64,000 nt of DNA, taken from assembly GCA_907165135.1 (NCBI GenBank), contig OU015567.1, positions 15,562,001 to 15,626,000 on the forward strand, given 5' to 3'. Below the pieces are notes generated by a model, which did not search any database, was not told where the DNA came from, and saw only the letters and a program-made list of their open reading frames with translations. Positions 1 through 64,000 of this stretch are shown one piece after another. This DNA is from Oikopleura dioica. Lineage: Eukaryota; Animalia; Chordata. The first letter of the stretch is position 1. Each line of letters starts with the position of its first letter. The translations under genes and the position numbers were made by a program.

Positions 1-1417
1 TTTGAAAATCGTAATAGTGGAGCGCTGAGAGCGTACTAGGCGCGAGTAACATTTTCACGGAAAATGTGTGAATCACGGATTTTCGCCTATTTCATTATTG
101 GGAAGCATATTTTTATTAATAAATTAACATAAATTATTACTTTTTATGGAGTTTCTATGAAAATTTTGTCGTTTTTATCAATTTCACGTTAAAAATGAAA
201 AATTATTTTTCAAGTGAAACTTTTATGAATTTCAAAAATAACAGCGTGATGCCCCCAAGGTTGACCCAAGCTTTATTTTTGTTTTTAAAAAATTATGTAA
301 CTTAAGGTTCTCCAAGAAAAATCGATGTTTGAAACTTTAACCTACTCTTACGACACCCTTAAGAAGTGGACGAGGGTGCCTTTACTTCTGGTGCCCTAGA
401 GCAACTATCGGGCTATACTATGGGATAAAAATTTTTCGAAAATCTTAAGAGGATCACTCCAAAATCACTGTTTGAAAAATTGTTTTCACATGACGGAGGG
501 GTCCATAATCGCCCGCCGAATGGAACTGGTAGGTCCGAATGACCTGAATACTCAAATGAGTATTTGCAGAAGACTTACGCACCTTGTCGCAAAATTTCGG
601 CCTGATAAGCCCAATAAGTACTGCCCGAGTACTAATTTTCTCACGCCACCCCGCCTGCTTCAAGAAAAGAAAAATTTCCCTTCATCTTTTGGAGTCATCT
701 TTGCTCTGGTTTCAAGTTTATCTTTTGATTTTCTAGTATGTGGAATTCGAAAACCATCGTTAAAAATGAAAAAGATGAGTTTTTTAGAGTTGGTCCGTAT
801 TGCCTAGGATCCTATATGGTCCACTGTCTCGGTGGGTGAAGGCGGCTAGCCGAGCCAGAGAGATGCAACGGGCCCACCGCCATGTGCTTACCTCCGCAGA
901 GGCTCCGCCTTGGCTCAACGCGACTGTAGCGAGGCAATCCCTCCATTAACCATCAACAGAGAATGATTAAGATAGAAGATCAAAGACTTTATCGATCAAC
1001 AAGCAGTGTTTTCCGTCGAGTATCCTTCTCGAAAAGGATAAAGCCCTTCTAGATCAGGAAAATGCCTATTTCGGGCAGGAAGTTTCGCGAAAAATACAGC
1101 CCAAAAATAGAAGCCCATAACCTTATTGTGGGCAGTAATAGGTATTTTATGGATCCTGAAGGGCTTTTCTTGTTTGGGCAGTAAATTAAGCGAAAGTTAC
1201 TGCCCCTCAAATACTAGACATTAAAAGTCATTTTTGACTTCAAATTCGGATTTTACACACCCAAAAACCCTATTGGGGATATTTCTAGCGAATTCTATTT
1301 TTTGTCTTCCATATCTCCATATTTGCGGCTTATCCGGGGTTGAGCTGGATCTGATTAAGCAGCTCAACTCGCTCATTTTGTGTACAAAAATTGTACACTT
1401 CGGGTAAGGGTTCTTAA

Positions 1418-2162
1418 GGGTAGAACATGAAATCGGCGCGCGGCGCCTCGCTCGCCCAGCGCCCCGCCGTGCCCTACTTTTCAGAATGCCCTAAAATCGG
1501 AACGGATAAAGCTTTTCAAAAGTTTCTTCGGATTTCAGATCATCAAAGCCTTTACTTTGCACAGATCAAAAATGAGCAGAATCGTCAAACAATTAGTCGG
1601 AGAAAATGACATGAGTTGGTTAAACTCTATCTCCTCTCGCAATTCTTATCCGATTTTTCAAATTTAGATAGGTCCAAAGTGCTCCGTTAGACCTAAAATT
1701 TCGTTGTCTCAGAATTAATTTTGAAGCTTCTTAAAGTTCCACACGGCTTCTCAAAACAAGTGCTTTCACGCCGCGCCGCTTCTTTTCTCACGCGGCGCGC
1801 CTCACGACGGTGCAGCTCTCATTTCAAAAGCTCATATAAAATTCTATAAAGATTCAAAATTAATTCTGTGCCAACGAAATTTTAGGTCTAACGGAGCACT
1901 TTCGACCTATCTAAATTTGAAAATAATCGGATAAGAATTGCGAGAGGAGATAGAGTTTAACCAACTCATGTCATTTTCTCCGACTAATTGTTTGACGATT
2001 CTGCTCATTTTTGATCTGTGCAAAGTAAAGGCTTTGATGATCTGAAATCCGAAGAAACTTTTGAAAAGCTTTATCCGTTCCGATTTTAGGGCATTCTGAA
2101 AAGTAGGGCACGGCGGGGCGCTGGGCGAGCGAGGCGCCGCGCGCCGATTTCATGTTCTACCC
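1418..2162. mobile_element. 745-bp fold-back MITE with ~310-bp TIRs (GGGTAGAACATG...CATGTTCTACCC), TTAA target duplication; Kolobok-like ends
   Basis: TTAA at 1414-1417 and 2163-2166. Arms 1418-~1730 and ~1850-2162 are near-perfect reverse complements, which is why the track shows identical 60-aa ORFs on both strands. Confidence 0.9.
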
Positions 2163-2472
2163 TTAAGGCAGCTTCGAGTAAAGGGGTTAATTTAGTTTTC
2201 TTGTAAATCAGACATGTTTAAGTGCAATATCGTAGAAAAGGTGAGAGCAAGCGATTTATTAAAACTTTCAAACTTACGTATTTTTCTGGTTTTTAATGCT
2301 CTTTTGTATGAAGAGCATAAATAACTGTCTTACTCGCGATATTTTATCCGTGATTATTTTCTCTAGAACAGGATTTTTAATTTTGTATTTTTTGGCTGGA
2401 CCATTCGGACCATTCGGACCATAGTCAGTGGCTACAATAAAAGCATTGGATCCCCTTTTTGCCCTTGTTGTC

Positions 2473-3189
2473 TGTGGTCATTCGTCGGGGTCGCCCCGAC
2501 AAATGAGAGATGAAATAACAGTCATTCGTCGGGGCAATCCCGCTAGATTCAAGTTCAAAAACACACCTATTCGTCGGGGTCGAACAATTGAATACGACGA
2601 ATCAGTGTTTACTCAAACACCTATTCGTCGAGGTCATTCTTTTGCGATGACGCAATCCAAATCGTCAGCTTTAGTCCAAAAGAAAAAAATAGCTCTCATC
2701 AGAATAACAGAGAGGGTTCACTTTAAATTCTTTACTGCTGCAAAAATAAGACTTATTTGAGCTAAAAGTACTTTTTATGATTTAAGTTAAGGTTTGGGGG
2801 CACTAGGCATAATGACAGAACAAACTCAACCGAGGGGGATAGGCTAGGTTTACTTAGGGTTACTGGAAGTAAGTAACCCTAGACTAGACTTCGGCATTTT
2901 AGGACCTAGGGGGCGGAGCCCCCAGGTAAGGGACACTTAGATTCTATAATTTCCTGCCAAAAAGAAGGTCGCTTGGACTCTTGAAAAGTCACTCTTCGAC
3001 CTTTTCCAAAAATTTTTAAAATCAACCACGAAGAATCACTGCTAATTAACACTCATATTCGTCGCAGTTATATAGCTCGACCCCAACGAATTGGTGCACT
3101 TTTTCGCCTTCAATCTGTCGGGATCGACCCCGTCGAATGACTGTGATTTGATTTTTCATTTGTCGGGGCGACCCCGACGAATTACCACG
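2473..3189. mobile_element. MITE with ~60-bp TIRs and subterminal ATTCGTCGGGG repeats
   Basis: TGTGGTCATTCGTCGGGGTCGCCCCGACAAATGA at 2473 is mirrored by TCATTTGTCGGGGCGACCCCGACGAATTACCACG ending at 3189. The ATTCGTCG(G/A)GG motif recurs four times on the left arm. Confidence 0.75.
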
Positions 3190-6100
3190 TACTACCTTTG
3201 CCCTCTTGAAAAAGAATTTCCCTCAAAGCATAAACTTATTTTTGAGAGGAAAGAAAAATTTGCTATTGAGAGCAAAGCAAATAACGCACAGAGATATCGC
3301 TCTTTGCGATGTTATTGGCCTATCAAGGATGAATTTCTATGTTCTGTAGACAAAAATATTATTTCTGTAAGTAAGATCTAAGAAGTCACCCTGACCTTAT
3401 TGATTGTCGCGTCGCTTAAAATATGAAAAAATTTTGTAATTTTTTTTAGGGGACCTGAGCGAGCAGCGCTGAGCAAAACTTCACGCGCTCCCCGTTCTTC
3501 TTAGATATATGATTTTTTGAAATTTCTTTTTGTTAATTATATCTCCAAATCCTCATCTCTCTCTTCCAATTCTTAGTTTTTCTCTATCATCCTTGGTTGA
3601 AGACCTAGCGAGAAAATGACAAGCCCAACTTAAAAGCGCATCAAGTCCTGCAAACTTAATTTTTTTCTTCATGAAACTAGCATCATTGGAAAGCGCGTTA
3701 AATTCTTAACAAATCCCACACAATCAGCTTAACTAACTCTGTACTTACTGGAGATAGAGGCCACATAAACAAGATTACTTAGCGCCCGCCCAGCGGGAAT
3801 CATGTCAAGGAAGCTCAAAATAGCTAAATCGGATCGTCCAGCCGCTGCGCGTTCTGCTGCGAGCGCTATGTAATTTTGTTTGCCTGGCCTTACACGCCAA
3901 AAAGTTCGAATATAGATTTAGAAAATTTTACCCCGTTGCATCCAGAATGCTACAACCTGCCCCCACGCTCGAAATCCAGAATATCTATTGGCAAAGACGG
4001 CCTTTATAAATTTCGCGCTTGGCAACTGGGTAAGATCAATCTGCTGACCCTAGGCGGCATCAACGACACCAAAGTACTCCGGAACAAATGTCACTCGAAT
4101 ACTTTTCGACGAACAATTAACAGTAGCACAACCATCAAGAAGTTGACAAGTTTGAGTCGTTTCATCAAGTTTCCAGCATTTTGAGCTAGGACATTTTATG
4201 CCAACTAAAAATAAGGTTCTTATTATATGTGTATTTTATATAATTTTGGGTTTTTTAAAAAATAAGGAACAAAATTATTTTTTATAAAGGTAAAGATGGT
4301 CGGGTCAAAATTCTTGAGCGCAAGCTTGATGCCAAATCATCATAATTTTTTTTTCTTTATATTTATAAGAACATTATAAATCTACAGAAATTCCGTAAAC
4401 TATATTTAGTGATTCTCACGTGGAAATGGCGCGCGGCCTGGCGCTTTTCGCCCGGAATGTCGGAAAACTAATTCGTATTTTCTGGTGCAATTTTCGTAAA
4501 AAATGCTCCATATCACAGAATCGATGATACTTATTCATAATTCAGGATCAGAAACTCAGCTTCGAAATTTATGATTTTTTAATATGTATAAAAACAAACC
4601 ATTCTTTAAAATTTGTCAAATTTTCAAGACCATGCATAAAATAAAACCTAGCCTAATGACCCGATAACTGAGTAAAATTGGGGGCGCGGTAGAGCATAAA
4701 AAGATGAGCGCGGCCAATAAATAGGTTTCTCTTACTTTTGACGATCTCATCCACTTTAAAAAATTCTGATTATCGATAATGTTAAATAAGAGACCTTTTT
4801 TTACTATCTGCGAAAGTTTAAAGACCATGCAACAACTCAATCGCTTGATAACTGGCTTAGAGTAACGGCGCGGCAGGAAATCAATTGACGCGTGCGCCCA
4901 AAATTAGGGTCCCTCCGATGCCCTGGAGCTCTATTGACATTGCGCCCCGTGTTAGGTTCGAACCTTTCTGCAATAGGTGACAAAACTTAGTGGTTCGATG
5001 CAGAAATTAAGGGATTTCCGGCATTAATCTTATTCATGTCAAGTAAATAATGAAATTTACAATTGATGTCGAAAAAAAAACTTGTTGAATATAAAACCAC
5101 CACGCGTTGCTTCAATCTTGATTTTTATTGCGGATATAGAATCAGCTTCAAAAACTGACTTATTCTGGTTATTTTCAAGGATAAAGACCTATTTTTGATT
5201 TTCCGTGAGAATCCCTAACTATATTTCAAGCAAAAATAGCAAAGAATCGAGTCTCACTCCCGCAGGCCTCAACAAGGATAGGCTGCGCTTAGTGATTCTA
5301 GCTTTATACGCTAGTATAGTACCTAACTACCTCCTCAACAAGCTCTTATCATTGCGTTAAGTTCAAAAGCGGCGATTGGCTCTCGCTGAGGGAGTAGATT
5401 CGGAATCCAGATCTGATAACAGTTGATTAAAAATCCGAAAGAAAAAATATCGGCCATATCCTTCGGGGCTTGTCTCTTACCAGAAGGCTGAACAAGAAGA
5501 AAAAGGCTTATTAAAACAAGCATTCTCTATTTTTTGCGTTTTTCATATTTTCGCTGGTTTTATAAGAAAAAATTTAGCCTTAAGCAATCATTAACCTAGA
5601 TATTGACAAGGTTGACTTACGAAATTCAAAATACAGCGGATTCTTCTTTTCTTGTGTGATTTTTTTATATTTTTTATGGAATGGAAAATGCAAAAGACAA
5701 ATCTAATTAAAAAAAATTAATTAAATTGACAATTTGCAACTAGAGATCTTGCAAAAAAAAAATAACACTGCCTTGAGCGATGACAATTTGGAATGTCTAT
5801 TTTCTTTTAATTTCTGCCTGGTTTATGCAGATTTTCTGGAAATGCAGACAGGTGGAACATTTTTATCAGAATATGTCCCTTTTTTCCATCAATTTTTTAT
5901 CTTTTTTTTTGCGAAAAACAACACTTATAAAAATCACGATTAGTATCATACAAAATTTTAGGAATATTTATGGCTTGAAGAATTTTTTATCCGTTTTCTT
6001 TATAAATTAAATACCTGTTTGCTCTTGAAATTTAAATATTTTTTGTTTTTGCTGTTAATCTATAAATTTGCTTGTTGATACAGTCAAAACAGAGTTTCTT

Positions 6101-6855
6101 AGGATATTTCGTCAATTATTATTGCGAAAATTCATGAAAATATAAAAAGAAGATCTTGTTTAACAGCCAGTGTCGATCAAAAGCCTTGATAAAGGGGGTC
6201 CCCATTGCTTTCGCGTAAGTCACTATTTTCGAATTCTCTTAGAAGATTCGAATAACTCAAGAAAGAGAGCAGCAAAAAATATATTTATGATTTTTTACTA
6301 TCGAAAAGGAAAAGTCATTAAAATCGACCTTGGAGTGGTTGGGTTTGATGAAAAGACATAAAAATATACAAATCAACCCTTTTTCACAGTAGTCTAGAGG
6401 TCGGATCCGGTACAGTTCTTAAGAGTTCATTAGATAAGCTTTGTATTTATGCCCGGAAAAAAGGCTTTGGGTCATGCCCGGAAGGGAGGTCACATGGTTG
6501 AAATTTCAAAAATTGTAAATTTTTTGAATCGCCGATCTTACATTATCATTTTTTTAACTTCAAAAATTCTGATACGTTTTGTTTTAAGGGTTTAAACTAA
6601 AATAATAAGGAAGAAAAAATTGTTTTGAATTATTTTTTTTTGAGATACGCCCAGTCAAAAAGTGCCCAAAATGAGGATAATCGTATATGATATATGGCAC
6701 AAAGATTTTCAAAGGCCTGTAACTAATTTTACCGTGATGTGGGATTTTCATCGACCTCTCTTTTAGCTCCAACTCTTTGCTATACTTTCACGTGGGAGAC
6801 CTTTGGTCAATACGTCAAAAAAGCGAATTTAGCTTCGCTACTCGTGTGCCATATA

Positions 6856-7070
6856 CAGTAAATACCGCTAGTCTGGGACGGTCCTAATTCACGAAAGCGT
6901 CCCAAACCAGCAGGATTTTCGCTTTCGACTCTCGGGCGCCACTTTCGCTTTCGGGGTAAAGCGGTCAGTTTAAAAATGCTCGCCTTGGGCGCTTACCTTT
7001 GATCCTTATTTCGCCCGACCGTCCCAAACTAGCAGGATTTTTGAGCGTCCCAAACCAGCGGTATTTACTG
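6856..7070. mobile_element. 215-bp TA-flanked Tc1/mariner-type MITE (TIR CAGTAAATACCGCT)
   Basis: TA at 6854-55 and 7071-72. TIR of about 25 bp, CAGTAAATACCGCT(A/G)GT(C/T)TGGGACG. It is inserted in an older repeat with TGTGCCATAT/ATATGGCACA units. Confidence 0.85.
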
Positions 7071-7282
7071 TATGGCACAAGAATTTATTGCGATGTGCCA
7101 TATTTGGCACATTTGTCGTCGGCGGGACTTTTTTCCGCCGCAAAAGCATTGCGCGTAATTCTTTCTTATAGAAGAGCCAGAAACATCGACCAAATGTTTT
7201 TTGATGTCAAATGATATCATTTGGCCTCAAATGTCTATAATTTAAAAATATGAGATGTTATGTCAATTTTAATACATCTTTA

Positions 7283-7614
7283 GGACCCCCGTCAGCTTTT
7301 TTTAAAAATCAAATTTCGGAATTTTCGAATTTTGACCCCAGAAATGGATTCTACGGGTCAAAAAACGATTTCGACGCTGCATTTTTGGGGGTCTATCTCG
7401 ACTCTAACACCCTCAAAATCGCATTTGAAAATTTGGCTTTTCGCCGAAAATTGACTAATTTGCCCTAATTTTGGCAAAAATATTTATTTTTCTTGGTCAA
7501 ATCTTCGTCTTATCAAGTTTTTGAAGCAAGTTTAACTTAAGGACACATAAAGAACCAAAAATATGGTGTTTTTGAAAATTTCAATTTTTCGGAGGAAAAA
7601 GATGACGGGGGTCC
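7283..7614 (+). mobile_element. TTAA-type MITE, GGACCCCCGTCAGC family, copy 1
   Basis: TIR GGACCCCCGTCA / TGACGGGGGTCC followed by TTAA (7615-18). The whole interior is the reverse complement of 40850-41184. Confidence 0.85.
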
Positions 7615-8720
7615 TTAAATGCATTATTTGGCCCATCTGCCAAATATGGCACATAAAATACACTGTGATGTGCCATGTATATCATATACAGTATATGGCA
7701 CATTTGTCGTCGGCAGGTGAAATTCCCTTTTGTCGTCGTAAGGTTAAGTTAAAAAAAATTGTGACACGCTTTGTTAGATCTAGGTTGGATCTTACTGTAA
7801 GTGAAAAAAATATTCGGAAACCTAAGTTACAGTTGGCGTAAGCGCCTGTCAAAAATGGCTTATTTCAAAAAAAGCAATGCAAACATCTTCATCAAGGCGT
7901 TTTCTTACATCAACAGAGTTGCATCAGGCAAGAAGTCGAGTAAATGAAAAAGAATCATGCAGAGCATGAGTTGCCTTGACCTTTTTTTAAAAGAAAATGT
8001 GGTTGACCTCGTCCGCCGACCAACGTAAAAAGCGACGTAAAACAGCAAGAACAAATTCCATTTCTATTTTATGGACAAACTCGGATCACGTTATGATGTC
8101 AATTCGGATGCGGTACGTGTTTTTGAAAGAATACAGTAGCACAATCACTGCTTTCGAAATTAAACTGCTTTTGAAATAAGGACCGAGACGAGCGTTTTGC
8201 CACGTGGAAAACAAAGACCTGCAATAATGCCGATGCAATGGCATCTTTTGAAATCAACGATGACAATAATGATATCTACCGATTTCAATCACACTATCAA
8301 TGATAGTCCCGTCATCGACCTGATCATCATATTTGTCTCTTTCTTTACCGGTATCGAACTATAACGATTCTAAGACTTTTAAGATTTTTATTGGATGTTA
8401 GTAGTTTTTTGTCAGAATTAATAAAAATCGCATAAAGCAGGATGAGAAGAAAGAGTTTCAGTGGCACAATGTGTGGAAAAAGGCACTTATTTTGCGTTTC
8501 AGTAAGGTTTTACGTAAGCTCAAGAATTTTTCAAGCTTGGAGATGAGAAATTTCACTGCATTTGAGGATGGTTTTTTTCTGTCGGGGAGAATTTCTGAGT
8601 GATGATGATTTTTGCCTTCATCAATTTTGAATCGTTGGAGATTTTTTTCGCTTTAGATTTTCGTGCCAAAATAATCTGAAATGAAATTCAAAGGCTTCTG
8701 AAAAAGAAATATAGTCTTAC

Positions 8721-9663
8721 CATTTAGTAAAGGAAAAGTAGTACTCCTGGTATCGCAGCTGATCATGAGTTCTGTCCAAAAACGGCGAGATGTTTCCATT
8801 ATCGTCGCCGAGACTCATGTAATCAGGCCTCGAGCGCGTTCCCTTCGCTTCTCTTCCGCGCAAGTCAACTGGCTCTTCTTCGCCATCAGAGGTCGAGACG
8901 GAAGAGACAGTAGAGCCGAGTGAATCGCGCCGGCCGCTTTGGAATTTGCACACTTCTTCGGTGAAGACTTCTTCGTCGGAGTGGCAGACGCGCTCGTCTT
9001 CGGGGACTGACGCCAAGTTTGGTGCTTGTGGAGTCAGTGTGTACAATCGCTTTCTGAAAAATTATTTATTTCGGGGTGTACAGCGATAGTATATTTAAAG
9101 CCAAAATTAAGGGGATGGTGTCTGGCACCGACAAAAAAAAAATTCGACAAATTTTGCGTGGGCGGCTACTCGGCTGCTGATTGGCCGGTTTGCCGAGTCC
9201 AGGCTCCTGATTGGTTGAAAATTTCCACGCAAAATTTGTCGAATTTTTATAGTCGGTTTCAGACACCTCCCCAAATTAAGGGTATCACCTTGTTCAAAAA
9301 AAGGTCAATCTAAGGTAGGTCATCTGTGCAGAAAACCTGAGTCAGGGTATGAGAGGCGTTTTTATTTTTATCATCTGACCCGGAAGAACTCCGCGTCTCA
9401 GAAACATCATAAATATAAAAACTGGGTTTTTACGCAAATCGACGATCGCCATTAAAAAGCGTTATAAAATCAACAAAAACGTACCTTCGTCGTTTGGTCG
9501 TGTTCCGGTTCTCCATCTTTCGTCTTTCGAGTCCGGAGAGTTTGCTCCCGTGGGAAGAGACCTGCTTCTTCGCCACGTGACTGTTTCGGTTGCGATGCTC
9601 GTCGATCATCCGCGCCACTTTCTGGGCGCTAGAATCCTGCTCCGCTTCGTGGTGTCTACTCAT
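8721..9663 (-). CDS. Uncharacterised low-complexity protein (exons 9663-9485 and 9053-8721; further exons unresolved)
   Basis: A GT-AG intron (9484-9054) joins in phase 2 to give MSRHHEAEQ...TTKRRRKRLYTLTPQAPNL...RRDSLGS...PDYMSL...YFSFTK. An acceptor AG lies just before the ATG. Confidence 0.5.
9111..9272. mobile_element. ~160-bp palindromic MITE carrying two CTGATTGG (CCAAT) boxes; other copies at 21752-21909, 22975-23090, 27456-27684 and 52541-52681
   Basis: TIR GG(T/A)GGTGTCTGGAACCGACAAAAA...TTTTTGTCGGTTCCAGACACC; TTAA at 9107-10. The same core GCGTGGGCGGCTACTCGGCTGCTGATTGGCCGG recurs in all copies. Confidence 0.85.
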
Positions 9664-12379
9664 TTTCGTTCTGAAAGAATTTTCGTTGAATTAAAAAAAT
9701 CGCAAAAATTGTAATTGAATGGAGTGTTGACCGGAGTTGGACCGCCCAGTGAAGCGGAAGTGGTTAGCAAATTTGCTCAGAGTCGAGAAAAAAATGAAGC
9801 CATAGTTAAATTTATCGTTTTTGTGATTCATAAACTCAGCATTTGCGTAACTGCAGCGTAACGCTCTTTTTGCCGAGTACTTTGGTTCTGGCAGTTTCCT
9901 TCGTAAAATTTAAAGAAAATATTTAAAAAATTAAAAGAGGGGAAAATAAATAAATCGAAATGATCAATCTGTAATAACAATATTTTCAAACTTGGGTTAA
10001 GCATCATGACACCCTTAATTTACAATTTTAGGGTACTAAGAAATTAGTAATTTAGTTAATATGTCTCTGAAAGTTTAATTTTTTGCCTTCAAAGGGGCTT
10101 GATTGAGCTTTTTGAATGTGAAAGAAAATAAGGGTATCACTAGCTTAATTTGAAGGGAAAATTCACGATTTATGATTGCAGAAAAATCCTAGTTTTGAGG
10201 TAAAAATCCACTTTTCCCTTCCTGAATCTTTTAAAAAAATGATCTTACTTTTTAATCCATATTTTTATCATCTTTTGAAGTCTAATGGGGAGCCCAAAAA
10301 GTTCAGACATCCTCTCTATCTCCTCTTTAAAAAAGGGGAGTGATCCGGGACTCTCTTGATTCTTCATTTTTTATTAAAAAACTCTTGAATAAATTACCTC
10401 AATAAGACTAGCTCCGTTTTTCAAGTCAAAAAGAAGGAGAACTACTGTTTTTTTCTCTTTGATATTTTTTTTCTCGTAATCGAAAGTTTAAATTGTTATG
10501 TTTTTTCTGTTCTGAAGGGGTCTTCCTCTGGGGCAGATTGAGTTTGCCCTCGGGTGGCGCTACGAAGGCTTATCAAGGTCACATGTGTGTGAGAAAACGA
10601 GCAAGAGGAGGGTGTTGTTCTTTTCGAGTGAAAAATGAGAGTGAAAAGTTTCAACCCCGCGAGAGTTCAGAACTGCGCTGGGAAGACTACGCGTCTTCTA
10701 TCAGTTGATAGGGAGATCCCGCGCGCATTTTTGACCGACGAGTGGATTTCGGTCGCTTTTAATTTGCTGAATCGCGGAAAAAGGGGATGATCGAGGGGAT
10801 CAGTGTAAGGCGGATAAAGAAGAGTGGAATCGACGTATCCTTCAAGGATAGGATTCAGCGATAAAAACAAGGGATAGAAAAGGGATCAATTGATCAATTC
10901 TGCATTGACCTGAATTTACTCGAAAATTCTTGGACTTTCTTCAAAAAAAAAATTGAGGCTTTTGACGAAAAAATCAGAATTTTCTCAAAAAAAATCATGA
11001 AAAAACTGATTCTGTTAAAAAATAAGGGTATCAATATGATAATCTAAAGAAAAATTAATCAAATAAAAACTGTCTTCAAATCAGAATTTTTCTTCAAATC
11101 AAATATTTCGCGAGACAGTAATCCCAAGTTTTCCTTATCAAAAACAATATTTATAGAGCATTTAGTGTCTTCCCATTTCCGAAAACACAGTCGCCTTCAC
11201 ATGACCTTCACCCCGCGATAAAAATAATATTTAACTTTTTGTTTCTACCTTGTTTGGTTTGCGTTTCCCATTTCCAAACTTATCATCAAAGTCAAAAAAA
11301 AGCGTCAATTCAGTTTCGTTATATTTCTCTTTTGGTATTAATTTTTGAATCTTCTCGAAACAGCAATTTTATTACTAGAAAGACGCGCTAACGCCCACTG
11401 GCGATCTCAATTCAGAAAACCCGTAAAATTTATATATAATTATGGCTTCTGTGAAACTAACAGCAGAAATAAGCTGACAAAAATAGATGTAGATGCTGTA
11501 TAAGCAAATTTGAAGAACAACTCCCACGAGATCTCAATCAAATTTACTTTTTAGGCCGCTTCAGTTTTCAATTTACAAAGAAGTAAATGCTAATGGCTTT
11601 TTATTAGTCTCGTTTCCAGGTTAAATTTCACCGCAAATTGGACCAGACATTCTAAACCTGAAGCAAAAAAATAGGCTGCTCCTATTCTCTGGAGATTTTT
11701 TTCTGGACCAATTTTTCAAATCGATTTTTAAGGGTGTAAGGGGCCTTAAAAACTGGGCCGTTGGCCCGGGCTTGCTTTTGCTCCTGTCAGACACCCTTAA
11801 TTATTACTCTAACGAAAATAGGTTCAGAAAAAAATCTACAGAAACTAGAAATTGCCAAAAAATAAGGGGATTACTAAATTAAGAGAAGAGGGCTTACGCC
11901 TTCATTTTTGTGTACTGATTTAGCCTTGGTGATAAAAAAGCCTTCTCGGAAAAGAAACGACCCACATTTTTATACATTTTCGTCAATCACCAATTGTGTC
12001 TAGCACCTGCTCCTGTTTAATAACTTGTAATTAATTTATTATTATGACCAATCCAATTAATTTGGACTAGTCTCTACCGGAATTTCCCGAAAAGGCGTGT
12101 CTGCCAGAAAAGACATGTTTTTTCAGAATAACGGTTTCTGTCTTAAAATTTGAGTTTTATCGCGTCATTTGTCAAAATATAAAATCAGGTCAGCTTCAAT
12201 TTTACGACTTGAGTTGATCAAGGTTCAACTCATAAATTAACAGCTCGCTTCAAAAACAATTTATGTGTTATTTTCTTTCGAGGGTAAACAACAAAATAAG
12301 GGACCACCTTATTCGCGCAAAAATTAAAAAAAATATGCGAAAAAATTTTTAGTTAGGGTTACCTAATCCTAACCCTAAT

Positions 12380-12561
12380 AGCAGCTTTTATAAAAATAAA
12401 ACGAAGCCGCTTTGCAGGATTAAACAACCCTAACCCTAACTTTTATTTTGCAATGGAAAATCCCCTAAATAATCGTTTTTGCTCGATCCGTGTACAAAAT
12501 AAAAGTTAGGGTTAGGGTTATTTAATTCAAAACCGCTTCTTTTTTTTTGTAAAAGCTGCTG
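12380..12561. mobile_element. Palindromic element with (CCCTAA)2/(TTAGGG)2 in its arms
   Basis: Arms of about 70 bp: GCAGCTTTT...AACCCTAACCCTAACTTTTATTTTG and CAAAATAAAAGTTAGGGTTAGGGTT...AAAAGCTGC. Confidence 0.65.
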
Positions 12562-14243
12562 CGCTTTTTTTTGTGGTCTGACAGCCATAACTGATTGTCG
12601 ACAACCTGTGTTAAAAAAAACTGAGTCAGAGGGTTTTGAGCTCTCTCAGGGTCCTTACTCAGTTTTTCTATACAGGTTGTGGACCTAAGGCTAAGGATAT
12701 CGCTTTGTTATTTTTTTGAGAAAAAATCTCCCGAAGAACCCTGTTCCCCTTTCTTACCTTTTTCGCTTTGATTTATTTTTTCTTTGGTCGATTAGCTGAT
12801 AGCTGCTCTGGCACAAATTCCATCAAGCGATTCAGTACTCGTTGGAAAATGTTCTCCGGAATTGTCTCTCCGGTCTTTTTCTCCGTCTCTTGCGGACTCT
12901 TCCGCTTTTTTCAAATGGCGATTGTGTTTTTCTTTTCTCTCTTTTCTATTTTTGTTGTTGTTTTTCAGCTGCAGCGTGTTTTAAATCCCCTTCAGAGCCG
13001 CTTTTTCTCTGTTTTTAGGGATGAAAACAGTCGATTTTTGAACCAAGCGGAAAGCTTAAAATTTCGTCATTTGGAAGAGTATTTTTTGTTTTGAAAAAAA
13101 GGGAGTAGGGAGCAAGTTTATTGCATCCAGAGAGAGTGATAGAGAGCGCGGACGGATCAAATGAGCCGTGACAAAATAAATCGTCCTCTTTTTTTCTCTC
13201 TCTCTCTCTGACGCCAATTGCTAGCTCAAACGAGCTGGTATCAGTACATGTACCGAATCATTAACGCGATTAGAGAGGGAGATAACGACGCTATAAATAG
13301 TTTTATCTGGCTTAAATGGTTAACACGCTCTGCTGACTTGACGCAAAAATAGATTCAGCTACAGTAAATGCCAGTAATTCAAAGATGAGAAATAATTTTC
13401 AATCATATTTTTCTAGTTATAAATGCGAAGCTGGAATTTTTAGAGGAAGGCATTAAAAGTCTCGATTTTAATTTTGATTTTTGTCCTGAACTAACAGTGT
13501 GACACCCTTATTTTTTCGAAAATAAAGATAAAACTCGTAACTAAAAATTTGAAAATACAGCTTTTTCAATACTGTAATTTCTCAAAAATAGAAAAGACCA
13601 TCAATCCCTTTTCCTGATCACAACCTTATTTTTCTTCTCTTGTGTCTCTACTGTACGATTAGTCACTCTTCTTTTCTTCTGTTTCTTATTCTTTTCTTTT
13701 GTCTCTGGACGAGTAACTGTAGTTGAAAGTAGTGTCGTGTCAGCGGAGTGTCCGCTACAGTTGCTTCGTCACTATGTGTCTATCAACACATAGTGTGGTT
13801 TATCTAATCTTCTCGGAGCAAATTTAAATAAACAGCGCCAAATATAGCTTTTTCTATACTAGCAAAAGAAGATCAAAGAAGCAAGAAAGAAGAAACTGAA
13901 ACTAAAACTCGGCGGTGACGAAGAGTGACCAACTGGTCGCTCACTCAGCCCCACCCACGTTTTCAGAACACCTAAGGGCACACGGTTACAATAATCGCCC
14001 GCTCGAGTGTCGAGGAATCTTCCAGTCCCGAACAGACCATCCCTTCGGGGGCGGCCAGCGATCACTTGACTGGGAGAAAAGGGGTGAGGCTGTGAAAGTG
14101 AAAGTGAAAGAACTTAGCTGGTAAAACGTATCAGGTAAAATATTGAATGCTCGATAAATTTGCCTTGCAAAGAGGATAAACGATTTAGGTTTTAAAATAA
14201 CATTTTTAATTTGAATCAATTTTGAATCAGAAAATATACAGAA

Positions 14244-16129
14244 CTATTTTCTTAGAGTTATATTCCAGCGGACATAATGCCATCCTCCTGACTTGAGTTT
14301 GACCATTCCTTGTGAATCCGGCGTCAACTTCTTTGCCGAGTTGTAGATCTTCCCATCATAATCGCCAATATCGTCCGCGTCGGCTTGAAAGTCGACGCGT
14401 TTTCCTAAAAAATAAAAATCTCAAATTCAAAAATCAATACCGTTGTAAAGTAGCCACATTTTCCAGACACCATTGCCGCAGTATCTTTTGTCGCTGTATT
14501 GATGTCGGATCGTCCATCCAGCTTCTGTCACTTCTAAATTTTTGGAGTAATAAAACTTTATTTTGGATGAAAATCGCGTTGAAACAAAAATCAAAAACTA
14601 AAAATGCGATTTTATCAAAGTCCTTCAAATTGAATTCCGTAAAGCAAGCCGCCATTGCTCGGAGCACTCTTCGCACTGCATTCTCGTCGTGGGATTTTCG
14701 GACAGAGCCAGAGTCGAGACCAAAGAAATGACCAAATCCATTAATCGCAGCATTCGAACCAAAAGATCTTACAATTTCGTTGTTGCGCGCATTGTTGAGT
14801 CGTTTCAAATCCGCAATTTCTTTTTTCGACGATTTCTTCTCCTTAGAAAGTTCATTCTTCAACTCGATATTTTCCCGATTCAGCAACCCGTTGATTTTCA
14901 TCGTCGTATCCACTCTCGTTAGCCCAAAAGTCAGATCAGCCGGCAAAACTCGATTCTTCAACTGTTCGATCAAACTGACCAGCGCCGAATGAGTCATCAA
15001 CGCAGCAGCACTTTCCGCTCTTTCGCCGATTTCAACAACAAGACAACGCCGGATCAGACTTTCCATCGCCGGAAAAATGACTTCAGCAGGACGCCTGGCG
15101 TTGTGGACGATATTTGTCATCGTCTGGAACGGGTTCCCAGCAGTAAACGGATGTCTTGAATAATTGAACAAATAGAACATCGATTATTGACTGTTAAACT
15201 TTTGTCGAATCTTTCCTGAAAGTGCATAGCATTTGAAAAATGATGCCAACCGCCCAAACATCTTGACAAAACGAGAGAGGAGCCGAATTTCCTTGGGAAT
15301 TGATCACTTCTGGAGCCAAGTAGTCCATTGATCCAGCTACATCAGTGTGAACAGTTTCTGCAACAGATCGGGAAACGTTGAAATCGGCAATTTTCACCTA
15401 AATTGTTTGTTAAAATGACAAATGATGTTGTTACCTGTTGGCCAGCGGACATGAGGATGTTTTCAGGCTTGATATCCCGGTGCATGATATTCTTCCCGTG
15501 AATGTAGTCTTGAAATAAGGAGGTAAAAACTCTTTGTATCTGAGAAGCCTTACTCAGCGCTAAAACCAGTTGTGCGGAGATTCGTAAAGCATCGTTCTGC
15601 GCCCATGGTAGCTCGTTTTCGCTTCCTTCTGAAAAATGCAGTATTGCATGGAAATTTGAAATTAGAATTACGATTGTTGAGCATATCCTCGAAGAACTGC
15701 GCCAAATCACCGCCAGGAAGATATTCCAAAATCAAAGCGTGATATTTCAAGCCGTTGGGAGCGGTGAACTTGAAGTCGTCCAGTAGTTTAACAACAAAGT
15801 CATGATCTTCATTCATTTTCAAGAAAAATCTTATCAAAAACCCAAATTTGGAGCCTGAAAAAGGTGCAAAATCTAGCGCAAAAACGTTCCTTATTGTCGA
15901 AGCAAGTTAATTTCCAAATTGGCATCTCTTTCCTCCTTTTCTTCCAAAAGTCCTATTCCCTTGAGCATTCTCAACTCGTTTCCTGGGAGAGGAGAGAACA
16001 GTTAAGAATGACTATCACTAGAAATTTACCATTTTGCTGGTCCTCGACAACGTAGTAGATTTTTCCCTCTCTCGCCTCTTTCAGCTTCCGCAGAACTCGA
16101 TACCTGCCGTTCAAAATTTGGCCAATCAT
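14244..16129 (-). pseudogene. Kinase-coiled coil-VRWNI family member K1 (9 exons) with an in-frame TAA at 15893-15891
   Basis: Exons give MIGQILNGRYRVLRKL..., [27 protein letters not shown] and a C-terminal ...YVRWNITLRK*. Exon 2 ends CTT CGA CAA TAA G|gaacg where paralogs have CTA G|. Confidence 0.75.
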
Positions 16130-16662
16130 TCTCGAAATTTGACTCAAATCAAAGTATTCAAGTTCTAACTCTCCTTCTCAGTACACTGATGATGCGTTTG
16201 CGACACTTGCCATCTTTTGAATATTTGCATTGAACAAATAATTTTTTCAAGATCGAGTGTCAAGAGCTCCAAAACATCGATCTCGCGGAAAATTTTATAT
16301 ACATATTATAATATTTTGAAAAAGAATAAGAGTATTTTTGAATAATATTCTTTTTAACTTCAAATTAGGCCTTTTGACTCAAGTATTTGGACACAAAATT
16401 ATGGTGTTTCAATATTAACTTCAAAAACCTCCAGGCAAACGATAGCAACCCAAAAACCACAAAAAGTATCTGACCCATCTTCGTCAGACCCTGTAAATAG
16501 AGAGATCAAATACAGTGGATGCGCGGTGGTGACCCTTGTTCCCAGCGATATTTGCAGAATTTGAAGAAGGCGACATTTGCAAATAGTGAGCCGGCCCCGC
16601 TACATCGCCCCGTTTTGAGTTTTCTCATTCAGCAGAATCCCGATTTTCGTTACTCGTCGATT
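16130..16662. promoter_or_regulatory. Bidirectional promoter between K1 and K2 with octamer-like motifs
   Basis: Divergent ATGs lie 533 bp apart. ATTTGCAT at 16223-30, ATTTGCAAAT at 16575-84 and TGACTCA at ~16140. Confidence 0.5.
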
Positions 16663-19600
16663 ATGGAAGGAAAAATCATCAACGATCGTTACAAGGCGAT
16701 CAGAGAATTGAAGGAGCCCAGAGATGGGAAGATTTACTACGTCGTCGAGGATACCAAAAACGGTAAGAGGGGCGAAATGGGAAGGGACGATTACGTAATG
16801 GTATTCAGACAACGAGTTGAAAATGCTGAAAGGAATTGGGCTCGTCACCGACAAGCAAGAAGAAGACGCGAAATCGGAAGTAGCGCTGCTTCAAAAACTA
16901 GGAATGGGGTTCTTTTTTGATGATGATATAAGAAAAGATAACTTCTCCTCGTTCATCACGATATCCCATAAAGACAACGACTACGTCGTCAAACTGCTAG
17001 ATGATTTCACCTTTACTGGTCCGAAAAATCTGGAGTATCACGCGCTGATCCTGGAATACCTTCCAGGCGGCGATCTGTCCGAGTATTTGAAGGAAAAACT
17101 TCTCAATGGTAACGTTTAGATTGAAAGGGCACTTCCTCACGTAAATTTTAGAGGGAAAAGAAACGGAGGAGCCCTGGGATGAAAACGAAGCTCTTCGAAT
17201 TACAGCTCAACTGGCTGTTGCTCTAGGTATTGTCATTTCGAATCGTATCAATGACTAACACTAACCCTTACTCTTTCTCAGATTACGTCCACAACCAAAA
17301 CGTCGTCCACCGAGATGTCAAGCCGGAAAACGTCCTTCTCTCCGCTGACAAGAAAACTGTAAGCAAATGATTACGTAACGAATTCAATCTAACAATCAAG
17401 GCGAAACTGGCCGATTTCAACATTTCGCGGACCGTCGAATCGACCATCAACACTGGCGTCGCTGGAACCTTCGATTACTACCCTCCTGAAACGATCAGCA
17501 ATCAGGAAAAAGAAAAATTGTCTTTCAGACGAGATATTTGGTCCTATGGAGTCGTCATGCAAATGCTTTGTACTTTCAGGAACAGTTTCTACACTTGCTT
17601 TTGTAATTTTCAACAATCAAATTAAGGGTATAGTTAGGTGTTATGGTAGAAAAACCGACCCCACGATCACCTTTTATAAACTTCTTATTTGAGCCAGAAT
17701 AAGAATCTTCAGGTTGCGGCGATCATTTTGGTACCAAATTCATCGAAATCCGACTTTTTCGGCATACAGGTAGCATGTGAAGTCCCAAAATGAGCACTAC
17801 AAATTTTCTAGCGCCCGGAAAGGTTAATAGTCCAGCCTATCTGGACGCCCCCAATTCCAGACTAAGACTAAGAATAAGGGGCGTACTGGTAGGCTGGTCA
17901 TCCCTTTCCGGGCGCTAGAAAATTTCAACTGCTCATTTTTGGACTTCAAATGGTAGAAAATGCCGAAAACCAATTTGAGTTCGTTTTATTTGCAGTCGCT
18001 TAACGTTTTCGGAACAGCAAAAGTTCCATCATCAGAGCCGAAGTCTTGGAGTTACTTGTAAACCTTCCAAAAACAGACAAACGTACCTCTGATGATGGAA
18101 CTTTTGCTGTTCCGAAAACGTTAAGCCACTGCAAATAAAACGAACTCATTTATCGACGAGATGTCATCATTTATGAAAACCAATTTGTATTTCATGAATT
18201 TGGTACCAAAATGATCGCCGCGACTTAGAGATTCACATTCTTGCTCAAATAAGAAGCAAAAAGGCGATCATGGGGTCGATTTTTCTTCCATAACACCTAG
18301 GTAGAGTGAAAGGCTGTGATAAAAGCGTGATTAAAGATACATCTTTTATATAAGCCATTTCGGAACGGCCTACATATTCCCAGGCCCGAGATTTAAGCCC
18401 CTAAATTGGCCAAATCGACGCATTTACCCTTAAGTTTTGGGTGACCTACGGTTCGTCAGGAAATGCCCCAGAGCTACGGTTCGTCAGGAAAAAATACCCT
18501 CCTGACGAACCGTAGGTCATTTTTGGTCATCTCTAGAACGGTCTCATAGATCTTGTTTTTTGCCCCGTATGGGTCAACAAGAAGAAAAGGTAGGAAAAAT
18601 TTTTCAATCTTACTGCCCCTAACCACGGGGCTTCGCCCCTTAGGTCCTAAGATGCCGGGGTGTAGTCTAGGGTTAGTTAGGGTTACTGAAGGTAACTCAG
18701 ACAGAACTCGGGTGACCTTGTTCTGTCATTTTTCTCCGTGTCCCTAACCCTAACCTTAATTTAACAAGTAGTAACAATCGGGAATCGCTCAGTTTGCGTA
18801 CCAAATAGTATTGGGGATCAAAAATGAGAATTTTCAAAAATAATTTTTTTCAATTTTCAAAGTTTTATTGATTTTCGCTGATTCTTGAGCTCAAAGCGAC
18901 CTTTTCTAACCAGCTCGATTTCTACCTTAGCTACTAGAAAATTAAAAATTTAGTTCAAAAATTGAATTTGGCAAAATTTGTCAAGGCCCTCACGTCTACA
19001 TAGGACGTCATGTGACTATGAGAATAGGATATTCTGATAGAACAGGTCCGAAACCTTGGAGAATGATTAAAATATCATCAAAAATATAAACCTACGCGTT
19101 CTATAAGCGTAATATTCTAAAATAGAGCGGAGGACCTTTGCTCAGGTCTTCCACCAGAAGAGGACCCTCTTCTTGGAAAAAGAGTTTATCCCTTCTCTAG
19201 AAGCGTAGGTTAATATTTTTGATGATTTTTTCTTCAATCCCCAGAGAATCGATGGCACTCTTTCAGAAACTGGTGACCTTACATCACTGTAACCTTACTG
19301 TAAGCTGTGAGAGGCTTGACAAAATTTAATGCATTTTTCAAATCTTCATTTTCCACACCCATTGGAAAACAGAAGAGAACATATGCCGCATATGATATGC
19401 GCTCCGCGCCTGTCTTGTAGAAAACTTTGAAAAATATATGTAAGATTATCAATCAACAAAAACTACAGAAAAATGTTTTCAAAGAAGTCTCCACGTTACC
19501 ACGATACATTTTAGAAATGAACGAACTATGAGAAAAGTCTCCTCGTGACCGCATATCACCTCTCAAACGTGGTTATTAATCGTGTTTCTAGAACGATATC

Positions 19601-20710
19601 CCCTCAACTACGGTTCGTCAGGAAAAAAAAATACCTTCCTGACGAACCGTAGGTAACCGTAAGTTTTCATTTTACTAAACGAGAAACTGTTGTAAGAAAC
19701 CCTTTCGCGACTGGAAATCTTATCCAAACGATCAACAACATCGCCCAAAACATTCGAAATCCAGCTGAAGTCGCTTTTCCTGTCATGGAAAGTCTGATCA
19801 AGCAATGCTTGGTCGTTGAAGTTGGCGAGCGAGTTGAAAGCGTGACTGCTCTGATGAGGCACCCTGTTTTGTGGAGTTTAATTGAACAGCTCAAGAATCG
19901 AATCAAACCGGAAAACCTCGCTTTTGGCCTTAATCGATTAGAGACGAAGGATGTTATCAAGGATCATTTGATTGGGCAATTGCAGAGAATTGTTGCTGAG
20001 AATCAATGTAAAATCTCGAAGCTAACGGTCGAGAATACGAAAATGGCCGATTTTATGTCAACTGCTCGAAAAATGATGGAAGAAGCTGAAAAGAAAATCT
20101 CTAAGCTCTCATCTGAAAACCTTGAAAAGGAAAAGAAGAACTCTGAGCTTCAAGAAAAGGTTCACATTTTGGAGGCGAGTAAGCAAAGTCAAATTTTCGG
20201 AACAGTACTCGATGGATTTGGATTTTACTTTGGCCTTGATTCTAAATATGTACGAGAAGATCACTCTGAAAATGCAGTTCGACAAGTGTTGCGTGTAGTG
20301 AACTCCGGAATGAGACACTTCAATTTGAAGGAATCGGATTAACTCGTTTTTTGATTTTTGATGATTTTTGTTTCGACGCGATTTTCATCCAAAATAAAGT
20401 TTTATTGGCCAAGAAATTTAGAAGTGTCAGAAGCTGGATGGAGAATCCGACATCAAACGAGGGACGAAGACGAAGGCGGCGACGGGCAATTCTGGAAAAT
20501 GTGGCTAACTTGCAACGGTATTGATTGTTGAATTTGAGATTTTTACTTTTAGGAAAACGCGTCGACTTTCAAGCCGACGCGGACGATATTTGCCATCGAG
20601 ATGGGAAGAGCTACAATTCAGCGAAGAAGTTGACGCCAGATTCACAAGGAATGGTAAAACTCGAAGGAGACTATGTTTATGTCCGCTGGAACATTACAGT
20701 TCGACAATAA
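16663..20710 (+). CDS. Ser/Thr kinase-coiled coil-VRWNI domain protein K2 (9 exons; 2.1-kb intron 6)
   Basis: [17 protein letters not shown]..., ELKMLKG, HRDVKPEN, LADFNISR, YYPPE, DIWSYG; after intron 17580-19696 comes RNPFATGN..., a coiled coil, GFGFYFGLDS and a C-terminal ...YVRWNITVRQ*. All junctions are in phase. Confidence 0.85.
17635..18299. mobile_element. Fold-back MITE (TAGGTGTTATGG termini) containing a nested second hairpin element at ~17978-18187
   Basis: Outer arms are reverse-complementary. An inner near-perfect ~62-bp inverted repeat (TGAGTTCGTTTTATTTGCAG...) is bounded by a 13-bp direct repeat, GAAAACCAATTTG. Confidence 0.8.
18477..18512. repeat. ~40-bp hairpin mini-element CGGTTCGTCAGGA-n-TCCTGACGAACCG; other copies at 19611-19649 and 41663-41703
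   Basis: Three copies with 12-13-bp arms, each flanked by CTA/TAG. Confidence 0.8.
19056..19243. mobile_element. Small fold-back element in K2 intron 6
   Basis: ATCATCAAAAATATAAACCTACGCGTTCTA is mirrored by TAGAAGCGTAGGTTAATATTTTTGATGAT. Confidence 0.6.
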
Positions 20711-21577
20711 TTCTGTATAAATAATAAAAGAAGAATTAAAAAAACAGGTGGAGCAATTTACTGCATTTATTCGATTATCGTATTCTCGGCATCTCTTGAA
20801 CATTGAGAAAAAGTTTTTCTGCAGTTCAAAAAAGCGTCTTCCAATGCTTTATCAATAAATGCGCCTTGGTGATGTGTCGATAAGCAGTTTGGGAGTGGAT
20901 GTCTCATTTGAGGAAAAAAGGGGCCCTTTTTTGGAGACATGGAAGAAACTATGTAAAATCATGTTTTCGAACTTGAAACAGTCGTTTTCGTGGAAGAACA
21001 TCAATATTTACGCACTGATTCGATCCCCATCGGAGACTTTTGTTTTGTTGCCAATATTGATTTGCTTTCATTCAGTCTCGGTTACAGGTTTTTCCATCAA
21101 AAATTCTCAATATAAAATTTAGAAATATCAATTTTATAAAAAAAGTCCTTCAAATTTTAAAAATAAAAAAAATTTCAATAAAAATCATCAATAATCAAAG
21201 CTCCTATTGCTAAATAATTCAACAAAAAAGGGTTCTTTTAATCAATTCGCGGTCGAAAAAAATACAAAAAATCGTACTCGCCTGGCCGGGCGGCTGAAAG
21301 AGAGGAGAACCGGGCGAGGGAGGATGCGGCGATTAAATTTTGATAAGGTGTGTTGAGAATTCGGAGTGTTCTAAAGGAGCAGAAGCATTTTTTGGACGAA
21401 ATAAGCTGCGGGATCGATACCTCCGCTATTCGGCTCCGTCTCCGCGCGCTCCTCTATTTTCCTTCTTTCTTTTTTCTATCTCGCTCCTGATCACCGAAAA
21501 CAGCTACGGGACTTTCTATTCCGATTTCTTGCAAAGATTTTCAAAAGAGAAAAAAGAAGAAGAGAAAGAGGGATTAA

Positions 21578-24500
21578 ATGAACATCATCGCCAATTCGAG
21601 CTTCAATTCAGACGAGACAAATGTTGGAAGCTCGGGCGAAGTAGATTTTCAAGAAACAGATCAGGGATGGATTGAAATCCTTCTTTTTCGCCCAAAATTT
21701 TTGATTCAAAACGGATTTCACGCGCTTTTTACAATCAGAATCGCCTAAGAAGAGGATGTTTTCTGGAACCGACAAAAATTTCGACAACTTCTGCGTGGAC
21801 GGCTACTCGGCTTCTGATGGGCCGGTTTGCCGAAGCCAGGTTTCTGATTGGTTAAAAATTTCCGAGCAAAATTTGTCGTAATTTTTGTCGATTCCAGACA
21901 CTTCACCCTAAAAAAGCGGGAAAAATGAGATTTTTAGTTTAATTTTTGACTAAAAAAGGGTCAAAAATGACCAAAATCGGACAAAATTCCACTGTTTTGA
22001 GACTTTTAATTAAAATAGAATTTTATTTATTTAATTCAAAAAACACATTTTTGAGCTTAAATTATAGAAATTTATTTATTTATTTTAATTAGAAATTTAT
22101 AAATAAACTTTTGAGTAGCTTAAAATAATAAAATAATGGTCTATCTTTGTTTGACCTTGGAATTAAAAGATCACGATTACAGGTGATCCGCTTTGTTCCT
22201 CTGGGAAAGCAGCAGATGATCTCCACGGGGGGTCAATTGCGAATGCCTGGAATTGCCTCTCAAAAGTATCGATTGGTTAGGTCTTAACTAGCAGATCCAA
22301 TTTTCGCCGAATGAAATTATTGACAAGACGAATTACCATGGAGTTGAGCTCAAAAGGGAGATCGAGAATCTGAGCTACTGAAAAATGCACTGAGTTTTTC
22401 AGTAGCTCATTCTGAGCGCGCCTTATTTGGGGGAGAAGCCGCGCAATTCATTGTCGGCTCTCTCATTGGCTCGGACTTTCCAGATTCTGTTCTTCAGAAT
22501 CTCGAGATTTTTCTAAGCCGCCTAGCAAGCGTTCAAGAAATTTTCTAGACTTCCCCGACACTGATTTGCGCGGGATAGGGGGAAGGGGAGCAAGGGCTTT
22601 CTCCCCAAAGAGTTAAACTTCATGGTAGGACATGACAAGCTCAGAAGGACCATAATTAGAGCAAAGAAAAAAACATGTTTTAGAGCTCTTATTTATTAGC
22701 AAATACGCTTTGGGTGGGAAAAAGAGGGATAAAACTACATGTAGGTTTGCTTTGATTTCGCTAAGTTTGTTAGTGGGCTAGTCTTGCAATAAACTTTTTC
22801 CCGCTTCTAGTTGTTAAGCAAGAATCCATTTTTTCGAGCAACAATTATTACTAAATAAAGCTGGGTTACGCTAGAATTACACTTGAATCTGGTGATTTTT
22901 TTGACTAAGAAATCGATGACAGAAACCTTATTTTCTTGCTTTTTTCAAACCCTGTTTATATTTATTGCGACATAAAAATGCCGACAAATTTTGCGTGGGC
23001 GGCTGATTTCGCTGCTGATTGGCCGGTTGGCTGTGTACAGGGTTCTGATAGGCTGAAAATTTGCATTAAAATTTCTTTCAATTTGTCGCCATTTTTGTCG
23101 CTTTGCGCCTATTTTCGGCTCGAAAGTAGACATTAGCGACGTTTTTTGCTGCAAAAATGCGATAATTGAAGATTCACACGTAGAATTCGTCGAATCGCAT
23201 AAATTAAAAATAAAGCTCAATAATTATCCTCACGTTTTTTGCCCCATTTTGTCTAATTTTTTCTCCAATTAATTCTTTTTTCGCTATATTTTCTTGTTTT
23301 CTTACATGTGTTCAGAAGCACCTGCTTCTTTTTCGTCCCAACTGTAGTTTTTTTTCTTCTTGTTTTTGGTCCACACTCAATTTTACTTCAAATCGTGAGT
23401 TGAAAACAGAGTCATATTAAATTAATTTAGCGACAATTTCGAATAAGCTTTGTTTTTGCCTCTTTTTCGAGCAATTAAATGCTCGTTTTTGTCGAAAATA
23501 AAAACTGACAAAAGAATTAATTAATTGGATCTTGATTAGATGTTTCTTTCCGCGGCGGGAGTTCACTTTTAGCGATTTTTTTGATTATTTTTGTTGTTGT
23601 TCTCCTCCTTGATTTCAATCCGAAAAAAGAACGTTTCTCTTTCAATTTGGAAACAAACCGGCTATCAGAAGATTGATTCGACCGTTGATAACAGAATGAC
23701 AGTAAGGGTAAATTAAAAGAATATTTTTTTTAACTTCAAAACTATGAAAATTAATCAAGAAAAATATTTTTTTTTATAAAATTTGGCGCAAAATTATTAT
23801 TTTGAAGGAAAGATTCCATAAATCTGGATTTTTCTTTTGAAGTTTTTATAGTGACACCCTTATTTTATTTTATAAATTGGAAATTTTGGCCTTCTTCTTT
23901 TTTCTTTGAAGATCGAAATTTTCTATTTGAAAAACATTTTTAATAAAATTTCACTGAAAAAATAACTCGCGACTTATTCCTTGGTAAAATGTTTCTGAGA
24001 AAGTGAATACTGTAATTGACGAATTCCAGCGCTTGGAAATCCGTGTAAATTACCGATTTGTGATGCAGTACTTGGGATGACAGTAATCAGTGTTCACATT
24101 TCCAAATGTGTCCAACTTCCAAAAATACGACACATTTCTTTCCCGAAGCTCCAGTTTTAGCTGTTAGAAAATAGACCTTCTGACCTGAAAATTATTTTCA
24201 AAATAGAAAATTTTAAGCTTTCTTATTTTTATCTTTATATTTTCCGTCTTGTTGAAAACGTTTTCACAGAAAAAGAAGTAAAAATATCATGAATAATTAA
24301 TAAAGTGATACCCTTACTTTGTGTTTTTGTAAAAGTGGCTATTTGAGCAAAATTAAGACAATTTTGACCAAAAATTTTGTAAATAATATCTTCAAAATTT
24401 GAAATTTCGGCTTACATAAAAACTAGATTGATCTTTAAAGAGACATAATAAGGGTGTCTCCTCGCTATTTTCTTTGGAAAATTGTGTTGTTTCTTCAGTT

Positions 24501-27302
24501 AAGAACCTTTTTTATGGTTTCTACTTAGTAAAAATTTTCTTATTAATGATTCTAGCTCATTAAAATTGAACTCAAAACATAATTAAATAAAAATAAACAG
24601 TTCTGATTTTTAATTACGATATCCACCTTCGCCAATTATGCATTTATTTTGCAATCAGCGCTCAAAAGCTTATTCAAAAACATCCTGCTTATTTGACTAT
24701 CATCAAAAACGAGCGAAAAGAAACACACAATAAAAGCTAATCGTATCAGAGTAAGACAAGCATGTTAAGATCCTGCTGCCAGTGTTCTTATTCTTCTTAC
24801 TGTCGTTTTTCGTCGCGTTGGTGGCGGCGATCTACAGATTGGTTTATACGATGATTATCAAGTTCAGACTCACGCAGAGGTTCAGACGGTCTGCCAGACA
24901 TAATTTCAGGTAAACTTTATTCTATCTCTGGCCCCGTTATGAGGGCTAACCCTAACCCTAACCCCAAAATATGGACCACTGATTGGCCAGTAGGGCGAAT
25001 ACGGGCTTCTGATTGGTTAAAAATTTTTAAGAAAATTTGTCGCTAAGCGTTTTTCGCTTCCTAACACAAGCCTGGTCTTAAGGGTATGGTACTTATTAAT
25101 TTTGAATCAAGGATTTTGGATTGATATCTTTAATATTATCAGGTATATTTTGAGAAGAATTGAATAAATGATTAATTGCCTGTTGAAGATTTTGTTTTGT
25201 CAGATCTAATAATCAACTGTAATACTGGATTAAGGGGGTGGTGGTCGAGAATATTTTTTTCGACTTTTTGAAATTTTGATTTTATTTTTGAATTCCTCGA
25301 TAAAAAAAGAATATTTTTGGTTCCTACCATTTTTTGATTGGATCAACTTTTCTTTAGAAAATATCGATTTTAAGTCGGGAATTCACGATTTTACGAAACT
25401 TTGAAATTTGATTTTCTGTACCAAAACCGATATTAACATGATTTTTGCTGCGAGATATTGTTAAAATAAATGATTTTACTCAAAAAAGGGCAATAATTGA
25501 CAATACTTGTAATTTTTTTGAAAATTTAAGTTCAAATTGGGTGAAAAATGACGATTTTTAAGAAAACAATTTTTTTAAATCAGCTTCTTTGACCTCAAAA
25601 TGTAAAAGAACATTTCTGAAACTATTTTGCCAACACGCCAAAGGGTCTGAACTATCTTCACAATAAATTTAATTTCGAAAAAAATTTAAGGGTTTCCTCA
25701 CAATTTTGTCAAGAGATAGGTCCACTTTAGAAGCATAATTTGAGCGTTTTCCGAAATTTTTTTTTTTTAAAACTAAGTCGCCAACATAATTTGAACCCTT
25801 TTAAACCTATTTTCGTTGAGAACAGAAAAATTTTTTTTTGAAAAATTTTGATTTAATTTTGTTGAAAAAAATCCGATTCTCGACCACCACCCCCTTAAGT
25901 AATAGAATTTATGCAACAATTTTGATGCGTTAGAAATTGTATTGCTAGTCATAATGAAAAAGATGTTCATTTTTATATATCGAATAATAATCCAAGTGAC
26001 TGTACTTTTTTGCTCATAAAACATGAAGTGACATGTATTTTAGCTGTTTTGTCAATTTATTTTTTCATAAGACAAACGTTTTTCAACAAGTTAATTTTCA
26101 AAAAGAATGTTTTTAAAAAGGACTCGCCGTGTTTTGAGAGGAAGTTTATCTTGGTCTACTGGCATCATCTATTTATTTTTTTGCTTACTTTCGGTCATTT
26201 TCCTTTTTTGCGATAGAGTTTCTTTTGAATAAGTTATGAATCAGCTGGAGCATATGCAGTAGCTCTCATTCTCTCTCTCGAGGCCACTTGCGACGGGTAG
26301 TGTTTAGGGGACCGCTCAGAATGTCTAAATTCTAGCGTAAAAGCGCGCTACAGCTATTGAAAGCAAAGCTCGTTAATTGCCATCTCGTTCAGTCAAAAAG
26401 AGGGCCACGGTTTCTCTTTCGCTCAAAATCACGGGCACTTGGACTGGCTCTTCTTTTTCGAAGGAACAGTTGCTATTTTGAGGCGATTTTAGAGAGCGAT
26501 TGTTTCGAAAAGAAACATCTGCTTTTCGCCGGAAAAAAAACTAAGTGACGGCGAAAAAGTTCAAATTCTAAAGAAAACATTCAGTGGTGATACCCTTATT
26601 TTTCTGAATCAAAAGAAAGATCGAAATCAAATCATATTATTTTGCGGCTTAAAATTTAAAATTTCCAAAATTTTTTGTCGAAATTGAAAAATTAAGAAGC
26701 AACATTTTCAAAGCGACAAAATAGTTGTTGCAAATCGAATTTTTGCGGCAATTTTTTAGAAAAAATTATCGAAATTTCGGACTTGAGTTTTCAAAAAAGT
26801 AGCTTTTGGTTGGATCTTTCTTTGACGAAGAAAATGAAGGGCGTCACTAAGTTAAATTCTTGAGAAAAGAATCTTCGCAAAATCTTATTTTCAAACCTAT
26901 TTTTCAGACCGATTTGACCCTATTTTTCCCCGTAAATAATTAACAAAAAACCTCCAGTCTGAAAAAGAAAAACATCATTTTCGATCCCCAGAGAGAAAAT
27001 TAAATGCGATCGAGATTCGATTCGATTCGATTCTGGGAACGTTCTTTTGGGTTTGGCTCATTAGCTCACCACAGAGTTCGTCCAACTGTTTCAAAGCCAT
27101 TAACCCGGTCCCGCGAGGCAATCGCATTAACGCTTCTGTGCAACGGTTAAGCAACAAAAACCAATTTTCTCCTTTTTTCAGAAGCGATGGAAACTCGGCC
27201 CCGCCTTATCCATTTATGGAAGAACCGCCATCTTACATTTCCTTGTTTCCTGCTTCCTGTCCACAGGTAAGACCAGCTCTTTGGCTTGGGGTTATTAACT
27301 GA
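21578..27302 (+). CDS. Putative single-pass membrane protein with cytoplasmic PPxY motifs (multi-exon, middle exons uncertain)
   Basis: Exon 21578-21665 (GA donor) joins in phase to 22183-22265 (GDPLCSSGK...). TM exon 24770-24909 (ILLPVFLFFLLSFFVALVAAIY) joins in phase 2 to 27182- (RSDGNSAPPYPFMEEPPSYISL). Confidence 0.6.
25234..25894. mobile_element. 661-bp TTAA-flanked MITE (TIR GGGGGTGGTGGTCGAGAAT)
   Basis: TTAA at 25230-33 and 25895-98; perfect 19-bp TIR. Confidence 0.9.
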
Positions 27303-29415
27303 TGACGCAAATAACTGATGAAGCAATAAGACCTGATTAAGCAATTTTAAACCTGTCCTTGGGGACATATAGATTTGAATGTTTCTAACTCTGAATTATA
27401 ATTTACAACTAAATAGACTTTTATTAAAAAAATAAAGATTAGCCGCTTGCGGCTAGGTGGTGTCAGGAACCGACAAAAAGTCGACAAATTTGCGTGGGCG
27501 GCTATTCGGCTGCTGATTGGCCGGTTCGCCGAATCCAGGCTTCTGATTGGTTGAAAAATTCTACGCGAAATTTGTTTTCTACAACCAATCAGACGCTTGG
27601 ATTCGGCGAACCGGCCAATAAGCAGCCGAATAGCCGCCAGCGGAAAATTTGTCGAAATTATTTTTCGGTTCCAGACACCACCCCTTTTTTAATGAACTAT
27701 TTTGTTTATTTTTTATATTGATGTGTATTCAAATATGTTTTAATAAATAAAAATTTTTTTATAACGGAAAGAGGTTTTTTTATAAAAGAAAATCGATGAT
27801 CTCCGCGGTATTAAATATTTTCGGACAAAAAGCCGCGCGCGGCTTCTCTTAAATGAAGATTTCTAAAGCTGCTTTTATCGTGTTTCTTCGAGTCCCTTGA
27901 AGAACATAGATGTCATTTAGACAGAATTAGACAGTTAAAAGGATGAGTAGCGATAAATCTTCGAGGTAGGCAATTTGGGACTCGAGATAAGCCTTTTGTC
28001 TCAAAAGTTCTGAAGAGACGTTTTTTAGAAAGCTTCGGCCGCGGTTCAACCCGGTCGGCTAAGAAAAACAGGCGTTAATTTTGAGAATCGAAAAATTGAA
28101 AAATTGGAAAATTGAAAAATTGCGCGTTTCAAAATTTTTAAAATCGAATTGATCTTTCGGAAGGTGTCCGTCCGCGCCGATGTCAAATGTCAAGAGCAAA
28201 AGAGTTTTGAGTCGAGTGGCAGTTTCCAGTTGCCGGAGCCACACTTTTCTCAATTTGATTGAGTGAGCAGATCAAATTTATCGAATTTGGCTCAGCCGCC
28301 GCCCAATTTGCCGGAAACCGCTCCTCCACGGATCTCGCTACTTTCGAAAGCGAATGTTCAATTTTCGAGGGAGATAGATTTGATCGAAGAAAACGCAAGT
28401 GTGTCGCGTTGTTCCGAGAAAATTTATAAGATTCTGAATTCCAAAAAAGATCTCCAAGTAATTTGTTCGAATTATTTTTAAATTGCCCACCAGGTGGCGC
28501 TTTTTGTATAAAACCGATCAATCAAATCATGAATAGGAGTATTTTCTATTAAAAGTGGATTCAGACTGTAAAAGACCTTGTAATATTGCGGCTATTCTCG
28601 CTAGGAACGTAAGAAGCCGCGCGCGGCTTTTTGAGAAAGCGGCTTTTTGACATACATTTTTGGAAAAGCCGCAAGCGGCTTGATTCGACGAAAACTGTGT
28701 GAAAACCCTTAGTCAGGGTAAAAAAGAGCTTATTTTTAAAAAGCTTTGTCGCGGCTTTTGCAAAAATATAGCCGCTAAGCGGCTTCCTCAGTATTTTAAA
28801 AACAGATTTAAAAGCTTATTTTGACTGCTTCAAATCCTGACTCAGGTTTTTCACAAAGGGTTTTTCTTATTTTTTTTGAGTCAGGAGAAATTATCTATTC
28901 TTTGAACTGAAAAATTAAAAAATTATCCTCTTGAAATCGAGACATTTTGATATTTTTCTCAGCGATAAAGTTCGACAAGTTGATTCGCAAGTTTTAATTT
29001 TAGCAAAAAAATTCGAATTTCGCGAAAATCAAAATCGCCGCGAAATAGTTTCGCGTCATCAATTGCATCTTATCTTGACGCGCATTAATTGTAGCCTGGC
29101 GTCATTGCGAACATGGCCACAGCGCAAATGTCTCACGATGTCGACGGACGGCCGCCGTGCTGCTCGCCCTTGCCGCCCGCCGAGATTCATGCGCATCCGC
29201 ATCTGCCAGTGATACCTGCTAATCTCGCCCGCAACGATCATGTGATAAAGGTAAACATACTCACGTTAAAGTTCGTTTGATACAGTTCAATTTCGAAGAT
29301 TGATACCAAATCTTTATTTTTCATTATTTCGGTAAGGACAGAAAAAACAAAAACAGCAGTTTTCGATATTTTTCTTGTTTTGTTTTTGTAATTTGTACAG
29401 ACAAAATGTACAGAG

Positions 29416-30377
29416 TTATTTCAAAATTGTAATATTCCAGCGAACGTAATGATTACATCCTTCGAGTTCAACCATTCCTCTTGAATCCGGCGTCAACTTC
29501 TTTGCCGAGTTGTAGATCTTCCCATGAACATTCATCTCGTCCGCTTCGGCTTGAAAGTCGACGCGTTTTCCTTAAAAATAAAAATCTCAAATTTAACAAT
29601 CGATACCATTGAAAGTTATCCACATTTTCCAAAAGCCGTCGCCGCCGAAGTCTTCGAGCCTCGATCGATGTACGATTGTCCAGCCAGCTTCCGTCAGTCT
29701 TAAATTTTCGCCAGCATAAAACTTTTTTTGGATGAAATTCGCGTCGAAACAAAAATAAAAAAAGCTAAAGAGGCGATTTTATCCAATTCCTTCAAATTAA
29801 ATTTCGTAAAGCCGGCAGCCATTCCTTTGAGCACTCTTCGCACAGCGTTTTCGTCGTGGGCAAGTCGGAATTCGCGGGAATCAAGCTCGTAGAAATTCCC
29901 GAATCCATGTTTTGCAGGAAATTCGAAAACATTGCGAATAATTTCCAGTTGAGCAGCAGATTTTTTCATTTCGTCAAACTCATTTTCGGCTCTTTCCTTC
30001 AAAAATTTCAGCTTTTTAATTTCTCCCTCTAGTTTCTTCGTGAAAGATTCAGTTGTTTTTTGAACCTCTTCGATCTGAAAATCGCGCTCCTGGTTTCCAA
30101 GATTCGAATTCTCTTTGAAAGACTCAAGTTCAGCAACTCGTTTTTCCAGCTCATCATTTTTCGCCTTCAATTCATTTTTCTCTTTCTCCAAAGCACGGAA
30201 ATCAAATGCCAGGCTTCGGAAAGTCTCGTTGTCTTTTTCCAGCTTTTCGACTCGATCAAAAATCGATTTCAATGTTGAATCATCAATTTTCCTGCTGTTC
30301 TCGGTAGAATTCTTCCCTTTGTTTTTGTAGTAGCTACTTCCGAGAGAGCTTTCAGATTGTTGGTCAGCGTTCTGCAT
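29416..30377 (-). CDS. Kinase-less family member K3: coiled coil + VRWNI domain (3 exons)
   Basis: The 225-aa ORF (long coiled coil, HGFGNFYELDS...AVRRVLKGMAAGFTKFNLK) splices via a GA-AG and a GT-AG intron to FYAGENL...WKMWITFNG and KRVDFQAEAD...YVRWNITILK*. No kinase motifs were found upstream. Confidence 0.85.
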
Positions 30378-30969
30378 TTTTCAAAGATAAATGGTTTATC
30401 GCTAGATCTCTTAATTAATATTGAAAAAACCAGAATTCTCAGATTTTTTGGGAAAGCAAATAGACTTGCTACTAACATTGCAAACAGTCAAATAGCAGCA
30501 GACTGCTGAGCTGCATCGAATAAAGTAAACAGTGATTATATGAGCTAGGCAACCTGTGCAGAAGAACCAAGTCAGACTTATTTAATGACAATCCGCATCT
30601 TCATTCTTTTTGAAAAAGCCGCAAGCGGTTTCTTTCACGATTCATCTTCGTACCCTGAAATTTTATTTGTTACGGGAAGTTTATTGTTTACGGGCCGAGA
30701 ATAATTAGAAGCGACTAATTTTCGCGAGAACGGTTTACGCAAAAACAATATCTCACTTTGTTGTGCTTGCTTGAATGTGTGTTTCCTAAACTGAGAATTC
30801 AAGAGGCAGTGTGCACCTATCACATACATGTTCGTAACGATCAATGAATAAAGGAGCTAAAACGGGGGAATTCGGGGAGGAAAAACTAAGTGCTTTTCCG
30901 GAAAAAACTAAAAGTTCATTTTTTAATAACGAGATCGAGGAACTATGTCCATTTCATTTTATCACTTTA

Positions 30970-31290
30970 AAAACCTGACTCAGGTTTTCTACACAGGCTC
31001 CAAAGCCTTGATCATAGCTTTCTCTACTGGGCACAGGAGCCTGTGTCAAAATCCTGAGTCAGGATCCTGACAAGATGATTTCTTATTTAACCTGTGTCAG
31101 GACCCTGACTCTGCCCTCGGCAACCTATATTTAAAACCTGAGTCGAGGCTTCGTTTTTTAAGATCCTGACTCAGGTTTCCTGGGATGTTTGCCGGATCCT
31201 GACTCAGGATTTGAAGACAGGCTCCTGAGCCCAGTTGAGGAAGCTATAATTTAGGCTCAGGAACCTGTGTAGAAGACCTGACTCAGGTTC
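30970..31290. mobile_element. Cluster of AP-1-site MITEs (CCTGTGTAGAAAACCTGA(G/C)TCAGG family); related pieces at 9326-9350, 12603-12678, 28693-28860, 36375-36405, 36805-36830 and 63085-63175
   Basis: The terminal motif recurs in inverted pairs; there are five perfect TGA(C/G)TCA sites in this cluster. Confidence 0.75.
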
Positions 31291-32832
31291 TGAAAATGAT
31301 AGAATTAAAATGGACTTTGCGGTATTTTTTTCAAAACGCTAAAATAACCACTTAATTTTATTTTATTCAGGCAATTTTTTTTCTTCTTTGGTGAAAATAG
31401 AAGGTTCATTTTTCGACCCTCTGTTTGCTGACTTATCGCATTTTGGCCGGGCTGTGTGTCCGACTGGGCGTTTTAAAAACGGTCAATTATCATAATTCGA
31501 GCGAGATATTTGAAATGCCGGCTCCATTCTTGCGCAAATAACATTTCGAGATCTTGAGCTGTCTTGGCTTTTTTCTTTCACGTGGCTAATGCTCAGTGCA
31601 GTTTCTTGCGGTCTTATAAAGGGCTGGACTGAAGAGATAAATAAATTTAGACATTCTAGCGCATAATTTAGAAATTCATTGCTTTAGAAAATAGTTGTTT
31701 TCTAAATGAACTTTGGGTCAAATTTTTAAGGGTGTAGACAGCTTAATCTTGATTTTGATGAAGACATAACAAAGTGACACCCTTATTCTTTTGATTCTTA
31801 AAATTTAAAATAATTTATTTAAATATTTTTAAAATATTTTATTTTAAATATTTTTTTTAGAAAAATAAGGGTGTCCCTTTGTTATTTCTTCAAGAAAAAT
31901 ACAGCTCATTTTAACGATTTTATTGCAAAATTTCGATTTTTCTGAACACATCATCCATTAATGATTTTGATCTTTTTTAAGACTCTTCGTTTTTACGACA
32001 AATCCGACTTTTACACGCACATCTCTTTAGCTTTTTGAACAGTCAGCTTCGTTAAATGAACACTTTTTCTAAAACCGACCTGCTGATTAATTTTCTGATG
32101 AGCTGGCTTTGCGGCTGATTTTCAACAACCGCTGTATTTTTTTAGCTGGAGCAAAAACCAAGTTCATAACTGAGCAAATCTAAATATTTTTTCATCAATT
32201 TATTTCAGGTGAAAGAAGAAGCAACCGAGCGAAAACGAACGTATACTTTTTAATTTATCCACCCTGCAAAATTCTCTTCAAATAAACATATTATCTTTTT
32301 CCCTATTTTGAATTCTAATTCAATTATAATTGGACTTTATTTTAGCTCAACCCAGAGAAGCATCATTTTTCAACTAAAAAAGGCAGCTTTTATTGACGAT
32401 GCAAAATTGACGGTCTATTTTTGACATGCTATTATTTTAGATAAAACGGTTAAATAATAGATTTTCGAGAATTTTATAAAACCACTTCATATCGGAGAAA
32501 AAATAATTGAAAAAATTACGAAAATTTCCATTTATTTGGCAACATACGCGCAGAAAGGTTAAGCTTGCTTTTTGATTTGATAAGTCGCCCTTAATTTTGA
32601 GTCAAAAATCTGTGTTTTAGGGGGGAGAGAATTGACATTGTAGAAATTTTTCGACACAAAAATTTTAGGAAATTTCGGACCAATCAGCCCGTTTTTGGTC
32701 AAAAATCTGGGTCTTTTAGTTTTTGGTCAAAATTGGCACTTTTGAACTTAAATAATTTCAACTTAAAATAGTCATCATGACAATAATAAACTAAAGTAAA
32801 TAAGAGATCGATACCCTTACTTCATGTTTTAA

Positions 32833-33518
32833 GGGATCCCCCCTGTTTTTTCAAGTCTTTCATAGGGGGTTATATTTGGCATATTTAGATTCCTCGTGAT
32901 CTGAGGATCATTTTGGTGTATAATATGACCCCTTTACGAACATCTATCCCTGAAATTTTAGCCTTCGAAAATTGCAAAAATGCATGTAATTTATACTTCG
33001 CGTAAAAATCGGAATTTTTTTCGACTTTTCAATAACATCGAAATATGACATATAAGGGGTCTATCGAAAGCTTAGAATGTGCTGATTAAGAATTTTATAA
33101 CCGCACTAGACTTTTAGACTAAATGTTGGCGCTAGAGAGCATTTTACCTCCAAAAAACGCCAAAAATGGACCCAATCGGTTGTTCTAAAGAAAATTTTTT
33201 AATTACTCGGCCAAATTATTTCTCTGTACTAGAGATTTAAGATAAGGCCTTGGCCTATCAAAATATAGTCGGAGATGGTGTCTATCTAAGCCCAAATCGG
33301 CTGAATTTCGACTCAAAAATGGCCTAAAATGGCCTTTTTTCGAAATTCTCGAACTTTGGCCCCTCCTAGTGGTAGGTTTGCCTTGACCAAAAAACTTCTC
33401 TGTACTAGAGAATAGCGGATACCACCTGAGCTTTCCGTAGAGCTATTGTATGCCCCAATACATAAGCGCAAATCGGCTGAATTTCCAGTCAAAGATGGCC
33501 AAAACGGGGGGGGATCCC
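32833..33518. mobile_element. 686-bp TTAA-flanked MITE (TIR GGGATCCCCCC)
   Basis: TTAA at 32829-32 and 33519-22. It shares TCTGAGGATCATTT and termini with 43207-43855. Confidence 0.85.
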
Positions 33519-34011
33519 TTAATTACTTGGTTAGCTTATGAGTCATAAGTAATGGCATAAAAAATATTGTTTGAAAAGAAGTTTTACTAAGAAGACGTCC
33601 GAAAATGTCCGACTTTAAAAAAATCGTCTAATGAAATCGAAGAGTGATACGTTTGAGAAGCGGCGGCGGTAAAAAAAGTGGAAATCGGGGTCTTAGCGAG
33701 AAAGCCGGCGACAAAGAAGCAGATCAACAGAGAAGTACTGTTGACGAGGCGGCGAGATTGAGTTTCCGCCCAAAGAGAAACAAAGCTCTAAGTTGAGCCA
33801 GAAGAAGGAATTCGACAGCTGGAACGGATCAGCCACGGGATCGCTTTCACGTAGCCGGGAAAGAACGAGGTTTTTGGAGAATAATTGTTTTGTTAAAAAT
33901 AATCAAAAAAAAATTTGAAAAACGATTTTATTTAGTTCTTGCTTTCACACGTCATTTATTTCAAAAGATAAATCAAATAAAACAGTCGGGATTTATTAAA
34001 AATGTACAGAA

Positions 34012-35844
34012 TCAGTTGAGAAGTTTAATATTCCAGCGGACATAAGACCATGTGCCTTTGACTTTTACCATTCCTTCTTGATCCGGCGTCAATTTTTTCG
34101 CCGAGTTCTTGATCGTCCCATCATTATTGGCAATAGAGTCCGCGTCGGCTCGAAAGTCGACGCGTTTTCCTAAAAAATAAAAGTCTCAAATTCTGCAATC
34201 AATACCTTTGAAAAGAATGCACATTTTCCAGAAGCCGTCGCCGCCGCAGTGTTTGCTCCACGATTGATGTCGAATCGTCCATCTAGCTTCGGTCACTTCT
34301 AAATTTTTCTCGTAATGAAACTTAATTTTGGGTGAAAATCGCGTCCAAACAAAAATCTAAAAATTAATAAATGCGATTTTATCTAATTCCTTCAAATTGA
34401 ATTCCGTAAAGCCAGCCGCCATTGCTTTGAGGACTCGTCGAACTGCAGCTTCGTCGTGGTGTTGTCGGACAGATTGAGAGTCGACGCCGTTGTAAAATCC
34501 AAATCCAATTTCCCATAGATTTCTGGCGTTGTGATGATCAAGATAAAATTTCTCGAAAAAACTGCATCTCTTCGTAATTTTCTCAATTTTATCGCTTTTC
34601 TCAATATTCTCGTTGTTCAAATGCTCGCTGATTACTTCCGTCGTTTCGACCCGATTCTTCCCAAAAACCAAGTCCTTAGGCCGAATTCGATTTTGAAGCT
34701 GTTTGATCAAACTGACAATTGAGCGATGATTCGTCAAAGCTGCTGCGTTTGCTGCTCTTTCTCCGGGGTCAATTTTGAGACAATCTTGGATCAGACTTTC
34801 CATCGCCGGGAAAACTACTTCTGCCGGATTTCGCAGGTTTTGGGCGATATTGTTCATCGTTTGGAGCAAATTTCGTGTCGCGAAGGGATGTCTTTTTTTG
34901 TTTCATCAAAAATTAATAAGCTGAAACGGCTTTTAAGAAGAGAAAACAAGTCCTGAAGGTGCAGAGCATTTGAAAAACGATTCCCATCGCCCAAACATCA
35001 TGCCCAAAAGTAACATTCTCATCTCCTTGGCCCTGAAGACTCTCTGGAGGAAGAAATTCCATCGATCCAGCCACACCGGTATTCATAGTTCCTTCAAACA
35101 GTCGGGAAACGTTGAAGTCCGCGATCTTCACCTAAAAGTTAAAATAAATAAAGGCTTTTAGACGGTAGCATACGAGTTTCTGATCTTCAGAAAGCAGTAT
35201 GTTCTCGGGCTTGATGTCTCGATGGATGATATTTTCACCATGAATGTATTCTGAAAACTCTTAAAAATCGTTATCATATTTTGTCAGTTACTCATAGCAA
35301 GAACAAGCTGCGCTGAAATTCCAAGAGCATCGTTTTCGACCCATTCTTCCTCGTTTTCTCCCCATTCTAAATAAAGTAAAGAGGCATTTTGATTGAAAAA
35401 CTCACCATTTTCAAGCATTTTCTGGAGAAAAGTCGCCAAATCTCCACCTGGCATGTATTCCAAAATCAAGCCATGGTAAGGAAGATTGTCTGGAGACGTA
35501 AAACTCATGTTGTCGAGAAGTTTTACCACGTGGGGGTGGTCTTTTTCAGGGCTAAAACTGGTCACTTTTAGAAAAAGAAGGCTCCTGTTAATCATTTTCG
35601 CCTATTCCTAGTCGATTGAGAAGGTTGACTTCCTGATTTGCATCTTGCTTTTGTTTTTCATCAAAAAGCGCGATTCCTTTCAGCATTTTCAGCTCGTTCC
35701 CTATTTTCAAATTTCAAATTTTCAGCACTTTTCATCCGACTAACCATTTTCAAGATCCTCAACGACCCAGTAAATTTTGCCATCTCTGGGCGGCTTTAGC
35801 TCTCGAATCGCCTTGTATCTTTCGTTTATCACAAAGTTTTCCAT
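34012..35844 (-). CDS. Ser/Thr kinase-coiled coil-VRWNI domain protein K4 (9 exons)
   Basis: [17 protein letters not shown]..., [35 protein letters not shown]..., ...[10 protein letters not shown]. Intron positions match K1, K2 and K5. Confidence 0.85.
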
Positions 35845-37094
35845 GATTGAATTACAGTTAGAAGCAGAGAAACTGTATTTTGAAATGCGATCGGTCGCCG
35901 GGAACGTATTTGCATCTCATGAGCAAATATTGGTCAGAAGCAATTTTCCCTTTTCGAAAAATGGAAACGTGAGAATTATGTTTTTTAATTGTGTCACATT
36001 TTCGGCGAACAGGTCTGTCTTGCTGTCTGCTCTTTTTTAGACGCCGCGGTCGTTATCGCAAACAGCTGAGCTGTTAGATGATTGCGAGATCTCATAATAG
36101 GGAAATGATTTTTTATAATTATCGAAACGTGACTAGTTCAAACATAAAAACCGCTTATCCGAACAGAGATTGAAGTCTTTATTTTTCATTTTTATCCAAT
36201 ACAACTGATTTTACAGACAAGAGAATGTAGTTTTGAAACAGTTTTTTCAAGTTCGCATATTTTTTTTACAGAAATGGCGATTTTCGCTAATTTAAACATT
36301 TTTTAATAAAATTATTTCGCGAAAAAATTATCAAAATACTTAATTAACATGATGTTAGATCAGAAAAAAATCAGGTTTGAGTCAGTTTTTCTACACAAGT
36401 TTTCGAGCCTTGCATTAGTCTTCAAGTGAATTAATTGTTACAAAATAAAGCTGATCATTTTTTCTAAAATATTCTTGTCAGAATAAGTGTCAAAATCAAC
36501 ACATTTCGTGATTAAAAAAAATATTGGTTAGTAAAGTACGGCCAACGTGCATGTCAAGTCGAGGTAAAAAAAAGGCTGACGGCTGGAGTGCGATTGCGGC
36601 CGTGGGAAAGTCACTCCTTTTGGTTTTTTTTTCGAGACTTCAGCTCGTCAAGATTTTAGAAAATCCCAGGCTCAGTTGATGTAGATTTATCCAACCGCCG
36701 GATAAATACAAATTGAGCAGCTGCTCACGCGGCTAGGGGAGTTATTTGATCGGATTAGTATCGAGAGACATGGGAACTCTGAGCTTTAAAAAAAGGCCAC
36801 AAAAAAGCCTGACTCAGGTTTTCTACACAGATTTCCAAGCCACAATCCTATTGATTCTTGCTTGAATTTCGCAACTTGGGAGATTCACTTGCTGGATTCT
36901 TGGAAATCGTTTGCAAAAAGGGGGAATGATTATTGACTTTTTCAATTTGTTGAGAGCGTGACACGACAAATAGGGCGCTTTGAAAATAACCAGTAATGAT
37001 GACTGTTGTTATAAACCCATTTTGGACGAGCATGATGTTGAGAACAACCCAGAAACAAATAGTTTTAATAAAAAATCATCAAGTTTATGAAAGA

Positions 37095-37187
37095 TGACTC
37101 ATTTATTGTGAGTCATAGATAATGATATAATTTTACCATGAGTCATAGTCTATGACTCGGAGAATGTGAGTCATACAGTATGAGTCA
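37095..37187. promoter_or_regulatory. Homotypic AP-1 (TGA(C/G)TCA) site cluster
   Basis: Perfect sites at 37095, 37109, 37139, 37167 and 37181, plus TGACTCG at 37153, within 93 bp. Confidence 0.6.
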
Positions 37188-37744
37188 AGATTCGCATCAA
37201 ATTTATCAAGAACCGCCTTTTTTATATAAAAAAAAATTGGCCGCCGCATGGTGGCGCTTTCTCTGTTCATGCTCCAACAAAATTTCAAGGAATAATCTTC
37301 CTTATTTCATTACTTTTATTTCGGTGTGTTTATTTGAGAAGGAACATGAGCTGTAAAATGAAATTAGAAAAACAGGGAATAAATTGGATTTATTTGTCGA
37401 CGAAGAACTGGCTCGGAACTGGGGAGCGGTTTAGCTTCTGATCTAAATTGAATCGCCCGTTCTGCGATAAAAGGCTTCGACTGAACGTGTTCCGGATTTC
37501 GAGATGCGAAGAAGCACGGAAGCGAGAGTGCGCCTTTCCAGGGCAGAGGGGATCAGCTTCGGCCACAAATGGACGGCTCAGCCAACCGAAAAACACCGCC
37601 GATAAGGTCAGAATTTAAGAGATTAAAATCTTGAACTAATGTTTTCGCTTTTGAACATCCAGGGAAAATTTTACTTTTTCTACATAAATAACCTTAAAAA
37701 TCGAGAAACCTCGAGATTCTTCAAATTTTGTTTTATCACCACTG

Positions 37745-38096
37745 AACAGAGCTGAGCTGACCTCAGTGAATATTTTTCTGAGCTGAGCGGAACTTAATCA
37801 CTTGCTATTGAGCTGACTTGAGCTGTCCATTTTTTCAGAGGTCATTGAGCTGAGCTGATTTGAGCAGACATTTTTTACTGTAGTTGAGCTGAGCTGAGCA
37901 GACCCTTTTTAGAGCTGAGCTGAGCTGGTTGAGCTAAGCTGAGAGGTTTTCTACTGTTTTTATACTAGTAAACTAGCGTTATCTGAGCTTGGCTAAGCTA
38001 GCCTTGTCATCAAATTTTTGAGCTGAGCTGAGCAGATCATTTTCGAAAATCACTGAGCTGAGCAAGTGGCTCAGCTCAGAAAATTTGCAACTCTGC
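37745..38096. mobile_element. (GAGCT)n pentamer-rich element ending TTTGCAACTCTG; other copies at 39456-39807, 40412-40561 and partial 48228-48272
   Basis: 37820-38096 and 39460-39807 are collinear (GAGCTGTCCATTTTT..GAGGTCATTGAGC...) and share the same terminus. Confidence 0.8.
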
Positions 38097-38405
38097 TTCA
38101 AAGAATTTCAAATCTTTTCATTTTGTAGTTAATTCAAAAAAAAAAAATCCTCAACGGATCTATGGAAAGTCTCCACAGGGAGCCAATGGCTCCCGCAAAA
38201 CTCACTGTTCCAAATGGCATTTTTTCCCGGCTAAAAAGAGAAGGAAGCTGATCAGAGCAAAACAAATCTCTCGATTATTACCGAGAATATTCGGCGTTCT
38301 CCTCGGTTAAATTAAATATCCGCAAATTATATGAGTTCTATAAAACAGGCTTTTTTGAATATTTTTTCATTTCGTCAATTCGCAATCTGATCTTCATGGA
38401 TAGAG

Positions 38406-40780
38406 ATGGTTGTTTCCTTTGAAAGAGAAGATTATTGTGTTTGCGAGAAACATTGGGGACTCGGTGCAATTGACTTTTTTGACGATATGATTACCGATAA
38501 AAATAACGAGTCTATTACTGATTATTTTTTCTATAACAATACGGTTTTTGACGCAGAGCAAACCCCGAGCAAACCATGGTTCGACCAGATATTTATTATC
38601 GTGCATTATGGGACTCTGATAGTCGGCCTCCCAGCGAATATCATCATTCTTTTTATCATAGCGTACAATTGGCGAACTAAATCATCATTTTCTTGCCTTG
38701 TTTTGAATTTGACAATCGCTGATATGGTACTGATGAAGTACTTGAACTATCAGCCGTATATTGATGGTAAATTTTCAAGTTTTCATTTTCAAACTATTGT
38801 TTTTAAACAGGTGACGCGAAATTTCCACAATTACAGGGTAGGCCTTCATTACTCATTATCCATTAAAAATGATTAATAAATTTGGAAGCTCTGCTCGGTT
38901 TTTATCAATGCCTTGAAAAGTGTAAATTTGATTGGGGATGTCACGTCTTTTCCTCCTGCTTGTCATTTTTCTCGATATCAGGTAATTTGCTTTTAAACAT
39001 ATTTGCTTTAAAAGATGCCTTTTTTTTGATCAGCCGTCGCTTTTGACAGATTTTATGCGATTGTCAAGGCAGGCCCTGGAGAAAATCACGGCTTTCGTCT
39101 TTCAGTAATTTACGGAATAGTTTGGACTCTTTCACTGTTGATGACGATACCGCTGATTTATTTCGCATATGCAGTTAATGATGGTGAAGTTTATATTTGT
39201 AATCATGTTTGGACAATGAAGTCGAAAGACGAATGCACAGTTAATGGATACAAAAAAAAGATGTAGCTGCTAGAATTAATCTTTTCATCAGAAATCAAGG
39301 GTTTCTGATGGTATGATTGACGCGGAAAAATATATTTTTTTATCCTCGCAAAGCGCTTTTATTAAAAAAGGAAAACAGAAGTTTTCTTGATTGCCCCGAA
39401 AATGACCCTTTTGGAAGGGTTCCTCTCTGATGGCCATCACGTATACTCAGGTGCAATTGAGCTGAGCTGAGCTGTCCATTTTTGAGAGGTCATTGAGCCG
39501 AGCTGAGCTGAGCTGACGTTTTTTTTAAGGTAGTTGAGCTGAGCGGACCCTTTTTTAGAGCTGAGCTGGTTGAGCTAAGGTGAGCTGTTTTTTTCTGAAT
39601 TTTTACTTGTAAACAAGACTTGTTTAACAAGTGTAGTCTGAGCTAGGCTAAGCGAGCCTTGTCCTCAAATAATTGAGCTGAGCTGAGCTGAGAGATAATT
39701 GCCTGAGCTGAGCTGAGCAAAACAGATCATTTTTGAAAATAACTGAGCTGAGCTAAGCGCCTGCTCAGCTCGCTCAGCCGGCTCAGCTCAGAAAGTTTGC
39801 AACTCTGAGCATGGGGAGAAAAGAAGACCCTTAAATTCATAAACAGTTTAGTAATGACCACAAGAGGCCATGACCACGAGGGGAACCCTTCCGAATCTAT
39901 CTTTAATTGGTGTGAACAACCAAAGTACTTCCTCGAAAAACTTTACTACTTTACATTCGCCGTTGTTGTTTTTCTTATCCCCATTACTGTCAGCATCACT
40001 TCTTACATATTTATTATGAAGAAAAATAACAAATTACAAAATTCTCTTAAAAACATTGGATCGGTAAATAATGGCGCGCGTTCAAGGAGAAATTTAAATA
40101 TGATGATTTCAATTTACGCTGGTAATTCATAAAAAGATTTTTTTTGATTATTTTTTGCGTTTCTCTTTTTTTAGTAACAACGTCGATCTGGTACGTCCCT
40201 TACATGTGCTTCATGATCATTGTTGTATTTGAAATTCCTTTGTCAAAAGTTCATTGCGATGTATTTGGAAGATTAGCGGAAACTTGTGTTATCATTACTC
40301 CACTTTCGAATGCAATCGTTTACTCATTTCTCGGAACCAAATTCAGGAAGCAGTGTTTTTTGACTTTTGCGGTAAGAATACTTATCCACGCTTCTTTATT
40401 CTTATCCAGGATAGAGTTGCAAATTTTGCTTTATTTTTAGTAGTAAAATTGTTCTAAAATCATTGATCTGACCTGAGCTGAGCGATAATTGTCTGAGCTG
40501 AGCAGATCAGATCATTTTCGAAAATAACTGAGCTCAGCTGAGCTGAGCGACTGCCAGCTTAGTTTACTAAGCTTCGTTACTGTGATCCTTAACAAAATAC
40601 TGAAAATGAATCCTTTCAAATTTAATTGTATTTCAGAAAATCTTCAGATCTAGAGATCGTTTACGACGAAAACAACCTCTCACAAGAAGTTCGACAGAAT
40701 TTTCCAGGAAAAAATTTTTGAAAACTGAGAGACCACCAGTAATACTTTTCAACGAAGATTCTTGTCGATTCCCAGCTTAA
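38406..40780 (+). CDS. Class A (rhodopsin-like) GPCR, peptide-receptor-like; TM3 could not be fully reconstructed
   Basis: TM1 GLPANIIILF, TM2 LNLTIADM, AVAFDRFYAI, TM4 IVWTLSLLMTIP, TM5 FLIPITVSITSY, TM6 IWYVPY, TM7 TPLSNAIVYSFLGTKFRK, and last exon 40637-40780. Confidence 0.8.
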
Positions 40781-40849
40781 AGTGAATTTTTATTGGCCCT
40801 TGCTTGCAACCAAAAGAGTGGTTTTTTCTTTATTCGTCAAGAAAACTAT

Positions 40850-41184
40850 GGACCCCCCGTCAGCTTTTTCATCCGACAAATGGAAATTCTTTAAATCACC
40901 ATATTTTTGGTTCTTAATGCGTCCTCAGGTTAAACTTGCTTCAAAATCTTGATAAGAAAAAGTTTTGACCAAGAAAAATCAATATTTTTGCCAAAATTAG
41001 GGCAAATCCGTCAATTTTCGGCGAAAAGTCCAATTTTCAAATGCGATTTTTGGGGTGAAGGAGTCGAGATAGACCCCGAAAAAGTGGACCCTCAAAATCG
41101 TTTTTTGACCCGTAGAATCCATTTCCGGGGTCAAAATTTAAAAATTCCGAAATTTTATTTTTCGAAAAAAGCTGACGGGGGTCC
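40850..41184 (-). mobile_element. TTAA-type MITE, GGACCCCCGTCAGC family, copy 2
   Basis: Reverse-complement homolog of 7283-7614; TTAA at 41185-88. Confidence 0.85.
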
Positions 41185-41777
41185 TTAAATGTTTTTTGAT
41201 TACTGTCCTGTTACTTCATTGTTTTGAAACTCCAAGCTCAATTAAAATATCCTACATCTGTTTCTTCAAATCTACGTCATTTTAAAAACCTCAAAAACAG
41301 GAAGCAAAACAAAGGCATCAAAAATTGCTTCCGCATCATTTAAAAAACGTGTTTTGAGGTTAAGCAGTTTTTGGTTCTTTGCAGTGCGTTTCTAACGAAG
41401 CCGAGCTCAATTAAATCTAATGGATGTGACGTGCGCGCATCATTTTTAGAATTTTTGAAAATATTACTTACTCTTTTCGCCAGTTCAGAAGTAAGCGGCC
41501 AGGTGCGGCTCATCGCGTGACAAACGAACGAAATCCGAAAAAGCATTCAAAAAAGCCTTTTTCTAATTTTTTAACGATTCATCTTGAACTATTTTTAGAA
41601 ATCTTAATTGCAGGCAAAGATGATTACATTTAAATGAGCTAGAGCTATAGTTAATAAAGCTACGGTTCGCCAGAAAAATGATATTAATCTTCCCGGCGAA
41701 CCGTAGGTCTCCCTAATAAAGTCAATATTTTTATAGAAAAAACTATTTCTGCATTTTTGTTTTTTTTTCTTAGTTCA

Positions 41778-41817
41778 GGGATCCCCCCGATTTCGCCAAC
41801 TTTGACGGGGGGATCCC
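41778..41817. mobile_element. 40-bp internal-deletion derivative of the GGGATCCC MITE
   Basis: GGGATCCCCCCGATTTCGCCAACTTTGACGGGGGGATCCC followed by TTAA. The first ~29 bp match the left end of 43207-43855. Confidence 0.7.
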
Positions 41818-42004
41818 TTAAGAAAGCCTCCCTTGACAACCAGACATTTAACCTATTGATTCTCAAGATATTTCTCTCAAGCGTTTCTTGACACAGGGAA
41901 ATCTAAATGACATTTCTTTAATGTCATTTGCTGGTATATTTTGAATGTGAAGAAAAAGGTATAGTTTTTATTCCATTTTTTTCCACGTAAAGAGGAGGTT
42001 AAAA

Positions 42005-45000
42005 ATGATTGATGAAGAAAACAGTGACAATGATGAAAAATTGCAACAACCTAAGGTTCAGGTTTGTGAGATTTCTTTTATGAAAAAACAAGATAAAATA
42101 AGTGCTTGGATTGTCATTGCATCGGTGTTCTCAATCAAAAAGATGATAAAGTATATCTTGTACCAGAAGAGGTCTTATCTTCTCGAAGCATCCGTACGCA
42201 AAGGAAAGATTTGAATGCAAAATCGTATAAAAAAGTCATAAAAGGGAAAATTACTTTGACAAAACATGGATTCTCAACAAATCGCCAACTGCAAGTTTAT
42301 CTTGGAGGGGGTTCTCTTTTCTGGATATCAATCATGCTTCTAAGTATGGACTTCTCAGTAATTTTTATAATATCGCGTTCTTAGCAAATTTCATCTCGCT
42401 AGAAAGATCAAAAAACAAAACAACTTTTTTGACTTCGACTTGTCATCGAAACTACAAAAGATGTGTCCGTACTGAATCAATTGATACCTGCGGTTATTTA
42501 ATGAAAAAATGCCGGGAAACAAAACAATTTATCCTTCCAGAGCCAGTTACAACTGCTCGAATGAAAGAACGCTTGCCAAAATCATTCTCCGAGGAGGAAA
42601 ATAAATTGAATTTACGTCGCTGTAAAAAGAAAAAATTTTATGACACGAAAGTCTGCCGGCATCTATGCTCAAAAACGCTTGTCTTAGAAAACAGTCGGAA
42701 CAGTTTCATTTCACCCTGTGAATCAATTTGCTTCCAGCTAACACGATCCTTTGATTCTGCTGGAGAAATTTGTCCAACAGAAAAGTACTGCAGATCAGGA
42801 TGCCCTTGTCCTTTTTACGATTGCGAAAAATTGGGCACGCATCAAACACTGACTCCTGTTTTTAATTTACAGGGGTCAAAGTATTCAGGAGAAAACACTA
42901 CTCATTCACCATTAATTGAATCAACGTCAACGCAGTATCCATCAACCTCAACATCATTGTGGTCGTTGACAACACCGACAAAAATAATAAGTTCTGAAGG
43001 ACTTTTGGAATCAAAAAGGAACATGCCATTAGATTTTTTCATTTTGAACCGGTTGTCGAGCGTTCCGCTCCATAAAAGTGGAACGATTGTTCACCTAAGT
43101 TTTCTAGGCCGCCTGCAAATTTTCTTCTAAAAAAACTTGGCGAACATGAACCTACTACTTCCGGGACCTTTTTCATGACCATCACCGGGTGTTATTTGTA
43201 CTTTAAGGGATCCCACCGATTCGGCCAACTTTGAGGTCGAACTTCTTTTTTTCGGGCTTAGCTATCTTAGAAGTTAGAGGCATTTTTTGAAGCCCATTTC
43301 TTAATGAGAAATCTCTAGTAAGAAAATCAAAATTGGAAAAGCGAATCACCTCTAAAAATAGCCCTGAAGACATTGATAGTCGCCAAAACCCTTGTTTTGG
43401 GCCATTTTCAAAATCGATCTACTTTTTTTCCCTCTGATATATTCCCCCGATCTTGTTCTTAAAACTTTCCTTGTGCCCTTAACTACAATCTATAGTACAG
43501 GCATCTGATGTTGTCAAGGATTGTAGATTTTTTCTTTACAAAAACTTTTACGACTGATTTTAGCCATTTTTAAGACTTTCTATGCTCTGTAGCGCCTCTA
43601 AGTGGCTAAATATTCCATCGAAACTATTTTTTCTTGATTCAGCTTCGTCTAAGCTATCCACAGAGCACTCATTCATAAGAATCTGTCGATAAATTTTTTG
43701 GTCGAAATTAGCCATTTTCAAAGCTCTGTCACTGCTCATCACGTGGCGTTACCCCCTTGACATAATATATAAAAATGATCCTCAGACAATGGAGATTTTA
43801 AAAAGGTATCACAGAAAAGCCCTCGATGACATTTTTCAAATCGGGAGGGGATCCCTTAAATAATATTATTGTATCTGATTCATTCATCATAATAAAATTT
43901 AAATTCTCTTTAGATACCGTTCTACGCTCGGCAACGGGCAGAAATTGTTTACTTTATATTATATAAAGAATATAACAATCAAACAACTTAAGTTTCCACA
44001 AAAAGATGATAATCCCGTAGCTATTGAATTGATAACCGGCCGTTGGGAAAATCGGCAGCCAAAAGAGCGCTTTTATCCAATTCTTCTAATTGACTTTTAT
44101 GGGAGTGAAAAGCAATTTAAAGTTAATGCCTCAGATTCTCTTTTCCACTATGAACGTTTTTTTATAATATTACCTTTTAAAATTAAAAATAAGCAAGATT
44201 TATTTTAAAATTAAAGCTCACTATAAAGGATAAAACGTTGAATATTGAACTTTTGTAGCGCCGAATCCCTTTTACAAATTAATTCATTTTTTAAAGAAAC
44301 CCTACCTCAAATCTACCGAAGACTTAAAAATTCCCCTATGTTAAGTATTATTTAAATCTTAATATCCATTTCTAAAGAAAACAGACCATTATTCTCTGAA
44401 AATTACCACTCAAAAGATGAATCTGACTCGAAGATTTAAAAGATTGAAGCCTCATCTCCAATCCAGCGGTGGATTATAGTTGTCAGTTAACTTTCGTCCA
44501 AGCTGTCGACAAAATTTCTCGTGTAAAATAGGAAGAGCGATGGCTGAAAGAGATTCTCTTCTCGCTCTCACTGCGCGCGCCAATCTCAATTTCGAAGTAC
44601 AATCAAAAACCAGTTCATAGAAGCCTTAATTTTCAATATTTTTACAAAATCCACCGCAAGATTGGAGATAAGGCATCAATCTTTCATATCATCGAGTCCG
44701 ATTTACCTTTTTAGTCGAAACTTTCAGAGAATAATGGTCTGTTTTATTAAGAGGTCGATTCTGAGGTTGAAACACTCTTAAAAGCACTAAAAATAAGGTT
44801 ATTTTTGAAATCAACAGTAAATTTTGAGTAGGGTTTCTACGAAATATGAATTAATTCGTAGCAGGGATTTGGCGCTACGAAAGTTCAAAATCCAAGGCTG
44901 TATCCTTTGGAGGTATCCCGGGACCTTTTAGCTTCATTTTTAAAAACATCAATGAAAAAATGATAAGTCAATAGGCGCAACATTTCTCGGCGGCGAACAC

Positions 45001-45450
45001 TATTTGGTCGATGCGAAAGGAAATTTACTTAGACTGAAGGAAACCAACGACGATCCCATATTTATTCCAAAACGTGATCAACGACTGTATGCTTGATTTA
45101 TTACGCTTCGTTAAATTATTTAAGGGGTTTTTTTGTTTTTCATTTCGGTTCATCGATTGGAACCCATCAAATCGAAATTCGTCGAAAAGACAAAGGCAGA
45201 CTCATTTTTCCTGTTGTCGCTATTTGTGATGGTTAAAGAGCTCAATTCTTAAGAAAATTTTTTTAATGACTAGCTTGTTTTGACCTGTCTCAGTTCGCCA
45301 ACTGGTAGATCAGATAAATGTTATTACTATGCACCAGACTACAATTTGAACCGTTTCGAGGAAGCCCAAGGCTTCATAGCAAGCAATCATTTCAATGCGA
45401 AAACATCTTCTATAAGCTTCGGCGGGACCTTTTATCTGATGAGTGTCAGG
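42005..45450 (+). CDS. Cys-rich (CPTEKYCRSGCPCPFYDC) protein of the kelch-like propeller-associated family; probably partial, 5' end uncertain
   Basis: ORF 42429-43130 has many Cys and a Thr/Ser-rich stalk. An exon at ~43990-44110 (RFYPILLIDFYG) and a fragment at ~45290-45450 (KCYYY...SSISFGGTFYL) follow. Confidence 0.45.
43207..43855. mobile_element. 649-bp TTAA-flanked MITE (TIR GGGATCCC), intronic
   Basis: TTAA at 43203-06 and 43856-59. Confidence 0.85.
44246..44887. mobile_element. Degenerate ~640-bp fold-back element
   Basis: TGAACTTTTGTAGCGCCGAATCCCT is mirrored by AGGGATTTGGCGCTACGAAAGTTCA; inner arms (CAGACCATTATTCTCTGAAA; CTCCAATC..GCGGTGGATT) also pair. Confidence 0.7.
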
Positions 45451-46418
45451 CTCGGCGAACGGTGGATAAAACTGTCGACAACTGTTGCCCTTAACCGAAT
45501 AAGAAAGACTGAAGAAATGGAAAAAGGATGGCGCAAAAATGAGATTGGCTTGCCTGCCGAATTCAGAGATTTGGATCCGGTTCACGTCTTTCCATTGAAT
45601 AGGGTTCTATTTTATTGTCGTGTTAGGATCATAAATAAACATCTGGGTTCGAAAAAAATTTAAAGCCTACTGTACACGGACTTTTTGACTCGAGACGATG
45701 GCTGTCGATTTCGAGTCCTTTGAAATTACTATGAAATTTTTTCCGGGTAGTCAGCAGATTTTTCTGCGGGTAATTCGCGTGTAAACCCGTGCAAGTAGAT
45801 CGAGTTACATTACAAGTAATGGGTTATGGATAATCGCGAGCTACTTAGCCGCAAGGAGAAACCTAGTATCGCGAGTAGACCGTGAAAAGACTCTCTGCGC
45901 AAGTAATTCGTTGAAAAATCTGCGGATTGCCCGAAACCGGTCATGCTAAAGACCGTAAATATGATTCTAAGAAAATCAGATTTTTTTTTCAAACGATCGT
46001 TAACGTCGGAACGCATAAAATTTTTTCAACGTTGAACGCAGATCGTACCAATTAATTGGTATGCCCATTTTACCCCTTTTTAACAATGAAACTAATTAGT
46101 TCACTGTAAAAATGATACAGATAAATAATTCTAAAAAAGCTTAACTTCAATTTTATGTGTTAAAATGGCATTACAGGGCGTTCTTTCAATCAATTGGTCG
46201 CTGTACGTTTTGGAGTTAACAATAGGAATATAATCAGTTGAAGTAATTAACGGCTATTTAACCTTTCCGGAGCATAAAAAAGCAGCGATTCGGCTTAAAA
46301 TAAAGTAAAGTAAAGTAAAGCTCTTTTTTCACATCAACCAAGATTATTCAACTATATAACTATAGTCTGGGATGAATGGTTATATTTAACCCTAATAAAG
46401 ATCGACGTTGGTCGTCTG

Positions 46419-49400
46419 ATGCTCATTCTCGTGACAAGAAGCATTTTACTTTCTAACACTCTTTACTCGTTATTACTAGAGGCCGAAGGAAAATTCTTGC
46501 AATTAGGTAGCGAATGGATTGGATCACTTGTTCAATACGAAAAAAACTCGCGATGTTTTTCAAAATTATTTACTTCCAATGATCCGTCATACACTGATCA
46601 TATTCAAAACAATAACGATGAATGTGAATACTTTGGTCAAGGAATCATAAGTGGCGAGAAGCTCTTCATACAAAATTATGTATTTGACGCTACATTTGAA
46701 ATAGAATTCAATTTCGGGAAGTTTAAAAATAGAAAATATTTTTAGTAAGAAAATTAAATTTTTGAACAATAATTCAGAGAAAATAGACATTAACTTCGTT
46801 CAAATGAAAGAATTTGGAAAAATGCACGTCACGAGCAATCCATATTTTGCTTTTCACGACGATATTTTTCCAGCATTTTCGAAAAATGCGATCGCTCAAC
46901 AGCCATTTCCTTCAGCCCCAAGTTCGATGTCTCAGCCTGTTCCTAAGACGATTGTCCCAAATATTGCATTTACATCACTTGAAGAGATTCGGCATATTTC
47001 ATCACTTGAATTAAAATTTAATCAAACGGAAAGCTTTAAAATGCAATTTTTTATTCAGGTAAGAAATTAATACGCATTTTAAAAAAATTATTTTATTAAA
47101 AATCGGTAAAATAGATCACAAGCAAAATAAATTAAGGACGTTAACTATGAACACAAGTTTTCTGAAAGCAAATTTCTTGATGAAAAGATTTTATTTATCT
47201 TTGGAACTTACACAAATGGGTCTGTTTGGATTGACTCTGATTATTACGATGGAAAAATAACTGTTAATTCGACTCTAGCTAATTGGATAGACATCGAATT
47301 AAAATTGAAATATAATGAAACATCGGACTCAACTACAGTTGAAATATCAGAGGTTCAAGGAGTACCTCGGGTACCTGATTTAGTGTCGCTTTTTTGGTCC
47401 TGAAATTCCGAAAAAACGACACTAAATTGGAATCGAATGGTTGCCGATATGAAATTCGAAGTTATAATAACTCTTTATTTTTTCTAGTATCTTTAGATAT
47501 TTTTCTGGTTACTGGCACCAATTTTGAGCCTTATTACTCAGAATAAAGTGCCTCTTGAATTTATTTGGTCGGAACATCGCAAAATAGTCGTTTTTACTCA
47601 TAAAAATCAATTTTGAAATGACTAATAATATTGGGGCATTTCGCATGGAGTTTATAGAACATGCTGTTTTGTGTTTTTAATATTTAAAAAATTGCAATTC
47701 TAGCGAAATTTAGTGGCAAAAACAGTGTTGTTCGAAAAAGCGACACTAAATTAAAATTTGCGGGTTCCCGCTCTTCGAAAAAAGCGACACTAAATTGGGC
47801 GACACTAAATCGGGTACCTGAGGTATTTCAAGAAAGAAGACAATTCAAAAAAATGCATGGACTTAATTCTATAACAGAAAAAAAGCTCAGAGTTTTTAAA
47901 TATGGTCATAATACTCAGATCAGAAATTACTTCTATTGTACTGAACAATCGACCCAGATAACTGTGATTCTACCGGACCTTTCAAGGAATCTTGAACCCC
48001 CTTATTCATTCCTTGCGGACGGATCGATTGATGATCAAGTTTCCTTGTCACCGCCATTATTTTATGAAAATGCCGGTTATGGAATAGCAGAATACACATA
48101 CAATTCAAAAAGCGCGTTTGTTAATAACAAACTTCATATTTTTGGTGGCTATCCGTCAAGTAAAAAGGTAAATATTTTATCTTGATTTTTGAAAATTAAC
48201 ATGATATTCGATTAAGAATTGAAGAAAGCTCAGCTCCGGTCCGCTATAGGAAAAAAATTTTGCTCAGCTCCGCTGATCTAAAGGTTCCCTTTGGAAGATA
48301 AATTTTGAGAAAAATTTGCATAAAAAAGCCTTATTTTCACGATTGGGGATCCTAAATTTTGATTGTTAGATCAGGGTTGAGCCCATATGAGCATATTTTA
48401 AAGCAATATTGAAATTTCTATATAAAAGCGTGATCAATTGTTAAGTCGGCGCTCTTTGACCAGATCCAAAGATATAAATTACGTCATATAATACACCCAA
48501 CAGAACATAATCAAGCCATATTTTTTATAGATTGCGCGATTAGATGGTTGCAGATTTACTCAATTGCCAGTTGAACTACTAAAGAAATATTATTTGGGTC
48601 ACGGGGCCTTGACAATGTATGGAGGAAAAAAAGGTTTAAGCGAATCAATATTTTTTTTTGTAATACAATTTTAGCAATCATTTGCTTCGACATTTATGCT
48701 CAAAAACACTGCGATCTTTTTGATGGAGAAAATGTCCAACGAATTTCCTCTACAATAAATAGAAACGAACGTGCTGGTCTTGCTCTTTACAATAGGCGTC
48801 CAACGGTGGTTGGAGGCTGGAGCTCAAAAGGTGCAGTTGAGCAATTTAACGGGGATGTATGGATCGAACTCGAGAATCATCCAAGGTATTGATTATTGCG
48901 TACACAGTGAAGATAAGAGTAGGAATAAGAAGAACCATTTTTTTTTAATTCTTTACGGTCTAACGGTGAGAGTTTAACCTTTTGTTTGTAGAATAAAAAA
49001 GATTTTATCTTTGTTAAATCATTTAAATAATAGTTCATTATTAATGTATAAATTTTCGCGGAACATGTTCGCATTGTTCAGATGGATAAGAAGTGCGCCT
49101 GCCATTGGATTATCTTCAGGTGCTCTCCTTACAATTGGGGGATACGACTATGATAAATATGGTCGCTTAGACGAAATTTGGAAATTATATAATGACGTAT
49201 GGTCTCTTGTTGGTTATCTCGCACAGGTTCTTATTTTTCTTTCTTATTTACGTACCCCACCCCCAGCTCGCAAACATTTTGTGAACATTTTTCCCTTGCT
49301 CTTTAAATTAAATTTCATCGAATTCCCCTCGCTCCCTCTTATTTTTTTCAGCGCGATCCATTAGTCGCCATCTTTCTTTTAACCCCGCGCGCCCTTGTTC

Positions 49401-50494
49401 GCTTCTCTTTACCTATTTATCCCTTATTCGCCGTGAGACCGTCAAAGCCTAGGTCGGCTTGGGTCGCTCTTACTTTCGACTCAAGCTTTTCATCGGGAAC
49501 TATATTTTCGATTTCCATGAATATTCTGACAAGAACTTTATGTTATTTTCTTCTTCTTTAAGTATCCAGTTAAATTTTTATACCTTGTAGCAACGCTGAA
49601 GTATGCCGTAAACATGATTGTGTGACCTCATATGTACATTTATACTCAAAAAAGTCGGATGCTCATGTTGAGACTGCTTAAACTAGCTTATTTCACCCGA
49701 GGGTTCTACAAGGCAACCCTACAAGGTACACGTAGGTTACCCAGATTTATCCCTCAATTCTTTCGAAGAATCTCGAAAAATGAATGAGGAGAAAGAAGTG
49801 TTGTAGTGCGATTTTTCGTCTCAAATAAGAGAGCACTACAATTTGTGTAAAAAGCTAAGAAGCTCTGTTTTATTCCGCGACTAGCGCTTGTGCATTCATA
49901 GTACAGATATCTCTAAGTTAGGTCTTCTAGCAAAGGTGCGCCGTCAAAACCAAGGAGGGCGAACAAGGGGGCGTAGAAAGCAAAAGAAGGAAAGCGACCA
50001 AGGCAACTTTGGTTACAAAAAGCGAGCGACCAAGGGAGGTCTTGTTGGAGTTAAACTAAGCGAGCAAGGGAAAAAATTTCACAAAAATTTTGGCGAGCTA
50101 GGGGGGACGTTATGTTAGAAGAAAATATTTTTAATTTTTATTTTAGGCAGTTGATACATCATCAGTCTTGCTCGTTGAAGACTCTTCATACGTTTTTCCT
50201 CGTTATGGAGATCAAGGACTTCAAATCCAACGCATCAATTTAGGCATCGGTTATTGTTTTTAGTTACTTGAACAAACGTACAAAGGAAAATTTCCTTATT
50301 ATCCCTTATTTTTAATCAACTTAAAAAAAAATATTATTTAAAAAAAAAATATGGATAAATAATGAGATAATAACCATTGCTGAGATTCGGATGAACAAAT
50401 TCTTTCAACAGATCTTCTTGGAGATCAAAGAGCAAAAGTGTATTATCCAATTCTATTTGTCACATATGTTGATTTCTGTAGTTCTGGAAACTAA
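46419..50494 (+). CDS. Multi-exon protein with C-terminal kelch-like beta-propeller repeats
   Basis: Hydrophobic N-terminus; exons give ...FVNNKLHIFGG, IARLDGCRFTQLP, AIICFD..HCDLFDG, LALYNRRPTVVGG, LLTIGGYD...IWKL..DVWSLVG and an end ...YYPILFVTYVDFCSSGN* (TAA 50492-94). Confidence 0.7.
47365..47823. mobile_element. TA-flanked MITE (TIR CCTC(G/A)GGTACC(T/C)GATTTAGTGTCGC) forming a GT-AG intron (47362-47822) inside a coding region
   Basis: The 25-bp TIR matches 23/25; TA at 47363-64 and 47824-25; internal GCGACACTAAAT repeats. Splicing rejoins CAA GGA|GTA TTT CAA in frame. Confidence 0.75.
49248..50112. mobile_element. Degenerate intronic TIR element
   Basis: CCCCCAGCTCGCAAACATTTTGTGAACATTTTTCCCTTGCTC is mirrored by GAGCAAGGGAAAAAATTTCACAAAAATTTTGGCGAGCTAGGGGGG. 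Confidence 0.6.
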
Positions 50495-52856
50495 TGTCTG
50501 ATTTTTAGATTCCCTTTAACTTTTCAGATTTCTATTCATAATCATAAAAAAACCAAAAATGCACAAAAAATGAACCGTAAAACCCCTTGAAGAGACGAAG
50601 TTAGGTTTTGAGCGAAGCACCTAGTTATAAGAGACAAATCAAAGTAATATTCTTGTATGTAATGAAAAAGAAATATTTCTGTTATAACAGTTTCAAAATT
50701 AGAAATGTTTGTTTTCAGTTGCTTTCGTGAAAATTTCGGAAAATTGTTATTTTGAAAGGGAAGGTTAGACTGTATTCAGAGCCGCTAAGTTTGATGCATA
50801 AATGGTGCTTTGCGAATTTCGCGGAGGAAATGATGCGCGATCGAAATAGCTAGTGGTCGACGTGGGGATAAGCCCGCAAATATGTGCTCTGCCAATCATT
50901 TTTATGCTTTTTGTCACGAGTTCTTTTATGAAGCTGACTCATTGTCGAATTTAGTCTTTATGAAGAAAAAAGCTACTCAATTATACATTTTGAGGTAAAT
51001 TCTTCTTTCTGGTCGCATGGTGGCGCTTTTTTTTATCGACGAGCAAATCAGAACTGTCAAATTTATTCTTACCACAATGCAAATTTTACCCATAAAGTAT
51101 AGATATCTCTAACTAAAAGCCGCACTGTGGCGCTGTTTTTCTTCTTTTCGGCCAATCAGAAGCCGTTTCCATCAAGTTTTAACTTCTACTACTCACATAG
51201 TGGCGCTTTTCGCTACGAAAGAGTCAACCAAATCGAGTTCGCAAATTTTACCATATTTTTATGGAAATTCTTCGTAAATCAAAAAATCTCTTTTATGTAC
51301 GCATTGTGGCGCTGTTTGGTCCTCTTCTCGGCCAATCAGAGGCCGTTGTTTCGTTGAACTTGAACTTCAACTCAAGTTTATTGAGTAGATTTTTCAAAGA
51401 GGTATTTGTTTACTGTTTTCGTTTGGCTGAGAGGTGACGGCACTGGTTATAGCTGTTCTTATGTTTCGTTGAATGGTTGATCCGGCTTCAATAGTATCTC
51501 GGGGCTCGTTAAGCGGCGATAAGCGGCGGACATTAACATTTGAACCGGCTTCTAAATTGCTGTTGCTTTGAAGTGCTATCGCCGCCAACTCAAGAACTTC
51601 TTTCTAACGAGCGAAAAACACGTGCGCCCAACAGTTAGTCACTTTCACTTTTTCGTTGCTTTTTTTCAGCTTCGTCATCGAAACCCAGTTATTATGACGG
51701 ACACCTGCTTTCGAAGAATAATTACTCTTTTAGAACTGATTTTAAAAAGAAACCAAGCCTTCAGGCTTTCTTTTCAATCATCCTGATTTAAGGGGGTCAC
51801 CGTCAATAGCCGCTTTTTTCGCAAATTCGTTTGAAATATTTATCATTTCGACACCCTTAATTTTAATCTAAAAGGAAGGTTTTCACTTCTTAAATTCTAG
51901 ACCAATCAGATTTCCGCTTTCAGCCGATAGGCCAATCAGATTTCAGAAAAAATTTATTGAGATTTTCAGTTTTCTAAAAATCCATTCCGGATTAGTGCTA
52001 GAAAATCTGTTTTTTGATGTGGAACACTTCTAAAGCCGAATACATTATTCTCGCGTCAAAGAATTGTTGTCGAACATGTAAACTACAAAATCTTGTGGCG
52101 ACTGCCTGTATTAGTCTGTTTCTAAAACACTTTCCCAATCTTTTATGAATTTCACTGATTCCCTGAAATTAAAAAACCCTCCATTTCGGCTGAAAATAAA
52201 TGCCTCGTCAGCAGCCGAAAATCTCGGGCGTCAATATTTGGGATTTTGTCGTCGAGTTATTTTTAAAAAAATCGCGCACGTATTGAGCTGCTCTAAGCGG
52301 ATTTTGAGCAATTTTCTGTGAGCGTTTTAGTCAAATATTGATAAGCAAAATATTAAATCAAAAATCAAACGAAAATCTCGCTTTGAGCAAATTACAGAAT
52401 CGCGTATTAGTTTGTTTAGAATCACTTGTTATGCCCAAATATTCATGACTAGACATCGATTTAAAACTTTCCTCAAAATTGAATTTCCGACTTAAGGACC
52501 CCCCCCCCCTTCAATTTTTTTGGTCGAAAAAAAGGGATTCTGTCTGGAACCGACAAAAAAATTCGACAAGTTTTGCGTGGGCGGCTACTCGGCTGCTGAT
52601 TGGCTGGTTTGCAGAATCAGGGCTTCTGATTGGTCGAAAAATTCCACGCAAAATTTGTCGAAATTTTTTGTCGGTTCCAGTCAGCTCCCAGAAAATCAGT
52701 CTGAAAGTCATTCTTCAGCCATAAAGTGCAAGCTCACATGAAAAAGCATCCTACTTTGCCCGAGGCCCCATGCAAAGTTGACGCAGTCCTTTTACTTTTC
52801 CCTCGTTTGTCGCAGTAAAGAATCGCTTGCTTTTTGCTTTTTAATTTATTCTAGCG

Positions 52857-53036
52857 ATGGATTCGCTGCTTATTTTCTTCATGACTTTTGGACCAGTATT
52901 TGCTTTGCCGCTGCTTTATTATTGCTGTCAAAATGGGCCGGAATCGAGAAGAGGTGGAGGAGGAGACGGAGACGGGGGAGGAGATTTTGGCGGTGGAGGA
53001 GACGGCGGCGGCGGTGGTTGCGATGGTGGGGGATGA
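52857..53036 (+). CDS. 59-aa microprotein: N-terminal TM segment, Cys-Cys, Gly/Asp-rich tail
   Basis: MDSLLIFFMTFGPVFALPLLYYCCQNGPESRRGGGGDGDGGGDFGGGGDGGGGGCDGGG*. A pyrimidine-rich acceptor (TTATTCTAG) lies 2 nt before the ATG; Gly codons vary synonymously. Confidence 0.65.
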   Translation: MDSLLIFFMTFGPVFALPLLYYCCQNGPESRRGGGGDGDGGGDFGGGGDGGGGGCDGGG

Positions 53037-54516
53037 AAAAAAAACTTTCTGTATTTTAATTGAATGCTTATATTTTGATCTGTTTTGAATAAATAGTGGT
53101 ACTTTGAGAAATTATTAACAGTTGATGATATGAAGCTCTCTTTTCTGAAAATTTCGAATAAGTGAGATCAAGCAAAGCAGGATAAAAACAGCGATTGAGA
53201 AAAATGAAAACGGGGAAAATATAGAAGTGTCGATAAAATCATCGTATTTCTTTTTCAGTTCGCTTCCGTCCAGGCTGAATTCGCTGCTTCCTCCAATCGT
53301 CAGAATTCTATGGAGCAGTATTGGTAAAACAGTCTCGTTTGTTTTTGACTTACAGTAAAGAAACTAGAAATAAAGCTAAAATCGAAAAAACTTTAAATAT
53401 CTCCAAAACCATATTAGGTCCTTTTTCTCTAAAAACAGATAACCTCATCGATTTTGGACTTCATCTCATTGATGACTTTTTTATATATATTGTCACATGA
53501 CTTTATACGATACTCATTGATCGCAAGGACAAGTTTCTGCGCAAAAATAATTTCTTGAACCTACAAAGCAATGGCCAAAGAAAAAAGAAATATCATCAAA
53601 GTCTTATTTCTCGCCGAAAACATTTCACTCTTGAAAACACATTTACATAAACAACTCGAACTCATCGATTTCGGATTTATATTTTTTTATCCGATCTTCA
53701 TTTGCACAGCTGTCAAAAAAATCAATTATTGCATTTGACAGTCAGGAATTTATTTATTTTCAAATAGAACTCGAAGGAAACATTTTACAGAAAACTCGAT
53801 TTTCTGAAAAAATTAAAAAAGTGATACCCTTATTTTGGTTTTTAATAAAGTATAATTGAATAAACAAGTTTTGGCGAATCGACAATCTTTAATTTTTAGA
53901 TGAATCCTAACAAATTTTTGCTCCACAAGGCATAAAAGATTCGAGAGAAACGTGCCTTTTTCGAATTTCTGTTGTAAATCAGCTCCGATTACGGATTTTC
54001 AAGCATTTCCGTTCTGGTCACTCTTGCGCTACCAGCTCAGCTAAACGATTTTTGGTTCCAAAAACGACTTTGAATCCCTCTTAGAAGCGATTTTTTGCGA
54101 TTTTTTCTGCTCAACTGAGCGGCACTAGAATCTGGTCTAATGGAACTTACTCAGAATAAAGACACAAAAGAAAGTGAAATAACTGGCTTCGTCAGTACCG
54201 TTTAAAACTTCGAAAGTGGGCCACTTTTGCGGTCTTGTTTGTTTAGCCGAAGAGGGTGATATCGGATATTTAGAAACGAAATTCGCGGATTTGGGCGAAT
54301 TAAGGTCTGAGTAGAAGAAGAATCAGCGGAGGTGTGAGTACACCTGCGCCAGGACTCGTATAACGTGACTTTTTAGTTTCTTTTTCGATCCTTCAAAACT
54401 CGGTTTTTCTCCAGGAGAAACATGTTTTTAAGGCTTGAGTTAGGGTCACACATTGCCAATGTGACATTGGGGACATTTCCTACGTTAGAGGAGCTTTCCT
54501 TCAAAGTTGCCTCTTT

Positions 54517-54854
54517 GGCGACATTCCGTGACATTTGGCGATATTCAGCGAAGTTTGGCCACATTCGGCGATATTTAGCGACATTCGACGACATTCAGCG
54601 ACATTCGACGATATTTAGCGACATTCAGCGACATTTGGCGACATTCGGCGTTATTCGGGGACATTCGCCGACATTCAGAGACATGCAAAGAAATTCGGCG
54701 ACATTTAGCGACATTCGGCGACATTCGGCGACATTCAGCGACATTCCGCGACATATGGTGACATTCGGCGACATAAGGCGACATTCAGAGACACTCAGAG
54801 TAATCCGGCGACATTCAGCGATATTCGGCGATATTCAGCGACATTTAGTGACAT
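54517..54854. repeat. Minisatellite, ~34 copies of a 10-bp unit (G/A)GCGACATT(C/T)
   Basis: A direct tandem array with scattered substitutions and no spacers. Confidence 0.9.
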
Positions 54855-55757
54855 AATTGGGGATCTAAACGTTAAACATTTTTTTAGTAGAGTCTTTATT
54901 GCATAAAGACGTCGCAAATGTTATACTTAATCGCGGCTTGTGCTGTTGGAATTATTGCATGTGAATCTGGCATGTTTTCGTAAAAAAATCGTTGCGGATC
55001 GAAAATCCTCTTAAAACGCAGGAGATCTTGTTCTTTCACGTTCCACGTAAATTTCACAAGTTCGATAATTATGATTAATCGCGTCGACCCGAATTAGCCG
55101 CGCAAATGGAACTATCAAATTAAACAACAGTAGTTGTTCCAAAGTGAGCGAAGAAACGCAATTAGCACGTTTTGCCAGGAATTTATTTTTCGCGAACGCG
55201 CGACATTTTCATAACTAACAAACGCACGCGTCTACCGACACTAACGCCCACTAATTACGCTACTTTAGGACGCCATTCTCGGAGGCCAGGAGTTTATGCA
55301 TTTATCAAATTTTAAATATAAGTTGAGTAATTTTAAAATTTCAATTTCAGTACCTTGAATATTAAATTGATAATTATAAATTTATATTTATTCAAATTAT
55401 AAATGAATTTTAAATTCTAATAACAGTGATTTTTTATTCTTGAATTTTAATTGAAAATTTTATTTTGATTGAAAAATTTTAAGGAAATTGACAATTTCCG
55501 GACGGCAGTTTTGAGAAGAATATAAGTCTTATTTTAGACCAATCAGATATTTGTTTTCCCCCGTTGGACCTGTCAGAAACCGGAGAAATATCAAGTTATT
55601 TTTTTCGTCAAAAATTGTCGATTCCCGGGACCAACCATATTTTTTGATTGAAAATAGAGCAGAATTCTGAGCAGTGTTTGCACAAAAAAATGCAAATATT
55701 TGTCCGGCAAAGCGATCATCAAACACCTCAAATTTCACAAAAGAGATACAGTTACAG

Positions 55758-57567
55758 ATGGAAGGAACAGTGATAAACGATAGGTATAAGGCGGTAAGAG
55801 AGCTGAAGCCTGCCAGAGATGGGAAAATTTACTGGGTTGTTGAGGACCAGCAAAAAGGTAAAAAAGAAAGGAAAAATTTTGAGAAATATTCTGGTAGGGA
55901 AAGAGTTGAAGATGCTCAAAGGAATTGCTCTTTTCGACGAAAAACAGGAGGAAGAAGCGAAACTTGAAGTTGATCTTCTTCGACGACTAGGTTCGGGTTT
56001 TGAAAATTTCGATTAAACGCCAGATGGCGGCGCTAAAGCGACCTCATATCCCCCAAAAAGACCATCCTCATGTCGTCAAACTTCTCGACGACATCTCATT
56101 TACTGCTCCGAACAACCAAAACTACCGAGGACTGATTTTGGAATATCTTCCAGGAGGCGACTTGTCGCAGTTCTTTCAGAAGAAACTCGAAAATGGTAGA
56201 TTAAAATTTTAAAAGATTTTGCAGTTTAAAAATTCTCAGAGGGAGGTGAAAATGAAGAAGAATGGGAAGAAAACGATGCTCTTGGGATTTGTGCGCAGAT
56301 TGTTCTTGCTATGAGTAAGTTTTTCCTTTATTAGACTGATCTTGATTGATTTAAAGACTACCTGCACGGCGAGAATATCATCCATCGGGATATTAAGCCG
56401 GAAAACATTCTTTTTTTTGCTGATGAAAAAGAGGTAGGTTTCATTGTTGAGAAATCGTCTTATCCCAAATTTGAAGATCAAAATCGCTGATTTCAACGTC
56501 TCCCGCGTGACTGAAGGAACCATGAGCACTGGTATTGCAGGATCAATGGAATATATTCCTCCAGAGAGTCTTCAAGCTCAAGGAAATGAAAATGCTTCTT
56601 TCAGTCTTGATATTTGGGCGATGGGAATCTTTTTTCAAATGCTCTGCACTTTCAGGTAAACTTTTTTTAATGTTTTTGTTTTCTTACTTCTTTGAAGGCA
56701 CCCTTTCGCGACTGGGAATCTCTTTCAAACGATCAACAACATCGCCCAAAATCTCCGAAACCCGGCGGAGGTCGTTTTCCCGGCGATGGAAAGTTTGATT
56801 CAAGAATGTCTCAAAATCGACCTTGGAGAAAGAGCCGCAAATGCAGCAGCTTTGATGAATCATCGCTCGATCGTCAGTTTGGTAAAACAGCTTCAAAATA
56901 GAATTCGACCGAAAGACTTGGTTTTCGGAAAGAATCGGGTGGAGACGACGGAAGTTATCAACGAGCATTTGAACAAGGAGAATTTGGAACTCAATGGGCG
57001 ACTTGAATTCAAAATTGAAACGATTGGAGAATTGAGAAAGATGATAACAGACAATATCCTGGCTTTCTTCGGCGATGCTTGGAAGAGTGGATTTGGATTT
57101 TACAGCGGCAACGACTCTTCATCTCTCCGAAAAGAACACGACGAAGATGCAGTGCGACTGGTGCTTCGAGCAATGGCAGCTGGGTTCACGACTTTTAATT
57201 TGAAGAGATTGGATAAAATCGCATTTTTTAGTTTTTTTGATTTTTTTTTTCGACGCGATTTTCATCCAAAATAAAGTTTTTGCGCGACAAAAATTTAGAA
57301 GTTTCGGAAGCTGGATGGACGATCCGACATCAATGGAGCGACGGCTTCTGGAAAATGTGGATTCTTTTGAACGGTATTGATTGTTGAATTTGAGATTTTT
57401 ATTTTTTAGGAAAACGCGTCGACTTTCAAGCAGACGCGGACGATATTCACTGTTTGAATGGGAAGAGCGAAAACTCGGCGAAGAAGTTGACGCCGGATTC
57501 ACAAGGAATGGTCAAACTCGAAGGATATTATGCTTTTGTCCGCTGGAATATAACCATTTTACAATAA
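55758..57567 (+). CDS. Ser/Thr kinase-coiled coil-VRWNI domain protein K5 (9 exons)
   Basis: MEGTVINDRYKAVRELK..., [35 protein letters not shown]..., SGFGFYSGNDS, ...FVRWNITILQ*. TTACAG acceptor directly before the ATG. Confidence 0.85.
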
Positions 57568-57745
57568 AGAGAACTTTAAATATTATTTCAGCATCAGATA
57601 TTGACTTGATGATTTTCAATAAAATTCCTCTCATCATTAGATTTTAAAAATTCATTATATTTTCAATCTTGATTCCCAATTTATTTTTCAAAATTCAATT
57701 CAATAAAAAAAACAAAAGAATAATTCTCTTCGTGCGTGTTTTCGT

Positions 57746-60700
57746 TCACAGCGTCTGATTCTTGTCCTTGAGACTCTTGTTCTTTTTGTCCTTCTTACGT
57801 CCGAAGCTGAAAGCGAGTAAGCGACGAATTGCGACAAATTGTCAATTTGCTTTTTACCTGAATAGGGAGCGCTTTTTCTTACGAGCAACCACTTGGTCAG
57901 TTGAATCAATAGCTACGGCTTCGGCTTTTCCGACGTCTTTTTTGAGAGTTCAATTATTGATTTTACAAAATTAAAGAAAAGTTCGATGTTGGAAAATCCA
58001 TTTCTTTCGGCGATTTATCTTTGGTTATTTCGGTTTGGCCAATTATTTGGACAGATGGCTTCTTTTTGGCCATATTTTTTGGTATTCAAATTATTTTTGG
58101 TCAAAAATTTGGTCAACTTTCAGCTAAAAAATCGATTTTATTCAGTTTTTGGCCAAAAATGCGGCTTTTTTCTAGAATTTTTGGCCATTTTGAAGCTCAA
58201 AAATAATTTTTTACCCCAAAAATTTTGCCCGAAATCATGAAGTGTCCATTTTATTAAATTTGTAAGTTGAAAGAAAACTTCTAAATTATCGATCTACGTT
58301 TTAAGAATTTAAAAAAGCCACTTTCTGGCCAATTTTCGTTCGCTTTTCTCGACTTTAAAAACCATCAACTATTCGGCTTGGAGATATTTTGCGCGACCCC
58401 TGAACCCACGAAGAAAACGACCAAGAGAATGTTTTTTTCGGTCGCCGATTTCAAGAACTCTTTCCTTCTTCGATTGCCAGTTTTGAAATTGTCTTTTTCA
58501 GGGGCACCTTAAAAAATTTAAATGTTTAAAATTTTTAAATCACTATTTTCAATAATGATACCCTTATTTTTATTCTATGAACTCAAAAAAAACATCAATA
58601 TTTATCTCATATTATGGTTATTTTTATGTTTTCATAAAGAAAGTTGTTTTCTAATCCGACAGCTGATTGGCTGCCTACCGGTCGGTATCCGGGAATAAAA
58701 CCTTTTGATTGGTTGAAATTCATCGCTTGAAATCGCGAAGAAACGTCAAAAACTCACTGTCGCGCGAAACCGTCGAATCTCAAATTTGTCCTATTGTCCC
58801 TAACCCTTACCCTTAGCATATTACATATTCAATTATCAAATAAATCTCAAAACTTACGAATGGTGGCAGATGAGCTCTTCTAGCCAGCGAGGGAGTAGTC
58901 TGCGTGCCCCACTGGTTATCTTCGAGGACGCGTTTGAAGCTGGATCTCGTCGACCTTTTCCGAGTTTCCGAGGCGAAAATGTCAGCTACAGTATCCAGCC
59001 GCGCCTAATCCGGATGCACGTGGCCGGGCACTGTGGCTGATTTAAGTCCCCCGAAATTTTTACCCTTTTCTACTTTCTTTAATGATTAGATAAGGAGCAC
59101 TGGCGATAATGCGCCAGGAAGGTCATTTAGAAACTTTTTGGCTTTTTAGAAAATACCGATTTTTTTAAGAAAAAATTTTGGTGACGCAAAACTTGGAAGC
59201 CTGTTTTGATGATCTTTGAGTAGTTTCTCCATTTCCCTGAGTTCTGCCTGCGTCGCCTGAAATAAAATAAACATTTTGAGAAATTCTGAGTTGAAGCGCT
59301 TTTTTTTCGAGTTTGTATCTTTTTTGGGTACTTGGCGGTTTCCAAGCTTCTTTTCCTCTTCCGTATTTAAAAAGTCAGTTTTTCCCGGAAGAAAGGAGCT
59401 TCATAGAAGGCCGGAGAAATTGAGGATTATTGATTTTAACCCATTGAAAGCAAGATGTCCAGATTTTGCCTTTTAGCCATTTAAGCAGTAAAAATTCAAA
59501 AATCTTGTTTTTGAGTCAAAATTTCTTCTCTAATGAAATTAACCCGTCAACTAACCGGGTCCCTTTTCGTGCAAAAAGTCATTAATTAACCTTTTCAATT
59601 ATTGAAATTTCAAATAAAATGAACTTATTTAGTATAGAAGCAAATTTTTGAGCTTTGGCACAAAAATGGACATTTGGACTCAACAGGTTAATTTCATAAG
59701 CTAAGCTTTTTCGGGTAGTCTCTCGGAAAAATTGAGCTTCATAGAAAGCTGCCAAAATTAAGGATTCTTGATTAACCTCAAACAACAACATCTTCCAAAT
59801 ATTTCAACCCCATTACATAATCAATTATAAACGAGTCTGAAGGCCGGCGCTTACAATCTTACTGTATCTTCCCGAAAGCTGCCATCGCTGTTTCTAATAC
59901 TTGTTTGAAGCAATTGATAAATCCGAGATTAGGAAAAAATTGCGTCTTGGGGCGGCCGAGAAATTCTTCGACTGCTAATTATGCTAATTCAAGTCGTTAG
60001 TATTGTGAAAGAGGCACTTGAAAAAATGATTATCTGATTTTCACTTTGCCAATTATTTTACCTATGCAAATTCTGGTTCTCTCTTTGATAACTGTAAATC
60101 CTGTTTTCCGCGAATTTAAAGTGAAAAAAGAAAATGGATATCTTTTTGCAATAAAAAAATTTCGAGTCAAATTTGCGATTTTAGGGCTCATTTTTAAGAC
60201 TTAACCCACCGACGCGTAATGTCGTTTTTTGAGCCAATCAGCTGAAATTCGGATTTTAGATTATTAATTCATCAATTTTTTCGTGATGAATTTATTAAAA
60301 TAAATCATAAACCGACGAATTGCCGATAATTGGCTCAAAAAGGGACGCTTTCAATCAATGGGTTAATAAATTAAAATATTTTCATCAGTTTCAATAATTT
60401 TAACCAAAGAAATTTGCCGTGAAAGTTTAATTATAATAATCAGCTCTAGAATTGGTAATGAGCAAAATTCGGTCATCTTGACTCCAGCGGGTTAAAAAAT
60501 AAATACAGAAATAAGAACCGGTTAATAGAAAACACTTTCTACGGTAGCTAAGAAAATATTCTTCTCGATTTTGATCAAAAGTGTTGACTTAGAAAGTAAT
60601 AGTGTTGTAAGTTGTTTTAGTAAATAAGCGCGTCGACGGGTTAAGTTCTGAGGGTTAAGCGCTTTGTTAAGCTTGCTTTACCTTGATTTCGTCGGCTTTC

Positions 60701-63700
60701 GAGATGAGTAGCTGGGCCAGGGACTCGAGATATTCAAGCCGCGGAGTGATACGCCCGCCCGAGCTGAAAAGAAAACATCAAACGAGGATGGGTTAAGGAT
60801 TAAGGGGCTAGCGCCAGATAGAAGTAATTTTGAAACTTACCACTGCGCGAAATCGCGGCCACAAGAATCGCAAGAGCCACCAGTAAGTGGAGAGTTTTCG
60901 CGAAACTCGAAAGTGCTGAAGTCGAAAATGAGCGGTAGATTAGCGCAATGAGATAATTGACATTTTTTCTGGTGACAAAAGTGGACTCAGAAATCCGCCA
61001 GAATGCGACTTCTGAGTTGGTCGGAGTTTTGAGGCGAAAACGAACTTTTAGAATTCAACATGCGTCAGAAACGTTTTTAGCGAGAAAAATCTGTATTTCA
61101 AAATTAAAAATATTAATTCATGATTTTTGAAAAATAAGATCGTGATCGGAGGGTCCTGGGTTCGATTCCTGGTAAAAATATTTTTTTTCTAGAAAAAACT
61201 CAGTATAAGAACTGTAAAAAAAAAGAAGTGTTAGAGACATTTTCCCGATAATTCGAAAATTTAGCGAAAAAACATTTCAAATTCCTCACTTCTTTTTTTA
61301 TTCTTTATTCAATTATCCATTTCTCACAAGTGTGAAATTTCCTATTCATCGCAAAAATACATTTCATAAGACCTATAAACTCAATGATTCAATTTCTCTC
61401 ACTTTCCATACCTGTCTTTTTTAAGGGTATCATCAACTTCAATCGAGTTTGGGCTCATTTCTCGCGATCGAGGAGACTTGATGCCGGAATCCGGCGTTTT
61501 CGAGCCTTCTCGGTTGGATTTTACGGGGATCATCAAGTGTTCGACGATTTCAGGAGTGACAGATCGGTCACGTGATGTTGGTTTTTGAAGGGTGTTAGTT
61601 GGAGTGGCATCAGAAGACGAAAATTAGGGTTGAAAATTTTGAAAATTTTTGAGGACAATTTATGGTTTTGTTCAAATGAAATTTCTTGAAAGCATATTTT
61701 TTCTTAGAAAATCGAAAGTTATTTTTCAATTTTGAGCTCATTTGTTTGCTCCTGGATGAAATTTCTTCTCTAAATGACGAAATAGTATCTCCAACCCTTT
61801 CCTTATAAATCGGGGCCTCTTTGGCCACATTAGTCTCAAATGCCGCCAACTTAGGCGTCGCTTCCAAGTCACGTGACAGATCATTTTCCAGCGGGTTATT
61901 CTGTCGGACAGGCACAGTAGCTTCTTCAGGCAAGAAGTGACTGGCCGGTTGCTTATCTTCTGGGTAAAGATCGTCCCAGGTCAGCGGCTTGCGGCCCGTC
62001 TCATACGGATGAGTTGACGTTTTCGTATTTGCGTCTCGCGGTAGATTACGGCCAGCGCCAGATTTGGCGAACTTAACACGTTACTGTTGATTATCGAGAA
62101 TAAGAACCCCACTGACTTTTCCGCTCAATGAAAAGTTAAACTCTTCTTTTTTAACCCATCTGCACCGATGGGCCAAAAAATTGCCCTTTTTGAAAAGAAA
62201 GCAAAAATAAGACTTTCTGATTTGTTGATGTTAATCTTATTAATTGTCCAATCAAAATGGCTGATTTTTCGGAAATTTTGAATTTTTAAACATGGCGCCA
62301 GAAATGAAGCTTTCTTATTGGGCGATAGAATTTTCATGAATCTCCCAATCAGACATCTTTTTTCGGCGATTTTTTGAAGCTGAAATTGTGCCTTTTGATT
62401 GGATTGATAATTTTTTTTTGTCATCCAACCAAAAGGCTTTCTTTCGGCGCCAAATTCAAAATTTATATTCCCGCGGTATCAAAATAAATATTGAATAAAG
62501 CGAGAATTTTGAGGAAAGATAATTGTTTGTTTCTTACATTGGTTTTTTGATCGTATGTCGCCGGAACTGATCTCGGGTTGATCTGCAAAGCTGCGTCGGG
62601 GGAACGTGAGCATCCACTGCTGCAAGATTGAGTTGGGTTAACGATAGCACAAGAACTCGGCGCATTACCTGTTGTTCACGGGACGCTCGGAGGATGATCC
62701 CCGATGAGCCTGAAATTCGAATTACGATTTGGCTCGAAACGTTGCGACGAAACGCATTTACTAGCGAGAATTGTGAACAAGTGCTCGTTTTTTGGACTAA
62801 TTTGGTTTTCGGGGCTTATTGAAACTAAAATTGTAATGATTTGAAAAGGTGAAAATCCATCGTGAAAAAAGTGGACCAATGAAACATTTTGTCGTGGATG
62901 GATTCATGAAAATAATACTGTATTACTGTCAGTAAAAAAAAACGAGTAAACGAGTAAAAAAAATGTCTTCATTAAGATAAGAGAGTGACACCCTTATTTT
63001 ATTTAGAGAGAAGCTAAATATTTTCCTGAAACAAAAGTTAAGAGGTGAAAAAAATAAGGGTATCACTTTGTTTTGGCTCGGCAAGCTGTCTTGAAAACCT
63101 GAGTCAGGGTCCCGAAAAAGCTTAGCGGCTATGCTTCGAGGACCCTGACTCAGGTTTTCTACACAGGTTTTCGAGCCAAGACATAGTGATACCCTTATTT
63201 TTTCTTGCCAAATATTTGTTTGAGGAAATTTTTTGCAATATTTTGCTCCATTTGAGGCGATTTTTTTCCTTTGTTAGCTCAAAATCGCTGAAAAACTGTT
63301 CTACAGTTTTAGAGAAGCGTTCTAATTATGTGTTCACAAGAATGGGAAATCTATTTTGGGCTGATTTGTCGCTAGTTTAATGCTTTTCCGAGTCCTGTTT
63401 GGCCTCACGTAAGCAAAATAATTGAAGCTAAAACAAAATCTATTTTTATATTCTTGGTACATCATTAAAAAAGAGGGATTCGGGGCAACCCAATTAAGAG
63501 CTTTTTCTAGCGAAAAAAAAAGACGAAAAAAGAGCTCTTGTGAGAAACAATTACAAAAATTAAAACAAGTGCTTTTTTCAAGAACGAAGTTCATTCGAGA
63601 AAAATGATTTTTGAATTTAGAAATGATCAAGTGTCGCATCAATTTCAGATTTGAAGTTAAGTTTGATGAGAGTTGGTTTTCAGTGTAGAAATTTTGATCT

Positions 63701-63800
63701 GTCGGATCATGCAGAAGGCGCCGGTCACGTGGTCGAGAGGGAGGAGTTTTTGGGACTGAGGTGGTGGAGTGACAGTGATTTGGACAGCTGCAGTGCGAGA
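57746..63800 (-). CDS. Uncharacterised multi-exon protein, Ser/Pro-rich, with a CxxC motif and a basic C-terminus; 5' end probably beyond the window
   Basis: In-phase chain 62619-62538 (SSGCSRSPD...QKTN) to 62071- (FAKSGAGRNLP...TWDDLYPEDK); ...IEVDDTLKKD|STFEFRENSPLTGGSCDSCGRDFAQC|SGGRITPRLEYLESLAQLLISKADEIK; last exons ...RKKKRSLFSFGRKKDKKNKSLKDKNQTL*. Confidence 0.6.
60205..60362. mobile_element. Possible piggyBac-type MITE (TTAA-CCC...GGG-TTAA)
   Basis: TTAA at 60201-04 and 60363-66; imperfect TIR including TTTTTGAGCCAAT / ATTGGCTCAAAAA. Confidence 0.5.
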
Positions 63801-63891
63801 TTTTTGGGGAATCGGCGATTTTAGTTGATTTTTGGGGCTTTTCTAGGTTAAAATGCGACAATTTTGACCAAAATTTTAGTCAAATTTTGGA

Positions 63892-63995
63892 CCAATCAGA
63901 TGTCTGCGCTCGGCTTGTCGGCCAATCAGATTCTTTCAATTTTTCAGCCATCTGATTGGTCGACCAGCCGAATGCGGACATCTGATTGGTCCAAA
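63892..63995. repeat. Palindrome with two CCAATCAG then two CTGATTGG boxes
   Basis: GGACCAATCAGATGTC..GC..CGGCT..TCG.CCAATCAGA is mirrored on the right; a half copy lies at ~51900-51945. Confidence 0.7.
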
Positions 63996-64000
63996 ATTAG

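Follow-up and report, generated by a model that had tools for sequence, protein, structure and literature searches.

The window analysed here is a 64,000-nucleotide stretch of chr2 of Oikopleura dioica OKI2018_I69. It contains five paralogs (K1-K5), which we regard as probably, though far from certainly, members of an Oikopleura-specific family of cytoplasmic target-recognition proteins, built from an effector, a coiled-coil stalk and a diversified C-terminal binding head. An earlier note on this DNA had described five such paralogs, four with a kinase and one (K3) without, and its overall observation is confirmed.

Gene models and genomic cluster

The genes and the parts of their variable C-terminal domain are as follows, with the domain of K2 given in full.

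14244..16147 (-): K1, kinase, coiled coil and variable domain
14623-14742, 14442-14555, 14247-14402 (-): K1 domain pieces A, B and C
16663..20710 (+): K2, kinase, coiled coil of ~75 aa and variable domain
20211..20330 (+): K2 domain piece A, GFGxF ... helix ... FNLK
20244-20249, 20256-20261 (+): K2 piece A, hypervariable codons
20331..20399 (+): K2 domain intron 1, 69 nt, non-canonical GA..AG, with a conserved core in its 3' half, TTTCGACGCGATTTTCATCC
20400..20517 (+): K2 domain piece B, EAGW ... WKMW
20403-20411, 20460-20474 (+): K2 piece B, hypervariable codons
20518..20552 (+): K2 domain intron 2, 35 nt, GT-AG, phase 1; the intron of the earlier note
20553..20710 (+): K2 domain piece C and stop codon, GKRVDF ... 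NSAKKLTPD ... VRWNI
20591-20602, 20669-20677 (+): K2 piece C, hypervariable codons
29416..30377 (-): K3, kinase-less, with its own N-terminus (MQNADQQS...), coiled coil of ~150 aa and variable domain
29790-29909, 29608-29721, 29419-29568 (-): K3 domain pieces A, B and C
34012..35844 (-): K4, kinase, coiled coil and variable domain
34390-34509, 34207-34320, 34015-34167 (-): K4 domain pieces A, B and C
55758..57567 (+): K5, kinase in 7 coding blocks, short coiled coil and variable domain
57086-57205, 57277-57372, 57412-57564 (+): K5 domain pieces A, B and C

The ends of the C-terminal domains lie at 14273(-), 20681(+), 29445(-), 34041(-) and 57538(+). K1 and K2 start head-to-head, with 516 bp between them, and nested insertions of inverted repeats (MITE-like) at ~17595-19680 enlarge the last kinase intron of K2 to ~2.1 kb. 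The searches and folding runs described below used exon pieces, one natural read-through ORF (L016) and database proteins as input, rather than a joined, spliced model of a window gene.

K1-K5 lie within a cluster of ~21 copies at chr2 15.55-15.86 Mb. A search with the third coding piece of the domain (exon C) gave 25 matches genome-wide, at least 20 of them in this interval, and a search with the intron core found 21 sites in the cluster. The cluster past 15.796 Mb, paralogs at chr2 2.47 Mb and 10.17 Mb and a family on another contig (C2, 12.44-12.46 Mb) were viewed as 3-kb loci. The public gene models P0018, P0053 and P0084 are apparently mis-spliced at the variable domain, and the family is therefore largely hidden in the current annotation.

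It had been noted that K3 has no kinase, and indeed none is found within 3.5 kb upstream. Nor is K3 a truncation, being one of four intact kinase-less genes that have a common N-terminus of their own. These are interleaved in the cluster with ~14 kinase genes. The cluster is tandem, copy-number-rich and fast-evolving, it includes several degenerate copies, and the chromosome end is 300-600 kb away, all of which would suit a selfish or conflict-internal family, for example a toxin-antidote or drive system, with the kinase and kinase-less genes as its two partners. However, nothing specific favours such a system, the two gene types show no consistent pairing (~14 against 4), and the J-domain and F-box effectors of a sister subfamily, described next, fit substrate targeting better, making a selfish origin highly improbable.

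Effector domains

Four of the five copies in the window carry the motifs HRD[IV]KPEN and ADFN[VI]S. The Pfam Pkinase model (PF00069) matches the family protein P0011 at 5e-28 and a K1 exon at 2.4e-7; the β3 lysine and αC glutamate are readable in the coding blocks of K5, and the APE/PPE motif is present. The DFG motif reads DFN in all kinase copies, and the glycine-rich loop is degenerate. In the sister subfamily the same C-terminal domain is fused to a J-domain or an F-box, and Pfam finds Pkinase, DnaJ and F-box-like domains on different members of the family: P0033 is F-box-like at 3e-6 and P0030 matches both DnaJ and F-box-like, both of these belonging to the sister subfamily and not to the window. 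A kinase-fused homologue (P0083) was found on a marine metagenome contig, and spliced relatives (P0008 and P0032) in a marine transcript catalogue. No member searched had a Pfam match to RING, B-box or PRY-SPRY domains.

The C-terminal domain and its introns

The domain had been put at ~90 aa, which proved too short: it is ~130 aa long, and is encoded in three pieces (A, 40 aa; B, 38 aa; C, 51 aa). Four variable patches had been described within it, and the strings quoted for the patch after the RH motif are correct, but a fifth patch is present in piece A. In K5 the loop that follows RHQ is shorter by 7 residues than in the other copies.

The conserved intron of 35-37 nt inside the domain was borne out, being GT-AG and phase 1, with its motif present five times at no more than 3 mismatches against 0 expected. 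There is also a second conserved intron (intron 1), of ~68 nt and with non-canonical GA..AG ends, whose boundary between NLK and F is backed by an intron-less paralog (L024) and by the annotated protein P0011. The core of intron 1 is 90% identical to that of metagenome homologues, whose exons are 49-62% identical. Both introns are thus better conserved than the exons, even between lineages, and on this comparison of sequences both are under selection. They have no match to any Rfam family, and RNA folding gave z-scores of -0.16 to 1.36, with no signal. The observation that the loops diverge faster than the intron, in which the intron had served as a neutral yardstick, therefore proves little.

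Predicted fold

An AlphaFold2 model of P0021, a relative that is 35-40% identical and is not a window gene, computed from an alignment headed by P0021 itself, has a pLDDT of 90.2 and a pTM of 0.82, and consists of a helix and an 8-strand β-sandwich. The single read-through L016, which includes 35 intron-coded residues, gave a pLDDT of 32. In the P0021 model a long helix (residues 2-28) lies upstream of the domain, and in the window genes this region is occupied by Glu/Lys-rich, heptad-like ORFs of varying length.

No Pfam family and no sequence of a solved structure matched the domain. The unspliced L016 ORF likewise gave no match in a word-indexed protein search, and it was an exhaustive HMMER search that brought the relatives to light. 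The earlier note had named a match to a known housekeeping fold with one-to-one orthologs as a case against itself; the domain has neither a known family match nor one-to-one orthologs.

The description of the domain as TRAF/MATH-like comes down to the layout, in which a predicted coiled coil is followed by a predicted C-terminal β-sandwich, and to a weak fold resemblance (Z 5.2-5.6), and it does not hold at the level of Pfam sequence models. VIA-align gave Z scores of 5.6 for USP7 (98 residues, rmsd 3.5), 5.2 for SPOP, 4.8 for Fusarium Avr2, 4.4 for Siah1 and for TRAF1, and 4.2 for TRAF6. Foldseek gave probabilities of 0.85-0.99 to MATH-superfamily chains at E values around 1e-2 (8e-3 to 4e-2), and UniRef labels one member (P0047) as 'MATH domain-containing'. 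The recurrence of MATH-superfamily chains among the best fold matches (Z 4.2-5.6) raises the question of whether this is a very divergent true MATH/TRAF-C domain, in which case the proteins would act in TRAF-like signalling, as adaptors or kinases, and would bind peptide motifs along the sheet in the manner of TRAF, SPOP and USP7. Against this, all the Z scores are below 6, and so under the background of 7-8 that the tool states for unmatched models, with CBM56 (Z 5.7) level with the best MATH-superfamily scores; the ESM Atlas returned generic sandwich neighbours at a TM of ~0.5. Moreover, the Pfam MATH models (PF00917 and PF22486) had no match at E<=1 on ten members (including P0021, P0012, P0011, P0047 and P0008) and none on the window exon ORFs, the 12 MATH_2 matches in the whole genome all lie outside the cluster, and the family profile matched no MATH chain in the PDB. 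The variable residues sit at loop tips and not in the sheet groove used by MATH domains. We therefore consider a true MATH/TRAF-C domain unlikely.

In the P0021 model the variable positions fall in the loops at residues 77-80, 96-100, 128-130 and 155-160, and before the helix. The earlier proposal of a diversified module is supported to this extent, that the variable patches correspond to loops of a predicted β-sandwich placed behind a coiled coil. Because the variable residues are in alternate inter-strand loops, strand order, rather than measurement on the coordinates, would place the four loops at one shared pole, away from the stalk.

Variable loops and selection

The loop codons give a dN/dS above 1, and the scaffold gives 0.2, so that by codon comparison the scaffold is under purifying selection. 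For the 16 most variable codons, pairwise counting puts dN/dS at 2.1; a tree-based count, with 308 changes nonsynonymous and 38 synonymous (binomial P 4e-4), puts it at 1.74. In both values dN is biased upward, since the codons were picked by their variability. Nonsynonymous change in these codons runs at 3.7 times the rate of synonymous change in the scaffold next to them. The set of loops is unique to each copy, the closest match to any other copy being 16-32% over 19 residues. Gene conversion from extant paralogs as the source of the patch differences was considered and rejected, as no copy shares the loops of another. The loops are enriched in Tyr (10% against 3%), Trp (6 against 3), His (7 against 3) and Ser (10 against 5).

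An account with no adaptive diversification has to be weighed, in which the paralogs are old, the unconstrained loops have drifted to saturation, and purifying selection on RNA elements, gene conversion or both keep the scaffold, its silent sites and the introns similar. Kinase synonymous sites and introns are indeed saturated (pS 0.68, p 0.58), close to the loop pN of 0.64; silent divergence declines along the domain, from a pS of 0.51 in piece A to 0.19 in piece C; an intermediate class of codons has a dN/dS of 0.9; and the selection on both domain introns across lineages is as this account would have it. The 3' 400 nt and the kinase part are also uncoupled in their silent divergence (r -0.02), which implies that recombination or gene conversion muddies every tree-based or pairwise rate. 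On the other hand, the loop codons taken by themselves show more nonsynonymous than synonymous change (dN/dS 1.7-2.1, P <0.001). In the two youngest gene pairs the loop residues differ at 16/19 and 15/19 positions (79-84%) and the kinase introns at 18% of sites, an excess that is weak when set against kinase synonymous sites (P 0.011 and 0.14). Furthermore, the loops retain their length and reading frame, their composition is paratope-like, and the same loops vary in the independent J-domain/F-box subfamily, known mostly from other O. dioica assemblies and from metagenomes. Drift alone thus appears somewhat unlikely, and there is a moderate case, judged from codon patterns and resting on controls other than the intron yardstick, for positive selection.

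Proposed function

The reading that we favour, a target-recognition family, would work as follows. The N-terminal effector would be a divergent Ser/Thr kinase in the window genes, a J-domain or F-box in the sister subfamily, and absent in genes of the K3 type. It would be followed by a coiled-coil stalk of variable length and then by the C-terminal domain, in which the four alternate inter-strand loops and the one pre-helix loop, different in every paralog, form a putative binding surface. Tyr, Trp, His, Ser and Asn are abundant in the loops, and amino-acid changes are in excess there, so that a binding surface on which selection maintains diversity is the most likely explanation. The effector may then act on whatever the head binds, by phosphorylation, by recruitment of Hsp70 or by SCF ubiquitination, and the kinase-less members may bind without acting, or join the kinases through the coiled coil. 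Such a mechanism presumes that the proteins bind ligands, that they oligomerise and that the kinases are active; it would be compatible with a role in host-parasite or genomic conflict, and possibly, as the earlier note proposed, in immunity or allorecognition, with the kinase genes as putative sensor kinases and K3 as a candidate decoy or adaptor.

A bolder version, which we think distinctly unlikely, is that a chordate short of most canonical innate receptors has built a germline repertoire of intracellular binders, placing a new β-sandwich head with CDR-like loops on kinase, Hsp70-recruiting and ubiquitin-ligase arms. By way of exon exchange, regulated splicing or trans-splicing between paralogs, the selected intronic elements that flank the loop exons could then multiply the specificities.

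Oikopleura dioica is a key small-genome chordate, and a full-text literature search found no paper that describes this domain family. Should the targets of the loops prove to be foreign or selfish, the family would be an independent invention of the TRIM/TRAF design of effector, coiled coil and variable β-sandwich, and would provide an entry point to larvacean immunity. The domain may also be viewed as a natural scaffold, compact and tolerant of change in four or five loops, and introns that are more conserved than their flanking exons, one of them a non-canonical GA-AG intron, deserve attention in view of the unusual way in which tunicates splice.

Comparison with known systems

The kinase resembles AGC/CAMK-like Ser/Thr kinases, the best PDB matches being PDK1, STK17/DRAK and DAPK, in its Pkinase match, its HRDxKPEN motif, its β3 lysine and αC glutamate, and its APE/PPE motif. 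It differs from them in having no close ortholog (best E 8e-20, in the C-lobe), a degenerate glycine-rich loop, and DFN in place of DFG.

The order of coiled coil and 8-strand sandwich recalls TRAF and the expansions of MATH-BTB and F-box adaptors in nematodes and plants, with the weak fold resemblance to USP7, SPOP and TRAF. In the sister subfamily the F-box fusion corresponds to an SCF substrate receptor. As in the MATH-BTB and F-box adaptor expansions, the putative substrate-binding part is fast-evolving. Unlike TRAF/MATH proteins, the Oikopleura domain is unmatched by MATH sequence models, has an extra N-terminal helix packed on the sandwich in the model, and carries its variability, by strand order, in loop tips at one pole and not in a sheet groove.

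The general layout is also found in TRIM5alpha, the finTRIMs of fish and other TRIM proteins whose head is PRY-SPRY (B30.2), where an effector and a coiled coil are again followed by a C-terminal β-sandwich. Like the Oikopleura family as read here, TRIM proteins are cytoplasmic, show lineage-specific tandem expansions, and have their specificity in variable loops that are under positive selection. The resemblance is one of layout: the Oikopleura family is without RING, B-box and SPRY, its effector is a kinase, J-domain or F-box, and its head belongs to an unrelated and previously undescribed family, found in Oikopleura only.

Genes of the window

Five paralogs share a variable C-terminal domain, coded in three pieces (A, B and C) separated by intron 1 (A/B) and intron 2 (B/C). 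An earlier note, made from the sequence alone, had located the five domains and four pairs of the kinase motifs HRD[IV]KPEN and ADFN[VI]S; all were found at those positions, and the variable strings that it quoted are correct.

Paralogs in the window
14244-16147, minus strand: K1, kinase-bearing; intron 1 at 14556-14622
16663-20710, plus strand: K2, kinase-bearing; intron 1 at 20331-20399
29416-30377, minus strand: K3, kinase-less; intron 1 at 29722-29789
34012-35844, minus strand: K4, kinase-bearing; intron 1 at 34321-34389
55758-57567, plus strand: K5, kinase-bearing; intron 1 at 57206-57276

The start codons of K1 and K2 lie head-to-head with 516 bp between them (16148-16662), an arrangement suggestive of a shared bidirectional promoter. 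In K2 the last kinase intron has been enlarged to about 2.1 kb (17595-19680), against the usual ~48 nt, by nested inverted repeats that fill it (arms 41-63 nt, 89-98% complementary) and are of a type typical for MITE insertions; the exons on either side remain in frame and are read through. A tandem array of the 10-nt unit GGCGACATTC (33 copies, 72% matches, 54517-54845) precedes the K5 start by about 900 bp and yields a spurious 144-aa ORF. A 156-aa ORF with a hydrophobic, receptor-like segment is found at 38406-38876 (+). Pfam gave no match for this ORF, nor for those at 42429-43130, 45280-45663, 47853-48185, 49011-49364 and 63334-63861.

Domain layout and introns

The domain is indeed common to the five paralogs, but at ~130 aa it is longer than the ~90 aa first proposed. 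Piece A (40 aa) carries GFGxF, a predicted helix and FNLK; piece B (38 aa) runs from EAGW to WKMW; and piece C (51 aa) runs from GKRVDF through NSAKKLTPD to VRWNI. The near-identical intron noticed previously is intron 2 (35-37 nt, GT-AG, phase 1), and its motif occurs five times at three or fewer mismatches, against none expected. Intron 1 (~68 nt) has the non-canonical form GA..AG, since in-frame stops in several copies exclude any GT donor. The resulting junction, NLK/F, is confirmed both by L024, a paralog without intron 1, and by P0011, the annotated protein of paralog L021. Non-canonical introns make up 11% in the O. dioica assembly of 64.3 Mbp and 19 scaffolds (PMC8008620).

The family in the genome

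Searching the genome (64.28 Mb, 19 contigs) gave 25 matches to the exon coding piece C, at least 20 of them on chr2 at 15.55-15.86 Mb, in a cluster 300-600 kb from the contig end. About 14 copies bear a kinase. Four do not: K3, tandem genes at 15.6537 and 15.6550 Mb, and L016. All four have intact reading frames, a long coiled coil and a common N-terminus of their own (MQNADQQS...), so that K3 represents a subtype and not a truncation. More distant members are L021 (chr2 2.48 Mb, with a kinase), L024/P0086 (chr2 10.18 Mb, head only) and others on another contig.

At least three copies are degenerate, with a frameshift in piece A, a split of ~9 kb within piece B, or survival as fragments of exon C. 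The split copy, at C5:15788293-15789287 (-) and C5:15778847 (-) on chr2, appears to be interrupted, in the second variable loop, by ~9.3 kb of foreign DNA. At L016 (C5:15811365-15814514) and L022, two orphan exon-C fragments lie within 1.3-2 kb of an intact kinase-less gene. The public models P0018, P0053 and P0084 mis-splice the domain, and P0018 also has a duplicated N-terminus; public gene models of the cluster are therefore unreliable.

Relatives in databases

In searches and structure predictions, exon pieces, a single natural read-through ORF and proteins from databases served in place of joined spliced models of the window genes. Only 25 proteins came out of an exhaustive HMMER search across 1.84 billion representatives, and a follow-up with the database protein P0021 found 63. 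Every named match is from O. dioica, the remainder being short entries from marine metagenomes or transcript catalogues. In a sister subfamily (GGAGHF ... VRFNITIL) the domain is fused, according to Pfam, to a J-domain, to an F-box-like motif or to both, and some members have just a coiled coil. P0083, on a metagenome contig, is a kinase-fused homologue with ~48% identity. Two marine transcript-catalogue proteins, P0008 and P0032, are spliced exactly at both predicted junctions, evidence that some relatives, at least, are transcribed with the modelled splicing.

Position of the variable loops

AlphaFold2, run on the alignment headed by P0021, gave a model (pLDDT 90.2, pTM 0.82) comprising a stalk helix, a second helix (residues 55-66) and eight strands. 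Among 17 intact copies, amino-acid entropy exceeds 2.5 bits at codons A11-12, A15-16, B1-3, B20-23, C12-14 and C38-40. By alignment, these fall in the loop before the helix and in every second inter-strand loop (1-2, 3-4, 5-6 and 7-8); those in between (2-3, 4-5 and 6-7) are conserved. Because consecutive strands reverse direction, the strand order would place the variable alternate loops at one pole, opposite the stalk entry and chain end. The 18 proteins of the sister subfamily vary at homologous positions (43-52, 77-80, 97-100, 129-130 and 155-160). Each copy has a unique loop set, the best match to any other being 16-32% over 19 residues, and the loops are enriched in Tyr, Trp, His, Ser and Asn.

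Rates of change

Divergence by region
Kinase synonymous sites: pS 0.68
Kinase introns: p 0.58
Domain scaffold, piece A: pS 0.51
Domain scaffold, piece B: pS 0.27
Domain scaffold, piece C: pS 0.19
Intron 1: p 0.13
Intron 2: p 0.065
3' UTR: p 0.49
Loop codons: pN 0.64, pS 0.45

Saturation at the synonymous sites and in the introns of the kinase marks the paralogs as old. Silent divergence in the domain is uncorrelated with that in the kinase region (r -0.02).

It had been argued that the loops diverge faster than the intron beside them. This yardstick fails: in the metagenome homologues L046 and L047, exon DNA is 49-62% identical to the cluster, whereas the 3' half of intron 1 is 90% identical and intron 2 70%. 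It follows that both introns evolve under purifying selection, which makes them unusable as a neutral clock. The 3' core of intron 1, TTTCGACGCGATTTTCATCC, shows 97% identity inside the cluster; the 20-nt core is family-specific (23 genome matches, 21 in the cluster) and is lacking in L021. Neither an Rfam family nor a stable RNA fold was found for the conserved introns. Within the core, TCGACGCG is complementary to CGCGTCGA, a silent-site-invariant stretch at the start of piece C, and the two may form a candidate pairing. The same constraint may also explain why pieces B and C diverge so little at silent sites, as may gene conversion; both could be at work.

Pairwise dN/dS is 2.1 for loop codons against 0.20 for the scaffold, and parsimony on a tree built without loop codons gives 308 nonsynonymous and 38 synonymous loop changes (dN/dS 1.74, binomial P 4e-4), for sites chosen by their variability and with recombination likely. 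Nonsynonymous changes in the loops accumulate at 3.7 times the rate of synonymous ones in the adjacent scaffold. Within the two youngest gene pairs, 18% of kinase-intron sites differ, as do 16/19 and 15/19 of the loop residues; the loop excess has P 2e-5 and 2e-4 when judged by the intron rate, but is weaker, at 0.011 and 0.14, when judged by kinase pS.

The earlier observation is confirmed and extended. Loop position, its replication in a second subfamily, dN/dS and the variety of effector fusions together point to a diversified recognition module on a coiled coil, with putative binding and oligomerisation; support is moderate, given how the sites were picked and the likely recombination. Catalysis by the window kinases, a decoy role for the K3-type genes and an immune function are predictions.

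Comparison with known folds

Pfam at E<=1 gave no match for the domain in ten members or in the window exons, and the family profile matched no PDB sequence. Foldseek reached E ~1e-2 at best (Avr2, SPOP MATH, ToxA), and the ESM Atlas returned generic sandwiches only. In an exhaustive structural scan, no score reached the 7-8 that the tool gives as its background: the top Z was 5.7 (CBM56), followed by USP7 MATH (5.6), SPOP (5.2), Avr2 (4.8), and Siah1, TRAF1 and TRAF6 (4.2-4.4). The genuine MATH domains of the genome are located outside the cluster. On these grounds the modelled domain is treated as an undescribed β-sandwich family. Its resemblance to MATH/TRAF in predicted fold is weak, and possibly reflects a remote relationship.
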